Source of the DNA: a virus | Lineage: Duplodnaviria; Heunggongvirae; Uroviricota; Caudoviricetes | Direction: 5' to 3' (one strand) | IMG/VR virus record: IMGVR_UViG_3300013105_000002 | Span: 1-64,000 of that record | Length of the DNA stretch: 64,000 nucleotides | Part shown: positions 1 through 64,000 of the stretch, in pieces | Numbering within the stretch: position 1 is the stretch's first letter | Layout of the letters: each line of letters begins with the position of its first letter | Position numbers and translations under genes: made by a program | Notes under the pieces: model-generated | What the model was told of the DNA's origin: nothing | The model's database searches: none | Seen by the model: the letters and a program-made list of their open reading frames with translations, nothing else

Positions 1-438
1 AACTTTGTATTCGGCTTCAGGATCATCAAGTCCAAGTTCACATCAGGAGAATACACCCTTGAAGAAATTCAAAAGGCCGGTACGTTGTACAATGCAGGTA
101 ATCTCAACAACGGTATTACCGCATACGGATACGATGTAGCAACGAGAGCAATGAAGTTCAAGGAACTGCTTGCTGCTCCTGTTGTCACCCCGCCTCCTGT
201 TGTGACTCAACCAGCACCAGTAACACCGGCTCCTGCCAAGAAGGGGGTTTTGGTTTTGCTTCTAGTACAGAAGAAGGGTGACAAGGCAATTTGGGTAACC
301 AACTTCGTCACTCGTCGTCATGTTCCAAACAGCGCAGCATTGGTTGTGTTGAAGGAAGAAATGAAGGCACTAGGATTTTCTACAACTGTCAAGACTGTAG
401 CGTCACTTGACGCCTATGGCGCTCCCGTTGTAGGATGA
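1..438 (+). CDS. hypothetical protein, C-terminal part (CDS begins upstream of window)
   Basis: frame-1 ORF open from nt 1 to TGA 436-438; Pro/Val-rich linker PVVTPPPVVTQPAPVTPAP. Confidence 0.5.
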   Translation, partial: NFVFGFRIIKSKFTSGEYTLEEIQKAGTLYNAGNLNNGITAYGYDVATRAMKFKELLAAPVVTPPPVVTQPAPVTPAPAKKGVLVLLLVQKKGDKAIWVTNFVTRRHVPNSAALVVLKEEMKALGFSTTVKTVASLDAYGAPVVG

Positions 439-579
439 TAAATGGAGGGTAAACCAGTGAGGTCACTGGGCTCGTTTGCTAAACGATGCGGAGGTAACAC
501 TCTGGGATTCAAGTTCTCTGCCTTCCGCTTCCAACAGAAAGAGAGTTCATGAAGGCTCACTACTACATCACTGCCGCCC

Positions 580-951
580 GTGATTGACAAGTACGCAGAC
601 CGCCGCAGGTGTGACTGCTGGCGAGACGGAAACGACAAACTCCATCAGTGTGACAGGCACAAGTCAGATGACTGCATGGACTGTGGAGAAGACGTATTTG
701 AACTGAAGGAATACTACATGCTCACAGATGACCTGTGGGCCTCCATCACGGTTGACGACGAGTTCCTTGGGATGCTATGCTTCGGCTGTGCACAGGAAAG
801 GGCCGGTAGGTTCCTGAACAGGGATGATTTCAACCATTCACCATTGAATATGGTACCTGACAACAAGTCATACAGACTCATGTCTGCACTGCTTTATGTG
901 AATCATGAAAACTGCAACTGTGACATTTGTGATTGGATGAACGATGGCTGA
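580..951 (+). CDS. hypothetical Cys-rich protein
   Basis: 123-aa ORF, GTG start; multiple CxxC/CxC pairs suggest metal binding. Confidence 0.45.
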   Translation: MIDKYADRRRCDCWRDGNDKLHQCDRHKSDDCMDCGEDVFELKEYYMLTDDLWASITVDDEFLGMLCFGCAQERAGRFLNRDDFNHSPLNMVPDNKSYRLMSALLYVNHENCNCDICDWMNDG

Positions 952-1228
952 ATACATAATCTACGGATTTGGTTCGGATGAGCAGCACATGCTAGGATAC
1001 TTCTTGTGCAGGAACGTAGAATCCTGCACGCCAGAGTTTGAGAAGGTTTCATTCATTGGCAAGGCAAACAAGCCGTACACAATTTTCTTTGATGGTGAAC
1101 TGCTTGACTACATCCTTATAATTCCAGAAGAGGATGTGGACGAGCCTTACATTCCTAGGAGTGAAGATGGAGATTCTATTTCTGATAGCAGCGCTAGCAC
1201 TGACAGCGACGGTACTCTTCCTCTGTGA
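944..1228 (+). CDS. hypothetical protein (acidic C-terminus)
   Basis: 94-aa ORF, ATGA overlap with upstream gene. Confidence 0.45.
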   Translation: MAEYIIYGFGSDEQHMLGYFLCRNVESCTPEFEKVSFIGKANKPYTIFFDGELLDYILIIPEEDVDEPYIPRSEDGDSISDSSASTDSDGTLPL

Positions 1229-1296
1229 CCTTGCAGTAAAAAAGGTTCGCGGACTAGAGACTCAGGAACTTTACTACGAAGACTTTTGGGAGAATC

Positions 1297-1524
1297 GTGA
1301 TCGAGAGACACCTTGATGCAAAGATCGAGCAGGCAGCAGCATGGAATCAGCAGTACGTGGTTCACTTCGAGGGTCCACAAGGCCTAGAGTTCTATGAGTC
1401 ATTCAGGGACGAGTACGAACTTGCCAGAGGCAGCATTTTCTGGCGAGGATTCGACCCGCCATTCCGAACCAGCAAGGTCTACGATGTTGACTACTGGGTT
1501 GACAGGGACAAGACGGACTGCTAG
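1297..1524 (+). CDS. hypothetical protein
   Basis: 75-aa ORF ending just before tRNA cluster. Confidence 0.4.
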   Translation: MIERHLDAKIEQAAAWNQQYVVHFEGPQGLEFYESFRDEYELARGSIFWRGFDPPFRTSKVYDVDYWVDRDKTDC

Positions 1525-1571
1525 AATAGTTCTACATGACGGTGCGAGGCGTCTATAAATAAATCGCATAT

Positions 1572-1655
1572 GCGGGTGTGGTGGAATTGGTAGTCACGCC
1601 GGATTTAGGTTCCGGTGCTCGTGAGAGCGTGTCGGTTCGAGTCCGACCATCCGTA
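1572..1655 (+). tRNA. tRNA-Leu (anticodon TAG), type II long variable arm
   Basis: hand-folded cloverleaf: acceptor gcgggtg/catccgt (2 GU), anticodon stem ccgga/tccgg loop tttaggt, T-arm gtcgg-ttcgagt-ccgac. Confidence 0.65.
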
Positions 1656-1793
1656 CAGATGTTGAAGCGTTGCGCAACGTGAATACATTCAGGATACAAT
1701 AGTTCAAGAAAATAGCCGCAGGAAGATAGAGCGCCTATTAATACTAGTTAATGGAAATGCACATTTATAGGTTGGGCTTGTATCCGAAACAAT

Positions 1794-1876
1794 GCCGGTG
1801 TGGTGGAATGGCAGACACGCTAGATTCAAAACCTAGTTCCCGCAAGGGAGTACGAGTTCAAGTCTCGTGGCCGGTA
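1794..1876 (+). tRNA. tRNA-Leu (anticodon CAA), type II; imperfect acceptor stem
   Basis: anticodon loop ttcaaaa, variable arm tcccgcaaggga, T-arm acgag-ttcaagt-ctcgt; acceptor has a G-G mismatch and 2 GU, so possibly degenerate. Confidence 0.5.
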
Positions 1877-1890
1877 CTTTAAGTAAATAT

Positions 1891-1976
1891 GCCCCCATGG
1901 CGAAACTGGAATCACGCAGCAGGCTCAGACCCTGTGCATTAAGTTGCTCTCGGTTCGACTCCGAGTGGGGGTACCA
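1891..1976 (+). tRNA. tRNA-Leu (anticodon CAG), type II, encoded CCA
   Basis: acceptor gccccca/tgggggt, anticodon stem gcagg/cctgt loop ctcagac, T-arm ctcgg-ttcgact-ccgag, ends ACCA. Confidence 0.65.
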
Positions 1977-2034
1977 TTGACGCACACCGCCCGGTGTGCT
2001 AGACTCCATCCGTAACTACAACCACGGAGGTACC

Positions 2035-2409
2035 ATGACTACGTACAAGAAGCAGTGGAAGAATATGACTTCCATGGAACAGAACGCGTTTCTATGGGCT
2101 GTGTCTGCGGACACTGCTGGCGACAGACTGATCGACAGGCTGTCTGATCTTGGTCGTGAGGGCAAGAATGACGTTCCCGAGTTTACCTTCACCATGCAGA
2201 TCAATGGTGTTGAGGTTGATGCTGAGCGTGTCATGGAGCGCATGGAGCAGGCGTGCGAGTACACCGCTGCTGTCAAGTCTCGTGAGGCTCTGGAAGCAAA
2301 GTTCAATGAATTCTCCGAGGCTTTTGAGCCAATCAAGAGCATCCTTGACGCTGCTGAGGCACGCCTCCGCGTTGATCTTGGTATCGAGAAGGACAGTTGG
2401 GACTACTGA
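2035..2409 (+). CDS. hypothetical protein
   Basis: ORF 1996-2409, start moved to ATG 2035 preceded by GGAGG; upstream part overlaps tRNA. Confidence 0.5.
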   Translation: MTTYKKQWKNMTSMEQNAFLWAVSADTAGDRLIDRLSDLGREGKNDVPEFTFTMQINGVEVDAERVMERMEQACEYTAAVKSREALEAKFNEFSEAFEPIKSILDAAEARLRVDLGIEKDSWDY

Positions 2410-2630
2410 TGCTGGATCGTACGTGTTACTTCAACAATGAGAATTGTGACAGCACTGGCAATTTCGCTGTTGTGCATACCACGAACGTCGGCTATCATAT
2501 CATGTGCAACCTGCATGCCCAGTGCTTCTCTGTAATCAAGCAGCATATCGCCAATCCTCACGAAGAGTTTGAGTGCAAAGAGCACCCCGGCGATCACTGG
2601 GTAAACGTCGTTCTCGTCCGTCTAGTTTAA
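2409..2630 (+). CDS. hypothetical Cys/His-rich protein
   Basis: ATGA overlap with upstream stop; 73 aa. Confidence 0.4.
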   Translation: MLDRTCYFNNENCDSTGNFAVVHTTNVGYHIMCNLHAQCFSVIKQHIANPHEEFECKEHPGDHWVNVVLVRLV

Positions 2631-2638
2631 GGAGATTC

Positions 2639-3460
2639 ATGCGTACCATTCTGGTGGGCTCTGCTGCAACTCGTGCGTGGCGTCCTGACTTCCGAGTCCC
2701 CTCCGACCTTGACTACTTCACCGACAAGGAAATGCCAAAGGAACTGAACGGCAAGCGTGTCGAGAAGTTCTATCACCCTGATCTGGAAAAGTGGAATTGG
2801 GCTGAGGAAAAGCCTATAGAACTTTTTGAAGGCGTATTGGTGGCACCTTCAAAGACCCGTGCCACTCTCAACGAACTGTACACGCTGAAGGTTTCTCACA
2901 TGTTCTGGCCCAACCGCTGGGTCAAGCATGCCAAGGACATTCTGTGGTTCCAGACAGAGACCGATGCGCAGTTCCTTCCTGATCTGTATGATATTCTCTA
3001 TCCCATCTGGGTGGAGCATTACGGAAAGAAGCGAGCCTCGCTGCCCAAGGGCACAAAGGCTGAGGATTTCTTTAAGTCCAACATCGTCCGAAAGTTTGAC
3101 CACGATTCGTTGCACGCGTCGGTGGCATACTATGATAAGCCTCTATTTGAGGTCATCCTTCAGGATGGAGAGGACGTTGCAGTCTCGTGGGAGAAATTCG
3201 AACAGATGACCCACACAGACAAGTTGCGCCTGTGCCGTGAGGAAATTTACGCCACTGCTCTAGAGCGCAAGGTGATACCTTCTGACTACACCGTCAACCC
3301 GCTGAGCGCCTACCGATGGGCGATGCAGCAGACCATCACTTCCTTCTGGAAGGGAAAGTGGGCACTCTTCATGGTGCTCAACTTGAAGGATTTGGTCGTG
3401 CCTGAGGTAGACTACGTTCAGGTCCATAAGGACAATAGTGAAAGGCTGGTAATGCTATGA
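2639..3460 (+). CDS. Pol-beta superfamily nucleotidyltransferase (unknown substrate)
   Basis: RBS AAGGAG + ATG 2639; N-terminal minimal nucleotidyltransferase motif LVGSAATRAWRPDFRVPSDLDYF (G-S-x13-D-x-D). Confidence 0.6.
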   Translation: MRTILVGSAATRAWRPDFRVPSDLDYFTDKEMPKELNGKRVEKFYHPDLEKWNWAEEKPIELFEGVLVAPSKTRATLNELYTLKVSHMFWPNRWVKHAKDILWFQTETDAQFLPDLYDILYPIWVEHYGKKRASLPKGTKAEDFFKSNIVRKFDHDSLHASVAYYDKPLFEVILQDGEDVAVSWEKFEQMTHTDKLRLCREEIYATALERKVIPSDYTVNPLSAYRWAMQQTITSFWKGKWALFMVLNLKDLVVPEVDYVQVHKDNSERLVML

Positions 3461-3804
3461 GTGACAAGAGAGATTTGCTGAATCTTGTAGAGGGCGATGA
3501 GGACAACTACAGCGGCTATGGTCCGTGGGAGAGGTTTGTTCCGGGCCGGGGTGGGTATGACGGTAGCAAGTACGTCAGTTATGACGGTAACGCCACGCTG
3601 TCAAATGGTGAAGAGGTGAGACTCGTTGCTCATTGGAACACTTTCGATGAGAGCGAGGTCTGGCACTCTGTAGTAAAGTTCCGTGGCGCTCTTTATGAGT
3701 TGGTCATCTACAACGACTCATGGAACGATGGTGGCATTGAACTTAACGGCATCTACCCGGTAGAGGCTCGTCAGGTGACCAAGACGGAGTACGTGCGAGC
3801 ATGA
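3457..3804 (+). CDS. hypothetical protein, DSW-motif paralog 1
   Basis: 115-aa ORF, contains YNDSWNDGG; ATGA overlaps. Confidence 0.5.
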   Translation: MSDKRDLLNLVEGDEDNYSGYGPWERFVPGRGGYDGSKYVSYDGNATLSNGEEVRLVAHWNTFDESEVWHSVVKFRGALYELVIYNDSWNDGGIELNGIYPVEARQVTKTEYVRA

Positions 3805-4214
3805 GTGATGTGCTGAAGGAACTTCAGGGAAAACTCGATGCTTATGATGCCAAGTATGTGGATGCATACGAGAACGAAGACCCACCGAAGGACGATTCCG
3901 ATGAGGACGTGGGGTCACTCTTGCAGGCTTGGGGACGCATGTATTCCGGCTGGGACATTGACCCAGAGAATCCATACCGAAAAGTGGAGAAGCCATTTCT
4001 CTACGCCCTACCGGGCGTCGGTACGGTTGAGGTTGTGGACGATGACGATGACCACTCTGATGGTCATACCCTTTACGTGATCTTCAAGTACAAGGGCCGC
4101 TATTTCCGTTACCAAGGGTGGGATGACTCATGGAGCGGTGACGGTGGATGGGAAGGGCCTCTTGAAGAGGTAGAGCCTAAGCAGGTAACAACGACAGTTT
4201 GGAGCAAGGTATGA
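3801..4214 (+). CDS. hypothetical protein, DSW-motif paralog 2
   Basis: 137-aa ORF, contains WDDSWSGDGGW; acidic. Confidence 0.5.
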   Translation: MSDVLKELQGKLDAYDAKYVDAYENEDPPKDDSDEDVGSLLQAWGRMYSGWDIDPENPYRKVEKPFLYALPGVGTVEVVDDDDDHSDGHTLYVIFKYKGRYFRYQGWDDSWSGDGGWEGPLEEVEPKQVTTTVWSKV

Positions 4215-4543
4215 AGGCCAAGAGGCTTGTTGATTTGATGGACGAGGGTCTGGTTCTCGATCCGGATGATGACTTTGAGCAGGTTGACTACGATCTGCTA
4301 AAGGAAATGATTCGTGACGAGTGGTCGGGAGAACTTGACGTGGATGGTGAGCGTGTAAAGTTTGAGAATGTTGATTCCATCCGTGACTATGATCAGTATT
4401 GGGTTGTCGTAAAGGTTGGAGAAGACCTGATCGGCATGTGCGGTTACTACGATTCATGGAATGGCACCGAGTGGTCAGACGCTGATCTTGTAGACGTAGA
4501 GTCTTACGAGACCGTCGAGAGGCATTGGAGGGAAAAGCAGTGA
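4199..4543 (+). CDS. hypothetical protein, DSW-motif paralog 3
   Basis: 114-aa ORF, contains YYDSWNGTEW. Confidence 0.5.
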   Translation: MEQGMKAKRLVDLMDEGLVLDPDDDFEQVDYDLLKEMIRDEWSGELDVDGERVKFENVDSIRDYDQYWVVVKVGEDLIGMCGYYDSWNGTEWSDADLVDVESYETVERHWREKQ

Positions 4544-4887
4544 AGTTCACCTTGGATGATTTGAAGCAGGCTGTGAAGGCTGGACATTTCACGTGTGACG
4601 ATGGATACTCTGGCGGACCAGAACGGGTGGGCACACTGGCCTACCTCCTATGGAATGACGAAAGTGTTTCGGTCAACGGTCACAGTGTCGAGGTACTTGA
4701 AAGCACTGACCTAGATCACGAGGACAACGATCACGGTAAGCCCGTCAAGGTTGTCTTCAAGGTCTATGACACAGTGTTCATTGCCGAAGACGTGTATGAC
4801 TCATGGGGTGGATCGCACTTTGACGATGATGATTGTGTGTCTGAGGCGGAGTTGGTAGATGTACCCACGTGGGTTGCCAAGCCTTAA
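4540..4887 (+). CDS. hypothetical protein, DSW-motif paralog 4
   Basis: GTG 4540 with GGAGGG 7 nt upstream; contains VYDSWGGSHFDDDD. Confidence 0.5.
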   Translation: MKFTLDDLKQAVKAGHFTCDDGYSGGPERVGTLAYLLWNDESVSVNGHSVEVLESTDLDHEDNDHGKPVKVVFKVYDTVFIAEDVYDSWGGSHFDDDDCVSEAELVDVPTWVAKP

Positions 4888-4911
4888 TTCGTCTGGTAGA
4901 CTGGTATAACT

Positions 4912-4950
4912 CCACCGGCCCGCTTTTTCTCACGGAAGTAGGGCCGGTGG
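4912..4950 (+). terminator. 10-bp stem hairpin (ccaccggccc...gggccggtgg) with 19-nt loop; terminator or protein-binding palindrome
   Basis: perfect inverted repeat after gene 4540-4887. Confidence 0.3.
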
Positions 4951-4972
4951 ACAAATACTTTAGGAGGCAGAT

Positions 4973-5188
4973 ATGAGCAACGCAAGTTCATTCTCATCTG
5001 TCGCTGCCAAGGCATTCTTGCGAGACAAGAGTGGAAACGAATACACGGGCGAGGCCCTGTTCCTAGCCATTCTGCTGCACTGCTCTGGTGGAGACAGAAA
5101 TGCGCAAGTGGAGAAGGAAGTCGCTGGTATGCTGGATGACGTTAATATCAAGGCAGACCAGCGAAACAAGAATAGGAAGAAGAAGTAA
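4973..5188 (+). CDS. hypothetical protein
   Basis: 71-aa ORF, RBS AGGAGG before ATG; basic C-terminus. Confidence 0.45.
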   Translation: MSNASSFSSVAAKAFLRDKSGNEYTGEALFLAILLHCSGGDRNAQVEKEVAGMLDDVNIKADQRNKNRKKK

Positions 5189-5511
5189 TGGTCACCCTAG
5201 AACCACACATTGACCACGACAAGTATTACGTAAAGACACCCACGAAGTACATTGGTATTCAGTGGAATGGTGCACCGGAGACTGGTCAGAAGATTCTGAG
5301 AAGCCTTGACATGGATGCAAAGATCGAGTTTACCCATGACGGCGTTCTTGAATTGAGGGTCAGGGACAAGGGTTTCGACTCTCTCGACTGGGTTTCAGTT
5401 CCTTTGGGAGCGTGGCTGGTAATCTCCGGATATGACTATATCAGAATGAAGACGCCCTTTGAAATCATGAGCGAAGAACGATTCCGCAAGGAATTCCAAG
5501 AACTAGTTTGA
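5188..5511 (+). CDS. hypothetical protein
   Basis: 107-aa ORF, TAATG overlap. Confidence 0.5.
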   Translation: MVTLEPHIDHDKYYVKTPTKYIGIQWNGAPETGQKILRSLDMDAKIEFTHDGVLELRVRDKGFDSLDWVSVPLGAWLVISGYDYIRMKTPFEIMSEERFRKEFQELV

Positions 5512-5518
5512 GGTAAAT

Positions 5519-6034
5519 ATGAGCCATCTTGTATTTCTGGACCTAGAGACAACAGGTCTGGACGAAAAGAAGCATCAGGTGTGGGAAGCGGCATATGCCA
5601 TTAACGATGACGATGTTAAGTCGTCACTTCTGAACCACGCTCTGAAGAATGCAAACCCAGTTGCTTTGGGTATCAATAACTATTCAGAGCGCATCAAGGC
5701 GTGGGTGGATACCAATTCTGGGTTCGCCGAGAGAAACGCATGGGAGACCAAGTTGCGTGCCGTCCTTGCAGGTGCTACGCTGGTCGCAGCAAACCCGACG
5801 TTCGACGCGACGATGCTGAAGGCCCGGTGGGGCGAGGCTCCATGGGCCTACAGAATGATTGACCTAGAGGCATACGCCATGCCATATCTAGGACTTGACA
5901 GGCCGCGAGGACTAGCGTATATTGCTGAGAAGTTGGGCGTTGAGGCACCTGACCACAGCGCACGTCAGGACGTAGTGACACTCAGACAGTGTTACCGTCT
6001 TCTACAAGACAAGTATCAGATTCCAAGAGGATGA
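5519..6034 (+). CDS. DnaQ-like (DEDDh) 3'-5' exonuclease
   Basis: Exo I FLDLETTGL, Exo II ANPTFD, Exo III HSARQD motifs. Confidence 0.8.
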   Translation: MSHLVFLDLETTGLDEKKHQVWEAAYAINDDDVKSSLLNHALKNANPVALGINNYSERIKAWVDTNSGFAERNAWETKLRAVLAGATLVAANPTFDATMLKARWGEAPWAYRMIDLEAYAMPYLGLDRPRGLAYIAEKLGVEAPDHSARQDVVTLRQCYRLLQDKYQIPRG

Positions 6035-6043
6035 GGTAATCAC

Positions 6044-6211
6044 ATGGCACGCTCTATGCTTAACAATCAAAGGAAAAAGCAAAGGGCGTGCCATTGTGGT
6101 AGAAACACCATTTACACTGGCGACAATGCCAAGTACAACAAGAAAATCGACGGCGTGGAAGTCTGCAATGACTGCTACGTGGACAGCATTAAGAAGAGGT
6201 TTGGACTATGA
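6044..6211 (+). CDS. small zinc-ribbon-like protein (55 aa)
   Basis: ATG 6044 after AGGTAA, CHCG...CNDC pairs; below the 60-aa track cutoff; ATGA overlap with next gene. Confidence 0.35.
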   Translation: MARSMLNNQRKKQRACHCGRNTIYTGDNAKYNKKIDGVEVCNDCYVDSIKKRFGL

Positions 6212-7005
6212 AGAGTTTGATTGCGGGTGACTGGCATGGGAGTATCTCGGCAGCCAAGGGTTGCATCGAGCAGGCTTCCGAAGAGGGCTGCACCCGAGTA
6301 ATTCAGGTTGGCGACTTCGGTATTCCGTTTTACACCGGCAGTGACTTCCTAGATCGTGTCTCCGACCTTGGTGTCGAGCACGATGTTGAGGTTTTCTTCC
6401 TTGACGGTAACCACGAGAACTTCGATACGGTCGAGAAGTGGGTAAACACCTACAAGCGTGACCCTAATGGCCTTATTCCAATACTTCCCAATCTTACCTA
6501 TATGCCACGAGGCGCGGTGTGGAAGGACGAGGATGGTCTTGTGTATGCAGTTATGGGTGGTGCCGCAAGCATTGACCGTGATTGGCGTACCCTCGGCTTT
6601 GACTACTTTCCTCAGGAGTTGATCACACCCGGTGATGTTTTCCGACTTTTCAACAAGGCTTCTGACTTTGAGAAGATCGACGTTCTGTTGACGCACGACT
6701 GTTCTAACAGAACTGATTGGGGCTTTGCTCTGATTCCTGACAGTCAGAGTCAGATGAACCGTCGAGTCATCGATGAGATTCTGGATTATCTGAAGCCAGA
6801 TTTCCACTTCCATGGTCACATGCACAAGCGCTATGAGTGGGTTCTCAATGGCATCACCAAGGTGTATGGCTTGAATCTGGAAAACGACCGTCACTCGCGG
6901 GGTGTGCTAGAAGTCGATGCCAAGGGTACTACCTTTGAGTATTATCCTTACAAGGTTCGTCCGACCATTGACATGGTTCAGAGGATTGGATACACTCTTG
7001 GCTGA
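6208..7005 (+). CDS. calcineurin-like metallophosphoesterase
   Basis: GDWHG, GDFG, GNHE phosphoesterase motifs. Confidence 0.8.
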   Translation: MKSLIAGDWHGSISAAKGCIEQASEEGCTRVIQVGDFGIPFYTGSDFLDRVSDLGVEHDVEVFFLDGNHENFDTVEKWVNTYKRDPNGLIPILPNLTYMPRGAVWKDEDGLVYAVMGGAASIDRDWRTLGFDYFPQELITPGDVFRLFNKASDFEKIDVLLTHDCSNRTDWGFALIPDSQSQMNRRVIDEILDYLKPDFHFHGHMHKRYEWVLNGITKVYGLNLENDRHSRGVLEVDAKGTTFEYYPYKVRPTIDMVQRIGYTLG

Positions 7006-7030
7006 CAGACTGCCCCATAAGTTCTACCGA

Positions 7031-7234
7031 GTGGTAGCACATGGCACAGGAAAACTCAGAACATCCGAGCGTGCCAGTCAGACATATGCCAATAAGGTTC
7101 ACGCCGAGGCACGGGTTGACTGGCTGGCCGCTCGTGGTGTAGACTCTGATCTGTACGAGTCAGAGCCAGTAGTCTGGCACAAAATAAGCACTGACAAAGT
7201 TCCTGAGGGTCAAGACCCTCTCCCCTTCGATTGA
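7031..7234 (+). CDS. hypothetical protein
   Basis: ORF 6917-7234 overlaps upstream gene by 88 nt; in-frame GTG 7031 after upstream stop taken as start. Confidence 0.3.
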   Translation: MVAHGTGKLRTSERASQTYANKVHAEARVDWLAARGVDSDLYESEPVVWHKISTDKVPEGQDPLPFD

Positions 7235-7246
7235 CAGGAGCGATCC

Positions 7247-9292
7247 TTGATTCCCAATAACGTTCAGGTAGCACAGAAGTCAGGAAGCCTTGGTGGTCGC
7301 AAGATCGCCATGAAGATTTCCGAAAAGGGTGTACCGTACCTGATGAACCTGCTGACGGACCTGTATTCTGATCCGGTCCTCGCGGTCATCCGAGAGTATT
7401 CCACAAACGCATGGGACAGCCATGTTGATGCTGGCATGACCCACCGCCCGATTGAGGTCACACTGCCCAATCGTATGTCTCCCTACTTCATCATTCGTGA
7501 CTTTGGTGTCGGTATGGATGCTGACACCATTGAGGAAATCTACTCCCAGTACGGTGAGTCCACCAAGCGTGAGCAGAAGACCACAAATGGCTCCATGGGT
7601 ATTGGTGCAAAGGCTGCTCTCGGCTACACCTCCCAGTTCATGGTCACCGGATGGAAGAATGGCACCAAGACTCTCGTGGCAGTGGGCCGCGAAGAGGATG
7701 GTACCGGCTCCATGGATATTGTTTACGAAGGTCCAGACGACGGTGAAACTGGCGTGGAAATTCGTGTCCCCGTCCAGCGGGAGTCTGACTTCGAACACAA
7801 GGCTCGTGAATTCTACTCGTACTGGAAGCCCGGTACGGTACTGCTGGACAGCGTTGACCCTTCTCTGGCTCGCACGAAGATCACCGACCGTATCTACGAG
7901 CACAACAACAGTCGCTATGACGTTGTGGTGATGGGTAACGTCGCTTACCCCATTGACCCGTCGTACGGAATCTCTGGTGGCGGAAACGGAGTTGTCTGCT
8001 ATGTCACAATGAACGGTCACGATGAGGTTGTGTTCGCACCCTCTCGTGAGTCGCTGATCTACAACGATCTGACAAAGAGCAGTCTTGCAGGTCTGCGCGA
8101 GGACTACGACAAGGAAATTCGTAAGCACCTTCAGGCCGAACTGGACCAGTGTGCGACATTCGTTGATGCATGGAACAAGATGCAGCAGATTCGTTCTTCC
8201 TACGGTATGAGCATCTACAACGAACTTCGATTCAATGGCATGGCCGTTGACAACTTTATGCCTTCCGAGCCCGTGGTGCAGGATGATGGAACCATTAAGA
8301 ACGTCACTTTTCAGTTTGTCAAGTGGAAGGTTGGCAAGACTCGTCATGCTGTGGAACGCGGCGGTGCGTTCTTTGAGAATCTGATTGAACAAAAGAATGT
8401 CATCATCGTTAACTACCGTAGCGAAAAGGGCGTTTCTGGTCAGGACAAGAAGCGAATCAAGGAATACTTCAACGAGCACGTCGATGATGTAACTCTGAGT
8501 TATTACTACTACAACACGTCCACGGTCTTCCTGACGAAGCAGAGTGCTCTGCCAAACCCGGATCGCCTCGGCGGGCTGAAGGTCTATGACTGGAAGCACA
8601 TTCTGAAGGTCACCCGTACGCCTAACACATCTGGCAGTTCTGGCGTCACCTCGGGCGGCAAGTTTGCAATCTTCGATGGCAATTACTCTTACCCCTACGG
8701 TGAGATTGATGGCAAGGAAGTTGTTTACTGGTCTTCCGCTGACTTCCGACCGAACGGTGATCTTCTGAGGCGTGCCCAGAAGTTGAACCCGGATATTCTA
8801 TTCGTCAATGAGAACAGGAACAGGCACACGCGAATCATCCGTCTTGCCAGCAAGGCTACCGAGTGGGGTACGTGGTACAGTGACGTTCTCCGCAAGGAAG
8901 TTGCCAAGCAGGATTTCGATGAACTGACGGTTGACAACCTGAAGGTACTAGCGTATGATCGTGTCTATAATCAGGTGTCGCACAACGATGCCTTCGGCAC
9001 GCACAACAAGTACGAGTTCACTTCCTTCTACAAGGATGTGAAGTCTGGAAAGATTGAGATTGACGATCCTGAGTTCAAGGATGCGATTCTCATGGTGCAT
9101 GCCGCGCATGTTCACACCGGCTATGCTTCCGAAGACCCACGCTACAAGGACGCACTCGTGAAATATGCTCCAAAGTCAGAGACGAGGTGGGTCAGGAAAT
9201 ACTACCCGCTGATCAACGGAAACAACATTAAGTACCGGACACAGATCGCTGAGTACATCAACTCAGAATACGCCAAGAGAAACGGAGTTTGA
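7247..9292 (+). CDS. rIIA-like GHKL-family ATPase
   Basis: RBS AGGAG + TTG 7247; N-box IREYSTNAWDS, G1 box DFGVGMD, G2 box GSMGIGAKAALG; 681 aa, followed by a ~330-aa partner as for T4 rIIA/rIIB. Confidence 0.65.
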   Translation: MIPNNVQVAQKSGSLGGRKIAMKISEKGVPYLMNLLTDLYSDPVLAVIREYSTNAWDSHVDAGMTHRPIEVTLPNRMSPYFIIRDFGVGMDADTIEEIYSQYGESTKREQKTTNGSMGIGAKAALGYTSQFMVTGWKNGTKTLVAVGREEDGTGSMDIVYEGPDDGETGVEIRVPVQRESDFEHKAREFYSYWKPGTVLLDSVDPSLARTKITDRIYEHNNSRYDVVVMGNVAYPIDPSYGISGGGNGVVCYVTMNGHDEVVFAPSRESLIYNDLTKSSLAGLREDYDKEIRKHLQAELDQCATFVDAWNKMQQIRSSYGMSIYNELRFNGMAVDNFMPSEPVVQDDGTIKNVTFQFVKWKVGKTRHAVERGGAFFENLIEQKNVIIVNYRSEKGVSGQDKKRIKEYFNEHVDDVTLSYYYYNTSTVFLTKQSALPNPDRLGGLKVYDWKHILKVTRTPNTSGSSGVTSGGKFAIFDGNYSYPYGEIDGKEVVYWSSADFRPNGDLLRRAQKLNPDILFVNENRNRHTRIIRLASKATEWGTWYSDVLRKEVAKQDFDELTVDNLKVLAYDRVYNQVSHNDAFGTHNKYEFTSFYKDVKSGKIEIDDPEFKDAILMVHAAHVHTGYASEDPRYKDALVKYAPKSETRWVRKYYPLINGNNIKYRTQIAEYINSEYAKRNGV

Positions 9293-9294
9293 CA

Positions 9295-10278
9295 ATGGCG
9301 CTAAAGTACAATCTGGTTCACTACGGTGACCAGTCCAACATCACTGTCGTACTAGATGGTGAAATGTATGTGGCCGACAATGAGCATCCGAACTGGAATG
9401 CAATTGTCAAGGCCGTAGAGGCAGGCGACGAGAGCAATCTCGGTGACCTCTTCGACACCCAGAAGGCTATCGACTCTCGATTCAAGCGTGTTTCTGAGCG
9501 CGTCTCGGTGCGCGGTGGAAAGGTGCTCTTTGATGGTGACGCGGTGCACAACTCGCTCACTGACAAGATCATGCGTTTCCTAGAGGAAGACGTAGAGGAC
9601 TGGCAGCCGCTCGTTGCCTTCATGGAGAAGGTTTACACCAATCCTTCTGAGCACTCTCGTGACCAGTTGTTCGACTTCCTTGCGAGGAACGAGTTCTCTA
9701 TTACCCCTGAAGGCGATATCATCGGCTACAAGGGTCTGTACAGCAACGGTGACGGCACCTTTAAGTCTTGGCACTCTGGTGAGGCATTCGTCAATGGCGA
9801 GTTCCGTGTCGGCCAGATTCACCAGACCTACGGTGACGTTGTGGAAATGCCACGTTCGCAGGTTGTCTTCGATCCTGCTCAGGGCTGCACCGTTGGACTT
9901 CACGTGTCCAACCGTCGCTACGCAACGTCTTACGGTGATCACGTTGTGACCGTTCTGGTCAACCCACGTGACGTGGTTTCTGTTCCGGATCACGATAACT
10001 GGCAGAAGGTTCGTGTCTGCCGCTACACCGTTCTTGAAGACAGCGAGGTCGAACTGACCGATGCCGTCTACGAGCCCAAGCACCGTGCTCCTGTATTCGA
10101 CGTTCAGCCCAACCCGTATGTGGACGCTACGTCTGCATTCGATGAGGACGACGAGGATGAGGATGACGTGTGGGGCGATGGCGAGCCTGACTCGTGGGGT
10201 GACGATGAGGACGATTCGTGGAATCCTCCTTCGTTCCTGACGCAGCACCCATTCTTCGGCAGTAACTGGCCGTTCTGA
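9295..10278 (+). CDS. rIIB-like protein (by size and synteny), acidic DE/W-rich tail
   Basis: GGAG + ATG 9295; 327 aa immediately downstream of GHKL ATPase; C-terminal DEDDEDEDDVWGDGEPDSWGDDEDDSW. Confidence 0.45.
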   Translation: MALKYNLVHYGDQSNITVVLDGEMYVADNEHPNWNAIVKAVEAGDESNLGDLFDTQKAIDSRFKRVSERVSVRGGKVLFDGDAVHNSLTDKIMRFLEEDVEDWQPLVAFMEKVYTNPSEHSRDQLFDFLARNEFSITPEGDIIGYKGLYSNGDGTFKSWHSGEAFVNGEFRVGQIHQTYGDVVEMPRSQVVFDPAQGCTVGLHVSNRRYATSYGDHVVTVLVNPRDVVSVPDHDNWQKVRVCRYTVLEDSEVELTDAVYEPKHRAPVFDVQPNPYVDATSAFDEDDEDEDDVWGDGEPDSWGDDEDDSWNPPSFLTQHPFFGSNWPF

Positions 10279-10284
10279 TTTAGT

Positions 10285-10317
10285 GGAAGGCCGGTAGGTA
10301 AAAACTACCGGCCTTCC
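10285..10317 (+). terminator. rho-independent terminator
   Basis: 13-bp perfect stem ggaaggccggtag / loop gtaaaaa. Confidence 0.6.
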
Positions 10318-10335
10318 CTCTACCAAAGGATATAC

Positions 10336-10647
10336 ATGATTGTAAACATGCACATTCGCAAGGACTTCCAGAAGTGGCTGCTGCCCAAGAGTCCGACTGG
10401 TAGAGTCATGTCTGTGTGTGGCAAGAAGACCCCTGTAAAATTCGCCGGTATCCCCGGTGTGACCAAGCAGGACGCATTCGTCTCAGACAAATACACAGGC
10501 TGGTGCGTGCACTGCTGTGGACAGGCTCTGGACAAGATGAACAAGGCAATGCAGGGAACCAAGACAAACCCGTTCGTGCACAATACCTATGTGCTGGCAA
10601 TGGAGATTTGCGCCAAGCAGATTGTAATGTCCAATACTGGACGTTAG
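10336..10647 (+). CDS. hypothetical Cys-rich protein
   Basis: 103-aa ORF; CVHCCG motif. Confidence 0.45.
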   Translation: MIVNMHIRKDFQKWLLPKSPTGRVMSVCGKKTPVKFAGIPGVTKQDAFVSDKYTGWCVHCCGQALDKMNKAMQGTKTNPFVHNTYVLAMEICAKQIVMSNTGR

Positions 10648-10649
10648 AT

Positions 10650-10678
10650 TTGACATTTGAATAAACCTCCTGTAAACT
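10650..10678 (+). promoter_or_regulatory. sigma70-like promoter TTGACA-17-TAAACT
   Basis: -35 10650-10655, -10 10673-10678, followed by strong RBS GAAGGAGG and ATG 10714. Confidence 0.5.
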
Positions 10679-10713
10679 AAAGACATACTTTAGAAGGAGG
10701 TGTAAACAAAAAT

Positions 10714-10989
10714 ATGGCATACCTAGACACCGTTCGTACGGCAAAGCAGGTTGTTGCAGACCTAGACCCAGCAACATGGGGTGGTACCGATGTAGACGCA
10801 GACGCAAAGTCTCGCGCCGACGCAGCAAACGTTCGTCACGTTTCTTTCATCGACTACGCACAGGCTCTGACCAACTACGAGTCTCGTGATGACGTTGAGA
10901 CTCTGGCTCACCGCCGTGCTCGTGACATTGGCGACCAGTTCTCTGACACTGACTTCGTTCGTGCAGAGGGTTACGACCCATTCGCGTGA
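10714..10989 (+). CDS. hypothetical acidic protein
   Basis: strong RBS GAAGGAGG; 91 aa. Confidence 0.55.
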   Translation: MAYLDTVRTAKQVVADLDPATWGGTDVDADAKSRADAANVRHVSFIDYAQALTNYESRDDVETLAHRRARDIGDQFSDTDFVRAEGYDPFA

Positions 10990-11003
10990 TAAGAATTAAC
11001 GGG

Positions 11004-11031
11004 AGGGCCGGTATGTAAAAGTACCGGCCCT
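11004..11031 (+). terminator. rho-independent terminator
   Basis: stem agggccggta/taccggccct + T-rich tail. Confidence 0.6.
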
Positions 11032-11051
11032 TCTTTTATATAAGGAGTAGT

Positions 11052-11507
11052 ATGAGTAATAACGACTGGGAACCAGACCCGCAGATTGTAGCAGTGGTAG
11101 ATAAGAAAATGGTAGAAGTCAAGCGGCAATTCTTAGACAAGATGAACAATCCTGACGTTGTTGACGGAGACCCAAAGAGGGTGTACGTTGGTGTGAGCCA
11201 TGACAAGGCTCGTCAAATGCTTAGACTTGACTGGGAATTGAATACCGAGGTCATGCCAGATGCTTCCAACGAATTGATTGTGGACCTGATCCTGACTCAA
11301 ATGTCTGTCGATTTCTATGACATTCTAGAGAATGGAGACTCTTCAACTAACTACCCACTTTTGAGTCTTTTTGACGGAAAGAAGAAGGTTGGCAAGGACT
11401 TGGCAGATATTGAACTTGGAGATATTGCAATCTACAAGGAATGGATTCCGAATAAGAAGTCTGTTGAATATACAATCTACACGAGGTTGTCCCCAGTTTG
11501 GGCTTGA
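11052..11507 (+). CDS. hypothetical protein
   Basis: RBS AAGGAG; 151 aa. Confidence 0.55.
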   Translation: MSNNDWEPDPQIVAVVDKKMVEVKRQFLDKMNNPDVVDGDPKRVYVGVSHDKARQMLRLDWELNTEVMPDASNELIVDLILTQMSVDFYDILENGDSSTNYPLLSLFDGKKKVGKDLADIELGDIAIYKEWIPNKKSVEYTIYTRLSPVWA

Positions 11508-11542
11508 CAGCCAATATGTCAGGGTGATACACTTGGCATATT

Positions 11543-11616
11543 GCCTTCTTAGTTCAATGGCAGAATATTTCTTTCGTAATGAAAAGATGCGTGTTCGACT
11601 CACGTAGAAGGCTCCA
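11543..11616 (+). tRNA. tRNA-Thr (anticodon CGT, tentative), encoded CCA
   Basis: acceptor gccttct/agaaggc perfect, T-arm gcgtg-ttcgact-cacgt, anticodon loop ttcgtaa with one stem mismatch. Confidence 0.5.
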
Positions 11617-11642
11617 CCGGGTTCGTATGGTATACTGGCTCT

Positions 11643-12011
11643 ATGGCTTACAAAGACAAGCAACAGCAGCGAGAATTCCAGCGAGCATGGAGAACAAAGA
11701 GAAGGTCAGAGTATTTTCAGGGCAAGTCCTGCGCGGTCTGTGGATCGGTAGAGAGTCTTGAACTGGATCACATCGACCCTTCTCAGAAGAAGTACAACCC
11801 AGCAGCACTGTGGGGAATGTCAGACGACAATCCAAACAAGATCGCTGAGTTTGCCAAGTGTCAGGTTTTGTGTCTGGACCACCACAAGGAAAAGACTAAG
11901 GCTTGGCACGAGGCCAATAGAAGCCACGGAAGATCGTGGTACGCATATGGATGCAAGTGTGATATTTGTGTAGAGGCTCAAAGGCTACACAACGCACAGA
12001 GGTATTCATAG
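11643..12011 (+). CDS. HNH homing endonuclease
   Basis: CAVCGS...LELDHIDP...NLQ-like...CLDHH motifs; inserted between two tRNA-Thr genes. Confidence 0.8.
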   Translation: MAYKDKQQQREFQRAWRTKRRSEYFQGKSCAVCGSVESLELDHIDPSQKKYNPAALWGMSDDNPNKIAEFAKCQVLCLDHHKEKTKAWHEANRSHGRSWYAYGCKCDICVEAQRLHNAQRYS

Positions 12012-12017
12012 CGGATT

Positions 12018-12089
12018 GCCCCGTTAGTTTAAATGGTATAACTTGTCCTTGGTACGGACAGATTACGTGTTCGATTCACGTACGGGGCT
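12018..12089 (+). tRNA. tRNA-Thr (anticodon GGT)
   Basis: acceptor gccccgt/acggggc, anticodon stem tgtcc/ggaca loop ttggtac, T-arm acgtg-ttcgatt-cacgt. Confidence 0.7.
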
Positions 12090-12146
12090 CGCGCCAGCGC
12101 CCGCTGGTTGTTTCGCAAGATTGACTCCAAAAAGGAGAAACACACT

Positions 12147-12371
12147 ATGAAGCACAATTACCTTAACCCCAAGCAGGCCCACAAGTACGTTGCTGACAAC
12201 GCTGAGAAGGGCAAGGATATTTTCTGGGATGGCTGGGATATCGTCATCTTCAAGAGGAACCCAAGCGGTTACATGGTAAAGAACGGAATGTTCCGTAACG
12301 GTCAGTGGGGAACCACTCGACGCGTCAAGGTTTCGGATCGCGGTACGTGGAGGCTTCCGGTTACGCCGTGA
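12147..12371 (+). CDS. hypothetical protein
   Basis: RBS AAAGGAG + ATG 12147; 74 aa. Confidence 0.5.
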   Translation: MKHNYLNPKQAHKYVADNAEKGKDIFWDGWDIVIFKRNPSGYMVKNGMFRNGQWGTTRRVKVSDRGTWRLPVTP

Positions 12372-12682
12372 ACTTTCTAGAGCAGTTGGGTCTTGACCCC
12401 GAGACATTCACATGGCACGATCTTGCCCTATGTGATGGCATTCCGGATGCCGACATGTACTTTGACAAGTACGAGAACGACAAAACGATAGCCAAGCAGA
12501 TAGATGAGATGTGCCTTCATTGCCCAGTGCTGAAGCAATGTGCTGAGACCGGCATGAAGAATCGTGAGCGTGGCGTCTGGGGAGGCATTTACTGGAATGG
12601 TTCAGGAAAGCCTGACGCTAACTTCAATGCTCATAAGAGCGAAGAGACGTGGGGAAAGATCAGGGAGAGGCTTAGCGAATGA
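12368..12682 (+). CDS. whiB: WhiB-family transcription regulator (Fe-S)
   Basis: 4 Cys C-x(n)-CLHCPVLKQC and GVWGG turn motif; GTGA overlap start (start uncertain). Confidence 0.7.
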   Translation: MNFLEQLGLDPETFTWHDLALCDGIPDADMYFDKYENDKTIAKQIDEMCLHCPVLKQCAETGMKNRERGVWGGIYWNGSGKPDANFNAHKSEETWGKIRERLSE

Positions 12683-12951
12683 TCAATATGTTTCACTCCG
12701 AGGAATATCGGAACCAGACAATCGCTGAGGTAATTCAATCGACACCCCCGCCCTACAAAAGCGTCAAGGCAAGAATTGTTCCGGACCCAGAGGGAGACCC
12801 GTGTCTCTATCTGGTACTCTTTCTAGAGAACTTTGCAGCCCACAGCACAGCGCAGCAAACCAGCATTGGCGAGTGGGCCGGTGTTGTGATCACTAAAATC
12901 CGAGACAAGGGCATCCCTTGCTATCTCATGAGAATTAAGGACATTGAATGA
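12679..12951 (+). CDS. hypothetical protein
   Basis: 90-aa ORF, ATGA overlap. Confidence 0.5.
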   Translation: MINMFHSEEYRNQTIAEVIQSTPPPYKSVKARIVPDPEGDPCLYLVLFLENFAAHSTAQQTSIGEWAGVVITKIRDKGIPCYLMRIKDIE

Positions 12952-13172
12952 AGTGCAGTTCATGCGGTAAGGACAAGAATAGCCTTACACCGAAGAAGTC
13001 CAAACTGTCAGGAACGCCAATATTCCTATGTGGAGAGTGCATTGAGAAGAAGCGTGAACCACGCTATCTCATCATCATCTACGGACGTGCAAACGGATTC
13101 GATTCGGTGGCTGAGTACGTCAAGCAGCAGCGCTACGTTGGAGACAAGATTCTAGCAGAAGAGTTTGTCTGA
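12948..13172 (+). CDS. zinc-ribbon protein
   Basis: CSSCG...CGEC; ATGA overlap. Confidence 0.5.
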   Translation: MKCSSCGKDKNSLTPKKSKLSGTPIFLCGECIEKKREPRYLIIIYGRANGFDSVAEYVKQQRYVGDKILAEEFV

Positions 13173-13211
13173 ACGCTGACATTAGTAAAATGTTAGTCAA
13201 GTTTGCCTTCG

Positions 13212-13240
13212 TTGACTTTTGACGAATATCACCATATACT
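13212..13240 (+). promoter_or_regulatory. sigma70-like promoter TTGACT-17-TATACT; leaderless start
   Basis: -35 13212-13217, -10 13235-13240, ATG 13247 sits 7 nt after -10. Confidence 0.5.
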
Positions 13241-13246
13241 TGTGGT

Positions 13247-13657
13247 ATGTCTAGACTGTCAAAAACATTGCTATGGATGGAGGAACACCCGGAATACCTG
13301 ATTCAAGTGTTCCTCGCGGTGACGCTTACCGCTACCGGCCTTTACATCGCCGGTCCATGGTATGTTGGTGGAGGAACCACCGCAGTGGGCGTACTCTCGG
13401 ACTCTTTGATCGGTCATACGGTCATTGGTCTGGGGTATGCCGCTGCCGGTGGTGTGGCCTTGTATGGAGTGGCAAAGAACTCCATAACTGCAAGGTACTG
13501 GGGAACCATGGCTCTATTTGGTTCCTTCTTCTTCATGACCCTACTTCGGCTTTTGACGATTGGTTTCACCCCGATCATCTGGCTGCTAGTCCTGTGTCTG
13601 GCATTTATCTCAGGACTCCTACACATCGTAGAGTCACGCAGGAGAGCCCGTGGCTAA
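13247..13657 (+). CDS. membrane protein (3-4 TM helices)
   Basis: hydrophobic 136-aa ORF. Confidence 0.55.
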   Translation: MSRLSKTLLWMEEHPEYLIQVFLAVTLTATGLYIAGPWYVGGGTTAVGVLSDSLIGHTVIGLGYAAAGGVALYGVAKNSITARYWGTMALFGSFFFMTLLRLLTIGFTPIIWLLVLCLAFISGLLHIVESRRRARG

Positions 13658-14021
13658 CATGAATGACTGGCTGATCCCGGTCCTAACTTTTCTCGGCACC
13701 GTCTTTGCAGGTGCTGGTCTAAAGTGGATTGAAGGCTGGCTGAAGAAGGCCAAGGACAAGGATGACACCGCCACCAATCTTCGTAATGAACTGCGCGGTG
13801 AGTTGACCAGTCTGAAGGCAGAGATTCAGCAGACGGAAAAGGAACTTGACGAATGGAAGGGCAAGTATTATCTTCTGATCGAACAATATTTGTCTGTGCG
13901 CTCTCAGTTGGAGACAGCCAAGAGCCTATTGAACAATGCAGGCATCCAAGTGCCTGAGGTTCCTACCTTGACACCCGCTCAGGTGTCTGCTACCATGGAC
14001 CCTAAGATCACCCCAGAGTGA
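13650..14021 (+). CDS. membrane-anchored coiled-coil protein (holin-like?)
   Basis: N-terminal TM + coiled coil; 123 aa. Confidence 0.5.
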   Translation: MANMNDWLIPVLTFLGTVFAGAGLKWIEGWLKKAKDKDDTATNLRNELRGELTSLKAEIQQTEKELDEWKGKYYLLIEQYLSVRSQLETAKSLLNNAGIQVPEVPTLTPAQVSATMDPKITPE

Positions 14022-14104
14022 TCTTCATGCCCTATTGGAGTAGAAGTAACTCGTTAGACCCTCAATCTAAAGTCCTCGGAGCGTTACCGGGATAGGGTAC
14101 CCAC

Positions 14105-14133
14105 TTGACACCCAGTCTGACAACTGTTAGGCT
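14105..14133 (+). promoter_or_regulatory. sigma70-like promoter TTGACA-17-TAGGCT
   Basis: -35 14105-14110, -10 14128-14133; RBS AAGGAG then ATG 14169. Confidence 0.45.
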
Positions 14134-14168
14134 GTGTCCATCATCAGTTCCAAACCTAAGGAGCACAC

Positions 14169-14396
14169 ATGGCACTCACCAAGCCTCCCGTTGGCACTCG
14201 TGTTCGTCACCTGACTTTCAACGGTGACGACCATGGGCGTATGGACTACCTCGCCGTGGAGGAAATTTACGGCACCGTTGTCCCCGATCCCGAGGGCTAC
14301 AGCGATCGTATCAAGCGCATGTATCTCGATGTGCTTTTCGATGACGGCACCGCCGTGCTGTACATGGATGACTCTGAGTTTGAGGTGGCGAAGTGA
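14169..14396 (+). CDS. hypothetical protein
   Basis: RBS AAGGAG; 75 aa. Confidence 0.55.
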   Translation: MALTKPPVGTRVRHLTFNGDDHGRMDYLAVEEIYGTVVPDPEGYSDRIKRMYLDVLFDDGTAVLYMDDSEFEVAK

Positions 14397-14566
14397 CCAT
14401 CAAGCAGATGTTCTACACCATGTACACTGCTGGTATGGTGTGCATTCTGATCACCAGCATTCCATCCACCAACCCGCTTTATGGCATCATCGCAACGCTG
14501 GTCATGCTGGCCGTTGCGCTGGTTGTCTACCTGCTCGTCTTCGCAGGAGGTACGCACCGTGGATAG
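14393..14566 (+). CDS. small membrane protein (57 aa)
   Basis: GTGA overlap; two hydrophobic helices; below ORF-track cutoff. Confidence 0.35.
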   Translation: MTIKQMFYTMYTAGMVCILITSIPSTNPLYGIIATLVMLAVALVVYLLVFAGGTHRG

Positions 14567-15050
14567 TCTATACGGCAAGGAATCGTACTCACAGTCCAAG
14601 TGTATTTTCCTCGCTGGTCCCATCGAGGCTTGGTGGGACACTCCTGAGAATCCCAATATGTGGAATTCTCCTGAGGCGGTGGCGTATCGAGAGCATCGCA
14701 CAAAGGTGGCTGACGCACTGGTTGCTGAAGGCTTCCTTGTGTACCGCCCGTGGGGTGCGTTCCGTGGAGACTGGAATGAGAAGTTCCAAGGTGTCAATGA
14801 CTATGTGCTTCTGCGTTCAGATGCAGTCACAGAACTGACACCGCCGAACACACCAGCGGTCGGTACGCGTCATGAGGTTGGCCTAGCACTTCGTAACAAG
14901 ATTCCTGTCATCGGCTTCCCTCCCGTTCCACCGGAGCACTTTGATCGATTCATGGAGCATCACATCAAGTACACGATTGATGCAATCGACAGGTGGGCGG
15001 TGTACCGTCAGGAGGCTCTTGACAGGGGCGATCTGCCTGTGCTAGACTAA
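14559..15050 (+). CDS. nucleoside 2-deoxyribosyltransferase-like protein
   Basis: GGAGG + GTG 14559; IFLAGPIE motif typical of nucleoside deoxyribosyltransferase family. Confidence 0.55.
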   Translation: MDSLYGKESYSQSKCIFLAGPIEAWWDTPENPNMWNSPEAVAYREHRTKVADALVAEGFLVYRPWGAFRGDWNEKFQGVNDYVLLRSDAVTELTPPNTPAVGTRHEVGLALRNKIPVIGFPPVPPEHFDRFMEHHIKYTIDAIDRWAVYRQEALDRGDLPVLD

Positions 15051-15065
15051 TACAACTGAATAATT

Positions 15066-15136
15066 GGGATATAGATGTTGTGGCCGCATGTCACCTTGCC
15101 ATGGTGATCGCACGGGTTCGATTCCCGTATATCCCT
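15066..15136 (+). tRNA. tRNA-Gly (anticodon GCC)
   Basis: acceptor gggatat/atatccc, anticodon stem tcacc/ggtga loop ttgccat, T-arm acggg-ttcgatt-cccgt. Confidence 0.75.
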
Positions 15137-15138
15137 CT

Positions 15139-15210
15139 GAGTCCGAGCCGGAGGCATCAGGAGTTGCACTGTGACTGCAATTATCGTGGGTTCGAATCCC
15201 ACCGGACTCC
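15139..15210 (+). tRNA. tRNA-His (anticodon GTG)
   Basis: acceptor gagtccg/cggactc, anticodon stem ttgca/tgcaa loop ctgtgac, T-arm gtggg-ttcgaat-cccac. Confidence 0.7.
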
Positions 15211-15227
15211 CTCAATAAAGGAGAATC

Positions 15228-15407
15228 ATGTATTGGAAGTTGGACGCTGAAATTTGGCGTGACGAAGAGGGCGGTGTAGTATACTACGTCGCCCAAAACT
15301 TTTCTGAAGACGGCTCAGACCCCGAGGTGCTGGCCAGCGGAGAAGCGACAGACGAGGAAGATGCCCGCAAGCAAGTCTTTCAGGCAATATCTGAGGTCTG
15401 CAAGTGA
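15228..15407 (+). CDS. hypothetical acidic protein (59 aa)
   Basis: strong RBS AAAGGAG; below track cutoff; GTGA overlap with next gene. Confidence 0.4.
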   Translation: MYWKLDAEIWRDEEGGVVYYVAQNFSEDGSDPEVLASGEATDEEDARKQVFQAISEVCK

Positions 15408-15631
15408 AGTTGGAAGAGGAACTAGAGTCCCATTTCATTGTGAACAACTATCAATGGAAGGTTGACGGAGAACTGGTTACACCTTCCGCCGATGACATTA
15501 GAAAGGTCATCGACCGTTGCAAGGAAATGCTTGGCGACGGTGGACAGATTGAAGTAGCGCGTCTCATCGTCCGAAGAGAGCGCAAGGAAGACCCATTCGA
15601 CATTTATGTCCATGTAGGAAATGAGGAATAA
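15404..15631 (+). CDS. hypothetical protein
   Basis: 75-aa ORF. Confidence 0.5.
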   Translation: MKLEEELESHFIVNNYQWKVDGELVTPSADDIRKVIDRCKEMLGDGGQIEVARLIVRRERKEDPFDIYVHVGNEE

Positions 15632-15632
15632 C

Positions 15633-16091
15633 ATGCAGGCTTATGAGACTTTTGTCTTCACCGATTACTCTGTCTTTGACTCCACCGCACTTCGTCGTGC
15701 GTGGTACAACAAGGACACAAACCGTCTTGTCGTGCAGTTCCGTGAGCGCGACAACTACGCAGGCTACAATGATGTTTCCCCCGACGAGTGGCAGGCCCTA
15801 AAGACTGCTCAGTCCGTTGGTGCATTCTACGCTTACAGCATCAAGCCGCGCAAGTCTGGATTCAGCACGCCGGATGAAATCCTGTTTGAGCGTCACTTCG
15901 ACCGCCCGGTGCAGAAGGTGGAAATCAAGGATTCTCCCACGTTCAAGGTCACCGCTCGTGTCTCTGCTGAGACGAGTGTAGACATTGCCGCTGGGAATAT
16001 TCAGGAGGCGATTGACGCTTTCACCAAGCGACTCGTTGAGGGTCTGGGCGAGAGCGTAGAAATTGATATCAAGGGAGTAGTTAGGAATTGA
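15633..16091 (+). CDS. hypothetical protein (possible KTSC-like domain)
   Basis: RBS GAGGA + ATG 15633. Confidence 0.5.
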   Translation: MQAYETFVFTDYSVFDSTALRRAWYNKDTNRLVVQFRERDNYAGYNDVSPDEWQALKTAQSVGAFYAYSIKPRKSGFSTPDEILFERHFDRPVQKVEIKDSPTFKVTARVSAETSVDIAAGNIQEAIDAFTKRLVEGLGESVEIDIKGVVRN

Positions 16092-16417
16092 CAGTAGTTG
16101 AAGTATCGAGTCTAGAAGGTCTAAACACCATCTTGACAAGCAATGATCAGGTTGTGGTAGACTTCGCAGCGCCTGCTTGGTGTGTACCGTGTCAGAGATT
16201 GGCACCACACTATGAGAAGGTGGCTGAGAAGTCTGAGGACGGGACAGTATTCGTGTCTGTAGATATTGACACGGCTGACGCCGATCTGGTAGGCTCCTAT
16301 CAGATTCAGTCGGTGCCCACCGTTCTGGCATTCAAGGCTGGTCAACCAGTCGGGCCGGTAGAAGGTAAGACTGGTCCAAAAATCATCAAAGAACTAGACG
16401 CTCTATTTAAGGAGTAA
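16088..16417 (+). CDS. thioredoxin
   Basis: WCVPC active-site motif in thioredoxin-fold context. Confidence 0.8.
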   Translation: MTVVEVSSLEGLNTILTSNDQVVVDFAAPAWCVPCQRLAPHYEKVAEKSEDGTVFVSVDIDTADADLVGSYQIQSVPTVLAFKAGQPVGPVEGKTGPKIIKELDALFKE

Positions 16418-16419
16418 GC

Positions 16420-16560
16420 ATGAACGCTCTACGCGATGCAGTTATCTCGCTAGTATATCTGGCAGGAGTCCCAACGCTTGCGTGGGGCGTTTCTGCTGCC
16501 ATCGACAAGGTTGGCGACTTCTTCAGGAAGGATGACAGCAATGATTCAACTGATCACTGA
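16420..16560 (+). CDS. small hydrophobic protein (46 aa)
   Basis: strong RBS AAGGAG 7 nt before ATG 16420. Confidence 0.3.
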   Translation: MNALRDAVISLVYLAGVPTLAWGVSAAIDKVGDFFRKDDSNDSTDH

Positions 16561-16813
16561 CAATTATGTGTGGATCACGGTAACCATCGCAATTCTTGCG
16601 GCTGCTGCCTTTATCGTCTGCTTCATTTGCAGACTTGACCACCGCGCAGGCTCCAAGAACAGGGCCATTCTGGCTATGTGGAGTCTTCGTTGGCTGGCTG
16701 TGTCGGCAACGTCTCCGCTCTGGCCTCTTGCGCTGCCTGTCGCTGTCCTGTATGGTGTGTGGAACGCGGTCAAAATCTGCCGTGCTGAGATTAAGGGAGA
16801 GGTGCCCGCATGA
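16532..16813 (+). CDS. small membrane protein, PLWP-motif paralog 1
   Basis: TM helices; SPLWPLALPVAVLYGVW. Confidence 0.5.
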   Translation: MTAMIQLITDNYVWITVTIAILAAAAFIVCFICRLDHRAGSKNRAILAMWSLRWLAVSATSPLWPLALPVAVLYGVWNAVKICRAEIKGEVPA

Positions 16814-17121
16814 TGTGGTTCTATCTGGTTCCGGCCATTATCGGGGTGGTTGTTTCCACCATCTGTGTCGTCGTAAACTACATTGACTGGAAGAGTGCAA
16901 TCAAGAATCTGGCAAGGTCACGCCGTGGCGGTATGTACTCCGTGGAAGAGAGAAAGCAGATGCTTGCACGTGGCGCATACCTGCTGAAAATGTCTTTCAG
17001 GTGGCTGATCATTTCTCTGTTCTGGCCGCTGGTTCCCCTCTGGGGCATCTACTGGCTTTTCAAGAACCTGCCTCAGATTTCTCGTCAGGTCAACAGCCAC
17101 ATTGCGGGTGAGTTTGAGTGA
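16810..17121 (+). CDS. small membrane protein, PLWP-motif paralog 2
   Basis: FWPLVPLWGIYWLF; ATGA overlap. Confidence 0.5.
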   Translation: MMWFYLVPAIIGVVVSTICVVVNYIDWKSAIKNLARSRRGGMYSVEERKQMLARGAYLLKMSFRWLIISLFWPLVPLWGIYWLFKNLPQISRQVNSHIAGEFE

Positions 17122-17381
17122 TTCTCTACATGTGGTTCAGCATCATCGCCACCGTTATTCTGGCTGTACACGCAGTCATCGCTGTGGTAGAGTGGTCAAG
17201 CGCTAGGAACGGTGGCTACAGCCGTGACCGCGTAGAAGTTGCCAAGCGTGCAACCTACGCCAAGTGGTCGATTGTAGCAATTCTGGCTGGCCCGCTGTGG
17301 CCGGTTGCCGTGCCCACAGTTGTGGTGTATGGTTTGTTCCGACTCTTCAGAGCACTGAACGACTCTGAGAAGACCAACTAA
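17118..17381 (+). CDS. small membrane protein, PLWP-motif paralog 3
   Basis: GPLWPVAVPTVVVYGLF; GTGA/ATGA overlap. Confidence 0.5.
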   Translation: MILYMWFSIIATVILAVHAVIAVVEWSSARNGGYSRDRVEVAKRATYAKWSIVAILAGPLWPVAVPTVVVYGLFRLFRALNDSEKTN

Positions 17382-17390
17382 GGAGAAACA

Positions 17391-18323
17391 ATGAAGCGAA
17401 TTATCAAGGGGCTCGCCGCTGGCGTCCTCGCTGTCGGTGTCATGTTCGGTACCGGAGCCTGTACTGTTCCGAGCACGTCCGGTGACGAGATTCTTGTCCA
17501 CCGTGGCGGCGGCGTGTTTGAGGACCAGTCCCCGAAGGGCTGTATCAACCCCGCTCAGCGCAGCGTGGAGGGTCCGGGTGACAACTACTACTCGTATCCC
17601 GCAAATCAGCGGACCTACAACTTCAATTCTGGTCAGGACGCCGATGGTCCTCCGATTGAGGTTGTGTCCAAGGATGGTCAGCGTCTGGCCATTTCTGGTA
17701 CGCTCTCGTTCAACCTGAACACGGACTGTAATGTCCTTCAGGCTTTCCACACCAAGGTGGGTAACCGTGAGCACGCTTACTTCGACAACTTCCCCGAGAC
17801 GCCTGCGGGCTGGGTGAAGGTTCTGAACACCTACATGCGACCGGCTCTAGATGCCACGCTTGACCGTACTGCAAAGCAGTATGACTGGCGTACGCTGTAT
17901 CAGGACGTGACGATCAAGGACAAGATGAATCAGGACGTGAATGACCAGATTCTCCGCCTCGTCAATGACCGTTTTGAGGGCAACGAGCAGTTCTTCATCA
18001 ACTTCTCTTCTCTGATTCTTCAGCCTCAGGCAGATGCCGACATGCTGAAGACTGTAAAGGACAATGAACTGTCCAAGGCTCAGGCTGCTGCTACCGAGTC
18101 CAAGGCAAAGGCAGATGCTGCCGCTGCTGAGGCCGCTGCAAAGTCTCAGGTCGCGCAGAAGGAAGCCGAGTTGAAGGTTGCCGAGATTCAGGCAAAGATC
18201 AAGCGCGCAGAGATTGACGCTTACGGTGGTATCAAGGATTACAACAACAACCTTGCCATCGAGAAGGGTCTTAACCCGTTCCAGCCGACCTACGGTGGAA
18301 GCGTTCTGACTCCTGCAAAGTGA
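17391..18323 (+). CDS. secreted lipoprotein with C-terminal coiled coil
   Basis: signal peptide + lipobox-like FGTGAC; Ala/Lys/Glu-rich coiled coil. Confidence 0.6.
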   Translation: MKRIIKGLAAGVLAVGVMFGTGACTVPSTSGDEILVHRGGGVFEDQSPKGCINPAQRSVEGPGDNYYSYPANQRTYNFNSGQDADGPPIEVVSKDGQRLAISGTLSFNLNTDCNVLQAFHTKVGNREHAYFDNFPETPAGWVKVLNTYMRPALDATLDRTAKQYDWRTLYQDVTIKDKMNQDVNDQILRLVNDRFEGNEQFFINFSSLILQPQADADMLKTVKDNELSKAQAAATESKAKADAAAAEAAAKSQVAQKEAELKVAEIQAKIKRAEIDAYGGIKDYNNNLAIEKGLNPFQPTYGGSVLTPAK

Positions 18324-18335
18324 CCTGAAGTAGTT

Positions 18336-18365
18336 GGGCGGCATGTGTTGACTCACATGCCGCCC
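18336..18365 (+). terminator. rho-independent terminator
   Basis: 12-bp stem gggcggcatgtg/cacatgccgccc. Confidence 0.6.
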
Positions 18366-18398
18366 TTCTGCTAGGCTAGCACCAACGACACCGAGTGA

Positions 18399-18731
18399 AT
18401 GGAGACGAACATGATGACTCTTCCGAATGGCTACCGTTGGGCTACTGAGGCTGAGACCGAGTGCTTTTGGCACGAGGCCGACAAGATCATGGTGCATGAC
18501 TCTGAATTTCCTGAGCACGCTGACGTGGCTCTCCCGACCTACCGCCCGGTGGGCTGTGATGCCGAGAATGGCAGTATCTCGTGGACCTGTGTTGACGAGT
18601 TCGGAGAGCACCCGTTCCACAACGACTGTGCCTTCATCATTCAGGGAATGAGTGACGGCTACAACCCTGACTCATACGACTGGTCTGACCACGAATACCA
18701 GAACTACATGTACGGCAGCAGCCGGTACTAA
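18399..18731 (+). CDS. hypothetical protein
   Basis: 110-aa ORF. Confidence 0.5.
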   Translation: METNMMTLPNGYRWATEAETECFWHEADKIMVHDSEFPEHADVALPTYRPVGCDAENGSISWTCVDEFGEHPFHNDCAFIIQGMSDGYNPDSYDWSDHEYQNYMYGSSRY

Positions 18732-18740
18732 GGAGAATCG

Positions 18741-18959
18741 ATGAATGAGTATGAGCGTCTTCTGGCCCGTAACACAAACCCTCCAACCACCCAGTGCCTT
18801 TTGAGCAATGCTCATGCCCCTCACGAGTGGTGGTACACATCATCGGGCGGTGGTCACATGCTATACACCATCGATGCGTCCGACCTAAACTGTGAGAAGG
18901 GTCTAAAGAAGCACAAATGCCCCGGACTTTCAGGTTGGACTTCTGATCACATGATGTGA
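18741..18959 (+). CDS. hypothetical protein
   Basis: RBS AAGGAG; 72 aa. Confidence 0.5.
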   Translation: MNEYERLLARNTNPPTTQCLLSNAHAPHEWWYTSSGGGHMLYTIDASDLNCEKGLKKHKCPGLSGWTSDHMM

Positions 18960-18998
18960 AGCCAGTTGTGCTATCATTATCTAACAGGAGGTGATGAT

Positions 18999-19172
18999 AT
19001 GGCATGGAAGCGCGAAGGTGGCGGTTACTCAAATGACACCGGCCTGCGCATCCTGAAGGTAGAAGACCCTGAAACGGGAAAGAACCTCTGGGGCGTGTTT
19101 GACCTGAACAACTCACGTGTTGGTGACCTTCACCGCACACTAAAGGATGCGAAGGCATCTGTAGACAGATAG
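18999..19172 (+). CDS. hypothetical protein
   Basis: RBS AGGAGG + ATG 18999. Confidence 0.45.
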   Translation: MAWKREGGGYSNDTGLRILKVEDPETGKNLWGVFDLNNSRVGDLHRTLKDAKASVDR

Positions 19173-19178
19173 GGCTTG

Positions 19179-19200
19179 ACACCGGCCTTCGGGCCGGTGT
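19179..19200 (+). terminator. hairpin terminator
   Basis: acaccggcc ttcg ggccggtgt. Confidence 0.5.
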
Positions 19201-19235
19201 AGGCTCGTCTCAACAGATCAAGCACAGGAGGAACA

Positions 19236-19961
19236 ATGGAATTCTACGAGGTTGGCGGGTGCGTTCGTGATGAACTGCTCGGTGTTCAGTCAAAGGACAT
19301 TGACTTCACTGTGGTTCTAGACAATGAAGACCTTATTGCTAGTGGTTCTGCAAATCCATTCAATGTGATGGTGCAGCGTCTAAACCAGATGGGCTTTGAG
19401 ATTTTCTTGAAGACTCCTGAGTTCCTGACCATTCGTGCAAAGTTTCCCAAGGGTCACGAGAATGCCAATCTTACGGCTGACTTTGTGCTTGCTCGTAAGG
19501 AAAGCGACTACACAGATGGTCGTCGTCCTGACAAGGTTGAGCCGGGTACACTTATGGATGACTTGCGGAGGCGAGATTTTACAGTCAACGCCATCGCCAA
19601 GGACTCTGAGGGAAACCTCATCGATCCGTTTAGTGGTCAGCAGGATATCAACGACCGAATTATTCGTGCCGTTGGCGACCCTTGTGACCGCTTCGAAGAG
19701 GATGCTTTGAGAATTCTACGTGCTATGCGCTTTGCCGTGACCAAGGGCTTCAAGATCGAGTATGAAACCCAGAAGGCCATGGCGGGATACGTGGAGACAG
19801 TGGCCGATGTGTCGGCAGAGCGTGTCCGTGAAGAACTGACAAAGATGTTCAACGTTGACCCCATGAGGACTATTCGTATTCTTGATGAGTTCGAAGTCTT
19901 GCACGTCATCTTCGATATGGGCATCAACTTTCAGCCGACCATGAAATCCAGAGTTAAGTAA
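19236..19961 (+). CDS. cca: tRNA nucleotidyltransferase (CCA-adding enzyme), head domain
   Basis: GGCVRDELLG...DIDF and RRDFTVNA motifs. Confidence 0.8.
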   Translation: MEFYEVGGCVRDELLGVQSKDIDFTVVLDNEDLIASGSANPFNVMVQRLNQMGFEIFLKTPEFLTIRAKFPKGHENANLTADFVLARKESDYTDGRRPDKVEPGTLMDDLRRRDFTVNAIAKDSEGNLIDPFSGQQDINDRIIRAVGDPCDRFEEDALRILRAMRFAVTKGFKIEYETQKAMAGYVETVADVSAERVREELTKMFNVDPMRTIRILDEFEVLHVIFDMGINFQPTMKSRVK

Positions 19962-19981
19962 CACCAACCACAAGGAGATAT

Positions 19982-20410
19982 ATGAACATTCAGGCAAAGC
20001 CCCTCTTCAGGGCTGCACTTCTGGCAATTCTCGTTCTCATGGGTAGCACCATGGTGAACGTTGCCCAGCCACCGGCAGCGCAGGCTGCCACGTGGTATGA
20101 CAATGTGGTGCTAGAGGGATATGGCTCAACGGCCAACGTCCGAATTCTGGCACCCACCGCCACCGTATACAAGACGATGCGTCCCAACACTTCGTCCAAT
20201 GGCTGGCCTACATTTATGCCAAACGTTGGCAGGTTCTCCATCCCTTCTGGCTACGTCGGGGTCTCTCGTTGGGGATATGGCTATAAGAGCGGTACGTGGT
20301 ACTCGTTCTCATCTAGCCATAACGATCTGTTTCTACAGGTAGAGACTGAGTATTGCTGGTTCCTGCGCTCCCAGATGGGGACTCCCTGTAAGGTTCCCAT
20401 TTCTTCGTGA
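19982..20410 (+). CDS. secreted protein
   Basis: signal peptide ...AAQA-AT. Confidence 0.5.
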   Translation: MNIQAKPLFRAALLAILVLMGSTMVNVAQPPAAQAATWYDNVVLEGYGSTANVRILAPTATVYKTMRPNTSSNGWPTFMPNVGRFSIPSGYVGVSRWGYGYKSGTWYSFSSSHNDLFLQVETEYCWFLRSQMGTPCKVPISS

Positions 20411-20595
20411 AAAAGGTCAGGGTCAACAGCAGTATCCTCGCGGCTCGCAAGACATTCGACGGTTCGTTGGATGCACTTGTGGGCCGCGAGGGTGTTGTGG
20501 TAGAGTACAACGGTAGATACAAGATGGTGCGGCTGGACGACGGTGGCACCTTTCCCTTTGAGAGTCATGAGTTGACGGAGGTTCCAAATGTCTAA
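20407..20595 (+). CDS. hypothetical protein
   Basis: 62-aa ORF, GTGA overlap. Confidence 0.4.
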   Translation: MKKVRVNSSILAARKTFDGSLDALVGREGVVVEYNGRYKMVRLDDGGTFPFESHELTEVPNV

Positions 20596-21028
20596 CTTTC
20601 CACGTAAGTTCAAGATCGGTGATCGTGTCAGGCCCATCGATGGTAGGTTCGTTGCGAGTTCTGAGGTTGGCACGGTCAATTCCTATGGAGACAACAAGAA
20701 CCGCTCGTCTTACAATCCAAATACGTACCTTGTGGTGTGGGACGGTGGCACTGCCAACACCGAAATGCACGAAGACTTCATTGAGAAGGCTTCGGAAGGC
20801 GTTCCTATCAAGGTAACCATCCTCGGTACAAACGGCGGCTTTTCTACCTATCCTGAAAAGACTGATCTGATCGAAGACCTTGTGTCTATGAAGATTCTGT
20901 ATCATGTCAAGACGACTGTGCACGACGACTACGTTGTCAACACGTATGCCAAGGCTTTTAGCGGATACTCGGTTGAGGACAAGCGCACCAAAGCCTCCCT
21001 GTTTGAGCAGTACCCGCAGGAGGTCTGA
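20588..21028 (+). CDS. hypothetical protein
   Basis: 146-aa ORF. Confidence 0.5.
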   Translation: MSNFPRKFKIGDRVRPIDGRFVASSEVGTVNSYGDNKNRSSYNPNTYLVVWDGGTANTEMHEDFIEKASEGVPIKVTILGTNGGFSTYPEKTDLIEDLVSMKILYHVKTTVHDDYVVNTYAKAFSGYSVEDKRTKASLFEQYPQEV

Positions 21029-21204
21029 TGAAGGATCGTTACGAGATTTTCAGCCAGCCGAAGACGCGCACGCGCCGGTACTGGTTCAAGGATCAGGAAG
21101 TCACTCCTGAGTTCGCCAAGGAACTTCAGGCACTAGGAGTAAACAAGATACACAGCCAGCGTGATGACGACTGGTTCTGGGACACATGGAAGGAACGAGC
21201 ATAA
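21028..21204 (+). CDS. hypothetical protein (58 aa)
   Basis: strong RBS AGGAGG before ATG 21028; below track cutoff. Confidence 0.4.
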   Translation: MKDRYEIFSQPKTRTRRYWFKDQEVTPEFAKELQALGVNKIHSQRDDDWFWDTWKERA

Positions 21205-21488
21205 TGTGGATTCAATTCAATCTCGTCAGTGGTAAGACAGCAAGCACCGAAGATATCTCGATTGAGTTCTTCGACGCTCAGGTTCAGGAGGCTGGTGCCA
21301 CTGAGCGTGACGCAAAAGACTCAATCGCTGGTTTAATCTCTCTGGTTTGGGATTTCCCCAAGTCGGCGTACGTTCGGATTGGGCACCGCATCTACAACCC
21401 TTCCGCCATCGAGAGCGCACAGGTAATGGATTATGAAGACTTCGCAGAAAGGTTCCCCGATCTAAATTGGCCTCACCTGCAAGACTAG
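21204..21488 (+). CDS. hypothetical protein
   Basis: TAATG overlap start. Confidence 0.45.
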   Translation: MWIQFNLVSGKTASTEDISIEFFDAQVQEAGATERDAKDSIAGLISLVWDFPKSAYVRIGHRIYNPSAIESAQVMDYEDFAERFPDLNWPHLQD

Positions 21489-21520
21489 TAATCCCTGAGT
21501 TCAAGGGGGAGGATTATTTC

Positions 21521-21997
21521 ATGAGCAACTTCTACGCTCATGAACAGCATTTCAGGACAGCGGACAAGCCTTTGCGCATGCCTACCGCCGAGCATGTCTT
21601 TCAGGCTGCAAAGTACAAGGCACTTGATGCGGACGAGGATGCCAAGGTAGCGTACGTGGTGAAGGTTGCAGCAGCAAAGACACCCACAGAGGCTCGTAAA
21701 TTGGGCAAGTCTGTCAAGGGTCTGGACATTCAAGCATGGGATGACATGAAAATTGAGGTCATGCGAGAGATTCTGCTCAGCAAGTTCTCTGACCCTGACC
21801 TAGAGGCTAGACTTCTAGGTACTGGTGATGCTATGTTGGTTGAAGGCAACACGTGGGGTGACACGTTCTGGGGCCGGTGCGACAAGAAGGGTTACAACAT
21901 TCTTGGTGTACTGCTCATGGAACTAAGAGGCTACTTCCGACTGTGCAACAACAAGTGGCCGGTAATGACTAGGGATATTCAACTACCACCGTACTAG
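21521..21997 (+). CDS. NADAR (YbiA-like) domain protein
   Basis: RBS GGGGAGG + ATG 21521; MSNFY, NTWGDTFWG, NILGVLLMELR motifs (alternative TTG start 21467). Confidence 0.7.
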   Translation: MSNFYAHEQHFRTADKPLRMPTAEHVFQAAKYKALDADEDAKVAYVVKVAAAKTPTEARKLGKSVKGLDIQAWDDMKIEVMREILLSKFSDPDLEARLLGTGDAMLVEGNTWGDTFWGRCDKKGYNILGVLLMELRGYFRLCNNKWPVMTRDIQLPPY

Positions 21998-22004
21998 GAG
22001 AATC

Positions 22005-22214
22005 ATGGCATATCGTGATATCAGCCCCGGCGCTGTTCAAGAATACTGGACCGTTGCCCTCGTTCGTAATGACAGGAGCGCACAAGAAGTTCACTTCGGA
22101 GTCTTTGCTCAGAGCGATGCTCGCGAGGCATTGAATTCTGGAATGGTCAAGTGTCTTGATGACGAGCACCTAGAACTACGACGCATCCGAGCATTTCCGA
22201 AGGAGAAGAGGTAA
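22005..22214 (+). CDS. hypothetical protein
   Basis: RBS AGGAGA; 69 aa. Confidence 0.5.
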   Translation: MAYRDISPGAVQEYWTVALVRNDRSAQEVHFGVFAQSDAREALNSGMVKCLDDEHLELRRIRAFPKEKR

Positions 22215-22218
22215 AAAT

Positions 22219-22647
22219 ATGGGTAAGCGAGCAAAGTTGAGCCAGATTCGCGTTGGCCAACTGGTAAAGATCAGCGAGCAGTACGTCAACAGCGATGCGC
22301 CTGATCCAGAGTACAAGTTTGTCGAGACATTCGTGTGGTTCGGTCGAGTTAACGCTGTCAATGTGGACAACGAGACAATTTCTCTCAATCGTGGTGGCAG
22401 TCTACTGGACTTCGTGGTTTCCATCGTTTCCGGTCACCGTTTGGAAATTCTTGAAGACTCCCCCTTCAACATGAGGCCCGGTTACTACCGTTACCACCAC
22501 GCCAAGCAGGGTGTTACGGCAATCGTGCACTTCGATGGTCACCACTTTGGTCATTCCGACATGAGCGACCACAAGCGTGCGCTTGACTACTTCGGCTTCG
22601 ACCCGGTACAGTGTGACACGTTGTTTGAGCGAATCACCCAGTCCTGA
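22219..22647 (+). CDS. hypothetical protein
   Basis: RBS AAGGAG; 142 aa. Confidence 0.5.
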   Translation: MGKRAKLSQIRVGQLVKISEQYVNSDAPDPEYKFVETFVWFGRVNAVNVDNETISLNRGGSLLDFVVSIVSGHRLEILEDSPFNMRPGYYRYHHAKQGVTAIVHFDGHHFGHSDMSDHKRALDYFGFDPVQCDTLFERITQS

Positions 22648-22741
22648 GAAAGTCTTTGAGAAGGGCTTGACAGGCGGTTGACGAGCGTGTAGTGTTGGTC
22701 TTGTTGGAGGGAATGGCCCTCCTGAACTAAGGAGAATGACT

Positions 22742-23707
22742 ATGGCTTCCAAGAAGTACGCAGTGGCTTACCGTCAGGATGGCGGTCGTCCGTGGATGGG
22801 CCTTCCGGGTGTCACCACTTCTGGTGGCGACCTTCAGACCATGTTCAAGAACGCCGGTCTGGCTGACTGGAACATGCAGAAGCGTCTCATCGACACCGGG
22901 GCCTTCACCGACTCGCCCGATTTCGAAATCGTGCGTGATAACCCTGCCGAGGGTGGACGCTTGGAGCGTCTGCACGTGTCCAAGGAGCGGTACGAACTGT
23001 ACCCCAACGAGAACGTGCTGGCCTTCGTGGACAACGTGGCTTTCGGCAATCTGGAAGCCGATGCCATGGGCACGCTCAACAACGGTCGCAAGGTCTTCAT
23101 GTCCTTCAAGGTCGGTGACGACGTGGAGGTCAAGGGCACGGACGACAAGATCGCCACGTACCTGCACGTCCGCACCTCGCACGACGGCTCGTGGGCCTTC
23201 GGTACCTACTCCGGTCAGTACCGTCTCGCCTGCCAGAACCAGTTGACCTCCATCAAGGCAAACGCGATTTCCTCATTCACCATCCGTCACACCAAGACCA
23301 TGGAGGGTCGTGTGGAGGATGCCCGCGTTGCTCTCGGTCTCTCGATCAAGCAGTCCGACCTGTTCCTCACGGACATGGCCGTGCTGGCTGACTCCAAGAT
23401 GACGGATTCCAAGTTCTGGGCTCTCGTCAAGGACATTTACCCTGAGCCCCAGAAGGACGTGAAGGGTTCCAAGGCCAAGTGGGAAAGCAAGACGGACACC
23501 ATCATGGGTCTGTGGAACGGTCCCACTGTCGCCAACCTTGACAAGAACGCGTACCGTGCCTACAACGCGCTGAACGAGGAACTGATGTGGTACGCTACGG
23601 TCCGTGCCGGAAACGTGGAGAACGCTCTGGCTCGCACCACTGGCTTCGATGCCACCACGCAGCGCCACAACGTGGACCTTTACCGTAAGGTTCTGGCTGC
23701 TGCCTGA
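22742..23707 (+). CDS. DUF932-like protein
   Basis: RBS AAGGAG + ATG 22742; VRTSHDGSWAF motif; GC-rich island. Confidence 0.6.
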   Translation: MASKKYAVAYRQDGGRPWMGLPGVTTSGGDLQTMFKNAGLADWNMQKRLIDTGAFTDSPDFEIVRDNPAEGGRLERLHVSKERYELYPNENVLAFVDNVAFGNLEADAMGTLNNGRKVFMSFKVGDDVEVKGTDDKIATYLHVRTSHDGSWAFGTYSGQYRLACQNQLTSIKANAISSFTIRHTKTMEGRVEDARVALGLSIKQSDLFLTDMAVLADSKMTDSKFWALVKDIYPEPQKDVKGSKAKWESKTDTIMGLWNGPTVANLDKNAYRAYNALNEELMWYATVRAGNVENALARTTGFDATTQRHNVDLYRKVLAAA

Positions 23708-23718
23708 TCCATCGTAAA

Positions 23719-23746
23719 AGGGCGGGGTGTGGAAACGCACCCCGCC
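23719..23746 (+). terminator. hairpin terminator preceded by ATCGTAAA motif
   Basis: stem gggcggggtg/caccccgccc. Confidence 0.55.
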
Positions 23747-23768
23747 CCACCTGTCTCTAGGAGATTAA

Positions 23769-24008
23769 ATGGCAACCATGAACGTGTTCACGAGAGCAGC
23801 CCACGAGCGTGTTGAGGTCATCGATGATGAGCAGCGCTTGGCTGTGGTACTCAATGTTTACAACATCAACAAGGGTATGGAGGGCAACTACGTCCTCCCC
23901 CACGAAGACCGAGCATCGTTTGATGGTCGGATCACTGAAATCGGTATCGGCCTGAGCACTCGTCACTTTGTGCTTCAGGACACATACGAAGTCGAACTGG
24001 ACGATTAG
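23769..24008 (+). CDS. hypothetical protein
   Basis: RBS AGGAGA; 79 aa. Confidence 0.5.
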   Translation: MATMNVFTRAAHERVEVIDDEQRLAVVLNVYNINKGMEGNYVLPHEDRASFDGRITEIGIGLSTRHFVLQDTYEVELDD

Positions 24009-24019
24009 GAGAAATTGAT

Positions 24020-24259
24020 ATGAAGAAGTTTGCAATGCCTTTCGTGGCCGGTATGCTGGTCACTGCTCTCGCTGCTTGTGGTGGCACCTTTGACGGAACC
24101 TCGCAGAACAAGACCGCCAGCGGAGAGGTTCGCAAGGTCATTGTCCAGTATGATGGAAAGCCTCTGACCTGTGTGCAGTTCGACCCCTCCACCAATGCCA
24201 GTTCTTATTCTTGTGACTTCGTGAAGTACCACGCTGAGAACCAGAATGTCAATTCCTGA
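24020..24259 (+). CDS. lipoprotein
   Basis: signal peptide with lipobox LAAC. Confidence 0.55.
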   Translation: MKKFAMPFVAGMLVTALAACGGTFDGTSQNKTASGEVRKVIVQYDGKPLTCVQFDPSTNASSYSCDFVKYHAENQNVNS

Positions 24260-25043
24260 GTACATCATAGAGAGGCAGGCATGGAGGCTTGCCAACCTGC
24301 CAACCAGTGAGTACACTCCGTACTGTGACATTGACTGTCAGGAAATGGTCTCAGACCAGAGTCTGAAGTCTGTCAGACACATGCACTCACCAGCCACCAA
24401 AGAGCGTCTTGGACACATAAAGGACGTGCTCTCAGACCGAAGGGGTAAAATGCCACGAGTCACCCGCGCTGACCTTGATGAGAAGATCAAGGAAATGCGC
24501 GAGAAGAGCGGCGAACTCATGTCTAGCAATCTTGCCACACTGGAAGCCATCGACAAGGCCGAAGCAGACATGAAGGCAGTCAAGGCAAAGGCGGCACTCG
24601 ATGCCGTTCGTAAGCACCAGTACAGCAAGGCTGGCGAGAAAAAGGCGGCAGAGGTGGCGGTGCGTCCAGACAACGTGCCCACCCAGTTCGTAAATTACAA
24701 GCGCCCTGTGGCCTCTCCAAAGATGGAGGTTCAGGTGCCCTACACCACGGATGGAGGCACTGTCTTGCCTGATCTACCCAAGCACGAATGCGAATTCCCC
24801 TCGGTCATCGAGACCAAGGCTGGTAAGTTCTCAGCCTCACACTCAAACGACAAGCACGATGAGGTGCTGGTTGCAGACAACACGATTTTCAAGTGCATCT
24901 GTGGTAAGGCATGGTACGTGCGTGTTCGTAATGTGCCATTCCACGCTGCTGACTACAAGGGCCAGAAGACATTCAAGTGGTACGAGATTCACTGGTACAA
25001 CTTTGCTCGTCGGATGGACCTCAACAAGAGGGAGGCAAAGTAA
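24246..25043 (+). CDS. hypothetical protein
   Basis: 265-aa ORF. Confidence 0.5.
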   Translation: MSIPEYIIERQAWRLANLPTSEYTPYCDIDCQEMVSDQSLKSVRHMHSPATKERLGHIKDVLSDRRGKMPRVTRADLDEKIKEMREKSGELMSSNLATLEAIDKAEADMKAVKAKAALDAVRKHQYSKAGEKKAAEVAVRPDNVPTQFVNYKRPVASPKMEVQVPYTTDGGTVLPDLPKHECEFPSVIETKAGKFSASHSNDKHDEVLVADNTIFKCICGKAWYVRVRNVPFHAADYKGQKTFKWYEIHWYNFARRMDLNKREAK

Positions 25044-25453
25044 TGGAGGTATTCCTGTTCTTCGTAATCGTCCTTACGTGTATGGCGGTTGTGAAAATCT
25101 GGAACGAACTCGTGGAGAAGCGTGTGCCCGGTGGCGTGTTCACCAAGGGCAAGCAAGAGCCCGATGTGACTTTTGTTCCACAGTCTGAGGACGAGGAAGC
25201 ATACGTGCCATCAGCGGGCGGTAGGTATGAGGTACGCATGCACCCATGGTCACCTGACTATTCTTCAGAGTTTCGCACTCACGTCAAGTGGATGGTCAAG
25301 GATTTGTCCAAGGGTCAGGTGAGGCAGGGTCACGTCAGGACCGATGCACCTCTCTCCAAGGCAGTTGAGCAGGCAAAGGCTGAGGCTCAGGCTGCTGTCA
25401 GGAGTATGAAGGAAGCCGAGAAGTTCGCTGACGTTCGATACACTTTGGACTAA
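25043..25453 (+). CDS. membrane-anchored protein
   Basis: RBS GGGAGG + TAATG overlap; N-terminal TM. Confidence 0.5.
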   Translation: MEVFLFFVIVLTCMAVVKIWNELVEKRVPGGVFTKGKQEPDVTFVPQSEDEEAYVPSAGGRYEVRMHPWSPDYSSEFRTHVKWMVKDLSKGQVRQGHVRTDAPLSKAVEQAKAEAQAAVRSMKEAEKFADVRYTLD

Positions 25454-25685
25454 TTCGGGTGTGTATGGTCCCCATCGTAAAGGGCGGTGGGGATCAACCA
25501 CTTGGCTTGATTTGGACCAGATGAAGGCTCAGCCTTCAGTCGCCAGATGGCTTTCTAACGGCCTTGAAAATAGAACAGTGCATCGACAGACCCTAGGCAC
25601 TCGTGCTTATTTTAGCGGGGGTGTGCAGCAGGGTGTACAATGGATATAGGGGCATAGCCCTAGTTCATCGTAAAGGAATGAGAGC

Positions 25686-25814
25686 ATGAAAACAGCACTC
25701 AGAATCGTCGGCGGTATGTGGGCGGTGGCTGTGTCAATCAATGCCATCGTGTCCTTGGTAGAGTATCAGACAGGAAGTCCGAATACTCTGAAGTGGGCAA
25801 GACCATGGAGTTGA
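25686..25814 (+). CDS. small membrane peptide (42 aa)
   Basis: RBS AAGGAA; hydrophobic. Confidence 0.3.
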   Translation: MKTALRIVGGMWAVAVSINAIVSLVEYQTGSPNTLKWARPWS

Positions 25815-25847
25815 TTGAAAAGATGAACTTGTGGTACGGTCTGGAAT

Positions 25848-26060
25848 ATGATCGAGAAGGCTATGAAGAAGAATACGAATATGAAGACGCAGGAAGAACT
25901 GCTAGAGGAACTTCTAGAAGAGGCAAGACAGGCGCGCCGGTACGCAGAAGAACTACGCAACTCATCAACAAGAATCATCGAACTGATTAGTACAGTGTTT
26001 GAAGACGTTGAAGAGGCCGGTGAGTCGACTGACCCCTCATACAACACCAAAGAAGAGTAA
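25848..26060 (+). CDS. hypothetical coiled-coil acidic protein
   Basis: better third-position GC than overlapping 25805-25990 frame. Confidence 0.35.
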   Translation: MIEKAMKKNTNMKTQEELLEELLEEARQARRYAEELRNSSTRIIELISTVFEDVEEAGESTDPSYNTKEE

Positions 26061-26390
26061 AAAGACATAGTATAGGTATAGAAAACAAAGGTCTAGAGGT
26101 ACAAATGGATACTTCCTTGTACATAACTTGGGACAAAGGCTGAAAAAGAAGGGCCTAGTCGAAGAACAAGCATATTGCTATGAAATGGCGACACCCCATA
26201 TGAAGGCTTTTTAGCGCTAAAATGATGAATAAATCTGCTTTATTGGACCAAAATGAGCCAAAAAGCAGAGATTCGGGCTACAAAATGGCCCAATCGTAAT
26301 GGCTACAGGAAAATTCGGGCTATTTGGGCCTCCATCGTAAAGGGGCCTTCCGATGTGAGAATGGTTTTCATTATTTGAATCCCCAAAGAG

Positions 26391-26445
26391 ATACCCCGGG
26401 GGTATGGTGTTTTCTATACTCTTCTTTGGTATACACTGGGGGTAT
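26391..26445 (+). repeat. two operator-type palindromes without promoter (ATACCCCGGGGGTAT 26391-26405; ATACACTGGGGGTAT 26431-26445)
   Basis: same ATACCC-N-GGGTAT family as downstream array. Confidence 0.6.
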
Positions 26446-26462
26446 ACACCTACCGGCGATAG

Positions 26463-26514
26463 ATACCCCGAAGGGTATCTATGGACTTGACACGTCTTTA
26501 CAGACTGATAGTCT
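26463..26514 (+). promoter_or_regulatory. operator + promoter P1 (leaderless gene 26521)
   Basis: op 26463-26478; -35 TTGACA 26487-26492; -10 TAGTCT 26509-26514; ATG 6 nt downstream. Confidence 0.6.
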
Positions 26515-26520
26515 TCTCTC

Positions 26521-27102
26521 ATGACAACAAACACCACGCCCCACACGAACCACATCCTTGCGGCATACCTGCGAGCATCCGAGGACGACCGTGCCTTTGG
26601 TATCGCTTGGTACCCCGCCGCTCGTGCCCTTGCTGAGAATCTTCTACCTGAGGACGTGAGCACCGCCGCAGGTGTTCTTGCTGCCATGTCTCCCATGACG
26701 TCATGGCCCGAGAACGTCAAGCGCGCGACTGTCGCCATCATGGGTGGCAAGGTCTCGCACACTGGCCCGAACGTTGACAAGGTTCTGCGCATCCTGTCCG
26801 GTGAGCACCCGCTCGACGTGCTGTCCGGTCCCAAGACTCGCGCGTTCTACCTCAACATCATGGGAATCGACAGTGACGAGACGGTCACTGTGGACAGACA
26901 CGCTATCGACGTGGCATGCGGTAATGTCCTCTCGGACTCCGACCGTGCCGGTGCCATCCGTGGCAAGGCAGGCTATGGTAAGGTCGCCGGTATGTACCGT
27001 GAGGCTGCAAGCGTTATCGGAATCACCCCGTGTGCCCTACAGGCCGTTGTTTGGGTGTACTGGCGGCGAAACGTTGCTCAGGCTTTCCACGGTGACGCGT
27101 GA
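26521..27102 (+). CDS. hypothetical protein
   Basis: 193-aa GC-rich ORF. Confidence 0.55.
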   Translation: MTTNTTPHTNHILAAYLRASEDDRAFGIAWYPAARALAENLLPEDVSTAAGVLAAMSPMTSWPENVKRATVAIMGGKVSHTGPNVDKVLRILSGEHPLDVLSGPKTRAFYLNIMGIDSDETVTVDRHAIDVACGNVLSDSDRAGAIRGKAGYGKVAGMYREAASVIGITPCALQAVVWVYWRRNVAQAFHGDA

Positions 27103-27234
27103 GGCTTGACACAAAAATCATTGCGGGGCTAGTGATCATGCTTGCCACTAGCCCCGTATGGTTTCCCATAGCGGTATTTTTCTACCTACTAGCACAGTGA
27201 GGTAGGTGGGCGCAAGCCCACCGGCCTTACATTT

Positions 27235-27305
27235 GTACCCCGAGGGTATTAGATACACCGGGGGTATGTGTAGGGCTTGACGCCCGGTAGGTACTCGGGT
27301 AATGT
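27235..27305 (+). promoter_or_regulatory. two operators + promoter P2 (drives ORF-less transcript)
   Basis: ops 27235-27249, 27253-27267; -35 TTGACG 27277-27282; -10 TAATGT 27300-27305. Confidence 0.55.
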
Positions 27306-27311
27306 TGTCCT

Positions 27312-27685
27312 TGTTGGAAGAGACCGAGGCACACAAGCGGTGAGAGTCCGTTATTCCAACGCACTACCGGAGTGGATAGCAAGTCGCTGCTTGGCTTGCA
27401 AGGACGAAACTCCACTAGGGTTGACTTTAAATCAGCCCCTTTGATTTGTGAATAGAGAGAGTCCACGACTCAGACACAAGCCTCTCATGGCGAGCCGTCA
27501 ATGATTTAGACACCACGCTACTAGTGACACGTTCCATGGAACACGTCCACGCCTCTGACGTTCTCTATTAAACGTTGTATCCGAATGCACGCATCCGTGA
27601 TAACATGACCAATGTCTCTCTCTAGGGTAGGTCTGATCAACCTACCGGCCCCGAGCGCAATGCATGGCGCTCGGGGTCTCATATT
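27312..27685 (+). ncRNA. candidate ~375-nt noncoding RNA (ncRNA-1)
   Basis: promoter P2 to strong terminator (ggccccgagcgc/gcgctcggggtc 27647-27678 + U tail); no ORF >11 aa; multiple hairpins incl. GNRA-looped stems. Confidence 0.5.
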
Positions 27686-27694
27686 GTCATCCAT

Positions 27695-27745
27695 ATACAC
27701 TGGGGGTATCTAGACTCTTGACATGAGCGCTGGTAGGCATAGACT
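27695..27745 (+). promoter_or_regulatory. operator + promoter P3
   Basis: op ATACACTGGGGGTAT 27695-27709; -35 TTGACA 27718-27723; -10 TAGACT 27740-27745. Confidence 0.55.
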
Positions 27746-27751
27746 GAGGAT

Positions 27752-27949
27752 ATGAAATCACCACGAAGAGCAATCATCTACAGCCACGGGCTACGCCCTG
27801 CATTTGACAAGCGCAAGTACAGCGATGACAAGAATCAGGCGCGGCGTGCTGCGAAGGGCGGTGTGCCTTGTGAGAAGTGTGGCAGGGTATACAAAGACCC
27901 CAACAGAAAGCACAACTCCGATCCCAAGAACAAGACGCCATGCCTTTGA
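27752..27949 (+). CDS. hypothetical basic protein
   Basis: 65 aa; CEKCG pair. Confidence 0.5.
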   Translation: MKSPRRAIIYSHGLRPAFDKRKYSDDKNQARRAAKGGVPCEKCGRVYKDPNRKHNSDPKNKTPCL

Positions 27950-27963
27950 GCATGGCCCCCTAT

Positions 27964-27993
27964 ATATCCCTAGGGTATGTCAGAGACTTGACA
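27964..27993 (+). promoter_or_regulatory. operator + -35 of promoter P4
   Basis: op ATATCCCTAGGGTAT 27964-27978; -35 TTGACA 27988-27993; -10 unclear. Confidence 0.4.
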
Positions 27994-28022
27994 GCCCTGA
28001 AGACACATGAGAGAGTATGCAT

Positions 28023-28178
28023 ATGAACAGGAACAAGCGGGCGCAGGCCCCCAAGCGAATCAACCGTCATGACTCTGCAATCGGTGACAAGCGCCGTGCG
28101 CGAAGTGGTCCGGTCATCCGAGGACAGCGTTTCGACAGGAACGATTTCCGCAACCAGAGCATGCGGGGTGAGTGGTGA
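28023..28178 (+). CDS. small basic protein (51 aa)
   Basis: ATG directly downstream of P4. Confidence 0.35.
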   Translation: MNRNKRAQAPKRINRHDSAIGDKRRARSGPVIRGQRFDRNDFRNQSMRGEW

Positions 28179-28336
28179 AGACTTTCGATCCTCTAGAGGT
28201 GACCCTCGTTTATGTCGATGTTCTTGGTACTGAGTACCGACAGAGTGCTGCCGACATTGTGGAAGTTGGAACCCTCATCGATCCTGACACCGGCGACGAT
28301 ATGGAACTCGTGCGAGTCGAAGTTCCCAACAACTAG
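28175..28336 (+). CDS. small acidic protein (53 aa)
   Basis: GTGA overlap; ends before next operator. Confidence 0.35.
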   Translation: MKTFDPLEVTLVYVDVLGTEYRQSAADIVEVGTLIDPDTGDDMELVRVEVPNN

Positions 28337-28366
28337 CAGATTGGCCCTTCGGGGTCAAGCCCCAAT

Positions 28367-28447
28367 ATACCCTGAGTGTATGTCTTGGAGGTATATACCC
28401 TAGGGGTACCAAACCGTATTGACACACCCCCGGCATCCCTGTAATGT
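28367..28447 (+). promoter_or_regulatory. two operators + promoter P5
   Basis: ops 28367-28381, 28395-28409; -35 TTGACA 28419-28424; -10 TAATGT 28442-28447. Confidence 0.55.
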
Positions 28448-28453
28448 TTGAGT

Positions 28454-28550
28454 TGTTGGAGAGAGCAACGGTGAACCAAAGAGTGTGCTTCAAGTCTGGC
28501 ACCGGATTGGGAAAGGGCACTCTCTCCAACTCAGAAAGTTTCTTAGCACA
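28454..28550 (+). ncRNA. structured RNA element (ncRNA-2 or long 5' leader of Lsr2-like gene)
   Basis: 5' TTGTTGGAGAGAG pairs with downstream CTCTCTCCAAC; 5' end paralogous to ncRNA-1; no ORF. Confidence 0.4.
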
Positions 28551-28555
28551 ATCGC

Positions 28556-28584
28556 TTGACACTCTGGTCTACATGGATTAGAGT
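28556..28584 (+). promoter_or_regulatory. promoter P6 (no operator) TTGACA-17-TAGAGT
   Basis: -35 28556-28561, -10 28579-28584; RBS GAAAGGA then ATG 28639. Confidence 0.5.
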
Positions 28585-28638
28585 ACGTAGTACCGGGAAA
28601 GAGACACACGGTCTCTCCCAAACGAAAGGACAACCATC

Positions 28639-29025
28639 ATGGCTTCCAAGCGCATCGCCAACCCGACCGAGGTCCGCACGTGGGCTGCCGCCAACCTCGC
28701 CACCATCGACGGGCTCCCCGAGGGCTACCGCCTCGGTGACCGGGGTCAGTTCCCGCCCGCCGTCATCACCGCCTTCAACAAGGCGCACAAGAACGTCAAG
28801 TACGTGCGTGGCGCGTTCGTCAACAAGACGGCGGTCAAGTTCACCCGCGTGACCGACAAGGGCCGCAAGGTGCCCGGTGTGGCTCACATCGACACCACGA
28901 AGGTCCGTGAGGCTGCCCGTGAGGCCGGTCTGGCGCTCCCGTCCAAGGGCCGTCTTCCGCAGGCCGTGAAGGTCGCCTACGCGCAGGGTCCGGACGCCCT
29001 GAAGGCGCTTGCCGCCACGGTCTGA
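28639..29025 (+). CDS. Lsr2-like DNA-binding protein with two tandem Lsr2-type C-terminal domains
   Basis: VRTWAAANL..LGDRGQFPPAVITAF and VREAAREAGLALPSKGRLPQAVKVAY resemble Lsr2 DBD (RGRIPADVIDAY). Confidence 0.65.
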   Translation: MASKRIANPTEVRTWAAANLATIDGLPEGYRLGDRGQFPPAVITAFNKAHKNVKYVRGAFVNKTAVKFTRVTDKGRKVPGVAHIDTTKVREAAREAGLALPSKGRLPQAVKVAYAQGPDALKALAATV

Positions 29026-29033
29026 AGGCCGCA

Positions 29034-29057
29034 GGGCCTCCCCTCCGGGGGAGGCCC
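29034..29057 (+). terminator. hairpin terminator
   Basis: gggcctcccc tcc ggggaggccc. Confidence 0.55.
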
Positions 29058-29075
29058 TAGCCTTTCGTCTATCAC

Positions 29076-29128
29076 ATACCCCAAGGGTATCCCATCGGAG
29101 TTGACAGGCTACTGTGAGCGTGTAGACT
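29076..29128 (+). promoter_or_regulatory. operator + promoter P7
   Basis: op ATACCCCAAGGGTAT 29076-29090; -35 TTGACA 29101-29106; -10 TAGACT 29123-29128. Confidence 0.6.
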
Positions 29129-29160
29129 GAACCTATCAACCCACGACATTGGAGGAACCA

Positions 29161-29586
29161 ATGAGCAAGCACTACCCCGGAACTCCCAAGGCATGGGCCG
29201 CCGAGCGCGGTCTCTGTGGCACGGGACGTGGACGCCCGCCCAAGGCTGCCATGGATGCCATTGCGGCTGCCATCGCTGACGGTTGGACGTTCGGCGGTGG
29301 GTCGGTGGTGGTGAACAAGTCCGCTGAGCCCACGGGGCCGGTGGTGGAGAAGCCCAAGGACGACAGCCCCAAGGGTGAGGCTGAAGGCGTGAACGTCTAC
29401 GCTGACGCGTTCTACCGCTATGACCGTGAGCAGAAATTCTACTATGAGCATGAGGGCAAGCGTCACGAGTGCTCTGGTCGCACGGCTTGCATGGGCTGTG
29501 GATACAGTCTCATTGGACACACGTGCAACGAAATGGTAGGCTTGACCAAGCACGGACAGAAAGTCATCAAGCCGCTGGGAGAGTGA
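29161..29586 (+). CDS. protein with N-terminal Lsr2-type DNA-binding motif and C-terminal Cys cluster
   Basis: RBS GGAGG; KAWAAERG..GRGRPPKAAMDAIAAA; C-terminal HECSGRTACMGCG. Confidence 0.55.
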   Translation: MSKHYPGTPKAWAAERGLCGTGRGRPPKAAMDAIAAAIADGWTFGGGSVVVNKSAEPTGPVVEKPKDDSPKGEAEGVNVYADAFYRYDREQKFYYEHEGKRHECSGRTACMGCGYSLIGHTCNEMVGLTKHGQKVIKPLGE

Positions 29587-29589
29587 CAT

Positions 29590-29862
29590 ATGGCACGCAT
29601 GAGCATTGAACAGAAACTCGCTGACAAGGTGGTGGATGCCACTCTGAGAGCAGACTTCGATGCGCCTCGGTTTGCCTACATCATGAACCGTTGTGGATGG
29701 AAGATTCAGGAAGTTCTGTTTCAGGTGGTGCTCGGGATGATCCGTCACTGGGCTATTGACCTAGAGACGGACAACACCAAGGGTGGAGCCGATGAGTATT
29801 ACCGGCTGACCATCAAGGCGAAAATCCTGCAGGATGCCATCGACCGTAACAAAATCGAGTGA
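29590..29862 (+). CDS. hypothetical protein
   Basis: 90-aa ORF. Confidence 0.5.
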   Translation: MARMSIEQKLADKVVDATLRADFDAPRFAYIMNRCGWKIQEVLFQVVLGMIRHWAIDLETDNTKGGADEYYRLTIKAKILQDAIDRNKIE

Positions 29863-29911
29863 GATTAGGGAGTCATCGTAAGAGGTGGCTCCCTACCTCA
29901 TTGGGGTATGC

Positions 29912-29990
29912 ATACCCTTGGGGTATTTGTATTGATACATACCCCGGGGGTATTGTCAGGGCTTGACGGATGACTCTGAGGTGATAGTCT
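29912..29990 (+). promoter_or_regulatory. operators + promoter P8 (leaderless)
   Basis: ops 29912-29926, 29939-29953 (plus inverted copy 29903-29917); -35 TTGACG 29963-29968; -10 TAGTCT 29985-29990; ATG 6 nt later. Confidence 0.6.
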
Positions 29991-29996
29991 TTAGCC

Positions 29997-30509
29997 ATGA
30001 ACCTCACAGACGCACAGATGCTCGCACGCACGGCTCTCGACGCCCACGGTCTCACCGACAAGGGTTGGCGAGTCGAGTGGGACAATGCCAAGAGGCGCAA
30101 CGGCTCTGCCTCATCCTCTGCTCGTGTCATCACCCTGTCGGCACCGCTGACGCACCTGAAGACACCTGAAGAGATGCGTCAGACCATTGGTCACGAAATC
30201 GCTCACGCCCTTGTTGGTACCCAGCACGGACACGGGCCGGTGTGGAAGGCCAAGATGCGGGAGTTGGGCCTAGTCGTGTCCACTACGGCAGTCCTCTCGG
30301 AAGAGACACGCGGCCAGATTGCCACGCTGAGGAACTACACCCTCACGTGCGTGGTGAACGGCAAGAGTCTCGGACACCTTGACAGGATCGTCAAGCAGCG
30401 CAAGGTCAGGCGCGGGGGCGGGTATGTCCTACGTACCTATGGCGCTCGTGTCTGCAAGTGCCACGGGGAGCCTGTCCTCTACAACGGCAAGTCATGGGAC
30501 GATATCTGA
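29997..30509 (+). CDS. SprT-like zinc metallopeptidase
   Basis: GHEIAHAL (HExxH) + downstream H/G; C-terminal CKCHG zinc ribbon. Confidence 0.7.
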   Translation: MNLTDAQMLARTALDAHGLTDKGWRVEWDNAKRRNGSASSSARVITLSAPLTHLKTPEEMRQTIGHEIAHALVGTQHGHGPVWKAKMRELGLVVSTTAVLSEETRGQIATLRNYTLTCVVNGKSLGHLDRIVKQRKVRRGGGYVLRTYGARVCKCHGEPVLYNGKSWDDI

Positions 30510-30538
30510 AAGGCAAGGCCCTACGGGGTCTAACCGTT

Positions 30539-30590
30539 ATACCCTGAGGGTAATTCCACCATTGACACCCGCGCCGGTAGGTGGTTGAAT
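30539..30590 (+). promoter_or_regulatory. operator + promoter P9
   Basis: op 30539-30553; -35 TTGACA 30562-30567; -10 TTGAAT 30585-30590. Confidence 0.5.
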
Positions 30591-30622
30591 AGCACTATCA
30601 ACCAAACGTCCTAGGAGGACAC

Positions 30623-30805
30623 ATGAAGACGGTAACTCTCTACTTCGTTGCACAGCCCGAGCCTGATGGCAGCACGCCGAACCCGAGCCTCTTCTACCTG
30701 AACGAAGACTACGACTTCGTGTCTCAGGAAGTTCCTCAGGGTGAGCGTGTCTACAGCGTCGGCGCGATCCTCATGGATGACACTGTGGAGGAAGTTGCCA
30801 ACTGA
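30623..30805 (+). CDS. hypothetical protein
   Basis: RBS AGGAGG; 60 aa. Confidence 0.5.
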   Translation: MKTVTLYFVAQPEPDGSTPNPSLFYLNEDYDFVSQEVPQGERVYSVGAILMDDTVEEVAN

Positions 30806-30825
30806 GCCCTTCGGGGTTTAGCCAC

Positions 30826-30875
30826 ATACCCTGAGGGTATGTCTCACTTGACAAGCGCCGGTGGATGCGTAGACT
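30826..30875 (+). promoter_or_regulatory. operator + promoter P10 (leaderless)
   Basis: op ATACCCTGAGGGTAT 30826-30840; -35 30848-30853; -10 TAGACT 30870-30875. Confidence 0.6.
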
Positions 30876-30881
30876 AGAGGC

Positions 30882-31097
30882 ATGGACATGGAAATCATTG
30901 ACACAGTACAGGCCCACACGTTGGAGCCGGGAGACACCATCGAGTACATCGATGACGAGGGACGCCGCTCACTTCAAGAAATCAAGAGCGCCGAAGACCT
31001 CGGAGACACCATCCGTGTGCAGTTGGAAGACTACGACGACGTAGACCTCTATGCTGATGGTGAGCAGAACATCTACGGATATCCTGCCGAAGACTGA
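30882..31097 (+). CDS. hypothetical acidic protein
   Basis: 71-aa ORF. Confidence 0.5.
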   Translation: MDMEIIDTVQAHTLEPGDTIEYIDDEGRRSLQEIKSAEDLGDTIRVQLEDYDDVDLYADGEQNIYGYPAED

Positions 31098-31162
31098 CAG
31101 GAACGCGGGGGAGTCGGAGAAATTCGGCTCCCCCAAACCTGTATCGTAAAGCCCATGAACAT

Positions 31163-31263
31163 TTCCCGAGGGTATCTACATACCCCAAGGGTATAGGATC
31201 ACACAAAACAAATACCCCATGAGGTATGGATGGGCTTGACAGGTCTCTGGGAACTGATAGTCT
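31163..31263 (+). promoter_or_regulatory. three operators + promoter P11 (leaderless)
   Basis: ops 31163-31175, 31180-31194, 31212-31227; -35 TTGACA 31236-31241; -10 TAGTCT 31258-31263. Confidence 0.6.
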
Positions 31264-31269
31264 TTACCT

Positions 31270-31635
31270 ATGAACGAACGAGACAAGCCGATGACCGGCG
31301 AGCACGCAGCAATCATCTTCGCGCAGGGCCTCACCGCCAAGTTCGCAGACAGCGAGTGGCCGTACAACCCTGAGTTCTCCGCTGATCTTTCGGGCAAGAA
31401 GTACATCCGAATCGTCAATGAGGGCAACCCTCACCCCGAGGACCAGACAACGAACCTGTACCGTCGTCAGCGCTCGTGCCACGCGTACGTGGACCGCGAG
31501 ACGGGCGAGGTGTACAAGTCCTCAGGATGGAAGGGTGGACCGGCCAAGGTCAACGGCAAGGCCGATGCACGATACCCCAACGTTTGGGAGGCTCTGGTCA
31601 AGGCTGACCGGAACGGAGGATACCTGTACAAGTAA
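31270..31635 (+). CDS. hypothetical protein
   Basis: 121-aa ORF. Confidence 0.55.
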   Translation: MNERDKPMTGEHAAIIFAQGLTAKFADSEWPYNPEFSADLSGKKYIRIVNEGNPHPEDQTTNLYRRQRSCHAYVDRETGEVYKSSGWKGGPAKVNGKADARYPNVWEALVKADRNGGYLYK

Positions 31636-31653
31636 CAGGTGTCAAGCAGGGAA

Positions 31654-31767
31654 ATACCCTTCGGGGTATTTTCTTGTTCTTACCCTATACCCTAGGGGTA
31701 TGCCTTGAAACGAAATACCCTTGGGGTATGGGATGGTGTTGACAGCCCTGCTCCCATGGTGTTTACT
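31654..31767 (+). promoter_or_regulatory. three operators + promoter P12 (leaderless)
   Basis: ops 31654-31669, 31687-31701, 31715-31729; -35 TTGACA 31739-31744; -10 TTTACT 31762-31767. Confidence 0.55.
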
Positions 31768-31773
31768 AGAGAT

Positions 31774-32037
31774 ATGAACAAGCAGACGCGCAAAGCGTAC
31801 CTCACTGACCTTGGTGCCCGTATCTACAATGCGGACACCTCCACCGAACTCATCGTGATCGCCACGGACATGGCAGATGCCGCGTCCATGGGTCGCTCGG
31901 AGACATGGAAGGGTGCTTGCACGATGGCAGGACGACGCACCCTCGCCAAGTTCAACATCGGTGTCCCGGTGCCATTCAAGGACGTTGGTGCCGTGGTCCA
32001 GCAAGGCTACGATGCCATGGTGGCAGCCAACAAGTAA
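31774..32037 (+). CDS. hypothetical protein
   Basis: ORF 31705 start overlaps promoter; ATG 31774 used. Confidence 0.5.
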   Translation: MNKQTRKAYLTDLGARIYNADTSTELIVIATDMADAASMGRSETWKGACTMAGRRTLAKFNIGVPVPFKDVGAVVQQGYDAMVAANK

Positions 32038-32042
32038 GCCCG

Positions 32043-32064
32043 CTAGGCCCCTCCGGGGGCCTAG
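32043..32064 (+). terminator. hairpin terminator
   Basis: ctaggcccc tccg ggggcctag. Confidence 0.5.
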
Positions 32065-32079
32065 CCTTATTAGCATGAG

Positions 32080-32131
32080 ATACACCGGGGGTATGTTCTA
32101 GGCTTGACACACACTACCAGACTGATAGTAT
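32080..32131 (+). promoter_or_regulatory. operator + promoter P13 (leaderless)
   Basis: op ATACACCGGGGGTAT 32080-32094; -35 32104-32109; -10 TAGTAT 32126-32131. Confidence 0.6.
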
Positions 32132-32137
32132 TTACCC

Positions 32138-32371
32138 ATGAGCCAAATGACATTCCACGAGCAGTTCGGTGAAGTTTCTGTCGCACAACTCCGTGCATAC
32201 AAGGCGCACAACGTCTCTCAGTCCGACCACGACTCCCTCGCCACGTTCTACTCCGAGGGCGGCCACGAGTCCATCACAAAGGCGGTGAAAGACCCACGCA
32301 ACCACGTGCCCGGAACGAGGTTGTTCTCGTGGCACACGTGGTACTCCAACACCGAGCGTTACAACTGGTGA
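32138..32371 (+). CDS. hypothetical protein
   Basis: 77-aa ORF. Confidence 0.5.
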   Translation: MSQMTFHEQFGEVSVAQLRAYKAHNVSQSDHDSLATFYSEGGHESITKAVKDPRNHVPGTRLFSWHTWYSNTERYNW

Positions 32372-32406
32372 ACACACCGGCCCTACGGGGTCCGTGTGTA
32401 TACCCC

Positions 32407-32458
32407 GGGGGTAATTAGAGTGTTGACCACCAGCGCCGGTAGGTGTAGAGTAAAGGTA
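32407..32458 (+). promoter_or_regulatory. operator + promoter P14 (drives ORF-less transcript)
   Basis: op 32407-32421; -35 TTGACC 32430-32435; -10 TAGAGT 32453-32458. Confidence 0.5.
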
Positions 32459-32464
32459 TTGAAG

Positions 32465-32606
32465 GGGATGGAAGGACGCAAGGTGCAAATCCCTGCTAGC
32501 AATTGAACCCTTCGACGCAAGACATGTATGTGACAGTGCATGCCATAGAGACTAGTCATCTCGCCGGGGCCTGAGCCTGACTAACTCAGGTCTCTTGCTT
32601 TTGCCA
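32465..32606 (+). ncRNA. candidate ~140-nt noncoding RNA (ncRNA-3)
   Basis: no + strand ORF; ends in hairpin cctgag...ctcagg + tctcttgcttttg. Confidence 0.4.
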
Positions 32607-32611
32607 TACAC

Positions 32612-32758
32612 ATACCCTAGGGGTAAATTCGGCTCCTAGAATCGCTTATCGTAAACGGTCTGTTCGCTATCCCCCAAGGGTGCACATACCCTCGTGGGAT
32701 TTGATATACCCTTGGGGTATGCCAGACAGGTTGACACGTCCCGGCATGTGAGTAGACT
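32612..32758 (+). promoter_or_regulatory. operators + promoter P15
   Basis: ops 32612-32626, 32686-32700, 32706-32720; -35 32731-32736; -10 TAGACT 32753-32758; leader with RBS GAGGAAA. Confidence 0.55.
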
Positions 32759-32795
32759 TGGACCATCAGCCAAACCGAGTAGTGAGGAAACTACA

Positions 32796-33065
32796 ATGGC
32801 ACGTCAACTCCGAGTCATCGCCCGCGAGATCGTGAAGGACTACGCAGACAAGGGCAAGCCGGTCACGCCGTTTGCCAAGCCGTACGTGGACGCGATGCTC
32901 ACGATGGACAGCGTGGCCGACACCTACGGAGCCGAGAGTGGCGAGTACGTCGTCCTCTACGGGCTGCACAACCTCTCCGGATGGCGAGGCGAGAAGGCAC
33001 GCGAGGTGAAGGCCGAACTGAAGGCTCTTGTCTCCGAGCATCGCAGGGCGAACCCGCGCCGGTGA
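32796..33065 (+). CDS. hypothetical protein
   Basis: ATG 32796 after RBS; 89 aa. Confidence 0.5.
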   Translation: MARQLRVIAREIVKDYADKGKPVTPFAKPYVDAMLTMDSVADTYGAESGEYVVLYGLHNLSGWRGEKAREVKAELKALVSEHRRANPRR

Positions 33066-33070
33066 GTGGA

Positions 33071-33090
33071 GGGGACTTCGGTCCCCTTTT
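33071..33090 (+). terminator. rho-independent terminator
   Basis: ggggac ttcg gtcccc tttt. Confidence 0.6.
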
Positions 33091-33104
33091 CTCATACCCT
33101 GCCA

Positions 33105-33156
33105 ATACCCCGAGGGTATAGTTTGGTGTTGACAGGTCGGGCGGTAGGAGTAGACT
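33105..33156 (+). promoter_or_regulatory. operator + promoter P16 (leaderless)
   Basis: op ATACCCCGAGGGTAT 33105-33119; -35 33129-33134; -10 TAGACT 33151-33156. Confidence 0.6.
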
Positions 33157-33162
33157 GAGAAC

Positions 33163-33375
33163 ATGAAAACGATCAATGGATGCGCAGTCATCGCCCACCG
33201 TCCCTACGGCAACACCCTTCCGTCTGAGGGTTTCGTGATCCTCGCAGTCAAGACGCTCGGTGACTCTTACGAGTACATCACTGCTGTTGTCTCCACGCTC
33301 GATGACAGGGAGTGGTTCTGGGGTCACTACATCACCTCGCTAGAGGAAGCCACGTCCGACTACTTCTCTCGCTGA
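33163..33375 (+). CDS. hypothetical protein
   Basis: 70-aa ORF. Confidence 0.5.
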   Translation: MKTINGCAVIAHRPYGNTLPSEGFVILAVKTLGDSYEYITAVVSTLDDREWFWGHYITSLEEATSDYFSR

Positions 33376-33405
33376 GAGGGGAGGCCCCACGGGGTCTTTC
33401 CATAT

Positions 33406-33457
33406 ATACCCTGAGGGTATGTCAACGCATTGACAGCCCTCCAATCCTTGATAGGAT
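33406..33457 (+). promoter_or_regulatory. operator + promoter P17 (leaderless)
   Basis: op 33406-33420; -35 33430-33435; -10 TAGGAT 33452-33457. Confidence 0.55.
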
Positions 33458-33463
33458 GTAGTC

Positions 33464-33631
33464 ATGTACTACGACATGGACGACCACCGTTGCTTCGACT
33501 GTGATGGGCGCTACTGCCCACCGGGCCAGTGCCTCCGTACCGAGACCTCCGTGTGGGTCGTGGGTCACGGTTGGACCGACCCCGAGACTGCCAAGGGCTT
33601 TGAGGCTCTGGGAAGGACGGTGCAGTGGTGA
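33464..33631 (+). CDS. small Cys-rich protein (55 aa)
   Basis: CFDCDGRYCPPGQC; below track cutoff. Confidence 0.4.
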   Translation: MYYDMDDHRCFDCDGRYCPPGQCLRTETSVWVVGHGWTDPETAKGFEALGRTVQW

Positions 33632-33649
33632 GGCTTCGGCCTTACACAT

Positions 33650-33701
33650 ATCCCCTAAGGGTATGTCTAGGTGTTGACACCTGACCTGTAGGGTGTAGAC
33701 T
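33650..33701 (+). promoter_or_regulatory. operator + promoter P18
   Basis: op ATCCCCTAAGGGTAT 33650-33664; -35 33674-33679; -10 TAGACT 33696-33701. Confidence 0.55.
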
Positions 33702-33708
33702 TAGGGAC

Positions 33709-33918
33709 ATGAAGACGATCACAGTGACCATGACCGGCGAGGCTTTCGAGTCCTACAGCGTGGACGGGGCCTACTTCCCCGAGTTCAAGAACGACGAGAG
33801 CGGCGAGTGGGATGCCATTCCTGCCGTCTTCGTCGGACGCCCCATCATGCACCGTGGACAGGTGGGAGACGCAACGATCCTCTACGGGCTCGACGTTCGG
33901 AAGGTGACAATGCAGTAA
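33709..33918 (+). CDS. hypothetical protein
   Basis: 69-aa ORF. Confidence 0.5.
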   Translation: MKTITVTMTGEAFESYSVDGAYFPEFKNDESGEWDAIPAVFVGRPIMHRGQVGDATILYGLDVRKVTMQ

Positions 33919-33950
33919 AGGGCAGGCCCCTCCGGGGGTCACTCCCATAT

Positions 33951-34003
33951 ATACCCTCGGGGTAAGTCTGAGACTTGACATGCATGCCCTAGGGGTACAT
34001 AAT
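33951..34003 (+). promoter_or_regulatory. operator + promoter P19 (leaderless); half-operator inside spacer
   Basis: op 33951-33965; -35 33975-33980; -10 CATAAT 33998-34003. Confidence 0.5.
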
Positions 34004-34009
34004 TGGAAC

Positions 34010-34213
34010 ATGAACACGATCCGAGACCTCATCCTCACCGCCAACGGTGGCAGTATGCACACGGCCACCCTGAACACGCTCACCATGCTTGTGTTCGCGG
34101 TCCTCTTCATCGCTGCCGGTGTTGCTTGCGCCTACGTCGTGGCAGCCCTCACGGCACAGCACAAGGCTCACATGCACACCGACAAGGTGACCGTCATCAC
34201 CGACGCACAGTGA
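34010..34213 (+). CDS. small membrane protein
   Basis: ATG 34010; one TM helix. Confidence 0.5.
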   Translation: MNTIRDLILTANGGSMHTATLNTLTMLVFAVLFIAAGVACAYVVAALTAQHKAHMHTDKVTVITDAQ

Positions 34214-34229
34214 CCCCGGAAGGGGCTAT

Positions 34230-34281
34230 ATACCCTTAGGGTATGTTTGAGGTTTGACACAATGCCCCAAACTGATATGCT
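34230..34281 (+). promoter_or_regulatory. operator + promoter P20
   Basis: op ATACCCTTAGGGTAT 34230-34244; -35 34254-34259; -10 TATGCT 34276-34281. Confidence 0.55.
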
Positions 34282-34309
34282 TGTCCTACCAACCACGGAA
34301 GGGGACACA

Positions 34310-34516
34310 ATGTCTCGCAAGGATTACGAAGCGCTCGCGGCAGTCATCGCGGGTGAGGTGGCATGTGCGGCAGGTAACAAGGACAAACTGCGCACGTCCT
34401 CCAACATCGCTCGGAGCATGGCTGACGTGTTCCACCGTGGAAACGAGCGTTTCGACCGTGTGCGCTTTTACAAGGCTTGCGGACTGGACATGACGGGCGG
34501 TTTCCCCGACGTGTGA
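34310..34516 (+). CDS. hypothetical protein
   Basis: RBS GGAAGGGGA + ATG 34310. Confidence 0.5.
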   Translation: MSRKDYEALAAVIAGEVACAAGNKDKLRTSSNIARSMADVFHRGNERFDRVRFYKACGLDMTGGFPDV

Positions 34517-34521
34517 GAGCG

Positions 34522-34545
34522 TGGCCCCTACGGGGGCCATTGCTT
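34522..34545 (+). terminator. rho-independent terminator
   Basis: tggcccc tacg ggggcca + ttgctttt. Confidence 0.6.
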
Positions 34546-34556
34546 TTACCTAGCAT

Positions 34557-34608
34557 ATACCCTCGGGGTATATATAGGCTTGACAGTGCACCTAGGGTGT
34601 GATTGAAT
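34557..34608 (+). promoter_or_regulatory. operator + promoter P21
   Basis: op ATACCCTCGGGGTAT 34557-34571; -35 34580-34585; -10 TTGAAT 34603-34608. Confidence 0.55.
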
Positions 34609-34644
34609 TGTCTTCTCAACCAGAACACCTCCCAAGGAGACACC

Positions 34645-34785
34645 ATGATCGTCGAAATCCGCAACAACGGTCTCATCATCGACTACGTGGTAATGCCTAA
34701 CTTCCGAGCGGCTGTCATGTTCACCCAGAGATTCAACCGAGTCTCCACAAACAAGGGTTTCACCCAGAGGGCGGTGATCGCCTGA
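34645..34785 (+). CDS. hypothetical protein (46 aa)
   Basis: RBS AAGGAGA + ATG 34645. Confidence 0.4.
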   Translation: MIVEIRNNGLIIDYVVMPNFRAAVMFTQRFNRVSTNKGFTQRAVIA

Positions 34786-34806
34786 GCCCTTCGGGGCTTT
34801 CCCCAT

Positions 34807-34858
34807 ATACACTCGGGGTATATCAATGGCTTGACACGAGGCCGGTATTTGATATGCT
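34807..34858 (+). promoter_or_regulatory. operator + promoter P22 (drives ORF-less transcript)
   Basis: op ATACACTCGGGGTAT 34807-34821; -35 34831-34836; -10 TATGCT 34853-34858. Confidence 0.55.
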
Positions 34859-34864
34859 TGTTAT

Positions 34865-34968
34865 ATGAGGTCGGAGGGAGAGCGGACCAAAAAAGTCTCA
34901 CCGTCAGAGAAGACGCAAATCGCACAGTGAGTCTAGGCTGCAAGGGTCTAGGCTCACTTGTTTGTCTA
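34865..34968 (+). ncRNA. candidate ~105-nt noncoding RNA (ncRNA-4)
   Basis: no ORF; 3' hairpin gtgagtctaggc...ctaggctcac 34927-34957 + TTGTTTG. Confidence 0.45.
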
Positions 34969-34972
34969 TAGA

Positions 34973-35023
34973 ATACCCTAGGGGTATACAAGTGGCTTGA
35001 CACATGCCGCCGATCTGATAGAG
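34973..35023 (+). promoter_or_regulatory. operator + promoter P23 (leaderless)
   Basis: op ATACCCTAGGGTAT 34973-34986; -35 34996-35001; -10 TAGAGT 35018-35023. Confidence 0.55.
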
Positions 35024-35029
35024 TTCTCA

Positions 35030-35113
35030 CATGGGAATCATCATCGTGTCACTGCTCGCAGCAATCTTTTGGCGCATCGCCATCAGCCCGATCATCGACA
35101 GTTTCAACAAGTA
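35030..35113 (+). CDS. tiny hydrophobic peptide (27 aa)
   Basis: ATG 6 nt after -10; followed by strong terminator. Confidence 0.25.
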
Positions 35114-35120
35114 GGGCGTG

Positions 35121-35148
35121 AAAGGCCCGGAGAAATCCGGGCCTTTTG
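35121..35148 (+). terminator. rho-independent terminator
   Basis: aaggcccgga gaaa tccgggcctt + ttgcg. Confidence 0.65.
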
Positions 35149-35175
35149 CGTGTCATCGTAAAAGGCCCAATTGGT

Positions 35176-35190
35176 ATACCCCAAGGGTAC
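35176..35190 (+). repeat. orphan operator copy ATACCCCAAGGGTAC
   Basis: no -35 downstream; sits before bidirectional terminator. Confidence 0.5.
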
Positions 35191-35206
35191 AAAACGGGCA
35201 TGAGAA

Positions 35207-35235
35207 GACCCTAGGTGCGCCGCTCACCTAGGGTC
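35207..35235. terminator. bidirectional terminator (perfect 11-bp stem)
   Basis: gaccctaggtg cgccgct cacctagggtc between convergent + and - genes. Confidence 0.6.
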
Positions 35236-35245
35236 TCTCTGGGTC

Positions 35246-35398
35246 TCAGGCCATGGACACCTCACGCTTCCACGTGGAGCGCTCACGGCGCTTGGCGATC
35301 CGTCGTGCCATCTTACGGGCGCTGGGCGCGTCACCGCAGCAAGAGCAGTCACGACCACCGGGGCCGTAGGGGCAGGACTTGCCAATCATGCGAGCCAT
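35246..35398 (-). CDS. small basic Cys-rich protein (50 aa), only minus-strand gene in the early array
   Basis: MARMIGKSCPYGPGGRDCSCCGD...RRIAKRRERSTWKR; own promoter. Confidence 0.45.
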   Translation of the reverse strand: MARMIGKSCPYGPGGRDCSCCGDAPSARKMARRIAKRRERSTWKREVSMA

Positions 35399-35437
35399 GA
35401 TTTTCTCTCTCTGTAGTTGTTTTTTCTTGCTGGGATA

Positions 35438-35467
35438 AACATATGACAGATGGCCGGTGGTGTCAAG
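35438..35467 (-). promoter_or_regulatory. minus-strand promoter CTTGACA-17-TATGTT
   Basis: revcomp of 35461-35467 = -35; revcomp of 35438-35443 = -10; divergent from P25. Confidence 0.5.
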
Positions 35468-35475
35468 CCGATCCA

Positions 35476-35555
35476 ATACCCCAAGGGTAAATCATCAGAC
35501 AGATACCCCTAGGGTATGTTTTTGGCTTGACGATGTTTCCGCATTCCCGTAGTGT
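35476..35555 (+). promoter_or_regulatory. two operators + promoter P25
   Basis: ops 35476-35490, 35503-35517; -35 TTGACG 35527-35532; -10 TAGTGT 35550-35555. Confidence 0.5.
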
Positions 35556-35601
35556 TTCTCTTGTCAGGAGGAAACGCCTCCCCCACACAAAAGGATTTGA
35601 A

Positions 35602-35895
35602 ATGTCGCTCTCCCTCGCCGGAACCAAGTCCACGGTTGTCTCGCCCGCCTCGCACGGCATCGACAACTACGGCCCCGAGGTGCAGGCAATCACCTTCAAG
35701 TACAACGGGGTCGCCTACACGATCAACCGTCGTGGCAACTCCAACGTCAAGGGCTTCCACTCCTTCCGGAACAACACGTACACGGTCACCAACGGCACCG
35801 ACCGTGTGTCGAACATGATCGTCAACCGTTTCGACTTCGTGTCCATCCTCTACACTGACGGTCGAATCGAGTCGAACGACTACACCGCTCGATGA
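35602..35895 (+). CDS. hypothetical protein
   Basis: RBS AAAGGA + ATG 35602; 97 aa. Confidence 0.5.
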   Translation: MSLSLAGTKSTVVSPASHGIDNYGPEVQAITFKYNGVAYTINRRGNSNVKGFHSFRNNTYTVTNGTDRVSNMIVNRFDFVSILYTDGRIESNDYTAR

Positions 35896-35900
35896 GAGGC

Positions 35901-35918
35901 AGGCCCCTTCGGGGGCCT
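35901..35918 (+). terminator. hairpin terminator
   Basis: aggcccc ttcg ggggcct. Confidence 0.55.
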
Positions 35919-35940
35919 AGCCTTTCGCCCATGACATACC

Positions 35941-35955
35941 CTCGGGGTATGTAGT
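35941..35955 (+). repeat. operator copy ATACCCTCGGGGTAT (weak promoter downstream)
   Basis: -35-like TTGTGT 35964-35969 only. Confidence 0.4.
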
Positions 35956-35993
35956 CTATTGTGTTACTGTCCGGTAGGGTATAGGGTGGTCAC

Positions 35994-36155
35994 ATGACCA
36001 AATACAAGTATGAGATTTTCCACGCTGTCAGTGGCGGCTTTTTCACGGGTCACCTTCACACGGTGTACTCCAACTCCAACGATGCCAACCTGTGGTGCGA
36101 GACGTTCGAACGTCAGGGCTACACGGGCCTCTACATGATCCGCAGGGAGGTCTAG
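35994..36155 (+). CDS. hypothetical protein (53 aa)
   Basis: + strand ORF; overlapping minus-strand ORF 35964-36239 judged spurious. Confidence 0.4.
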   Translation: MTKYKYEIFHAVSGGFFTGHLHTVYSNSNDANLWCETFERQGYTGLYMIRREV

Positions 36156-36183
36156 CACAAAGACCCTTCGGGGTCCATTAACA

Positions 36184-36236
36184 ATTACCCTCGGGGTATG
36201 TGTAGGGCTTGACATGATCCCCAGAACTGATAAACT
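36184..36236 (+). promoter_or_regulatory. operator + promoter P26 (leaderless)
   Basis: op 36184-36199; -35 36209-36214; -10 TAAACT 36231-36236. Confidence 0.55.
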
Positions 36237-36242
36237 CATGCC

Positions 36243-36461
36243 ATGAACGAAAACGAGATCACCCGCATCGTGGCCGACGCTCTGCGTGAGGCTTACGCCA
36301 TCAACACCGCTCAGTTCAAGGACGAGAAGGTGGAGCGTGAGACCGTGGACAGCGTGCTGTATGACGTTGCCTACAACATCGCTCAGGAGGTATGGCCCAC
36401 GCGCAGCCCTGAGTCTCCGGTCATGCCAGACGAGTGGTTGGAGGCGATCAAGGGTCGCTGA
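36243..36461 (+). CDS. hypothetical protein
   Basis: 72-aa ORF. Confidence 0.5.
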   Translation: MNENEITRIVADALREAYAINTAQFKDEKVERETVDSVLYDVAYNIAQEVWPTRSPESPVMPDEWLEAIKGR

Positions 36462-36466
36462 GGATA

Positions 36467-36487
36467 GGCTCCCACGGGAGCCTTTTC
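36467..36487 (+). terminator. rho-independent terminator
   Basis: ggctccc ac gggagcc + ttttcc. Confidence 0.6.
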
Positions 36488-36501
36488 CTTTACCCTACCG
36501 C

Positions 36502-36554
36502 ATACCCTAGGGGTATATATGGGGCTTGACATGGAGTCGGGCGGCAGGTAATGT
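36502..36554 (+). promoter_or_regulatory. operator + promoter P27
   Basis: op ATACCCTAGGGGTAT 36502-36516; -35 36526-36531; -10 TAATGT 36549-36554. Confidence 0.55.
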
Positions 36555-36589
36555 TCTTCTTGTCAGAACATCGATGAAAGGAAACTGAC

Positions 36590-36736
36590 ATGTACGAGCA
36601 CCCCGACCACGGCATCATGACTCTGGAAGAAGTTTGGATGACCGACGCTGGTGTGAAGTACGGTCGATTCGTGACCGTCAAGTGGGGAACGTCCATCAAC
36701 ATGCCCATCTGCATGGTGCACAAGTTGCCATCATGA
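36590..36736 (+). CDS. hypothetical protein (48 aa)
   Basis: RBS AAAGGA + ATG 36590. Confidence 0.4.
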   Translation: MYEHPDHGIMTLEEVWMTDAGVKYGRFVTVKWGTSINMPICMVHKLPS

Positions 36737-36753
36737 TGTAAAGGAAATCCGGT

Positions 36754-36778
36754 CAGCCCTTCGGGGTTGGCTGTTTTT
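36754..36778 (+). terminator. rho-independent terminator
   Basis: cagccc ttcg gggttg + ctgttttt. Confidence 0.6.
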
Positions 36779-36790
36779 CCGGTCAAGCCT

Positions 36791-36843
36791 ATACCCTTGG
36801 GGTATATCAGTACGCTTGACATGCCCCGATTTTCTGATTAGGC
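36791..36843 (+). promoter_or_regulatory. operator + promoter P28
   Basis: op ATACCCTTGGGGTAT 36791-36805; -35 36816-36821; weak -10 TTAGGC 36838-36843. Confidence 0.45.
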
Positions 36844-36881
36844 TGGGGCTACGCCCAAGCAACACCGACTAAGGAGACACC

Positions 36882-37151
36882 GTGAACGTCACCCCGAAGA
36901 CCGCCGCTCGCCAGATCGTCCTCGCCCGTGCGGAGCGTGCTGCAAAGCCCGTTTACACGTCCGAGACGGGCGTGGTGCGTCCGGTTCGCGTGGAGGCCGC
37001 TCCCATCGTGGAGGACGACCCGCACTGCTTCGTTTGTGGTCGGCACACGGATCACTTCGCAGAGCACGACGACATGGTGGAGGCTGGCACGGCCACCTAC
37101 GGCGAGGACGGGAGTGTCTACCCTGTCCCGTGGAACTTCATCCTCGGGTGA
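36882..37151 (+). CDS. hypothetical protein
   Basis: RBS AAGGAGA + GTG 36882; CFVCG..H pair. Confidence 0.5.
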   Translation: MNVTPKTAARQIVLARAERAAKPVYTSETGVVRPVRVEAAPIVEDDPHCFVCGRHTDHFAEHDDMVEAGTATYGEDGSVYPVPWNFILG

Positions 37152-37156
37152 GGCGA

Positions 37157-37178
37157 GGGGCCGAAAGGCCCCTTTCTT
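37157..37178 (+). terminator. rho-independent terminator
   Basis: ggggcc gaaa ggcccc + tttctt. Confidence 0.65.
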
Positions 37179-37190
37179 CATGTGTGTGAC

Positions 37191-37243
37191 ATACCCTCGG
37201 GGTATCCCAAAGTATTGACAAAAGCGCCGGTAGCAAATAGGCT
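37191..37243 (+). promoter_or_regulatory. operator + promoter P29
   Basis: op ATACCCTCGGGGTAT 37191-37205; -35 37215-37220; -10 TAGGCT 37238-37243. Confidence 0.55.
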
Positions 37244-37278
37244 ATGCGTAGCAAGCCAAACAGAAGAGAGAAGGAACA

Positions 37279-37491
37279 ATGTCTTTCCTTGCAGAAGCAC
37301 ATCAGGAATGGCACACGGTTCATGGACAGGTCGTTTGTCCTCTGGATTGTGGAATCGGAGAGGGTCAGGACGACTACGATCACGAGCCCATGACCGAAGA
37401 AGAGGAAATCGAACTTCAAGCATGGCGAGCACGACAGGAAGCGATGGATTCCACTGATGATCCCGCTCCTTGGGAGGTTGCCCCGTTTTGA
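37279..37491 (+). CDS. hypothetical acidic protein
   Basis: RBS AGAAGGA + ATG 37279; 70 aa. Confidence 0.5.
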   Translation: MSFLAEAHQEWHTVHGQVVCPLDCGIGEGQDDYDHEPMTEEEEIELQAWRARQEAMDSTDDPAPWEVAPF

Positions 37492-37550
37492 GAAGAAGGC
37501 CCGAAGAAATTCGGGTCTTTTTTCTTTTTATCGTAAGCGACCATCATGAC

Positions 37551-37623
37551 ATACCCCCGGGGGAATTCGGGTTGTTTTGGGCTCTATCGTAAATGAGCCT
37601 TTTGATATACCCCCGGGGGATAT
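37551..37623 (+). repeat. two variant operator copies (ATACCCCCGGGGGAAT 37551-37566; ATACCCCCGGGGGATAT 37607-37623) abutting the DnaA-box cluster
   Basis: each preceded by ATCGTAA(A/G) motif. Confidence 0.5.
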
Positions 37624-37728
37624 CCACAGGATATCCACAGCTGTGGATAAGTTGTGGATAAGTTATCCACAGCCTGTGCAAAAGTTATCCACAGGTTGTC
37701 CACATATGGGGATAACCCCTGTGGATAG
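37620..37728. promoter_or_regulatory. cluster of 8 DnaA-box 9-mers (oriC-like / DnaA-binding region)
   Basis: ATATCCACA x2 (37620, 37631), TGTGGATAA x2 (37642, 37653), TTATCCACA x2 (37663, 37685), TTGTCCACA (37696), TGTGGATAG (37720). Confidence 0.7.
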
Positions 37729-37847
37729 GATTCACAGGAAAGTCTTTCCGAGATTGGCCCGTTTCGGGGTTACAGGTCTCCCCTATGGGGTATGTTTGTC
37801 ATGTAGGGCGGCGCACACGGCGCGGCTCACGACACGGAGGTACTGAC

Positions 37848-38468
37848 ATGGCTGCTAAGGGTCGTCCGACCACAAACCCGATGGCGCTGGACCGCAAGGC
37901 AATGGCTGCCGAAATCAACATCCTTTCGGCAACGGAGTCCGACCCCATCGCTCGCGTTGCTGGCGTTGTCGCCATCATGGAACGTCACGCGGACGGGTTC
38001 GCTTACGCCACGGCATCCAACGTTCTTGGGAACGGTCTCCGGGCGGACGTTCGGGACGCGATGGTTAAGGCTCAGGACGGCCAGTGCTTCACGTGCGGCG
38101 TGACGCTCAACAACGCAAAGCACATGCGCCAGACTGAGGCTGTGCTCTTCCGTCTCGTCCCTTCCATCGTCGGCGCGGATCACTTCGTGGCAGGCAATGA
38201 CGCGATGGCGGCAGGCACGGTCCCCGGAAACGTCGTGGCCGTGTGCGCACACTGCAACCGAAAGCGCAACGCCGCGAGCGCTGCAATGGGTACGCCCGTG
38301 TGCGTCACGTCCGACGTTCTCCACGCTGACTCGGACGGGCCGGTCATGCTCAACGCAACGCGCATTCTCTACGTCTGGCCCGCCACGCCCAAGGCGCGCG
38401 ACACGGGCAAGGGTGACGCGGTGATGGCCGACCGGGATGCGGCTCGCGTGTCGGTTCTCGGATGGTGA
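37848..38468 (+). CDS. HNH-like nuclease (putative)
   Basis: RBS GGAGG + ATG 37848; CFTCG...ADHFVAGND...AVCAHCNRKRN pattern. Confidence 0.45.
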   Translation: MAAKGRPTTNPMALDRKAMAAEINILSATESDPIARVAGVVAIMERHADGFAYATASNVLGNGLRADVRDAMVKAQDGQCFTCGVTLNNAKHMRQTEAVLFRLVPSIVGADHFVAGNDAMAAGTVPGNVVAVCAHCNRKRNAASAAMGTPVCVTSDVLHADSDGPVMLNATRILYVWPATPKARDTGKGDAVMADRDAARVSVLGW

Positions 38469-38484
38469 ATCCGAAATAAGAATC

Positions 38485-38510
38485 GGGCCGGTCCCTACGG
38501 GGACCGGCCC
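38485..38510 (+). terminator. rho-independent terminator
   Basis: gggccggtccc tacg gggaccggccc + attcttttg. Confidence 0.65.
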
Positions 38511-38679
38511 ATTCTTTTGCCTCGTTTGAGGTGCCTGGACGCCCTTCTAAGCGACTTTCGTGCGAAACCCTACCGGAAACCCATGGGCGCACTATTCCGC
38601 CGCCACGGGCCCGCCAGCGGCCTGTATCATTACAGAGACAGATTTTTTAACATTTTGCACATTGAAAATTGTTGATCGA

Positions 38680-38916
38680 CTAAGAATTGGCCGGTGGCTG
38701 ATGAGGCCATTCCTCACCAGATGCCCGGTGCCAAAGAACATGAGCCCACCACGTTGAGTTGAGTTTTTCACTGCCGTATCCCTTGACAACGGCGGCGTGA
38801 CACAGAGGACACTCAATGATGCTGTCATAGTTTGCAAAGGGAATCCGGTGAAACCCCCACTGCTCCCATTCGGGTTCGTCCCTGACGTAGCCCATTTCAC
38901 TTGCGTAGTGACCCAT
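38680..38916 (-). CDS. hypothetical Cys/His protein
   Basis: RBS GGAGGG before ATG 38916; CPLCH..H..H. Confidence 0.45.
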   Translation of the reverse strand: MGHYASEMGYVRDEPEWEQWGFHRIPFANYDSIIECPLCHAAVVKGYGSEKLNSTWWAHVLWHRASGEEWPHQPPANS

Positions 38917-39169
38917 GAGTGCCCTCCAAAATTCTTGCAACGTGAGCCTCTAGGGCTTCTCGGTCGAATTTACTTGACGAATTTAGAGACCAGTCTTGGT
39001 AGGTGGGCCGGTCATACTCCACGATATCTCCCACATGAAAGGAATTGGCCTCAAACCATTCCGGTTTCAGATGTGTTGTCTCTTCTCTACCGTCTTGGTT
39101 GATACCTGTGATTGTTATTGTATGCTCACCGCGCTTTATGTCGGTGACAATCAGTTCGATGTGCGCCAC
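38897..39169 (-). CDS. hypothetical protein
   Basis: 90-aa ORF, GTG start. Confidence 0.45.
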   Translation of the reverse strand: MAHIELIVTDIKRGEHTITITGINQDGREETTHLKPEWFEANSFHVGDIVEYDRPTYQDWSLNSSSKFDREALEAHVARILEGTHGSLRK

Positions 39170-39360
39170 TACTCACCGGCCATGTCAATCGCCGGTGGAG
39201 AGCCTATGAGGATGCCCTGTTCGTGGGCATCCAATACTGCCTTGGCCTCTTCTGGACTTACCGCCCGCGCAATGACAGCAAGAAGGTCATAGATGCGGGC
39301 GAGTGTGATGAAAGAGGCTGTTTCCATGTCATCAAACAGCCTCTGCTCAACGTCGTCCAA
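39169..39360 (-). CDS. hypothetical protein
   Basis: 63-aa ORF. Confidence 0.4.
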   Translation of the reverse strand: MDDVEQRLFDDMETASFITLARIYDLLAVIARAVSPEEAKAVLDAHEQGILIGSPPAIDMAGE

Positions 39361-39574
39361 TGGTCACGTCTCCCTTGACAAAAGCAAAGCCTGAGGAAAT
39401 GACTGACTCTACAATGCTCATGGCATCTGAATGGATCATTGCCTCTTCCCCGTCATCATAGCGCGTACCGCCGATTTCGAATAGCGCATCGATGATTGCT
39501 GTCTCCAACTCGATGTATGTTGCTCCGAACTTGTTTTCTACTGAGGTTTCACCATCTGTCGCGGTCTCACTCAT
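39347..39574 (-). CDS. hypothetical acidic protein
   Basis: 75-aa ORF. Confidence 0.45.
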   Translation of the reverse strand: MSETATDGETSVENKFGATYIELETAIIDALFEIGGTRYDDGEEAMIHSDAMSIVESVISSGFAFVKGDVTIGRR

Positions 39575-39762
39575 AGCCTTGCTCCATTTCCGAAGTCGGT
39601 TTCGTAGGTTGTCTTACGGATGACACAGCCAGAGCCGTGCACAAAGAGGGCATTGTTAAGGATATCATCCTCGGTAACCCACTCTCCGGTTCCATACATG
39701 AACTTCTCGTATTCGTCAATGGTCCAGTCGGTACCATCGACCTCTACATATGCCTTAGCCAT
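39571..39762 (-). CDS. hypothetical protein
   Basis: RBS GAGG; 63 aa. Confidence 0.45.
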   Translation of the reverse strand: MAKAYVEVDGTDWTIDEYEKFMYGTGEWVTEDDILNNALFVHGSGCVIRKTTYETDFGNGARL

Positions 39763-39931
39763 TAGTTTTATGCCTCAATTCTGATAAATGATTGGTAGGG
39801 CCAGAACGCCATGAACTTGCCATCTTCGTTTAAAATTCTGACACCATGGTCAAGATAGTCGATACTGCATGTGTCATCATAGGAAACGCTGGATGATCCG
39901 CTACCGTATGAGTATACTACTCGCCAGCAGG

Positions 39932-40150
39932 TCACTGCTCATCCTTAATGTACCAGAAGTTCCAGACACCCTTGGCAAATCCGCCTACTATCTGTGCATA
40001 CTTACCGGGCACATTCTTGTAGAGAAATAGGACTCCATCGGTAACCTCGGCGTAGTCGGCCTCGATGTCCTCAATTGACTCATCTGTATCCACATAGGCA
40101 ATCCTCTTGTTCTCAGGAAAAGCCACGTGCTTGTCTTCCAGTTCTGCCAT
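39932..40150 (-). CDS. hypothetical protein
   Basis: 72-aa ORF. Confidence 0.45.
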   Translation of the reverse strand: MAELEDKHVAFPENKRIAYVDTDESIEDIEADYAEVTDGVLFLYKNVPGKYAQIVGGFAKGVWNFWYIKDEQ

Positions 40151-40962
40151 CAGTGTCTCCCTCTGTCGAATGAACGCTGCACTTCGTTTCTTGTCATTAT
40201 TCCTTCATCGATCTTGATTTCAAGGCGTACGTGTGGGCCTGTTGACTTTCCTGTGCCTACGTGACCAACTACCTCACCGGCATCAACCGGGCCCTTGGGC
40301 TTCCATGCATCATACGTCATCGGCATCTGCTCCGCAAGTGCCTTCTCCATGTCTTCCGCTACCTGTCGAATTTCATAGAGTGCCTGAGGCGAGGTGCGCA
40401 GTCCAAGGAAGTGCATGAGATTTCTGGGGTTGACTGTAGCGTAGAACTGAGTCATAAGGTTAAGAGGAAGAACCATGCGAGCAACTTCCTTTGCCACCCC
40501 GCCAGCAATCAAATCTTCATAATGTTCCCAAGACTTGTAGATGCTTGTCTCGATTTCATCCTGAACCTGATCTAGCAATTCGGCGTCCTGAACAAAGGTG
40601 TACTTTCCGGCCTTACCCTGCTGAACTACCGGCCTTGCATTGCCCGGTACATAGAAGCGAGGCTTCATTTCTGTGTATCGTCCGGACACCTCATTGTATG
40701 CCATGGTGCGGTGTCGGTGGAATTCACGAGCCACAAAGATAGGACAGTCAATCTTGAAGGTGAATGAGCCATGTTCAAATGGGCTCATGTGCTTCTCACG
40801 CATTAGGAAGTTAATAAGGCCCTTCATTCGGTCCTTGTCATTCAGGCGTTCCTCAGAATCCCTATCGAAAGAAACCCACGCCGCCATTGCCACCATATCG
40901 TCAGTGGCATTGCTCTGAACCAGCGTTGCGCTGGCCTTTGTTACGAACTCAAACTCTGTCAT
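40150..40962 (-). CDS. thyX: flavin-dependent thymidylate synthase ThyX
   Basis: ThyX signature RHRTMAYNEVS (RHR-x7-S) and overall length 270 aa. Confidence 0.8.
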   Translation of the reverse strand: MTEFEFVTKASATLVQSNATDDMVAMAAWVSFDRDSEERLNDKDRMKGLINFLMREKHMSPFEHGSFTFKIDCPIFVAREFHRHRTMAYNEVSGRYTEMKPRFYVPGNARPVVQQGKAGKYTFVQDAELLDQVQDEIETSIYKSWEHYEDLIAGGVAKEVARMVLPLNLMTQFYATVNPRNLMHFLGLRTSPQALYEIRQVAEDMEKALAEQMPMTYDAWKPKGPVDAGEVVGHVGTGKSTGPHVRLEIKIDEGIMTRNEVQRSFDRGRH

Positions 40963-41137
40963 TATCTCTTTTCACCGTTTGCTCAATGTAACTAACGACA
41001 AGCAGTACCTTTGTTGAATTGTAGGTGCCGTATCGCTTATTTGCCCACTTTACCTTATCAGCATCGCTTAGATTCTTGATGGTGTGGTAGGCATAGTCAA
41101 TCTCTTCGAAGATATTACCTTCGGTTAGTTTCGTCAA
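40949..41137 (-). CDS. hypothetical protein
   Basis: 62-aa ORF. Confidence 0.4.
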   Translation of the reverse strand: MTKLTEGNIFEEIDYAYHTIKNLSDADKVKWANKRYGTYNSTKVLLVVSYIEQTVKRDNDRV

Positions 41138-41603
41138 TGCGTAGTTCTCCTGAATTAGTGTCTACCCAAGCAGGGTACCGCCCATTTTCGTCTGGAACGG
41201 GAATTGCTGTACGCGCTGCTGCCTTAGAAACTCGGCATGCGCTCTTGTCACACAGAGGCGGGTGCATGAGTCCAAGACTGTCATCTTTCACCTCAATGGC
41301 ATGGTCAGCAGAACGTGCTGGATCGAGCAGGGAGTCAAAAACGTCAAGGATGATCTTTTCAGCCTCATCGTTATCGTAGTCGTACTCGATATAGTCCTCG
41401 TCCTGATAAGCAATGCTGCGCTCAATCAGGTCAGCGCGGGCCAGTGATGAGTATACCTCATCCTTCCAGCCAGAATTGCCAAACGGACGCTTGATGGTGT
41501 CCTCACCGTGACCCCAGCAAACCTTAGCCAAGGCTACCAGATACTGACCAACGGTGTCGACACCTGCGTCATTTGCCACCATGGGCACATCTAGAGGGTT
41601 CAC
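41115..41603 (-). CDS. hypothetical protein
   Basis: 162-aa ORF, GTG start. Confidence 0.5.
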   Translation of the reverse strand: MNPLDVPMVANDAGVDTVGQYLVALAKVCWGHGEDTIKRPFGNSGWKDEVYSSLARADLIERSIAYQDEDYIEYDYDNDEAEKIILDVFDSLLDPARSADHAIEVKDDSLGLMHPPLCDKSACRVSKAAARTAIPVPDENGRYPAWVDTNSGELRIDETNRR

Positions 41604-41758
41604 TTAGCCTCTCTCAGATACGAAAGTGCCAGATTCACACCATCAATCTTTCCAGAGAGGCGAGTGGCCTCTGAACCTGCACCACTCTCGATTGCATCCT
41701 TGCGCATCTGCATAAGAGCAATCTTGGCGCTGAGCAACCTGTCTCGCAGAGTATCCAT
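41600..41758 (-). CDS. small coiled-coil protein (52 aa)
   Basis: ATGA/GTGA overlaps on both sides; below track cutoff. Confidence 0.35.
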   Translation of the reverse strand: MDTLRDRLLSAKIALMQMRKDAIESGAGSEATRLSGKIDGVNLALSYLREAK

Positions 41759-41874
41759 CAATCTACCTCGTCTTCCTCATCGTCCCAAAACTTGTTATTG
41801 ATTGCGTCGGTGTCAAGAAAGTCAGCAACTCTGTCAAGGAGCCGACCGATCCAATATCCAATCATCTTCCTCAT
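41758..41874 (-). CDS. small acidic protein (38 aa)
   Basis: ATGA overlap with upstream membrane-peptide gene. Confidence 0.25.
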   Translation of the reverse strand: MRKMIGYWIGRLLDRVADFLDTDAINNKFWDDEEDEVD

Positions 41875-42023
41875 TCTCTTCCGTCTCCGTTGCCGCTTGT
41901 TGTGAAAATGCACATTAGAAGTGCAAAAAGGGCGGTAACAATGAGCGTAGAAATAGGGTGCGTCAATAGAGCCATGAACCAAAAGAACGCGATTACCCAA
42001 AATACTACTACAGCAAGTTCCAT
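41871..42023 (-). CDS. small membrane protein (50 aa)
   Basis: strong RBS GGGAGG 6 nt before ATG; replaces spurious 109-aa ORF 41758-42087. Confidence 0.45.
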   Translation of the reverse strand: MELAVVVFWVIAFFWFMALLTHPISTLIVTALFALLMCIFTTSGNGDGRE

Positions 42024-42083
42024 TGTTACCTCCCAAAGTGTAGTGGGGCAGTTTAGACTGTGGTGATGCCCAGCACCAGCGAC

Positions 42084-42263
42084 TCAACCCTTCAGGGAAG
42101 TCTTTGCGTAGCGAATCTCACTCTTCTTGAAGAAGAGGGAGTTGCGAGGACCAACCTCGGCAACCGGGAAGACGCCAGCAGCAGCAAGACGCTGAACCTG
42201 TCGGACGCCGATACCACGGTACTCCGCAGCCTGACGAGCATTCAAAAGTGTGACCTTGGCCAT
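42084..42263 (-). CDS. helix-turn-helix DNA-binding protein (Xis/AlpA/MerR-like HTH)
   Basis: RBS AAGGAGA; LLNARQAAEYRGIGVRQVQRLAAAGVFP. Confidence 0.55.
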   Translation of the reverse strand: MAKVTLLNARQAAEYRGIGVRQVQRLAAAGVFPVAEVGPRNSLFFKKSEIRYAKTSLKG

Positions 42264-42823
42264 ATGTATGTTCTCCTTGTGTTGGTTGTGAGCAGTTGTG
42301 TGGCGTGCTCAGGCTCTCAGTACCCGACGAGTCTAGCAGAATCGTCGCAGTCCGTCAACCTCCGGTACATGTGGTACAGTGGAGGCATGCAGAGCACACT
42401 ACCACACAGATCGCCGGGTGCCAACTTGACGACCCTATGGGGTATCTGCTACCATAGTACATAGTTCGACAGGTTAGCCGCCTTTCCCTAGAAACTTCAT
42501 AGATTTCACCCGACAAGGTGAGCACGTATGAAATACCCGGTTTACAAGGCGGCTACCAGTAGACCGGGTATTTCTGTACCCTCTACCAAGCAGGCCGGTA
42601 GGTCGAACGTACCGGCGTGGGGGAAACCGGGCCACATGATGGCTACTCCTGACCCTAAGCGCAAAGAAAAGTATCAGTCAACAAGATCGGCTACTGCGAA
42701 AATATCATCTAGGTGATATTTTTGAAGCACTGACTGCTTGACTTCGATACTATCCTATGCGTGAGCGACCCCTAGGCTTGTAAAACCATATAGGGTACGC
42801 CTATGTCCAAAAGAAAGAGAACA

Positions 42824-43816
42824 ATGAGAATTTCCTTCAACACAAACCCCGGAAACCTAAACCTGAACACAGGTTATGGAGTCGCCGGGTTCGGAGTCGT
42901 AACAGCACTTCAGGCTCTTGGTCATGAAGTAAACTTCAAAGACTCATCTGCCCCAGTAGAAATCGCCATGTGTATGCCCGATTTCTCTTCTTGGTCAGAC
43001 AAGCACGCTTTTCATATCCAGTACACCCCTTGGGAGTCTACTGAACTGAAGCCGGGGTGGCTAGAAGCCTTCAATGGAAACTCCGATGAAGTATGGACCA
43101 CCTCTCCTTTGATCAGAAAGTGGTACATGCAGGCTGGTGTAACAAAGCCGGTACATACGTATGAACACGGAATTGACCCTCTTTGGACACCACGTAGACG
43201 CCGCAGGGACAAAGTTCTACGTTTCTTGCACATCGGTGAACCGGCGGTACGCAAGGGAGGCCAGATGGCCTATGAGGCTTTCAAGGAAGCCTTCGGTGAT
43301 CGTGAAGATGTTCATTTGACCATCAAGGCATGGAACCGCTCCAACGTGCGCGAGTACAAGGGGCAGTCTATCGTCGGCCTACCACACGAGTCAAGAGCCA
43401 ATGTAACCACCATTTACAATGACTTCAACACTGCTGAAATGGTCTTTCTGATGCACCGTCACCACGCTTTGGTGTATCCCTCTTGGGGAGAGGGCTTTGG
43501 GTTCATTCCTTTGGAGGCTATGGCTACTGGTCTTCCTACGGTTGTACCGGGCTCTTGGGCTCCATACCGGCGCTTCATCCAGCCCGAGTTGAACCTCGCA
43601 AGCAGTCTGGTAGACTCGCCATGGCCCATCGAGCACCCCGGCAAGATGTACGCACCAGACTACGATGATCTGGTCAAGCGTATGAAGGCGATTGACGAAA
43701 ACTATGACTACCTTGCGGGTAGAGCCTACAGATCGTCCTTTGACATTCACCGGGAGTACACGTGGGAGGCCGTTACGTCGAAGGCGTGGGACAGAATCTT
43801 CAAAATCTTTTCCTGA
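42824..43816 (+). CDS. GT-B fold glycosyltransferase (family 1/4-like)
   Basis: EGFGFIPLEAMATGLPTV (E-x7-E) motif; alternative start 42803. Confidence 0.7.
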   Translation: MRISFNTNPGNLNLNTGYGVAGFGVVTALQALGHEVNFKDSSAPVEIAMCMPDFSSWSDKHAFHIQYTPWESTELKPGWLEAFNGNSDEVWTTSPLIRKWYMQAGVTKPVHTYEHGIDPLWTPRRRRRDKVLRFLHIGEPAVRKGGQMAYEAFKEAFGDREDVHLTIKAWNRSNVREYKGQSIVGLPHESRANVTTIYNDFNTAEMVFLMHRHHALVYPSWGEGFGFIPLEAMATGLPTVVPGSWAPYRRFIQPELNLASSLVDSPWPIEHPGKMYAPDYDDLVKRMKAIDENYDYLAGRAYRSSFDIHREYTWEAVTSKAWDRIFKIFS

Positions 43817-43877
43817 TGGAGTGCTTTAGGAAGACCACGGACGTATACTGAGAGAACCACATTTTATAAAAGGAGAC

Positions 43878-45809
43878 ATGCAATACATGGAAGGATTTAT
43901 CCACAATGGCGACCTAACTGACCCGTTCAGGTCGTTCATTTCGAAGTCCAGATACGCCCGCTGGATTCCGGAAGCAAACCGTCGAGAGACATGGGAAGAG
44001 ACTTCCCACCGATACGCCGATTTCATCGCGCCGAAGGTCGGACTGTCACCCGAGACAAAGGGCGAACTGATCAACAAGATCATGCAGCATGAGGTAATGC
44101 CCTCAATGCGTGCAATCATGACCGCTGGCGAGGCGCTAGAGCGTAGCAACGTCGCTGGCTACAACTGTTCATTCATCGCAATCGATGACCTACGAGCCTT
44201 TGACGAGGCTCTGTACATTCTTATGTGTGGTACCGGGCTAGGTTTCTCCGCTGAGAAGAAGCACGTTCGTTACTTGCCAGAGGTTCCTGCCTCCATTGAG
44301 GCTTCAGAGACGGTTATCGTTGTTGAGGACTCCAAGGAAGGTTGGGCACGAGCATACCGCGAGTTGATTGAAAGCCTGTTCCGTGGCGAACTGCCTAAGT
44401 GGGACTTGCGTCAGTTGCGCCCAGAGGGTGCACGTCTAAAGACTTTCGGTGGACGTTCATCTGGTCCAGCACCTCTGAATGAACTGTTTGAGTTCACAGT
44501 GGCAATGGTTGCCGGTGCACGTGGCCGTCGTCTAAAGCCAATTGAGGTTCATGACCTCATGTGCAAGATCGGATCGGTAGTTGTTGTAGGTGGCGTGCGC
44601 CGCTCAGCACTTATCTCTCTATCTTCACTGACTGACGAGGACATTCGTGACGCAAAGTCCGGTGAATGGTGGCAGGACTACCCACACCGTGCACTTTCAA
44701 ACAACTCCGCAGTCTACAACTCAAAGCCGAGCCGTTCTGAGTTTGACCGTGAGTGGGAGGCATTGGTTGCTTCTGGTTCTGGTGAGCGTGGAATCTTCAA
44801 TCTCGCGGGTGCGCGTGCGCACGTGCCTGAGCGCAGAGACGAATCACAGATCATGGGAACCAATCCTTGCGCCGAGATTCTTCTTCGCTCTATGGGATTC
44901 TGTAACCTGACAGAGATTATCGTCCGTGAGGGCGATGACCTAGAGACTTTGAAGGAAAAGGTTCGCTGGGCAACTCTCATCGGTACGTGGCAGTCTACGC
45001 TAGTAAACTTCCCTTACCTGCGTGAAGAGTGGAAGAAGAATGCAGAAGAGGAACGTCTTCTAGGCGTTTCCATGACCGGCCAGATGGGACACCCTGTTCT
45101 AAACGGTCGTTCAGGCCGTGCCGAGCGCAAGAAGTGGCTTCAGGAACTGAAGAAGGTTGCTATTGCCACAAACAAGAAGGAAGCACGTCGTCTGGGCATC
45201 AATCCAGCAGCGGCTATTACTACAGTAAAGCCGTCCGGTACCGTTTCCACACTAACGAATACCGCATCTGGAATGCACGCATGGCACGACGATTTCTACA
45301 TTCGCACCGTGCGCTGCGACAAGAATGACCCGATTGCTCGCTTCATGGAGGACGCGGGTGTGCCGGTGGAGGATGACGTTATGAATCCAAAGGCAGTTGT
45401 GTTCTCATTCCCGTTCAAGGCTCCGGAGGGTGCTATCACACGTAACGACCAGAACGCCATCGAGCAGTTGGAGAACTGGCTTGACTACAAGATGTACTGG
45501 ACAGAGCACTCTCCGTCCGTTACCGTCTCTGTAAAGCCAGAGGAATGGAAGGAAGTTGGTGACTGGGTATTCAAGCACTTTGATCTGGTCACTGGAATTT
45601 CATTCCTGCCTTACGCGGATCACGTGTACAAGCAGGCTCCATTCCAGACTGTCGATCAGGCCACCTATGAGGCTGCAAAGGCAGAAATGCCTGAGGTTCT
45701 AGAGTGGGACTGGCTTCCAATGTACGAAAAGGAAGACACGACCACTGGATCACAGACTCTTGCCTGCACCGCTGGTGTGTGTGATGTTGTCGATCTAATC
45801 AAGTCATAA
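43878..45809 (+). CDS. nrdJ: ribonucleotide reductase, class II (adenosylcobalamin-dependent, monomeric type)
   Basis: RBS AAGGAGA; GFCNLTE active-site loop, C-terminal CTAGVC pair; no beta subunit nearby. Confidence 0.7.
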   Translation: MQYMEGFIHNGDLTDPFRSFISKSRYARWIPEANRRETWEETSHRYADFIAPKVGLSPETKGELINKIMQHEVMPSMRAIMTAGEALERSNVAGYNCSFIAIDDLRAFDEALYILMCGTGLGFSAEKKHVRYLPEVPASIEASETVIVVEDSKEGWARAYRELIESLFRGELPKWDLRQLRPEGARLKTFGGRSSGPAPLNELFEFTVAMVAGARGRRLKPIEVHDLMCKIGSVVVVGGVRRSALISLSSLTDEDIRDAKSGEWWQDYPHRALSNNSAVYNSKPSRSEFDREWEALVASGSGERGIFNLAGARAHVPERRDESQIMGTNPCAEILLRSMGFCNLTEIIVREGDDLETLKEKVRWATLIGTWQSTLVNFPYLREEWKKNAEEERLLGVSMTGQMGHPVLNGRSGRAERKKWLQELKKVAIATNKKEARRLGINPAAAITTVKPSGTVSTLTNTASGMHAWHDDFYIRTVRCDKNDPIARFMEDAGVPVEDDVMNPKAVVFSFPFKAPEGAITRNDQNAIEQLENWLDYKMYWTEHSPSVTVSVKPEEWKEVGDWVFKHFDLVTGISFLPYADHVYKQAPFQTVDQATYEAAKAEMPEVLEWDWLPMYEKEDTTTGSQTLACTAGVCDVVDLIKS

Positions 45810-45825
45810 CAGGACAAATGCGATG

Positions 45826-45849
45826 GGCCGGTATCTTCGGATACCGGCC
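45826..45849 (+). terminator. rho-independent terminator
   Basis: ggccggtatc ttcg gataccggcc + ttttg. Confidence 0.65.
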
Positions 45850-45850
45850 T

Positions 45851-45879
45851 TTTGCATTCTAAGCCTAAACGAGTATAAT
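45851..45879 (+). promoter_or_regulatory. late-type promoter TTTGCA-17-TATAAT
   Basis: -35 45851-45856, -10 45874-45879. Confidence 0.5.
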
Positions 45880-45909
45880 TTGACTTGAAAAGAGGTGAGA
45901 TTTACAAAC

Positions 45910-47139
45910 ATGGCAACAAAGACATACAACGGAGTGACCCTAGAGGTCACCAAGCGACAGGGTTGGACTCTGGACACGCGTACGGCTGCGTATTTTGATG
46001 CAGTCAACTCAGGCATGCCGGGAGGCGTAGTTATTATTCAGGGCTCCTACAACACCAGTGTGGGCGCTTCAGCAGGTACCCACGATGGCCCCGGTGCTCT
46101 AGACCTAAAGCCTGCGGACCCAAACAAGCGTAACACTGCTGGATACAAGCAACTGGAAACGGTGGCTCGTCAGCGCGGTGGTGCAGCATGGTTCCGTCCA
46201 TGGGCTAACAACTACCACGTCCACATCATTGTGATTGGAACTCGTGGTCTTCCAGCAATTGCAGCGAAGCAGGTTGTGTCATACCAGAACGGACGTGACG
46301 GACTTGTCTCTAACCTACGAATCACTGGCGTGATCAACACGACCTTTGAGAAGTGGAAGAATGCAGTTCTCAACATCGGTGCAGCAGTGTCAGACAATGC
46401 AAAGGTTCGACTAATGCAGAAGGCTGTTCGTCAAACTGTAGACGGCGTGTGGGGAGAGCAGACCGACATTGATCTACGTAACACTCGTGCAGAGGCACTT
46501 GCCGGATACAAGGGCAAGTATTTCAACATGTGGAATGATGTTCAGCAGAAGCGCATGCAGAAGTCTTGGGGAGCATATCAGGACGGACTTTGGGGACCGG
46601 CAACGGCAGCCCTAGCAAAGAAGGCCGTCATCGATATTCAGCGTGCTCTAGGACAGACCGCCGATGGCATCTGGGGACCAGTTACAGACCGCGCATTTGT
46701 AGCGCTTCGTCAGAAGATTTACAAGGGCACGTCTGGACTGCCTTCAGTTCCAGTGGCTACTGCTCCAAAGCCAGCCGCTCCGAAGCCTATCGACTTCTCC
46801 TACCCGTTCGCTCGTGGACACGCAAACTTCTTCCCATATCCGGGTAAGCAGGGTGCGTCATACTACGGACCAAGCGTAGCAGGTAGAGCGTGGTACTCTG
46901 GCAAGACTGCCGGTGGCACCAATGGGGAGAGCACTTGGGATACAGGCAATCTAAACCTTGCCGCTATCCGTAGCCGTATCAAGAAGATTCAGAAGTTCCT
47001 AGGAATTACTCAGGACGGAATGTACGGCGCACAGACTGTGGCAGCAGTGAAGAGATATCAGGCCAAGAAGAAGTTCAACCAAGACGGAATCGTTGGTCCC
47101 GGCACGTGGCAGGCAATGGCCCGTGACCGTGGTCAGTGA
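45910..47139 (+). CDS. endolysin: M15-family peptidase domain + 4-5 peptidoglycan-binding repeats
   Basis: SAGTHDGPGALDL and HVHI zinc-peptidase-like motifs; repeats DGVWGEQT, DGLWGPAT, DGIWGPVT, DGMYGAQT, DGIVGPGTW. Confidence 0.6.
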   Translation: MATKTYNGVTLEVTKRQGWTLDTRTAAYFDAVNSGMPGGVVIIQGSYNTSVGASAGTHDGPGALDLKPADPNKRNTAGYKQLETVARQRGGAAWFRPWANNYHVHIIVIGTRGLPAIAAKQVVSYQNGRDGLVSNLRITGVINTTFEKWKNAVLNIGAAVSDNAKVRLMQKAVRQTVDGVWGEQTDIDLRNTRAEALAGYKGKYFNMWNDVQQKRMQKSWGAYQDGLWGPATAALAKKAVIDIQRALGQTADGIWGPVTDRAFVALRQKIYKGTSGLPSVPVATAPKPAAPKPIDFSYPFARGHANFFPYPGKQGASYYGPSVAGRAWYSGKTAGGTNGESTWDTGNLNLAAIRSRIKKIQKFLGITQDGMYGAQTVAAVKRYQAKKKFNQDGIVGPGTWQAMARDRGQ

Positions 47140-47270
47140 TTGACAGCCAAAAGGGTTGGGTGTATAATTAGAACTGTCGGAAGTTCGTGGTTGGACTTCA
47201 CATGACAGTGGCGAATTCCATTACGCCTTTAGTGCAGTGAATTCGTTATCCTTAGGTTGGTTTGGTTACA

Positions 47271-47301
47271 GGAAGGCCCCCGCTCAATGCGGGGGCCTTC
47301 C
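47271..47301 (+). terminator. rho-independent terminator
   Basis: 13-bp stem ggaaggcccccgc/gcgggggccttcc. Confidence 0.65.
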
Positions 47302-47324
47302 GCTATTTATGCTATACTTTCAAC

Positions 47325-49067
47325 ATGAACTTCTACGATTACGTTCTCAGAGACAGTCCCCGAGCAGCCTACAAGCCGAACACAGCAGGCACAACATGGG
47401 TTGATATCTCTGGAAACGGCTTCTCAAACTATCTGGGAACACAGAACAAGACTTCGGCTCTAGTGGCTGGCAACGACTATTCACTGATTGTTGGTCCATC
47501 CAGTGCTTTCGGATTCTCTGTGGGCGAGGTATGGAAGATCGGCAAGGAGTTCCAGCCATTCACGATTGAGTGCGTTCTATTGCCTCTCGTAAATGTTGGA
47601 GATATGAATATTGCATCCCACTACTCTGGCTCACCGCCCGATGGGCTGCACATCGACTCAAACAAGATTTACTTCGATGTGGTATTCGGCGCGGGGCGTG
47701 TATCCGCTGCGTGGGAGTACCCAGATGTTGTAGAGGCATACACGCTTCATGCAGTCTACACCCCGAATAAGTTGCAACTGTGGGCCAATGGCGAACTGGT
47801 TGCAGAAACATCTATTCCAGATGGCTTCGTAGCCACTGGATTCTCACAGTCACCAGACGGAGACCTCTATGTAGGAAACTCATCGTCCAATGGTGACAAG
47901 GCGGCATTCGACGGGCTGGCATTCTACAACTACGCTTTGACTGAAGACCAGATCAAGCAGCACTTCAATGCAGCACGCGATGTTGTTTCGATGGAGCATA
48001 ACGTACTTGCTCAGGGCGGTTCATGGAGAGACGGAACTGACCGTAACATCTATCTTCAGAAGACTTTCAACAGCACGGCAACATTCTACTCTGACAACAT
48101 GACCAATGTGTCAATTGCAGATGGCGAACTGAAGCCAGCGCTCGATGCAACCACAAACCTGTCATTGGCCGGTACGTGGGTCGGTAGATTCGAAATCAGT
48201 TCAGACGATATCAGCAGCATCGCCGGTATCAAGGCTGAATGGAATGCAAATGGAGTCTACACAGTACAAACGTCCCTTGATGGCGGGTCCACATGGAGTG
48301 CCGTTACGAACGGCGAATTGATCGCAGCCAGTCAAGGGCTTAACCCTAGCGGAAAGATTCTGCTAGTAAAGGTCACATTCCCCGGTGGTCTGTCAAATGA
48401 CCCTGCTGAGATTCGTGATCTGACTCTAACGGCGTATCTGGACTACTTCGCCTATGGCTCAAACAACAGCAGACTACTACAGTTGAGCACTCTGAGTTCA
48501 ACATCGCTGGTGAGAAATGAGCCAATCGAGTCCAACTCACGCCCCGGCATTCACGTGTACGGCAACAATCTTCTGTTGCAGCCAGACGCTGATGCCACCC
48601 CTAGCATGATCAGAACCATGGAGTTCTGGGTAAAGGTGGCCGGTGTCACTTCTGGAAGCGGCGGTTATCTCTTTGACACCAGAGGATACGGCGGCACAGC
48701 ATACATGTGGCTTCCAGAGGCCAGCACCACATGGGGGTATGCAGGAGCAACCGCTGTATACATCAATGGTCAGTCGGTGGCAAATGGTGTGGCTGCCAAG
48801 AAGAACGAGTGGGCACATATCATCTTCGTCTTCCCGGCAGACTTCAACACCAATGTGACCATTGCAGCAGGGCAGCAAATCGCTGAGTACAACCTGATTG
48901 CAACATACCCTACGGCATTTACCGCCGCTCAGGCTCTTGCCCAGTATCAGAACTACAGCAGGGTTCCAGTGGCCTCAATTGTCGATCCGGCAGTCGTTAC
49001 TGTCTTTGAACCAGTAAATCCGTATGTCCTGACCATGCGTGACTGGACCAATCTACCGCAGCAGTAA
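47325..49067 (+). CDS. LamG/concanavalin-like jelly-roll domain protein (possible virion or surface-binding protein)
   Basis: extended -10 TGCTATACT 7 nt before ATG 47325 (leaderless); LamG-like sequence features. Confidence 0.5.
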   Translation: MNFYDYVLRDSPRAAYKPNTAGTTWVDISGNGFSNYLGTQNKTSALVAGNDYSLIVGPSSAFGFSVGEVWKIGKEFQPFTIECVLLPLVNVGDMNIASHYSGSPPDGLHIDSNKIYFDVVFGAGRVSAAWEYPDVVEAYTLHAVYTPNKLQLWANGELVAETSIPDGFVATGFSQSPDGDLYVGNSSSNGDKAAFDGLAFYNYALTEDQIKQHFNAARDVVSMEHNVLAQGGSWRDGTDRNIYLQKTFNSTATFYSDNMTNVSIADGELKPALDATTNLSLAGTWVGRFEISSDDISSIAGIKAEWNANGVYTVQTSLDGGSTWSAVTNGELIAASQGLNPSGKILLVKVTFPGGLSNDPAEIRDLTLTAYLDYFAYGSNNSRLLQLSTLSSTSLVRNEPIESNSRPGIHVYGNNLLLQPDADATPSMIRTMEFWVKVAGVTSGSGGYLFDTRGYGGTAYMWLPEASTTWGYAGATAVYINGQSVANGVAAKKNEWAHIIFVFPADFNTNVTIAAGQQIAEYNLIATYPTAFTAAQALAQYQNYSRVPVASIVDPAVVTVFEPVNPYVLTMRDWTNLPQQ

Positions 49068-49088
49068 TGTCCTGAGCGTGTCCATTCG

Positions 49089-49117
49089 TTTGCACATATG
49101 AAATAAGATGGTACAAT
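49089..49117 (+). promoter_or_regulatory. late-type promoter TTTGCA-17-TACAAT, leaderless
   Basis: -10 49112-49117; ATG 49125 is 7 nt downstream. Confidence 0.5.
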
Positions 49118-49124
49118 TTTCATT

Positions 49125-49475
49125 ATGGGAAGAATTCAAGCAATCGAAGAGTCAGAATACGGTGTGTATGTCTGGCTAGACGCAGATGGAAAGATTCTAG
49201 CGGACGAAGAGTTCCGCATGCTTTCCGTTCCTGCGAAGAAGGGTGACATGACAAAGGTCATGGCATTGAAGAGGGTAGCCTTTGAGGTCATGAAGGACTA
49301 CGGTATGGAGCCCGGTGGCATGCCCCACTTCATGTCAGGCCGTCGTCAAATTACGGACGATGAGTTCGAACACCAGAGGGCACGTCACAACATGGGGCTA
49401 ATTCCTGACCCTTATGACGACGCTGCACTGAAGGAAGAAGCGGAGTTGTTGAAGAAGAATGTCAGACGAGACTAA
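49125..49475 (+). CDS. hypothetical protein
   Basis: 116-aa ORF. Confidence 0.5.
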   Translation: MGRIQAIEESEYGVYVWLDADGKILADEEFRMLSVPAKKGDMTKVMALKRVAFEVMKDYGMEPGGMPHFMSGRRQITDDEFEHQRARHNMGLIPDPYDDAALKEEAELLKKNVRRD

Positions 49476-51090
49476 GGAGCCAAAGGCTACGCGCAGCGTA
49501 GTTGACGAGGCAGCAATGGTCGGCGGTGCTGTGGACGACGCCGGTAGAAAGGCGTATGACCATGTAATCGTCGGCATGACCAAGGATGCTGAGCCCGTCC
49601 CAGAAACAGACCCGTTCGCACAGGACGCTGAGGTGTTCAAGACCATGGATGGCCTTTCTGACACCTCAAAGAAGCGTGCCTACAGGGCCTTCAAGAAGGC
49701 TTTCGAAGGCGCGGACGGTGCCAAGAGCACTCAGCGTGAGAGAAACGAAGAGTTCGTCTCAGGCTATCAGTTGCTCGACGTGGCGCTACCTCCACACAAC
49801 CTTGACTATCTAGCCAAGTTGTACTTCCTTTCTTCACCGCACTTTGCTGCTGTGAATGTAAAGGTGTCAAACATCGTTGGACTGGGATATGACTTCCTTG
49901 ACTCTCCGGACACTCAGGACACATTGAGTGACGCCGAGGAAAGCAAGCGTGCCAAGATGCAGAAGAAGTTGCGTACCCAGCGACAGATGATGTTCAAGTG
50001 GCTGGATTCATGCAACAAGGAACTGACCTTCCTAGAGGTTCTGAAGAACATCTACATCGACTACGAAGCAACCGGAAACGGTTACATGGAGATTGGTCGC
50101 AAGAAGAATGGCGAGATTGGCTACATCGGCCACATTCCGTCAGCAACAATGCGCGTGCGCCGCAAGCGTGATGGCTATGTCCAGATCACTGGAAAGACTG
50201 CACAGTTCTTCAAGCACTTCGGTAGCGATACGGAAGACCCAATCGGTGAGAACGTGGGCGGTGTCAATGAGGTTATCCACTTCAAGAAGTACAGCCCAAG
50301 CAACTCATACTACGGCGTTCCGGATATCATCGCTGCATCACAGGCTGTGGCCGGTAACGAGTTTGCCGCACGCTTCAACCTAGACTACTTCGAAAACAAG
50401 GCTGTGCCTCGTTACGTTGTTGTGGTCAAGGGTGGAAACCTAGGCGTAGGCTCACAGCGTCAGATTGTGGAGTTCTTCGAAACGGGTATGCGTGGAAAGA
50501 ACCACCGCACCCTGTTCGTGCCTCTGCCTGCTGACCGTGGAGACGAGAAGGTTTCATTCGAAATGAAGCCGGTAGAGTCTGGAACGCAGGATGCATCATT
50601 CGTGAACTACAATAGAGTTAACAACGCAAGCATCTTCATGGTGCACCGCACACCGGCCTCAAAGACTGGTTTCGCGGGCGATGGTATCTCTCTTGCAGCA
50701 GCACGAGACGCTGACAAGACATTCAAGGAAGGTGTATGCCGTCCAGAGCAGAAGATTTTCGAGAAGAAGGTTGCCCCTATCTTCTCGGAGAAGACAGACA
50801 TGTTCATCTTCAAGTTGAACGAGTTGACTCTAACCGATGAGGACACTCAGAGCAAGATCGATGAGCGTTACCTACGTATGCAGGTTCTTGTACCTAACGA
50901 GATTCGCGCACGCGCAGGCATGCCGGGTCTAAAGGGCGGGGACAAGGTTGTTGACCTAAAGGCACAGGCAGCAGAGCAGACAGCACAGGCAACAGGAAAC
51001 AGGGTGAGAGACCAAAACCGCTCAGCAGGGGCGACTGACAGCGCAGGCGAAGGTCGTAACGCGAAGGGCGACGGTAGGTCAACGAGTTAA
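49459..51090 (+). CDS. portal protein
   Basis: 543 aa; YYGVPDIIAASQAVAG, LDYFENKAVPRYVVVVKGG portal-like motifs; position upstream of protease/MCP. Confidence 0.7.
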   Translation: MSDETKEPKATRSVVDEAAMVGGAVDDAGRKAYDHVIVGMTKDAEPVPETDPFAQDAEVFKTMDGLSDTSKKRAYRAFKKAFEGADGAKSTQRERNEEFVSGYQLLDVALPPHNLDYLAKLYFLSSPHFAAVNVKVSNIVGLGYDFLDSPDTQDTLSDAEESKRAKMQKKLRTQRQMMFKWLDSCNKELTFLEVLKNIYIDYEATGNGYMEIGRKKNGEIGYIGHIPSATMRVRRKRDGYVQITGKTAQFFKHFGSDTEDPIGENVGGVNEVIHFKKYSPSNSYYGVPDIIAASQAVAGNEFAARFNLDYFENKAVPRYVVVVKGGNLGVGSQRQIVEFFETGMRGKNHRTLFVPLPADRGDEKVSFEMKPVESGTQDASFVNYNRVNNASIFMVHRTPASKTGFAGDGISLAAARDADKTFKEGVCRPEQKIFEKKVAPIFSEKTDMFIFKLNELTLTDEDTQSKIDERYLRMQVLVPNEIRARAGMPGLKGGDKVVDLKAQAAEQTAQATGNRVRDQNRSAGATDSAGEGRNAKGDGRSTS

Positions 51091-51503
51091 TGATTAGATC
51101 ACTGAAGCGAGCATTGAGGGAAATCATTCAGCCAATCAACACGGCTGCCGTGATGATTCTTGGCGTCTTCACGATCTTGTGGGGCGCTTGGGTGTTCATT
51201 CCATTCTGGGACGTGTTCACCCGAGCGCCCGCATTTCAATACTTCCTGATCCTTCCAGAATATTTCTGGGGAGGCGTGGCTATCGCAGCCGGTTCAGCAA
51301 TGATGTATGGTGTTCTGAAGTCGTCATACCGCTCTCTGTCAATTGGAGCAATGACAGGCTTCCTGCACTGGTTGGTAATTTGTGTGTTCTTCTTCGCAGG
51401 AGACTGGCAGAACGTCGGCGGTGTCACCTATATGATGATTGCAGTGTACTGTGCATTCATTCGTGTTAATCTCGCAGCAAATCGTAAGACGTTTGAAAAG
51501 TAA
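51090..51503 (+). CDS. membrane protein
   Basis: ATGA overlap; 4 TM helices. Confidence 0.55.
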   Translation: MIRSLKRALREIIQPINTAAVMILGVFTILWGAWVFIPFWDVFTRAPAFQYFLILPEYFWGGVAIAAGSAMMYGVLKSSYRSLSIGAMTGFLHWLVICVFFFAGDWQNVGGVTYMMIAVYCAFIRVNLAANRKTFEK

Positions 51504-51515
51504 TCGACTGAAATT

Positions 51516-51544
51516 TTGCTTTGTGAAAACACTTCTGATATTAT
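51516..51544 (+). promoter_or_regulatory. late-type promoter TTGCTT-17-TATTAT inside conserved TTTTGCTTTGTGA motif, leaderless
   Basis: -10 51539-51544, ATG 51552. Confidence 0.45.
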
Positions 51545-51551
51545 TCATAAC

Positions 51552-52886
51552 ATGACGATCGAAAAGGCACATTGGGCTACTGACGGAAACTCTGTCCGTC
51601 TAGCAATGCCGTTGACCAAGGTAAATCAGGAGAAGCGACTAGTCTCCGGTTTCGCATCCTTGGACAACGCGGACTCTCAGGACGACATTGTTTTGTCCGA
51701 CGCTTCCGTGCGCGCTTTTTCTCGCTTCCGTGGAAACATCCGTGAAATGCACCAGCCAATCGCTGTGGGCAAGATGGTTGATTTCAAGGAACAAGAGTTT
51801 TATGACCCTAAGGACGAGAAGTTCTACAAGGGTGTCTACGTTACTGTTTACGTCTCAAAGGGCGCTCAGGACACGTGGGAAAAGGTTCTTGACGGAACGC
51901 TAACTGGTTTCTCAATCGGCGGTAACGTCCTAGAGGCAGATACCGAGTTCGACAAGGCAGCCGGTAAGTCACTTCGCAGAATCACAGACTACGAGTTGGT
52001 TGAGTTGTCACTTGTTGACTCACCAGCAAACAACAAGGCAAACATCGTCTCTGTTGAGAAGGTAATTGGTGGACAGGATATCTACAAGGGAATCCTTGTG
52101 GACACCAAGTCCGAGATTGCTTTCTACTGCAACACCGACGAGATTGCAAAGACTTCCACCGAGCAGGAGTTGGACTGCCCATCATGTGGCGATCCAATGC
52201 AGAATGTTGGGTGGTTTGAGTACAGCAATGACACTGATCGTACAGAGAAGATGGCTGAGGCTGTACAGAAGTATCTTTCTTCGATCAACGAAAAGCAGGT
52301 TGAGCCTGCAACTAACGAAGGAGGTGTTGACGTGGCAGAAGATACAGTAGAAAAGGCCGCTGCAACTGAGGGTGAAAACCCTGTAGTTGAAGAGGGTAAG
52401 GCCGAGACCGAAGTTACCGCTTCCGTAGAGTCAGAGGAAACTGACCTAAGCGACGGCGGTGAAGAGGTGAAGGCAGATGAGGCTGATGCTGAGGCTACGG
52501 ACGTGTCCGAAGTTGAGAGTGCAGAAGACGACCTTGCAAAGATGCTAGCCGATCTTGACACCAAGATTTCTAGCAACCTAGAGAAGAACCGCGAGGCTAT
52601 TGACGAGGCTCTGAGCGAAGTCAATGCAAAGGTAGAGAAGTTTACTTCGGAACTAGATTCCAAGTATGCAGAACTATCACAGAAGCACGGTGAACTCAGC
52701 GAAAAGTTTGCTGGTATCAAGGAAGAGTTGGGCAAGATGGAGAAGTCCGTCACCGACCTACTAGATGCAAGCGCAGTAAAGAAGTCTGGCGACCTTGGCG
52801 GGGAGTCAGAAACAGTAGTCGAAAAGAAGGCTACGAGTACATGGGGTGGACACTTCCTCGGTGTAAATTCCCTAAGGGACAACTAA
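51552..52886 (+). CDS. prohead protease (HK97/S78-like) fused to acidic coiled-coil scaffold-like domain
   Basis: RLVSGFASLDNADSQDDIVLSDASVRAF protease core; C-terminal E/D/K-rich coiled coil. Confidence 0.65.
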   Translation: MTIEKAHWATDGNSVRLAMPLTKVNQEKRLVSGFASLDNADSQDDIVLSDASVRAFSRFRGNIREMHQPIAVGKMVDFKEQEFYDPKDEKFYKGVYVTVYVSKGAQDTWEKVLDGTLTGFSIGGNVLEADTEFDKAAGKSLRRITDYELVELSLVDSPANNKANIVSVEKVIGGQDIYKGILVDTKSEIAFYCNTDEIAKTSTEQELDCPSCGDPMQNVGWFEYSNDTDRTEKMAEAVQKYLSSINEKQVEPATNEGGVDVAEDTVEKAAATEGENPVVEEGKAETEVTASVESEETDLSDGGEEVKADEADAEATDVSEVESAEDDLAKMLADLDTKISSNLEKNREAIDEALSEVNAKVEKFTSELDSKYAELSQKHGELSEKFAGIKEELGKMEKSVTDLLDASAVKKSGDLGGESETVVEKKATSTWGGHFLGVNSLRDN

Positions 52887-52911
52887 AAGAAGGAGAGGTG
52901 AAACAAACAAA

Positions 52912-53895
52912 ATGACTGAAAATCTACTAGAGAAGGTTATTACCACGACCACGTTGGGACAGGCTCCTGACGGTTCTGGTTCTGGCCTACTACCACCAGA
53001 GCAGGCAGAGCGCTTCATTGACTACACCTTTGAGTCAACTGTTCTGGGATCACAGGTTCGTACGATTCGTCTACGTGCCGATTCACAGGAGATTGACCGT
53101 ATCGGTGTTGGTGAGCGTTTGCTACGCGTTGCTACCGAGGCTGTTGACGACGCCGTGAACGTTGGCGTTGCATTCAGCAAGGTTTCTCTTGGAACCACGA
53201 AGTACCGTCTAGACTGGGAACTTTCAACTGAGAGCCTAGAGGACGGTAAGGAAGGCGATGCACTAGAGGATCACATTGCTCGTATGCTTGCTTCTCAGGT
53301 CGGTAACGACCTAGAAGACCTAGCGATCAACGGTGACACCACTAAGACCACCGACCCATTCTTGAAGGGTGTCGATGGTTGGGACCGCCGTGCTCGTCTG
53401 GGTGGACACATCATCGACCACGCCGGTGGCGAGGCCGACCGCGATGTATTCCACAAGGCCATCAAGGCAATGCCGCGTAAGTACATGCAGCGTCGTAACC
53501 AGTTGAAGTTCTTCACTGGCGCAAACGTGTTGCAGGACTACACGTACAACCTACAGTTGAAGTCTAACGACTATGTTCTTCCTGAGAGCGTAGCACAGAG
53601 CAACTTCAACAACTTCGATGGATTGGGCCGTGCATTCGGAATTCCTGTACAGGAAGTTCCTCTGATGGACGAGACCAAGGCCGGTGACTACTCAGGTGCA
53701 GCAGGAGAGCACTCTGACGTATGGCTGACCTTCCCAAAGAACATGATTTGGGCAATCAAGCGCGACATTGTGGTTTACCGCGAGTTCGTGCCGCGTAAGG
53801 ACGCGATTGAGTACACGCTATTCACTCGTATCGGTGCAAACATCGAGAACCCTGACGCATTCGTTGTGGTTAAGAACGTGAAGGCTAACGCCTGA
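52912..53895 (+). CDS. major capsid protein (HK97 fold)
   Basis: strong RBS AAGGAGAGG; 327 aa; position after protease; followed by strong terminator. Confidence 0.7.
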   Translation: MTENLLEKVITTTTLGQAPDGSGSGLLPPEQAERFIDYTFESTVLGSQVRTIRLRADSQEIDRIGVGERLLRVATEAVDDAVNVGVAFSKVSLGTTKYRLDWELSTESLEDGKEGDALEDHIARMLASQVGNDLEDLAINGDTTKTTDPFLKGVDGWDRRARLGGHIIDHAGGEADRDVFHKAIKAMPRKYMQRRNQLKFFTGANVLQDYTYNLQLKSNDYVLPESVAQSNFNNFDGLGRAFGIPVQEVPLMDETKAGDYSGAAGEHSDVWLTFPKNMIWAIKRDIVVYREFVPRKDAIEYTLFTRIGANIENPDAFVVVKNVKANA

Positions 53896-53910
53896 ACAAC
53901 CTGAGCATTA

Positions 53911-53934
53911 GGCCGGTCCCTTCGGGGACCGGCC
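53911..53934 (+). terminator. rho-independent terminator
   Basis: ggccggtccc ttcg gggaccggcc. Confidence 0.65.
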
Positions 53935-53963
53935 TTTGCCATATGAACGAAGTGGCGCTATAA
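53935..53963 (+). promoter_or_regulatory. late-type promoter TTTGCC-17-TATAAT
   Basis: -35 53935-53940, -10 53958-53963. Confidence 0.5.
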
Positions 53964-53989
53964 TGAGAGTCACAACGAAAGGATTTACT

Positions 53990-54388
53990 ATGAGTTTTGA
54001 AACACTGAACAAGCCCGTGCTGCTACAGGTGGCCGAGGACTTCGCGGTAGACGTTAAGGCTACCGACAACAAGGCAACGATTATTGCAGCACTTGTTGAG
54101 GATGGCGTTACGTGGGATATGTACAAGGCTGCATTCCCAGACCCAGAGGACGAGCCAGATGTGACCCCAGAAGCGCCGGTAGCAGAAAAGCCTGCTGTCG
54201 TACGTGAGGTACCAAAGGTTCTTGTCAAGATGGAGCGTCAGAACCCACGCTTTGAGATTCGTGGATACACATTCTCCAAGCAGCACCCATTTGTGCCGGT
54301 AACCGAGGAAGATGCTAACTACATCATCAGCCACTTGGATGGTTTCCGAATTGCCATGCCACAGGAGGCTCAGGACTTCTACGGCTGA
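53990..54388 (+). CDS. hypothetical head-associated protein (SAP/Rho-N-like N-terminus)
   Basis: RBS GAAAGGA + ATG 53990. Confidence 0.5.
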   Translation: MSFETLNKPVLLQVAEDFAVDVKATDNKATIIAALVEDGVTWDMYKAAFPDPEDEPDVTPEAPVAEKPAVVREVPKVLVKMERQNPRFEIRGYTFSKQHPFVPVTEEDANYIISHLDGFRIAMPQEAQDFYG

Positions 54389-54412
54389 TAGACCGTAGTG
54401 TATAATTAAAAC

Positions 54413-55267
54413 ATGAGCGATATTTACAGAGATTCAGTAGACGACACCGTGGAATTGGGTGTTACAGGAGCAGACATTACCTCTGTGACCTTTATGCGTC
54501 ACGGCAAGGTGGTTAGCACTGCTACCACTTCTCCTGCCCAAGTTCCATATGCTGTTACCCACGTAGATGGGGAATTCTCTGTACTCTGGGAGTATGAGGT
54601 TGATGGAAACACATACTCACGCTCTGAGGACTACAAGGTAGTCACACCTCTATTCACATCTCAGGAACTGAAGGACTTCAACGACCAGTTCAACGTGCTA
54701 ACCGACCAGAAGGTCGAAGTGCTAGAGCGTCTTGTTCGTGAAGTAATCGAGGCCATCACTGGTCAGTCCTTTGGATACGAAGAGGGAAGTTACACCACGT
54801 GGGGCGGTGGGGACACGGTACTTCTAACGGATAAGCGTGTCCTCTCCGTCACCTCAATTGGCTACGGCCAGTATGGACTATTGCCGTACACCTACCGACC
54901 AATCAAGAACGGATTCGGCATCGAGAAGGACGGCGAACTGTGGGATGGATCGACATACACCACCGCAGGCCCAATGCGCAGCCCGTACGCCCTACATTCA
55001 TCTTCTGGTTTCCAGAACAATACCCGCTACACCATCACTGGTACTTTCGGTTGGTCCACAGTACCTCGTGAAATCAAGGACGCGGCTTTGCTTATTGCTG
55101 AGTTGTTCTCTTGCAAGGAAGCATCATGGCGTGACCGCTATCTAAAGGCAGTCACCGCAGCCGACTGGCGTTTTGACTTCGACAGCCGAGCATTCACAGG
55201 AACAGGAAGCGTCACAGCAGACCGACTGCTAGAGAAGTTTGTGGTTGGTCGCTGGGCGATCATCTGA
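54413..55267 (+). CDS. virion structural protein (head-tail connector region)
   Basis: 284-aa ORF in structural operon. Confidence 0.5.
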   Translation: MSDIYRDSVDDTVELGVTGADITSVTFMRHGKVVSTATTSPAQVPYAVTHVDGEFSVLWEYEVDGNTYSRSEDYKVVTPLFTSQELKDFNDQFNVLTDQKVEVLERLVREVIEAITGQSFGYEEGSYTTWGGGDTVLLTDKRVLSVTSIGYGQYGLLPYTYRPIKNGFGIEKDGELWDGSTYTTAGPMRSPYALHSSSGFQNNTRYTITGTFGWSTVPREIKDAALLIAELFSCKEASWRDRYLKAVTAADWRFDFDSRAFTGTGSVTADRLLEKFVVGRWAII

Positions 55268-55770
55268 TGTTTGGGTGCCTAGTCTCGTCAAAGTACAACA
55301 TGACGGCCACCATTCTTACTCAGGGACCAACTGCTCCGGTAACGCCTGAAGGCGATGGACACTGGGAACAGAAGCAAGACCCGGACACTGGTGAAATCAT
55401 CCGTGTTTGGGTTGAGGATTCTGACCCGGACACTCCCGGCACTCAGACTCGCACTGTGCCATGCATGGTGCGTGGTGTAATTGTCGGTGGTGTTCGTGCT
55501 GCCGGAACTACCGAGAGATTCGACCCAAAGGGTGTATACGAAAACATCGACTTCGTGAAGATGAACTTCCCTGCTGATGTGGTCATCACCAAGCGCGACA
55601 GAATTACTAACGTAACTGGACCGGACGGTACGGTCATCTGGAAGGAAGAGGAATTTAGCGGTGCTCCTACGGTGTTCGACGTTCTGGGTATTACGCCTGT
55701 CGTTGACCCGTTCGGAATGCTCGTAGAGAACTTCGCTCTGCTTCAGAGAGCCGGGGTGCAAGGTGGGTAA
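55267..55770 (+). CDS. virion structural protein (head-tail joining)
   Basis: ATGA overlap. Confidence 0.5.
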   Translation: MFGCLVSSKYNMTATILTQGPTAPVTPEGDGHWEQKQDPDTGEIIRVWVEDSDPDTPGTQTRTVPCMVRGVIVGGVRAAGTTERFDPKGVYENIDFVKMNFPADVVITKRDRITNVTGPDGTVIWKEEEFSGAPTVFDVLGITPVVDPFGMLVENFALLQRAGVQGG

Positions 55771-56638
55771 GGCCAGACGCAATGCTGTAGACATTGAAGC
55801 CGACATGGCTGATGGCTACAAGGCTCTCGGCTTTGTACAGGGCATGTCAGAGGAACTTTCCACCGACCGATTCATCGGGCCGGTGATTGAGTTTGCTCAC
55901 AGCAGAATGGCCGAGTCCTTTGACGACGAGATTGACAACGCTGCCAGAGCAGGAACTGATTCTCTTCAGCACGTCTACGAGTGGAGGATGCTGGGTGTGC
56001 CTCAGGGCAGACTATGGCGTCACACGCTCACAGGACGCGGTGAGAATCGACAGGCATCGTGGAAGTGGGTTGCGTCCAAGTCTCCAATTCTGACGCCTTC
56101 AGAGCGCAAGGCCGAGGGAGACCCCAGCGACCCGATCAACAACGTGTCTGACGAGGCTCTGGCACGTCTTTCTGATCGCAAGTACATCTTCTACTGGAAG
56201 GCTCCGATTGTCGAGTACGGACTGTCGGTGAACATTCGCCCGGTGTATGCCAAGGCTCTATTCGTGCCTACTGATTCAAATGCACGAGGATACTACTTCT
56301 CCAAGGGAACGAGCAATCAGTTCCAAGAGGGTGGGCAGGGAAAGTTCACGGCATTCTGGACAACATGGTGGGCAAACGGAGCATCTGCTCTTTGGAGCGC
56401 AGAAATCAAGCGCACCATTGAAAAGGACTTGGGACGTTCTCGTACAGAACTGGCCAAGGTCACTGGCAGAAGAAGAAAGAAGTCATTCGGCATCAACGCA
56501 ATGTCTGACAACTTCGCTGCATATGAGGCCGGTAGAAATATGGCTGAAGCCTATATCAAGGGCAAGGCAAAGAGTTACAAGCAGGCGGCAAAGTACGTAG
56601 ACCGCTATGGACAATTTGGAGACGAGGTGAACTACTGA
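55763..56638 (+). CDS. virion structural protein
   Basis: 291-aa ORF. Confidence 0.5.
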   Translation: MGKARRNAVDIEADMADGYKALGFVQGMSEELSTDRFIGPVIEFAHSRMAESFDDEIDNAARAGTDSLQHVYEWRMLGVPQGRLWRHTLTGRGENRQASWKWVASKSPILTPSERKAEGDPSDPINNVSDEALARLSDRKYIFYWKAPIVEYGLSVNIRPVYAKALFVPTDSNARGYYFSKGTSNQFQEGGQGKFTAFWTTWWANGASALWSAEIKRTIEKDLGRSRTELAKVTGRRRKKSFGINAMSDNFAAYEAGRNMAEAYIKGKAKSYKQAAKYVDRYGQFGDEVNY

Positions 56639-57150
56639 TGCCAGTAGGCAAGTGGGATTTGGGCGGCGTGCACGGAGTGCGCCAGTACATGTGGAAGTTG
56701 CTACAGGATGAATTGGGATGGAAGGCATCAGACTATGGTGGCCTGACACCGATCACCACTCCTGAGCAGCAGCCAGAATTCAACAACTTCAACAAGCCGT
56801 ATATCGTCTACTCCTATTCGAAGAAGCAGGGTACAAACAACTACTTCCTAGAGGGAGAGATTGCAACGTTCGTGATTTACTCTTCGGACAGCGCAGACAT
56901 TAGACGAGCAATCAACCTGTTTGATGCAAAGTTGGACAAGCGTGACGAGAGTGCTGCCGAGGTCAACGACTTCATCAGTGCCTCATCACTTGATCCAGAA
57001 TACAAGTATTTTGATTACAAGTCGCTGTGGGTATCAATGATTCAAGGCCCACAGCCGGTGACAGAAGAGGGCGGTAGGCGTGATGGTCTCATCAACGTGA
57101 ACATCAATTACACACACTACGGTCCAGATGGAAAGGCAATCCGTTTCTGA
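56638..57150 (+). CDS. virion structural protein (tail terminator-like position)
   Basis: ATGA overlap; 170 aa. Confidence 0.5.
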   Translation: MPVGKWDLGGVHGVRQYMWKLLQDELGWKASDYGGLTPITTPEQQPEFNNFNKPYIVYSYSKKQGTNNYFLEGEIATFVIYSSDSADIRRAINLFDAKLDKRDESAAEVNDFISASSLDPEYKYFDYKSLWVSMIQGPQPVTEEGGRRDGLINVNINYTHYGPDGKAIRF

Positions 57151-57152
57151 TT

Positions 57153-57181
57153 TTGCTTTGTGATACCGCCTACGGTACTAT
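57153..57181 (+). promoter_or_regulatory. late-type promoter TTGCTT-17-TACTAT within second TTTTGCTTTGTGA motif
   Basis: -35 57153-57158, -10 57176-57181. Confidence 0.45.
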
Positions 57182-57245
57182 TAGCAATGAGGAAGTATTC
57201 AGCCTAGCCAGCAAAAACAATCACGATGGAGGTGAAAGATAAAGA

Positions 57246-57908
57246 ATGGCATACAGTGTAAAGAACATTATCGTGGGTGCTGCGGCACTTTACGTTTCAG
57301 TTAAGGACTCAACCGATTCTACTTTCTACGGGGCCAATGGCAACGTAGCAGTGTCTCTACCAGCCCTTACCGCTAACACGCCAGCCGGTCCTGTCCTAGA
57401 GGCAGATACGACCAACTGGCGTCACCTTGGTTTCACGACTGATGGTGTTGAGTTCTCATACGAGCCTGACTTCGGTGAGGTAAACGTTGACCAGTTGCTT
57501 GACGCTGCAAAGTTGTTCAAGCAGGGAATGAGTGCAACCGTTAACACCTCTCTAGCAGAGGCTACGCTAACGAACTTGATTCTTGCTTGGGGACAGAAGA
57601 ACAGCAGCCTTGGTGCTGCTACGGCTCCTGACACAACGGGACAGGAACTAGGTATCGCATCGGGAGCGCTCCTAGATGAGCCAGTCGAGCGCTCTCTTGT
57701 TTTTGTTGGTCCAGCACCTCGTAGCGCAACCAACAAGCGTATGGAGCGTCTGTACCACGTACGTCGCGCTTTGAATGTTGAGTCATCTGCTCACAGCCTA
57801 GCAAAGACGGACGCTACGACAGTTCCGATTGCGCTCCGTTTGCTACCAGACCCTTACTACACTGGTAAGGAATACGGTATCATCCGAGACCGCCAGATCG
57901 AGACCTGA
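57246..57908 (+). CDS. major tail protein (putative)
   Basis: strong RBS GGAGGTG; own promoter and terminator; position before tail assembly chaperone. Confidence 0.55.
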   Translation: MAYSVKNIIVGAAALYVSVKDSTDSTFYGANGNVAVSLPALTANTPAGPVLEADTTNWRHLGFTTDGVEFSYEPDFGEVNVDQLLDAAKLFKQGMSATVNTSLAEATLTNLILAWGQKNSSLGAATAPDTTGQELGIASGALLDEPVERSLVFVGPAPRSATNKRMERLYHVRRALNVESSAHSLAKTDATTVPIALRLLPDPYYTGKEYGIIRDRQIET

Positions 57909-57926
57909 TCTGAATAGCGACATATA

Positions 57927-57954
57927 GAAGGGCCACTCTTCGGGGTGGCCCTTC
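57927..57954 (+). terminator. rho-independent terminator
   Basis: gaagggccac...gtggcccttc. Confidence 0.6.
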
Positions 57955-58024
57955 TGTTTGCCCGAAATTTGCCAAGACTGCTAAACCCCTGATATACTTT
58001 AGACACAATCTATAAGGAGAGAAT

Positions 58025-58384
58025 ATGGCAACATTTGTAGGATCAATTGAAACGCTAGAGTTTGCAGACGGCACCATTGCAACTGTGCGTTCCCTTCCGA
58101 TTAAGCCACTTCGTAAGTTCATGGAGAAGTTGACCGGACTGGAAGAGGCAAAGACGGAAGTAGAGTTTGTTGACGCAGTAGTCGCACTCGCAGTATTTTG
58201 TCTAAAGGACAACAAGGATTTGAAGGAAGCCGGTGTGGCTGACCCAGAGGACGTTCTAGACCTACCGACCGCCTATAAGGTGATCGAGGTATGTGGCGGT
58301 GTCAAGTTGAATGACCCAAAACTGGTAGAACTGGCGATGGAGATGGCACAGAACCAGACGGCGGCAAAGGATGGGACGAACTAA
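58025..58384 (+). CDS. tail assembly chaperone (G-like)
   Basis: RBS AAGGAGAG; 119 aa directly upstream of tape measure. Confidence 0.6.
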   Translation: MATFVGSIETLEFADGTIATVRSLPIKPLRKFMEKLTGLEEAKTEVEFVDAVVALAVFCLKDNKDLKEAGVADPEDVLDLPTAYKVIEVCGGVKLNDPKLVELAMEMAQNQTAAKDGTN

Positions 58385-58689
58385 ATCTTGCCGAACTAGA
58401 GGCTGAGGCTTTCCTCCTTGGACATTGGAAGAACTTCGATGAACTGGAGGAAGCCCTCAATCTAGAGGAACTTAACGCCATCATTTCTGCTGCCAGAGAA
58501 CGGGAGCAAAGATCGAACAGGTTCCACGCAGCAATTAATGGAATTGACATGGACAAGCAATTGGCCGAGTCAAACAAGGAAAGATTTGAACGAATCGAGC
58601 GTGAAGCACGCGCTCAACTATCGGGACTGACACCGGAGGAACTAGAGTTCGGAGAACTCGGAATGGGAATCGAAGTCGAATCTGAATGA
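58025..58689 (+). CDS. tail assembly chaperone, putative -1 frameshift extension (G-T-like)
   Basis: -1 frame is open from 58315 to TGA 58687-58689 overlapping 3' end of G gene; slippery site not pinpointed. Confidence 0.35.
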
Positions 58690-58699
58690 AAAGGAATGA

Positions 58700-61600
58700 G
58701 CAGACATAGAGCAAATTGATATTCGCATTAACGGTCGCGCTGACTTCAAGCAAGCACAGCGTGAACTGAAGGCGTTTCAGGCCAGCCTGACGCAACTTCA
58801 GACGACCCTAGTTCAGAATGCGAATGCAACTGGTGGTACCCGAGGTTATCAGGATCAACTTTCAGCACTCCATGAAGTCCGTCAGGGCTTTGTGGGAACT
58901 GCTGCTGCCATGGATCAGTACCGTCTCCGTCAGGGACAGGTACTTTCCGCGCAGGACGCGTGGCAGAAGAAGATCATGGATGGAAAGGCAACTTTCCGTG
59001 ACCTCATCAATAACCACAAGATGCTCGGTACTGTTCTCCGTGACCAGATCGCTCTACAGCGATCAATGGGTGTTTCTTGGACACAGAGTTCCAAGACTGG
59101 CAAGTTCTCTGTCGATGCTCTAATTCCGCAGAACCTACCAAGAGACCTAAAGACGCTCCGCGCCGAACTAGGATTGTTCAGCAACGTTATGACCGTTGCC
59201 TCGGACAACATGGTCAAGTGGGGTAAGAATACGCAGTGGGCCGGTCGTCAGTTGATGGTCGGTTTTACTGTACCTATGGGCATTGCTGCTGCCGCTACAG
59301 GCAAGATGGCTTACGACCTTGACAAGTCTCTAACACAGGTTGTCAAGGTTTATGGTGATGCCACGCAGGAAATCCAGCAGGCTGCGGACAGCGTTCGCTC
59401 AACCGCCATGGCAACTGCTGAGGCTGCTGCCCGTATCTACGGCCAGTCAGCAGATACCACTTTGAAGATCATGGCTGATCTTGCTGCATCCGGTAAGTCT
59501 GGAAATGAACTTCAGCAGGCTACCATGCAGACCACTCGCGCTGCAATCCTTGGTGAACTGGATTGGCAGTCTGCCGTTAAGGCAACAATCTCCATGCAGG
59601 AAGTCTATCAGGCTGGGCAGAAGGAGATTGGTGAAAACTGGAACTACATCAACGCGATGGAGAACCAGACCGTTCTGAGCGCACAGGACTTCGTTACCGC
59701 AATCCCTAAGGTTGCCGGTGTTATGAACGAACTTGGTGCTGACTTGAAGCAGACCGGATCACTTCTAACCGCATTCAAGGCTGCCGGTATCGATGCAGCC
59801 GAGGGTGCTAACGCTCTAAAGTCCATCAACTTCCGCCTTGTCGCTACATACGGTAAGGGTCTAGAGACATTCAAGCAGAAGACCGGACAGGACTTGCGTG
59901 CAATTATCGATGAAACCAACGGTGAGACCATTCCCTCTTTGCAGAAGTTCGCAGCCGCTCTGGAAGATTTGAGCGCACCGGACAAGGTTGCCGTTACACG
60001 AGACGTGTTCGGTATCTATCAGGGTTCCAAGGGTTTGATGCTTCTAGAGCAGATGATTCAGAAGACCGACCAGTGGCAGCAGGCGCTTGATGTTGCAAAC
60101 AACACCGCGCTAGAGAATGCTGCTATCGCCCAGCAGGAGTTGGACCGTCAGAATGATCAGCCATTCAAGAAGTTGGACAAGGCTGTTGAGTCTCTGAAGT
60201 TGAACCTAGCCCAGTTGGGTCAGGTGTTCCTAGAGCCTGCCGCAATGCTACTTGGCGTTGTTGGTAAGTTGGTTGACGGATTCAACAACATGAACCCGGC
60301 AGTGAAGACAGTTCTGGCAATTGGTGCTGGTCTGGTCGCGCTCGCTGGTCCTATGGTGATGCTTGCAGGTCTAGGTGCCAACCTAGCCGGTAACGTCATG
60401 AAGGGCGTATTCAGTCTTATCCAGATGCGTACTGGATTCAAGATGATGACTGTCGAGGAACGCATGCAACAGATTGTGTCATCCAAGATGACCAATGCAT
60501 GGGACACTCAGACGGTTGCCGCCGCCGCTCTGACTACTCAGGTACAGCACCTGACGACCGCTCTAAATGCCTCAGTGATGGCACAGGGTGGTGCAGCCGC
60601 TGCTGCAATGAAGAACGCGTCACGTCCGCAGTTGCCTAATGGTGTGAAGTATGATACTGCCGGTAGGACTCGTTGGGAATCTGGAAATGAGTACAACCGC
60701 CCGGGTGGACAATTCGCAAGCGCCGCTCAGGTAGAGGCTGCTCGTCGTCTTCAAGACATGCAGGAGCGTGCACAGGCTGCTGAGGCCAAGATGCAGAAGT
60801 TGGCCGGTACGATGACGATGGTAGCAACGACTGCCGGTGTGCTAGGAAGCGCATTTGGTATGAATAGCGGTTTGACAGGACGCCTTGTTGAACTGATGAA
60901 CGTTGTCGGTATCTTCGGTATCATGTTCCCATCCGCAATGACCAAGGTAGTAACAAAGGTCAGCGGTGTTATGGCTGCACTTGGAACGAGAATGCTTTCA
61001 ACATTCGGTGTCGGTCAGGCCGGTGCCGGTAGACTCATGGGTGCTTTGACAAAGGCTGGTCCTATCATTGCCGGTGTGGCAATTGCTGGATTCGCTGTAT
61101 GGTCACACTTCAATGATCAGATCGAAGAGTCTGTAAAGAAGGTCGAGCGCTTCAACGACTATGCAAAGAGCATGGCCGACATTCTTGGTTACTCTTACAC
61201 ACCTTCTGCAAAGATGGGTGACAAGGGGCCACAGAATGGAATGGAGGCTACCCTAGTCCTTGTCGAGAAGTTGAAGAAGGAAAACAACGAGGCTTTCCAG
61301 CAGTTCGCAAGCATGGACAAGGAAGGCGTGAAGGTCGGTGAGAAGTGGGCTTTGGCTATCAGCGCTGGTCTTCGTGCAAAGATGCATGGTGCAGACCCTG
61401 CCTCCGTAGAGAACACTGTTCGTGTTGCAATGTCTGCAATGGGCGAGCAGTTCAATGACGCTGACTGGAAGTTGAACTTTGATCTAGAGGCTAACTTCGA
61501 TGATGCCACTGCAATGCTGAAGTTGAAGGCAAAGGAGTGGAAGCAGATCATCGATGATGCTCTGAGGGACAATGGTGCAAACTGGATGGAGGCAGCCTTT

Positions 61601-64000
61601 AACGACGGTGACCTCTCTGCTGGTTCTGCAAAGAAGGTCGCTCAGGCTGGTCAGGACTTCTGGGACATGTATCTTACCGCTGACCCGATGAAGCGTAAGC
61701 AGTTGCTGATGGATGTGGCACAGGAAAACGACAAGTTCATCAATGATGCTTACAAGAAGATGACGAGTAATGCAAGCGATGCTGAGGTTCTGCGTAGCCG
61801 TGGAATCAACAATGCCCATGACCTTTCCCGTGCAATCGGTGAAGGAAGACTATCATCATCCGACCTAAGCACATATGGCGCAGAGTCATTCCAAGACCTA
61901 CAGAAGCGCAATGACTTCCTGAACAACTTCGCTCAGCAGGCCGCCCGCGCTGGTGGAGTTGCCGAAGAGAATATTCCAAAGATCGCTACATTCTTTGACC
62001 TGTTTCAGCAGGGCAAGTTCATTGACCTATTCGGTGATGCTCCAAAGAAGACAGAGAACTTCACGGATGGTCTTGCTGGACTGTATGATGGAATGTCCGG
62101 TGTGGGCAAGTCAACCTCAAAGGTCTACGGAGCAATGGATTACTTCCGTCAGGCAGCCGGTGGCGCAGCAGTTGACTCTGAGGTGTTCACCCAGAAGTTG
62201 CAGGACTTGGGCTATCAGGCCGGTATCACATATGACGAAGTTGCAAACTCATTCAAGGGCATCATGACTGCTACCCAGAGTGCAATGTTCGAAACCTCTG
62301 GCCGTCTGTTCTCAGAATTCCAGCAGAGCCAGATGGATGGATACCAGAAGTGGGCTCAGGATCAGTTGGACGCTCTTGACAAGAAGTCCGAGGCAAATGA
62401 CGCAAAGTTCGAACGTCGTCAGCGTGCTCAGGAGGCTCGTCAGGAGAAGGAGAAGCGTGCATTCGACAAGCGTTGGGATGACCGTAAGAAGCGTGAAGAG
62501 GACGCTTACGACGCTCGCATTTCCAAGATCGATGAGGCAATCAAGGCTGAGCAGAAGGCCGAGGACATTCGTCAGAAGATTTTCGAAGCCGAGCAGACTC
62601 GTATCCAGCGTCTATCACAGATGTTCTCACAGAACATCGATATCAATGCAGCAATCAACTCTGGACAGTTGGACGAAGCCGCTAAGTTGCAGGCAGCCGG
62701 TGCTGCTCAGGAACTTCAGTGGAACCTTGACGACTCCGCAGCAAATGCAGGCTCTGCATCGGCACAGCGCGTAGACGACCTGAATAAGCAGAAGGATTCG
62801 ATCGAGAAGCAGAAGACTGCTCGTATGGACATGCTTGACCAGATCAAGGAACGCGAGAAGCAGGACATGGACGACCGTCAGAAGCGTGAGGATCAGGCTC
62901 TGAAGGATGAAGAGGCTCGCTCAAAGAAGCGTATCGAAAATCAGAAGAAGGAGCAGGCTGCTAGCAACAAGGCTTACATTGATCGTAAGCAGCGTGAGCA
63001 GGAGGCTGACCGTCGTGAAGCAGAAACAAAGTTGGCAATTCTTCGCGCCTATCTACCAAAGAATGCAGCCGAGGCGGAGAAGCAGCGTGCCGCAATTGAG
63101 GCCATCTACAAGAAGTACGGACTGAAGTTGACTGCCTATGGAAAGGAATGGTCTGGCATTGTCGGGTCATCACTTACTACCGCTGTGCAGACCGAGGGTA
63201 ACCGTTTGAAGAGTGTTGTCAACTGGGCATCTGTTGGTTCTGACATTGCAAACGCAATGATCAAGGGTGCATTCAACATGACCCCTCAGGAGTTTGCAAA
63301 GTTCATCAACGGTGGCACTGCGCCAGATAACTCACTGTTCGGAAGCAACCCACAGTCTGGACTTGCAAAGACGCCACCGCGTAAGAAGACCTCCACCTAC
63401 GGTGGCCGTCTGAATGACCCGAACGACCGGGCCTACCACATCGGTGGTGTCGTGTCTCACGGTAATTCTCCGGGCCGTGTGGGACGTTCTGGTGGACGTA
63501 CCGCTGGTGAGGTGGACACGCGTCTTCTAGTTGGCGAGGGTGTTGTCAACCGCGAGGCAATGCGCATGATCGGTAAGGCCGGTCTGGACAACATCAACAA
63601 CAAGAAGTTCGGCAAGGGTGGAAGCCTTGGAATGGGATCACTGCCTGCTGTCATGGGCGTTGCTGCTGCAAAGCCTTTGATTCAGGGGACGCTTCGGGCT
63701 GCCTACAATGCACGTACGGGAGCAGCAAACAAGTTCGGTAAGAATGTTGGTGTCGCCCCCGACATTGCTTCTATCGCAAGCAACGCATTCTCTGCTGGTG
63801 TCTCTGTGGCATACAAGTCTGGAAAGGTTGTCTACCTAGGACACGGTGGATACCCCGGCGGTGGTAACTTCTCTGGAAACGTGAAGCCTATCAATGGTCC
63901 TGTTACTTCTGGATTCGGTCCACGTAACTTCCTTGGCATGTCCTTCCACAATGGTATCGACCTTGGTGCAGCCAGCGGAACCCCAATTAGGGCTTCTCAG
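58700..64000 (+). CDS. tape measure protein (N-terminal ~1760 codons; continues past window end)
   Basis: single open frame (phase of 58712) to the end of window; TM segments and coiled-coil; no canonical in-frame start near 5' end. Confidence 0.7.

Follow-up and report, generated by a model that had tools for sequence, protein, structure and literature searches.

Between positions 1572 and 19961 of the DNA analysed here (the window, 64,000 nt of the virus record IMGVR_UViG_3300013105_000002) lie genes for tRNAs, for an HNH endonuclease and for a CCA-adding enzyme, which raises the question of whether they act together as a module for tRNA supply and repair, as a sequence-only reading had proposed. 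The explanation that best accounts for the whole, to which we assign a probability of about 0.75, places the region in the early/accessory arm of a large lytic actinobacterial phage (rIIA/rIIB and WhiB type, GC content near 50%), in which the tRNAs would support phage translation and the HNH gene would be a mobile element. The phage had no DNA-level relatives in INPHARED, and its rIIB relatives in IMG/VR reached only 31%. The tRNAs, the CCA enzyme and the HNH gene are all real, and each is a further example of things already described in phages; HNH genes in actinophage tRNA arrays have been published before. All features given below are on the plus strand.

ARAGORN called all seven tRNA genes at the coordinates previously proposed, in three clusters. 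The first cluster comprises tRNA-Leu(TAG) at 1572–1656 (Rfam score 52.4 bits), tRNA-Leu(CAA) at 1794–1877 (39.7 bits) and tRNA-Leu(CAG) at 1891–1976 (43.7 bits), the second tRNA-Thr(CGT) at 11543–11616 (59.8 bits) and tRNA-Thr(GGT) at 12018–12090 (56.5 bits), and the third tRNA-Gly(GCC) at 15066–15137 (47 bits) and tRNA-His(GTG) at 15139–15211 (39.2 bits). All seven scored above the Rfam tRNA gathering score of 29 bits. The score for tRNA-Leu(CAG), whose D arm and variable arm are irregular, was obtained with permissive filters; the gene was missing from the Rfam scan of the whole window only because of the speed filters used there. No counterpart of this gene was present in relative L026. The CCA end is encoded in two of the seven genes, tRNA-Leu(CAG) and tRNA-Thr(CGT), and is not encoded in the other five. 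For tRNA-His(GTG), G-1 is not encoded, position -1 being T and position 73 being C.

The acceptor stem of tRNA-Leu(CAA) had been described as degenerate and the gene as a possible pseudo-tRNA. The mismatch is real: the stem contains a G.G at 7-66 and two G.U pairs, and the anticodon stem contains one A.C. The gene nevertheless reached its 39.7 bits. In L026, a syntenic relative, compensatory changes leave the acceptor stem of the orthologue paired throughout. tRNA-Leu(CAA) is probably a functional gene, and on any score the status of a pseudo-tRNA is unlikely.

A separate promoter precedes each of the three tRNA clusters. A sigma-70/sigma-A type promoter with TG extension (TTGACA-17-TAGAAT, 1499–1527, 11/12 consensus matches) is located 45 nt upstream of tRNA-Leu(TAG) and drives the tRNA-Leu cluster. 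The promoter at 11504–11533 (TTGACA-18-TACACT with TG) ends 10 nt before tRNA-Thr(CGT); its -35 element is kept in relative L025, and relative L114 has an equivalent promoter. The tRNA-Gly/His pair is driven by TTGACA-18-TAGACT with TG at 15019–15048. Promoter-like sites numbered 30 versus 15.4 ± 4.2 expected, and the three best TG-extended sites were those directly before the three tRNA clusters. A strong intrinsic terminator at 11001–11034 (stem of 14 bp, then a T run), also kept in L025 and L114, closes the operon upstream of the tRNA-Thr genes.

Among Leu codons, CTA accounted for 25.2% in the late genes (beyond 47 kb) and for 12.4% in the early genes (before 42 kb; odds ratio 2.4, p=1.6e-6), and TTG for 21.4% and 13.4%, respectively (p=0.002). 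Since both codons are enriched in late genes, codon supply by the phage tRNAs is somewhat supported; this support is direct but modest, the comparison covering phage genes only, without the host side. We propose that the seven tRNAs, each cluster behind its own strong sigma-70/sigma-A promoter, would be expressed in aid of phage translation. At least tRNA-Leu(TAG) and tRNA-Leu(CAA) would fit CTA and TTG, which the late structural genes use at about twice the level of early genes.

The presence of a phage-encoded CCA-adding enzyme at 19236–19961 was borne out. The 241 aa product is a short class II tRNA nucleotidyltransferase of the CCA-adding type that consists of head and neck domains only (Pfam PolyA_pol head, 1.9e-22; RNA-binding neck, 3.6e-12), and it matched phrog_24229, "tRNA nucleotidyltransferase", with 4.8e-63. 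Among solved structures it is closest to the CCA-adding enzymes 6ibp of Planococcus and 1miv of G. stearothermophilus, with which it shares head and neck and the intact motifs A (GGxVRD..DxD), B (RRD) and D (EDxxR). Cellular CCA-adding enzymes bind the tRNA elbow through body and tail domains of roughly 160 residues, which are missing from the phage form. Homologues occurred in 503 phage records, and equally short enzymes of Microbacterium, Arthrobacter and Synechococcus phages were 44–53% identical. The protein stayed below every NCBIfam equivalog cut-off, and the literature searched yielded no biochemical study of such short phage enzymes. Judged from domains and motifs, CCA addition is most likely its specificity even with the body and tail domains missing, and this minimal enzyme would most likely add or restore the 3' CCA on phage tRNAs, possibly on host tRNAs too. 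A separate second nucleotidyltransferase, also named in the sequence-only reading, did not appear: Pfam scans of 40 ORFs (85–21997) revealed one only.

Do the tRNAs and the CCA enzyme serve defence rather than translation? Phage tRNAs could replace those destroyed by anticodon nucleases or other tRNA-targeting immunity while the CCA enzyme repairs clipped 3' ends and the HNH gene is a passenger. Such a role has been put forward as a hypothesis for phage tRNAs (PMC10264068), T5 tRNAs act against PARIS and retrons (PMC11464382, PMC11555353), and a repair function has been suggested for phage CCA-adding enzymes (PMC7824862). A form of immunity is known that cleaves the CCA tails of tRNAs, the phage counter-measure being described as unknown (PMC12851939), and PMC13617354 reports a toxin that targets tRNA-Thr(GGU). 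The tRNA promoters are also of early type, and NADAR, which may be an anti-defence gene, lies close by. However, no defence-specific feature was seen in the window; RNA ligase, Pnkp and RtcB were not found among the 40 ORFs scanned in the region, and the fit of the tRNA set to codons enriched in late genes is explained by codon supply without defence. The components also form no operon. The three tRNA clusters, the HNH gene and the CCA gene are dispersed across 18 kb that also hold roughly 50 early genes, and 4 kb separate the CCA gene from the tRNA closest to it, so that "module" is too strong a term for their linkage. We regard an anti-defence role as possible but doubtful, and prefer codon supply.

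The HNH gene (11643–12011) encodes a free-standing endonuclease of 122 aa (phrog_4234, E=2.8e-33) and lies between the two tRNA-Thr genes exactly as claimed, 26 nt after tRNA-Thr(CGT), with 6 nt between its stop codon and tRNA-Thr(GGT). All family residues of the pattern CxxC...DH...C..C..H are kept (C30, C33, D42, H43, C73, C77, H81), and the AlphaFold2 model had a pLDDT of 90.8. The gene has a promoter of its own: an extended -10 element, TGGTATACT, at 11628–11636 is followed by GGCTCT and the ATG. The HNH genes of L027 and L032 start with TTGACW-17-TATAAT-GGCTCT-ATG, a motif also present in L031, that of L025 with TGATATAAT-GGCTCT-ATG, and that of the Bixzunavirus HyRo with TACAAT-N7-ATG. 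Because this promoter ends 6 nt before the ATG, the HNH mRNA is probably leaderless, as far as promoter position can tell. At the other end, the HNH stop codon was no more than 6 nt from the downstream tRNA, or inside it, in 15 of 19 contexts. Neither the promoter-ATG junction nor the Thr-specific clade described below was mentioned in the literature examined, which covered Pope et al. 2014 through the papers citing it.

Relatives without the HNH gene were found with an HNH-independent anchor, the WhiB-like regulator at 12368–12682 (Pfam Whib, 43.2 bits), which indicates an actinobacterial host. In L114 (WhiB 74% identical, DNA flanks 75–78%), tRNA-Thr(CGT) and tRNA-Thr(GGT) are separated by a 60-nt spacer with no HNH gene. 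The site is likewise empty in L052 and L120, where the two Thr genes are adjacent, and the HNH gene was present in none of 160 WhiB-anchored loci. In L027 the HNH gene and Thr genes occur together at another genomic position. These HNH-less relatives, the varied Thr junctions and the relocation in L027 agree with the earlier view of the HNH gene as a mobile insertion in the tRNA array; it is not a gene that all relatives carry at a different locus. In the Bixzunavirus pair HyRo and ET08 the flanks are about 100% identical and only HyRo has the HNH gene; the HNH-adjacent Thr genes are 73% and 81% identical, while the non-adjacent tRNA-Thr(CGT) is 97% identical. Presence/absence polymorphism and replacement of flanking tRNA alleles were both observed. 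The co-conversion signature is clear in this pair only, because between the window and L114 the figure for the flanking tRNAs, 64–70%, is only slightly below that of the flanks.

In the HNH family, 12 of 15 annotated phage contexts had tRNA or tmRNA genes on one or both sides of the HNH gene, and the junctions were varied. The window protein belongs to a full-length clade, coherent in the family tree and including cluster C mycobacteriophages, in which tRNA-Thr was the next downstream tRNA in 9/10 contexts (window, L025, L026, L027, L032, HyRo, L194, L196 and L197). The binomial p for this preference was about 4e-6 at 20% background, most contexts having been found via the HNH gene itself and being phylogenetically not fully independent. 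The family resides in phage tRNA arrays, and this clade specifically at tRNA-Thr. The tie to tRNA-Thr, the empty sites and the gene's own promoter point to a free-standing homing endonuclease, whose homing and cleavage target we infer by analogy. Like T4 SegB, it would act during co-infection on an allele that lacks the HNH gene, cutting within or close to a tRNA-Thr gene, and recombinational repair would then bring in the HNH gene plus flanking tRNA alleles.

An ancestral HNH gene among the Thr genes could also have been merely retained or lost, without active homing. Most contexts of the Thr clade are in one broad actinophage group (rIIA/rIIB, WhiB, DUF7275), and pS was near saturation among all relatives compared, so that no recent transfer is demonstrable within this group. 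However, the clade also occupies the Thr junction in Bixzunavirus mycobacteriophages, whose DNA gave no match to the window region at megablast level, and the junctions differ between contexts (CGT|GGT, GGT|CGT, GGT|TGT, TGT|GGT and Asn|TGT). Simple deletion does not explain the HNH difference and the replaced tRNA alleles of HyRo and ET08, and in ET08 another tRNA junction holds a different member of the family. We consider purely vertical inheritance improbable.

Between the window and L025, HNH identity was 87% and that of neighbouring genes 46–69%. The HNH gene had a dN of 0.08, the lowest among nine genes compared, a pS of 0.62 (flanks 0.72–0.92; o91 0.44) and a dN/dS of about 0.06. The high identity reflects purifying selection, not demonstrably recent transfer, and the constraint exceeds what would be expected of a purely selfish, decaying element. 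This raises the idea of domestication, the gene being kept for phage benefit such as amplification or exchange of tRNA-Thr or exclusion of co-infecting relatives. The catalytic and zinc-binding residues, invariant across 40 homologues, the conserved dedicated promoter and the variation of the HNH-adjacent Thr genes among relatives in number, order and anticodon would suit such a benefit, and SegB provides a precedent with adaptive amplification of tRNA loci (tRNA-Tyr under Septu; PMC13096335). Yet active homing alone also maintains purifying selection, neither the Thr genes nor the HNH gene are tandemly amplified in the window, and the HNH gene is dispensable, since it is absent from L114, the closest HNH-independent relative, and from 160/160 WhiB-anchored relatives. 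Domestication is unlikely, and we retain the homing endonuclease as the preferred reading.

By analogy, the protein may be seen as the HNH counterpart of T5 F-Tfl and of SegB, a GIY-YIG homing endonuclease encoded by a free-standing gene within the tRNA cluster of T4 (PMC2330249, PMC13096335). As with SegB, the gene is free-standing, lies between tRNA genes, is absent from homologous tRNA regions of close relatives, has flanking tRNA genes that are co-inherited or replaced, and belongs to a family tied to tRNAs; limitation of expression by processing of the tRNA transcript, as proposed, may be a further likeness. In contrast to SegB, to which it has no sequence relationship, its nuclease fold is HNH, its hosts are Actinobacteria, its own promoter abuts the ATG, and cleavage is predicted. 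The tie of this clade to tRNA-Thr is not shared by SegB homologues, which do not favour any isotype (PMC13096335). The F-Tfl enzymes of T5 are, according to a 2004 study cited in PMC2330249, site-specific HNH-type endonucleases with ORFs in the phage tRNA cluster. No Tequintavirus was among the organism and host names given for the 162 tblastn matches (E≤1e-5), about 60 of them listed one by one; SciA, the sole T5 HNH protein met, was a weak structural match (E=1.0), and the T5 enzymes were otherwise compared by description.

HNH endonucleases are known from tRNA arrays of mycobacteriophages and mycobacteria, in clusters C, M and L (Pope et al. 2014, as related in PMC5966550 and PMC6409571). 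The window phage belongs to no known cluster, and unlike those arrays its own holds few tRNAs, seven in three clusters. The protein is of the same family, with 38–46% identity to those of HyRo, LilhomieP and Crossroads, and shares the position inside tRNA arrays. The HyRo gene lies between tRNA-Thr(TGT) and tRNA-Thr(GGT) with gaps of 27 nt and 5 nt, nearly those of the window.

The HNH gene (11643-12011) was wedged between two tRNA-Thr genes, 26 nt after tRNA-Thr(CGT) (11543-11616) and 6 nt before tRNA-Thr(GGT) (12018-12090), as the sequence-only reading had placed it. The gene is intergenic: complete tRNAs were present on both sides, it did not lie within an intron or intein, and Rfam detected no intron family in the window. 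The 122-aa product matched phrog_4234 ('HNH endonuclease', E=2.8e-33) and five further HNH PHROGs, which confirmed the assignment. Pfam PF01844 was not matched by the window protein itself; it is precomputed for the homologues P0030, P0031, P0050 and P0066. Residues C30, C33, D42, H43, C73, C77 and H81 were invariant in alignments of 12 and of 40 homologues, and a C-terminal cluster (H95, G96, C104, C106, C109) was also invariant in the 40. The protein has the features of HNH/His-Me finger nucleases: the catalytic His in a beta-hairpin (DH), the metal-binding His on the next helix, and a zinc site formed by CxxC and C..C/H pairs. The AlphaFold2 model (pLDDT 90.8; E39-43, E73-77, H78-92) gave only weak Foldseek matches (E>=0.4), nearly all of them to HNH domains such as those of Cap5, T5 SciA and GVE2 HNH, and the family profile had no match among PDB sequences. 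The protein is a member of the HNH superfamily outside every structurally characterised subfamily.

Some relatives had only the N-terminal catalytic part in common with the window HNH, and these adjoined tRNA-Leu genes. One of them, P0026, is encoded between two tRNA-Leu(TAA) genes. The location of such relatives suggests that specificity, and with it the choice of tRNA junction, is set by the C-terminal part. Mycobacterium phage Bigswole (L015 1501-1743) carries an unannotated partial copy, antisense, beside Leu(CAA)-Leu(GAG)-Leu(CAG), and in L198 (1145-1636) and L199 a relative of the partial type lies between two tRNA-Leu(TAA) genes.

In the tRNA arrays of mycobacteria and mycobacteriophages, HNH endonucleases are reported to be more widespread than any other coding sequence, and they have been implicated in the diversity of tRNA repertoires (PMC5966550, PMC6409571). 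The window HNH shares with the family in tRNA arrays of cluster C, M and L mycobacteriophages the same-strand site between tRNAs. Its best annotated homologues (44% identity) were from Bixzunavirus (cluster C) mycobacteriophages, and in one of these, HyRo, Thr(TGT) precedes the gene by 27 nt and Thr(GGT) follows it after 5 nt, a geometry nearly identical to that in the window. In 12 of 15 diverse annotated phage contexts of the family, the gene was flanked on one or both sides by tRNA or tmRNA genes in the same orientation; the exceptions were Emma1919, Sf-CH1b and Bigswole, with its partial copy antisense to the tRNAs. The junctions that did not involve Thr were Asp|Glu, Gly|Val, Trp|Leu, Lys|Met, Trp|tmRNA, Ser|Lys (two phages), Lys|Arg, Asn|Glu, upstream of Gln and upstream of Gly.

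We placed metagenomic HNH homologues with 53-91% identity in their contexts and scanned these for tRNAs. The order Thr-CGT, HNH, Thr-GGT was present in the window, in L024 (HNH 100% identical) and, with a relic of Thr-GGT, in L025 (87% identical to the window protein). L026 (73%) had Thr-GGT, HNH, Thr-CGT, and both L027-L030 (70%) and L032-L033 (61%) had Thr-GGT, HNH, Thr-TGT. In L031 (66%) the gene followed Thr-TGT, with Gln 130 nt further on. In L196 and L197 (57% each) the gene preceded Thr-CGT and, at a distance of 152 nt, Thr-GGT, respectively, and in L194 (53%) it lay between Asn and Thr-TGT. With HyRo included, the next downstream tRNA was Thr in 9 of 10 HNH contexts (binomial p ~4e-6 for contexts that are not fully independent, with the background Thr fraction of ~0.18 set at 0.2). 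The Thr-linked proteins formed one coherent group in a neighbour-joining tree without bootstrap. At the level of sequence, the case is a clean example of how one lineage of homing endonucleases tracks a single tRNA isotype across unrelated actinophages. In the literature searched, with Pope et al. 2014 outside that search, we found no description of a Thr-specific HNH clade or of its promoter-ATG and stop-tRNA junctions. HNH endonucleases in tRNA arrays are themselves already known.

Several tRNA-Thr genes next to HNH were unusual. The sequence downstream of the 87%-identical HNH in L025 (1912-1987) is either a tRNA-Thr(GGT) relic or a non-canonical tRNA with the T-loop AGCGTTA; its acceptor and anticodon arms are kept, compensatory changes included, and ARAGORN gave no call. 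Odd T-loops were also present in Thr(TGT) downstream of HNH in L027 and L032 (GGTCAGTACC and GGTCGGTACC). We considered that altered T-loops always accompany HNH as target immunity, by comparison with the GGTTCRANTCC site of SegB. This was inconsistent across loci: the T-loops were altered in the L025 relic and in Thr(TGT) of L027 and L032, and canonical in both Thr genes of the window. Arrival of the window Thr genes together with HNH from a mycobacteriophage lineage was not supported either, as they were no closer to the Thr genes of HyRo than to others; the best match of the window Thr-GGT was Thr-GGT of L027 (81%).

A search by the neighbouring gene for a WhiB-like regulator (12368-12682), which is independent of HNH, yielded 160 loci, and HNH was missing from all 160. 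The nearest of these, L114 (WhiB 74% identical, flanking DNA 75-78% identical), presented an empty site with Thr-CGT, a 60-nt spacer and Thr-GGT in the same order as in the window. The sites in L052 (GGT, 111 nt, CGT) and L120 (GGT, TGT, CGT) were also empty, so that HNH is present in the window, L025 and L026 and missing from L114, L052 and L120 at the same locus. The Bixzunavirus pair HyRo and ET08 gave a second comparison. Identity was ~100% until Thr-CGT ends and returned to that level where Thr-GGT ends, and only HyRo had HNH; the Thr genes flanking HNH were 73% and 81% identical, as compared to 97% for a non-adjacent Thr-CGT. A signal resembling co-conversion was weaker between the window and L114 (tRNAs 64-70%, flanks 75-78% identical). 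Free-standing homing endonucleases carry a standard signature, and the three features seen here, presence or absence at a single locus, replacement of the alleles on either side and variation of the junctions, make it up. The earlier proposal of a mobile insertion into the tRNA array is, therefore, well supported, and the comparison of relatives with and without HNH did not place the gene at a different locus in all of them. The window HNH is probably a homing endonuclease of the free-standing type, for which cleavage and preferential inheritance are predicted. The occupied and empty alleles (window versus L114, HyRo versus ET08) are directly usable for mapping the HNH target.

At a distance of 52 nt upstream of tRNA-Gly(GCC), ET08 carries a family member with 31% identity (L016 1501-1830) that has no counterpart in HyRo at this position. 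This makes two polymorphic HNH sites in the array, the second of which several records leave partly unannotated.

HNH was the best-conserved protein in comparison to relatives, with 87% identity versus 46-69% for other proteins in L025 and 70% versus 33-39% in L027. Such high identity could be read as recent horizontal transfer. The difference, however, sits in dN, which was 0.08 for HNH and 0.19-0.48 for its neighbours (Nei-Gojobori), and synonymous sites were near saturation everywhere (pS 0.62 for HNH, 0.72-0.92 for most neighbours, 0.44 for o91). The high identity is thus no proof of recent transfer, and none is demonstrated between these genomes. The HNH gene is under strong purifying selection, which leaves room for a domesticated role.

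Comparison of clade members revealed that, except in L026, a promoter ends 6-7 nt 5' of the HNH start codon. The upstream junction reads TTGACW-17-TATAAT-GGCTCT-ATG in L027 and L032, and the same motif lies within an over-called ORF in L031. It is TGATATAAT-GGCTCT-ATG in L025, TGGTATACT-GGCTCT-ATG in the window (11628-11645) and TACAAT-N7-ATG in HyRo. No Shine-Dalgarno sequence was present at these promoter-ATG junctions. The arrangement would give a leaderless HNH mRNA from the cassette's own promoter, and leaderless mRNAs are common in Actinobacteria. At the other end, 15 of 19 contexts had the HNH stop codon either no more than 6 nt away from the next tRNA or tmRNA or 9-39 nt into it. On a read-through transcript, cleavage by RNase P would trim or remove the HNH stop codon. 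Down-regulation linked to processing has been proposed for SegB and T5 enzymes (PMC2330249). In L026 the HNH ATG follows tRNA-Thr(GGT) by 2 nt, and AGGAGG of the acceptor 3' strand (9998-10003) is at the position of a ribosome-binding site.

Phage T4 encodes SegB, a GIY-YIG homing endonuclease, within its tRNA cluster. SegB recognises GGTTCRANTCC in the tRNA T-arm, and its action leads to the tRNA region being inherited preferentially (PMC2330249). Amplification of tRNA-Tyr by SegB allows escape from Septu, and homologues of segB co-localise strongly with tRNAs, whatever the isotype (PMC13096335). The Thr-linked HNH may be more than a selfish element, namely the HNH analogue of SegB, selected to cut tRNA-Thr genes; we give this a probability of roughly 15%. 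As a SegB analogue, HNH would cut in tRNA-Thr and, under host attack on tRNA-Thr, would thereby cause Thr isoacceptor genes to be exchanged, reshuffled or amplified. RNase P processing of the abutting tRNA would throttle HNH output by trimming the HNH mRNA at the stop codon or within it. HNH, a minimal CCA-adding enzyme and mostly CCA-less tRNAs would then form a tRNA system open to adaptation by the phage without dependence on the host. If the target does lie in tRNA-Thr genes, HNH would help to explain the shuffling of phage tRNA repertoires, and the SegB result that a homing endonuclease drives the dosage of anti-defence tRNAs would be extended to Actinobacteria and the HNH family. To specialists, none of these points would be unexpected.

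All seven tRNAs of the sequence-only reading were called by ARAGORN with identical coordinates. The Rfam tRNA model placed 7 of 7 above the 29-bit gathering threshold, six of them in the scan of the whole window and Leu-CAG with 43.7 bits when the speed filters were relaxed. Strong promoters (TTGACA-17/18-TAnAnT with TG extension) directly precede the Leu cluster (1499-1527), the Thr cluster (11504-11533) and the Gly/His cluster (15019-15048). The acceptor stem of tRNA-Leu(CAA) has a G.G mismatch at 7-66 and two G.U pairs, and the gene had been suspected to be a pseudo-tRNA. This is unlikely: it scored 39.7 bits, and the acceptor stem of its L026 orthologue is paired throughout, with compensatory changes. 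We conclude that tRNA-Leu(CAA) is probably functional. Leu-CAG, whose D and variable arms are irregular and which has no equivalent in L026, is the less orthodox gene. The tRNA-His(GTG) gene (15139-15211), 1 nt from tRNA-Gly, has T at -1 and C73 and therefore no genome-encoded G-1; bacterial HisRS normally needs G-1. In L196 (3546-3620), within a phage tRNA array, ARAGORN called a tRNA without assigning an identity; its anticodon has four bases (gtat) and the loop 8 nt.

An anti-defence role of the tRNA module, as put forward in the sequence-only reading, is a published hypothesis and is plausible. In anticodon-nuclease escape, phage tRNAs differ from host isoacceptors at recognition or cleavage positions of the anticodon loop (PMC10264068). 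There is also some evidence for a rival, codon supply. In structural genes CTA accounted for 25.2% of Leu codons, as compared to 12.4% among genes of the early region (odds ratio 2.4, p=1.6e-6), and TTG for 21.4% versus 13.4% (p=0.002). These are the codons decoded by Leu-TAG and Leu-CAA, and their enrichment in structural genes, in a comparison among phage genes, gives direct though modest support to codon supply by the phage tRNAs.

The gene read as a CCA-adding enzyme (19236-19961) was confirmed as a tRNA nucleotidyltransferase by the Pfam head (PolyA_pol) and RNA-binding neck (PolyA_pol_RNAbd), both above cut-off, and by phrog_24229 ('tRNA nucleotidyltransferase', 4.8e-63). Alignment to 6ibp showed motif A as GGCVRD..DID, B as RRDFTVNA and D as EDALRILRA, all three intact; 6ibp and 1miv, both CCA-adding enzymes, are the best solved relatives. 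The head domain is that of class II enzymes, including the EDxxR nucleotide-selection motif. The tRNA-binding body and tail domains are lacking: the protein ends after the neck at residue 241, and the ORFs downstream had no Pfam match. The best NCBIfam profiles were of CCA-adding types, with 163.9 bits for the best equivalog versus a cut-off of 290 and all scores below the equivalog cut-offs; PcnB and A-adding models also matched. Homologues were present in 503 phage records, the closest of which (44-53% identical) are equally short, and this short phage family of CCA-adding enzymes is widespread and, it appears, uncharacterised. After motif A and before the part alignable with solved enzymes, the protein has an insert of ~60 residues (query 24-86, ~40 residues in 6ibp). 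A flexible loop lies in this region in class II enzymes.

A 3' CCA is encoded by Leu-CAG and Thr-CGT only. Since five of the seven tRNAs lack it, the simplest reading of the predicted enzyme is a role in CCA maturation of the phage tRNAs. A repair role in the host-phage conflict has also been proposed for phage CCA enzymes (PMC7824862). Such a role is topical because immunity that clips tRNA CCA tails is now known and a phage counter-measure was described as unknown (PMC12851939); the short phage enzyme is an obvious candidate for it. RNA ligase, Pnkp and RtcB were not detected by Pfam among the 40 ORFs between 85 and 21997, and the separate second nucleotidyltransferase listed beside the CCA-adding enzyme in the sequence-only reading was not found in the same set.

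By Pfam or PHROG profile matches, the tRNA/HNH region encodes rIIA, rIIB, a metallophosphoesterase, an exonuclease, thioredoxin, an SPFH protein, NADAR and the WhiB-like regulator; ribonucleotide reductase, portal, protease and head genes are located beyond 43 kb. The WhiB-like regulator points to an actinobacterial host. PADLOC had no defence-system match for HNH, the CCA enzyme, the phosphoesterase or the SPFH protein. The NADAR-domain protein (21467-21997; Pfam 2.3e-25) weakly matched the PADLOC candidate PDC-M42C and is possibly an ADP-ribosylation-reversing enzyme that acts against host defence.

Among 50,697 phage records, the window had no relative at the DNA level; the one exception was a match of 87 nt in tRNA-Leu with Aeromonas phage Aeh1. 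IMG/VR searches with HNH, rIIB and o151 gave a spurious HNH fragment (L002), rIIB at 31% identity and nothing, respectively. The true syntenic relatives are the metagenomic contigs L025, L026 and L114. In the window, HNH and the Thr genes are located 1.3 kb downstream of rIIB, as compared to ~5 kb upstream of rIIA in L027. Between a terminator (11001-11034) and the promoter of the Thr cluster lies a 151-aa ORF (11052-11507) without family match. The window and L025 have this ORF, L114 and L026 do not, which makes it a second insertion/deletion polymorphism adjoining the Thr locus. The more distant relatives L027, L031 and L032 carry 17-24 tRNAs and a tmRNA. In addition, a PCRF/RF-1 domain ORF was present in L027 (566-1042 and 6725-7084), NAMPT/NAPRTase and an NMN transporter in L031 (82-1614 and 12641-13405), and a Macro domain in L032 (10886-11353). 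Together, these extras are an accessory arm rich in translation-rescue and NAD/ADP-ribose functions.

Follow-up and report, generated by a model that had tools for sequence, protein, structure and literature searches.

The window, a 64,000-nt stretch of DNA from what its sequence indicates is an uncultured soil phage akin to the large Streptomyces phages (with cluster BE phages as distant relatives), contains an 11-kb array of a palindrome that is held at a fixed distance from the -35 boxes of 29 promoters. Most likely, one DNA-binding protein controls about 29 tiny early genes together. The 15-bp dyad is a putative operator for that protein, and we put the chance that it serves class-wide control of early promoters, probably their shut-off, at somewhat better than even.

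The palindrome array and its promoters

Exact matches to ATACCC-N2-4-GGGTAT numbered 21, all within 26391-37205, against an expectation of 0 from 100 dinucleotide-preserving shuffles. With up to one mismatch there were 37 copies with an N3 spacer and four with N4; two N5 matches at this stringency were N3 sites read in other registers. Up to two mismatches gave 46 matches in 26-38 kb, 44 of which were accepted as palindrome copies (N3, with N4 in four), so that the earlier note's array of about 43 copies was borne out. The remaining 52 kb of the window held five weak two-mismatch matches (three N4 and two N2, 37778 included), and the density of the ATACCC hexamer was 29 times higher inside the array region than outside. 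The motif could be refined to a 7-1-7 dyad, ATACCCY-N-RGGGTAT, whose columns carry 1.4-2.0 bits over 108 distinct modules (palindrome, promoter and gene) vs 0.1-0.4 bits in the flanks.

Twenty-seven palindromes lie 7-10 bp 5' of a TTGAC-type -35 box, with the -10 box 16-17 bp further on. Eighteen of them leave 9 bp before the -35 box, six leave 8 bp, three 10 bp and one 7 bp. Adding the promoter at 35936 (weak -35, TTGTGT) and the minus-strand promoter at 35466 brings the coupled promoters to 29, the number expected from the first reading of the sequence; the coupling it described also held, but its range of 6-12 bp proved too wide. On these 29 promoters the dyad is centered at about -51 relative to the inferred transcription start. 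The array and its modules are as follows (gap in bp; promoters as -35 box, spacer length, -10 box).

26391..37621, no strand: whole array, 44 copies, putative terminal-repeat early region (motif counts, shuffles)
26463..26514, +: module 1, palindrome 26463-26478 (N4), gap 8, TTGACA-16-TAGTCT; leaderless DUF7178 gene 26521-27102
27253..27305, +: module 2, ATACACCGGGGGTAT, gap 9, TTGACG-17-TAATGT; ~400 nt downstream without convincing ORF
27695..27745, +: module 3, ATACACTGGGGGTAT, gap 8, TTGACA-16-TAGACT; leaderless 65-aa gene 27752-27949
27964..28016, +: module 4, ATATCCCTAGGGTAT, gap 9, TTGACA, weak -10; 51-aa Arg-rich gene 28023-28178, gene 28172-28336
28395..28447, +: module 5, ATACCCTAGGGGTAC, gap 9, TTGACA-17-TAATGT; 3' of it a second promoter (28556) without palindrome, then Lsr2-like gene 28639-29025
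29076..29128, +: module 6, gap 10, TTGACA-16-TAGACT; genes 29161-29586 (AT-hook, Lsr2-like N-terminus) and 29590-29862 (family conserved in BE phages)
29939..29990, +: module 7, gap 9, TTGACG-16-TAGTCT; leaderless SprT-like gene 29997-30509
30539..30590, +: module 8, ATACCCTGAGGGTAA, gap 8, TTGACA-17-TTGAAT; gene 30623-30805
30826..30875, +: module 9, gap 7, TTGACA-16-TAGACT; leaderless gene 30882-31097
31212..31263, +: module 10, palindrome N4 with 1 mismatch, gap 8, TTGACA-16-TAGTCT; leaderless DUF7717 gene 31270-31635
31715..31767, +: module 11, gap 9, TTGACA-17-TTTACT; gene 31774-32037
32080..32131, +: module 12, ATACACCGGGGGTAT, gap 9, TTGACA-16-TAGTAT; leaderless gene 32138-32371
32400..32451, +: module 13, gap 8, TTGACC-17-TAGAGT; ~150 nt downstream without convincing ORF
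32706..32758, +: module 14, gap 10, TTGACA-16-TAGACT; gene 32796-33065 (89 aa, conserved in distant relatives)
33105..33156, +: module 15, gap 9, TTGACA-16-TAGACT; leaderless gene 33163-33375
33406..33457, +: module 16, gap 9, TTGACA-16-TAGGAT; leaderless gene 33464-33631
33650..33701, +: module 17, ATCCCCTAAGGGTAT, gap 9, TTGACA-16-TAGACT; leaderless gene 33709-33918
33951..34003, +: module 18, gap 9, TTGACA-17-CATAAT; leaderless gene 34010-34213
33984-33998: degenerate extra copy inside the module 18 promoter spacer
34230..34281, +: module 19, gap 9, TTGACA-16-TATGCT; gene 34310-34516
34557..34608, +: module 20, gap 8, TTGACA-17-TTGAAT; gene 34645-34785
34807..34858, +: module 21, ATACACTCGGGGTAT, gap 9, TTGACA-16-TATGCT; ~100 nt without convincing ORF, up to terminator-like hairpin 34926-34958
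34973..35024, +: module 22, gap 9, TTGACA-16-TAGAGT; leaderless 27-aa gene 35031-35114
35438..35490, -: module 23 (divergent), palindrome 35476-35490, gap 9, TTGACA (35466-35461)-17-TATGTT; Cys-rich gene 35398-35246
35503..35555, +: module 24, gap 9, TTGACG-17-TAGTGT; gene 35602-35895
35936..35987, +: module 25, gap 8, weak TTGTGT-17-TAGGGT; leaderless gene 35994-36155
36185..36236, +: module 26, TTACCCTCGGGGTAT, gap 9, TTGACA-16-TAAACT; leaderless gene 36243-36461
36502..36554, +: module 27, gap 9, TTGACA-17-TAATGT; gene 36590-36736
36791..36844, +: module 28, gap 10, TTGACA-17-TAGGCT; gene 36882-37151
37191..37243, +: module 29, gap 9, TTGACA-17-TAGGCT; gene 37279-37491

Judged by sequence, the array promoters appear to be real: their -35 and -10 boxes match or approach consensus (TTGACA and TAGACT, separated by 16-17 bp), and the -10 is often extended. 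At 13-15 genes the ATG lies 6-7 nt past the -10 box, the leaderless layout that is typical of actinobacteria. The only divergent promoter is likewise paired with a palindrome copy, at the same 9-bp gap. The palindrome is missing from about 30 further good sigma-70-like promoters of the window (TTGAC-N16-18-TANNNT), which indicates that it marks one promoter class.

Extra copies and the choice between DNA site and RNA hairpin

At some promoters the palindromes occur in clusters of 2-4 copies. Five copies had been described as lacking a promoter. Those at 26391 and 26431 are upstream members of the first promoter's three-copy cluster; those at 35176, 37551 and 37607 each start 14 nt past the ATCGTAA of a second conserved motif of the region, bipartite (G/A)ATTCGG-N15/16-ATCGTAA. 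Extra copies and elements are listed below.

26391..26445, no strand: two extra copies (26391-26405, 26431-26445), 5' of module 1
27235..27249, no strand: GTACCCCGAGGGTAT, starting 18 bp 5' of the start of the module 2 copy
28367..28381, no strand: ATACCCTGAGTGTAT, 5' of module 5
29904..29926, no strand: orphan half-site GGGGTAT (29904) and extra copy 29912-29926, 5' of module 7
31161..31194, no strand: two extra copies, 31161-31175 (degenerate) and 31180-31194, 5' of module 10
31654..31701, no strand: two extra copies, 31654-31669 (N4) and 31687-31701, 5' of module 11
32612..32626, no strand: ATACCCTAGGGGTAA, immediately 5' of the AAATTCGG...ATCGTAA element
32686..32700, no strand: degenerate ATACCCTCGTGGGAT, 5' of module 14
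35176..35190, no strand: copy without sigma-70-type promoter, starting 14 nt past ATCGTAA (35155)
37551..37566, no strand: N4 copy without sigma-70-type promoter, starting 14 nt past ATCGTAA (37530)
37607..37621, no strand: last copy, starting 14 nt past ATCGTAA (37586), adjoining a DnaA-box-like cluster
26270..26340, +: two copies of (G/A)ATTCGG-N15/16-ATCGTAA, left edge of the array
31121..31149, +: AATTCGG-N15-ATCGTAA, 5' of the three-copy cluster at module 10
32626..32654, +: AATTCGG-N15-ATCGTAA, 5' of the cluster at module 14
35134..35161, +: AATCCGG-N14-ATCGTAA, first half belonging to a terminator hairpin
37508..37592, +: two AATTCGG-N15-ATCGTAA elements, right edge of the array

Because some copies start 14 nt past ATCGTAA, possibly a -10-like box, the dyad might be read in transcripts starting there or in run-through transcripts. 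As an RNA hairpin it could then be a processing site, an additional terminator stem, or a nut-like element recognized by an arginine-rich antiterminator. The region is rich in terminators that an antiterminator could override, and the 51-aa, pI 12 protein from 28023-28178, an example of such a factor, is conserved in all relatives covering that part of the region. We nevertheless consider this reading improbable. The hairpin is weak (-5.3 kcal/mol), and the variant ATACAC...GGGTAT, found at four promoters with normal spacing, does not fold. Departures from consensus are almost never compensated (174 mismatches and 24 G-T pairs vs 10 compensated). Together with the non-folding variant, this argues for DNA bound by a protein rather than for an RNA structure. 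A proper terminator already precedes most copies, and no more than 8 of the 24 terminator-like matches in the scan were themselves palindromes with a T-rich tail. Moreover, an RNA element needs no fixed distance to the next -35 box; that distance is fixed, while the distance to the upstream terminator, judged by eye, varies over 4-18 nt. With sequence rather than pairing conserved, the -35 distance fixed and the motif common to diverged relatives, the best reading of the palindrome is a putative site for one twofold-symmetric DNA-binding protein, in line with the single dimeric regulator proposed at the outset.

Relatives and the probable terminal repeat

In at least eight related metagenome genomes the gene cassettes have diverged, but motif and spacing are retained. 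Loci L121-L128 have 23-44 copies each at the same spacing, the count varying with the share of the region that a locus spans, and the more distant L140 and L141 retain TACCC-N3-GGGTA 8-9 bp from TTGACA. No copies were found in the flanks of the related genomes or in L138 and L139. The motif is unchanged across relatives with only 42-52% protein identity, a stability that a host-encoded binder would fit too.

Between-strain similarity blocks tend to end at modules (36 of 58 ends within 10 bp, vs 11.5 +/- 3.0 for random positions). This would suit a dyad without regulatory role, carried as a passenger of a duplicated promoter cassette and now mainly providing homology for cassette shuffling. Such a reading seems very improbable: within one cassette the linker and flanks are far less conserved than the dyad, which is retained where the relatives' cassette genes are only 42-64% identical at the protein level, keeps its gap constant within +/-1 bp, and has extra copies without promoters.

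Where the earlier note saw a set of tiny, mostly ORFan genes, synteny suggests more: the array region most likely corresponds to the ~11-kb direct terminal repeat, or early-gene block, of Streptomyces cluster BE phages. The shared order is repeat, HNH, ThyX (minus strand), glycosyltransferase and RNR, with an Lsr2-like gene within the repeat. In BE1 phages the repeat measures ~11 kb and holds 20-25 ORFs (PMC5764925). GC is higher in the array region than in the rest of the window, and a higher repeat GC has been reported for Coruscant (PMC8612146). Lying in a likely terminal repeat, the cassettes would be the first genes expressed after infection, and would then parallel the SPO1 host-takeover modules and the T5 pre-early genes.

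Mode of action and candidate binding proteins

In the operator model that we favor, one sequence-specific, twofold-symmetric protein would bind the dyad near -51 on 29 strong host-type (sigma-A/sigma-70-like) promoters driving the small cassettes of the likely ~11-kb repeat. The genome's other ~30 sigma-70-like promoters lack the dyad, so that the class bearing it could be regulated as a unit. Near-consensus promoters should fire unaided. The protein would therefore most likely switch them off together once the early phase is over; bound upstream, it may hold or exclude RNA polymerase, helped by the 2-4-copy clusters. A center near -51 lies clear of the core contacts made by the polymerase, an unusual position for a simple steric repressor, so that repression of this kind is not expected; repression and activation are both conceivable.

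The upstream position and fixed phase to the -35 box would equally suit an activator or counter-silencer site bound by a host or phage protein. Such a protein might recruit RNA polymerase through a class-I-like contact or keep a host Lsr2-type silencer off these comparatively AT-rich foreign promoters; either way, early genes would fire immediately. Lsr2-like phage genes lie in the same block, and motif stability across diverged relatives is expected with a host-protein anchor. However, these promoters are already near-consensus, similar ones elsewhere in the genome do without the site, and a time-zero activator must be host-encoded or injected with the DNA. The palindrome-promoter module gave nine single matches in 185,579 bacterial and archaeal genomes, none actinobacterial, which is about chance (an estimated 17 or so for 18 specified bases in 596 Gb). 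We regard activation or counter-silencing as unlikely, though worth weighing.

The binder was not found: among 23 of the 28 repeat proteins there was no DNA-binding Pfam match except Lsr2_DNA-bd and a weak AT-hook, and two conserved repeat proteins were modelled as plain helical bundles. Neither repressor candidate put forward earlier fared well. The Cys-rich gene 35246-35398 is a poor one, as L121 has an unrelated 82-aa gene instead and still 35 palindromes. Lsr2-type proteins bind AT-rich minor grooves, which conflicts with the invariant CCC/GGG core. The suggested likeness to lysogeny repressor systems, the phiC31 CIRs and cluster A stoperators, is analogy only: the cluster BE relatives are presumably lytic, and no integrase or repressor family was present among Pfam matches covering about half of the genome. 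The operator array would act within a lytic cycle.

A CsoR/RcnR-family metal sensor, from the host or encoded by the phage but undetected, was also considered; early phage transcription would then be linked to the host copper sensor through the array, or the array would be a decoy for that sensor. Known CsoR operators overlap the core promoter, whereas the phage dyad lies at -44 to -58. The streptomycete CsoR operator consensus, ATATACCCCTNAGGGGTATAT, is best conserved at ATACCC and GGGTAT, with a flanking TAC/GTA inverted repeat, and so has the identical 6-bp half-site (PMC3902906); the phage sites also partly share an A at position -2. The CsoR spacer is N5 vs N3 in the phage (TAC-N9-GTA vs strictly TAC-N7-GTA), and no phage copy has a genuine N5 spacer. 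The outer ATAC-N7-GTAT also matches a LysR-type box (PMC6628147), which makes a motif match alone weak evidence. No CsoR-family Pfam match was found among 34 scanned window proteins or in precomputed Pfam tables for neighboring genes. We see a CsoR-type binder as a long shot.

Related lineages have their own conserved elements 5' of repeat promoters, TGTCSGGNCCSGACA in the BE1 phage Peebs and GCCGCCCCGGY in the BE2 phage Birchlyn, which fits a lineage-specific pair of protein and site.

The dyad array and its promoters

An exact search for ATACCC-N2-4-GGGTAT returned 21 copies in the 64-kb window, every one of them within 26391-37205, and the same pattern appeared 0 times in 100 dinucleotide-preserving shuffles. 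The array of palindromes ahead of promoters that the earlier note had described is therefore real, and its motif is not equally frequent in shuffled sequence. With up to one mismatch allowed, the centre was 3 bp long in 37 copies and 4 bp long in 4, and no genuine copy in the window had any other centre. At up to two mismatches, 46 hits were found at 26-38 kb, 44 of which were accepted as copies of the 15-bp dyad ATACCCY-N-RGGGTAT; those left out were 37620, which consists of two DnaA-box-like repeats, and a weak hit at 37778. Elsewhere in the window only five hits were detected at two mismatches, all weak, and the density of the hexamer ATACCC was 29x greater within the array region than outside. 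Such a set of many conserved copies, far above chance and in regulatory positions, has the features expected of a phage operator array.

Many of the dyads are coupled to promoters. Twenty-seven of them end 7-10 bp 5' of a TTGAC-type -35 box, with a -10 box 16-17 bp further on; among these 27 promoters found by pattern, 18 have a gap of 9 bp. With 35936, whose -35 box is weak, and the sole minus-strand promoter, whose dyad likewise sits at a 9-bp gap, the coupled promoters number 29. Taking the -10 box as -12 to -7, the dyad centre lies at about -51. Six promoters have two or three dyads, with start-to-start distances of 18-40 bp. An independent promoter scan found 19 sites, compared with 7.1 +/- 2.2 in shuffles. 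Judged by sequence, the promoters conform to the sigma-70/sigma-A (HrdB-type) pattern, with TTGACA-like and TANNNT-like hexamers 16-18 bp apart. The ATG of 13-15 genes falls 6-7 nt past the -10 box, a leaderless arrangement that is common in actinobacteria and that provides independent, indirect support for these being working promoters.

A typical unit reads, 5' to 3', the stop codon of the previous gene, a GC-rich hairpin (e.g. GGCCCCTCCGGGGGCC), 4-18 variable bases, the dyad, 9 bp, TTGACA, 16-17 bp, TAGACT/TAGTCT, and then the gene; the -10 boxes are often extended (TG). The dyad is missing from about 30 further good sigma-70-like promoters of the window, indicating that it is no part of basic promoter function in this phage and marks one promoter class. 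Within this class, a CCGGTAG(G)-like sequence was observed in the -35/-10 spacer of about 10 of 28 promoters (e.g. 27284, 30574, 32436, 35971 and 37227) and is present too in phage Peebs and in the metagenome contigs L007, L043 and L109. Promoters without it mostly have an extended -10 box (TGATAGTCT), so there may be two subclasses. Four units have a promoter and a terminator with no convincing ORF:

27306-27690, unit with promoter and terminator
28447-28555, unit with promoter and terminator
32452-32600, unit with promoter and terminator
34859-34960, unit with promoter and terminator

Two of the four begin with TTGTTGGA following a TAATGT -10 box, a start that was also seen at 22696 and in the distant relative L140. 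These units had no Rfam match and are possibly small RNAs.

Genomic setting and variation among relatives

A 131,368-bp soil metagenome contig, k141_4075598 (ENA ERZ27252505), contains the window as an identical stretch, and no sequenced phage shows a DNA-level match to it. Phage collections were searched at the DNA level for near and distant matches to the region and to a single module (dyad, -35 box and -10 box), with none found; the module pattern was absent from IMG/VR, and a protein-based locus search of IMG/VR was likewise unsuccessful. In RNR and portal, the phage shares 57-60% protein identity with Streptomyces cluster BE and BK phages (Stanwilliamsviridae). The large lytic Streptomyces phages of this family carry a terminal repeat of about 11 kb full of tiny uncharacterized genes, and we found no published account of how that block is regulated. 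In the BE1 phage Peebs, a direct terminal repeat of ~11 kb with about 22 tiny genes, including an lsr2-like gene, is followed by genes for an HNH endonuclease, ThyX (opposite strand), a glycosyltransferase and RNR (PMC5764925). The window has the same gene order, beginning with the array block at 26.4-37.6 kb (28 small genes, one Lsr2-like). Its landmarks, including two upstream of the array, are:

12347-12682, WhiB-like gene
19236-19961, CCA-adding-enzyme-like gene (PolyA_pol)
37785, HNH-like ORF (assigned on a CxxC/HxxC motif and synteny; no Pfam hit)
40150-40962, minus strand, ThyX
42803, glycosyltransferase
43878, RNR

The GC content of the array region is 55-57.5%, against about 51% around it; higher GC has also been reported for the repeat of phage Coruscant (PMC8612146). 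BE repeats are similarly about 11 kb long, with 20-28 tiny genes, an Lsr2-like gene and raised GC (PMC5764925; PMC8612146), and those of Peebs and the BE2 phage Birchlyn also provide each gene with its own terminator hairpin and TAGACT-type promoter. The array region thus matches a BE repeat in position and content as far as sequence can tell, and on its gene order and GC we read it as the likely terminal-repeat counterpart, a block of genes probably expressed first. The repeat ends would then be expected at about 26.1-26.4 kb and 37.6-37.8 kb. Several assemblies break around the region, which weakly supports a terminal repeat. Terminal-repeat early blocks are known from BE phages, SPO1 and T5 (PMC5764925), and the array block may be likened, by analogy, to the SPO1 host-takeover module and the T5 pre-early region. 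The block (26391-37621) is inverted relative to the HNH-ThyX-RNR backbone of BE1/BE2 (compared with 1-10400 of the Peebs locus L001 and 1-9800 of the Birchlyn locus L120). Upstream of it lie seven tRNA genes (1572-1976, 11543-12090 and 15066-15211), and the RNA-repair-type genes Thg1 and NADAR are in the same part of the source contig, with Thg1 just past the window start. This tRNA/WhiB/PolyA_pol part is similar to the right end of BE genomes, which is likewise rich in tRNA genes.

A metagenome scan for the module identified a near-identical contig, L026, and the diverged contigs L109, L043, L014, L007 and L116. An exact-protein look-up with the product of 29590-29862 added eight loci from different assemblies, among them a second complete-looking contig of 132,785 bp. 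These eight match the window patchily, at 70-97% identity, and their sets of cassettes vary. They contain 23-44 dyads each, depending on how much of the region is covered, all limited to the equivalent segment and with the same gap distribution as in the window. Two more distant relatives, L140 and L141, whose homologues of the 29590-29862 protein are only 52% and 42% identical, retain TACCC-N3-GGGTA 8-9 bp from TTGACA. The information content across 108 distinct modules is 1.4-2.0 bits in the twelve half-site columns, drops to about 1 bit at positions 7 and 9 (Y and R) and to 0 bits at the centre, and is 0.1-0.4 bits in the flanks, which argues that the 7-1-7 dyad is under strong selection. 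A strict dyad of this kind is absent from the cultured relatives Peebs, Birchlyn and Muntaha. The repeat promoters of Peebs have their own conserved upstream element, TGTCSGGNCCSGACA, and those of Birchlyn have GCCGCCCCGGY followed by an A-rich stretch. These BE1/BE2 elements are looser, different in sequence and at variable distance, whereas the present phage has a strict 15-bp dyad at a fixed 9 bp. These repeats therefore seem generally to carry a lineage-specific upstream element, the strictest version of which is found in the present lineage.

The ends of similarity blocks lie within 10 bp of a module in 36 of 58 cases, compared with 11.5 +/- 3.0 at random positions, and by this measure the repeated modules serve as recombination points for swapping gene cassettes between strains, tying regulation to the evolution of this gene block. 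Cassette gain/loss junctions between strains were seen inside the dyad/-35 modules, in these pairs:

29935-29967 and 30823-30855, cassette junction pair
30520-30552 and 30806-30839, cassette junction pair
32080-32108 and 32400-32428, cassette junction pair

The dyad might on this evidence be only a passenger of cassette duplication, an unlikely rival reading, against which speaks the much higher column information of the dyad than of its flanks in the 108 modules.

Nature of the site and mode of regulation

The dyad could in principle have an RNA role, either as an intrinsic terminator or as a structured hairpin. Only eight of 24 hits of a terminator-like scan, however, are palindromes with a T-rich tail. 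Most dyads are preceded by a separate GC-rich hairpin, and the dyad itself is not the stable GC-rich hairpin plus T run of an intrinsic terminator. Its predicted RNA hairpin is weak (-5.3 kcal/mol), and the variant ATACAC...GGGTAT, found at four promoters with normal spacing, does not fold at all. Nor is pairing kept through compensatory changes as in a structured RNA: among 209 site contexts, 174 mismatches and 24 G-T pairs were counted against 10 compensated pairs. The distance to the -35 box is held to +/-1 bp, while that to the preceding terminator varies, and Rfam gave no match for 25-39 kb at E <= 1. On hairpin energy, missing covariation and fixed promoter spacing, a terminator or RNA hairpin was rejected as the less likely reading, and together with the few terminator-like copies and the lack of an Rfam match these results favor a DNA site read by a predicted protein.

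Two bacterial operators resemble the dyad. The streptomycete CsoR operator has the consensus ATATACCCCTNAGGGGTATAT, in which ATACCC and GGGTAT are conserved best (PMC3902906), and the phage dyad has identical half-sites, with a TAC/GTA inverted repeat flanking C/G tracts (PMC3902906). A CsoR-type protein is accordingly a rival candidate for binding it. However, CsoR sites are TAC-N9-GTA (ATACCC-N5-GGGTAT), and the dyad is strictly TAC-N7-GTA, with a centre two bp shorter: against 37 N3 and 4 N4 copies there was no real N5 copy. The position relative to the promoter also differs, and no CsoR-family Pfam hit was found in the proteins scanned or in precomputed tables. The outer bases and spacing of the dyad agree as well with the LysR-type box ATAC-N7-GTAT (T-N11-A) (PMC6628147, PMC11495319). 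LysR-type regulators, though, recognize a site near -65 and activate from one near -35, whereas the phage has a single site near -51, and no ~300-aa LysR-type gene was found in the window or its flanks. In the parts read, no member of either family is encoded, and the promoter geometry does not suit either; we treat both matches as leads rather than as evidence of membership.

Among phage systems, cluster A stoperators and phiC31 CIRs are many copies of one short operator, through which a single phage regulator controls many transcription units, and the regulators in both cases are lysogeny repressors. Stoperators are asymmetric sites that follow the direction of transcription and block elongation. 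The likeness to stoperators and CIRs drawn in the earlier note holds for the many copies of one operator and stops there, since the present phage is probably lytic and its site, a true dyad, keeps a fixed position upstream in the promoter. The site does not conform to the stoperator type, as it is a dyad and lies between a terminator and the next -35 box and not within transcription units. Cluster O mycobacteriophages have more than 30 copies of a 17-bp inverted repeat, TGTTCGGNNNCCGAACA, with a 3-bp variable centre (PMC4351075). As here, the phages infect an actinobacterium, many copies are intergenic and a DNA-binding regulator is suspected; unlike the array, the cluster O sites are scattered genome-wide, about a third of them within genes, with no tie to the 8-9 predicted SigA promoters and with another sequence (PMC4351075). 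Arrays of one operator are thus already known in phages (cluster A stoperators, phiC31 CIRs, the cluster O 17-bp dyad; PMC4351075). What is new is that about 29 promoters each have a dyad strictly coupled to them, one to one, at a set distance upstream, its confinement to one promoter class in a probably lytic phage, and the lack of a recognizable binder in the proteins read.

We are committed to reading the dyads as a predicted operator array for one dimeric protein that would regulate the terminal-repeat promoter class as a unit. This regulator would probably shut off early transcription of the whole class. The dyad could instead be an activation or counter-silencing site, but the promoters are near-consensus and equivalent ones elsewhere function without the site in their sequence, so that negative control of early promoters is the likelier of the two. 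By analogy, phi29 p4 is a precedent for repression from upstream: bound there, it keeps RNA polymerase at strong early promoters through the alpha subunit and so represses them. Protein, site and host all differ in that system, where the site is near -71/-82 rather than -51. With one 15-bp site in one position at about 29 strong promoters, this uncultured soil phage clade offers a clean handle on early-block regulation: the uniform dyad makes the putative regulator easy to seek by DNA pull-down and early-gene timing directly testable. The compact insulated units (terminator, operator, promoter) could also be used in actinobacterial synthetic biology.

Candidate binders and a second motif

The search for a binder covered about half of the genome, with about 84 kb read of contigs of 131-133 kb. 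Pfam (23 of the 28 repeat proteins) and PHROGs (ten proteins) returned no regulator family, only Lsr2-type domains and a weak AT-hook, and none of five repeat proteins compared by sequence with solved structures had a match. The divergent Cys-rich gene at 35246-35398, put forward in the earlier note, was rejected as a general binder: in the related locus L121 it is swapped for an unrelated gene and 35 dyads are still there. Its product lacks one of four cysteines in the loci L122 and L126. Repeat proteins present in all relatives are a DUF7178 protein (26521), a 51-aa protein of pI 12 (28023), an Lsr2-like protein (28639), an AT-hook/Cys protein (29161), a 90-aa protein (29590) and an 89-aa protein (32796). 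The 90-aa family is the sole one with detectable homologues in the BE1/BE2 repeats and would fit as the partner in a co-evolving protein/site pair. A confident model of this protein is a four-helix bundle with no significant structural neighbor; the 89-aa protein likewise models as a generic four-helix bundle. The adjacent genes 28639-29025 and 29161-29586 both match Lsr2-like profiles, one having two DNA-binding-domain-like stretches and the other an AT-hook (GRGRPPK) plus a Cys/His cluster. In Peebs and Birchlyn, too, an Lsr2-like gene, a small gene and the 90-aa gene follow one another in that order.

Outside the repeat, the window encodes the following further candidates:

42084-42263, 59-aa HTH_17 protein
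12347-12682, WhiB-like protein

The HTH_17 gene is the first of a leftward operon, and a weak dyad-like sequence was observed at 42430-42445 (minus strand ATACCCCATAGGGTCG), about 70 bp upstream of the operon's promoter. Among 185,579 bacterial and archaeal genomes the module gave 9 single matches, none in an actinobacterium, against a chance estimate of ~17, and neither a host regulon of this architecture nor prophage relatives were found there. It is possible that a host protein uses the dyad in other positions.

A second motif, the bipartite element AAATTCGG-N15-ATCGTAA, occurs in eight plus-strand copies between 25452 and 37592, with weaker copies as listed:

25452-25480, plus strand, bipartite element
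26270-26340, plus strand, bipartite element
31121-31149, plus strand, bipartite element
32626-32654, plus strand, bipartite element
35134-35161, plus strand, bipartite element
37508-37592, plus strand, bipartite element
23711, weaker copy
25667, weaker copy
29875, weaker copy

The element is kept in the distant relatives L140 and L141 and in L043, L007 and L014. It stands ahead of each of the multi-copy dyad clusters at 26391, 29904, 31161 and 32672, the one at 29875, ahead of the 29904 cluster, being a shorter partial copy. The element accounts for the dyads described earlier as having no promoter: 26391 and 26431 belong to the first of these clusters, and 35176, 37551 and 37607 each start exactly 14 nt past an ATCGTAA. 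In roughly half of the copies, a strong hairpin holds ATCGTAA in its loop, and its stem sequence varies from one copy to the next. Either the element marks another promoter class, specific to the phage, in which the dyad would lie just past the start, or it is an RNA element. A joint reading, to which we give only a slim chance, is that a regulator without a recognizable DNA-binding fold would shut about 29 host-type early promoters from about -51 and gate the AAATTCGG-N15-ATCGTAA class from about +7 to +21. If true, the hand-over from host-takeover genes to the next phase would be timed in the terminal-repeat block. In a variant, a host CsoR-type metal sensor would read the sites, linking early phage transcription to copper state.

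Directly past the last dyad and ahead of the HNH gene, 37620-37728 holds nine DnaA-box-like 9-mers (TTATCCACA, <=1 mismatch) on both strands, mostly 11 bp apart, probably an origin-like or packaging-related iteron cluster. The equivalent repeat edge has iterons TAGTTGAA in L043 (reverse complement, 860-1031) and GGGTACAT-type repeats in Peebs and Birchlyn (L001 10150-10320 and L120 9560-9700). As these short iterons differ among relatives, they are lineage-specific.
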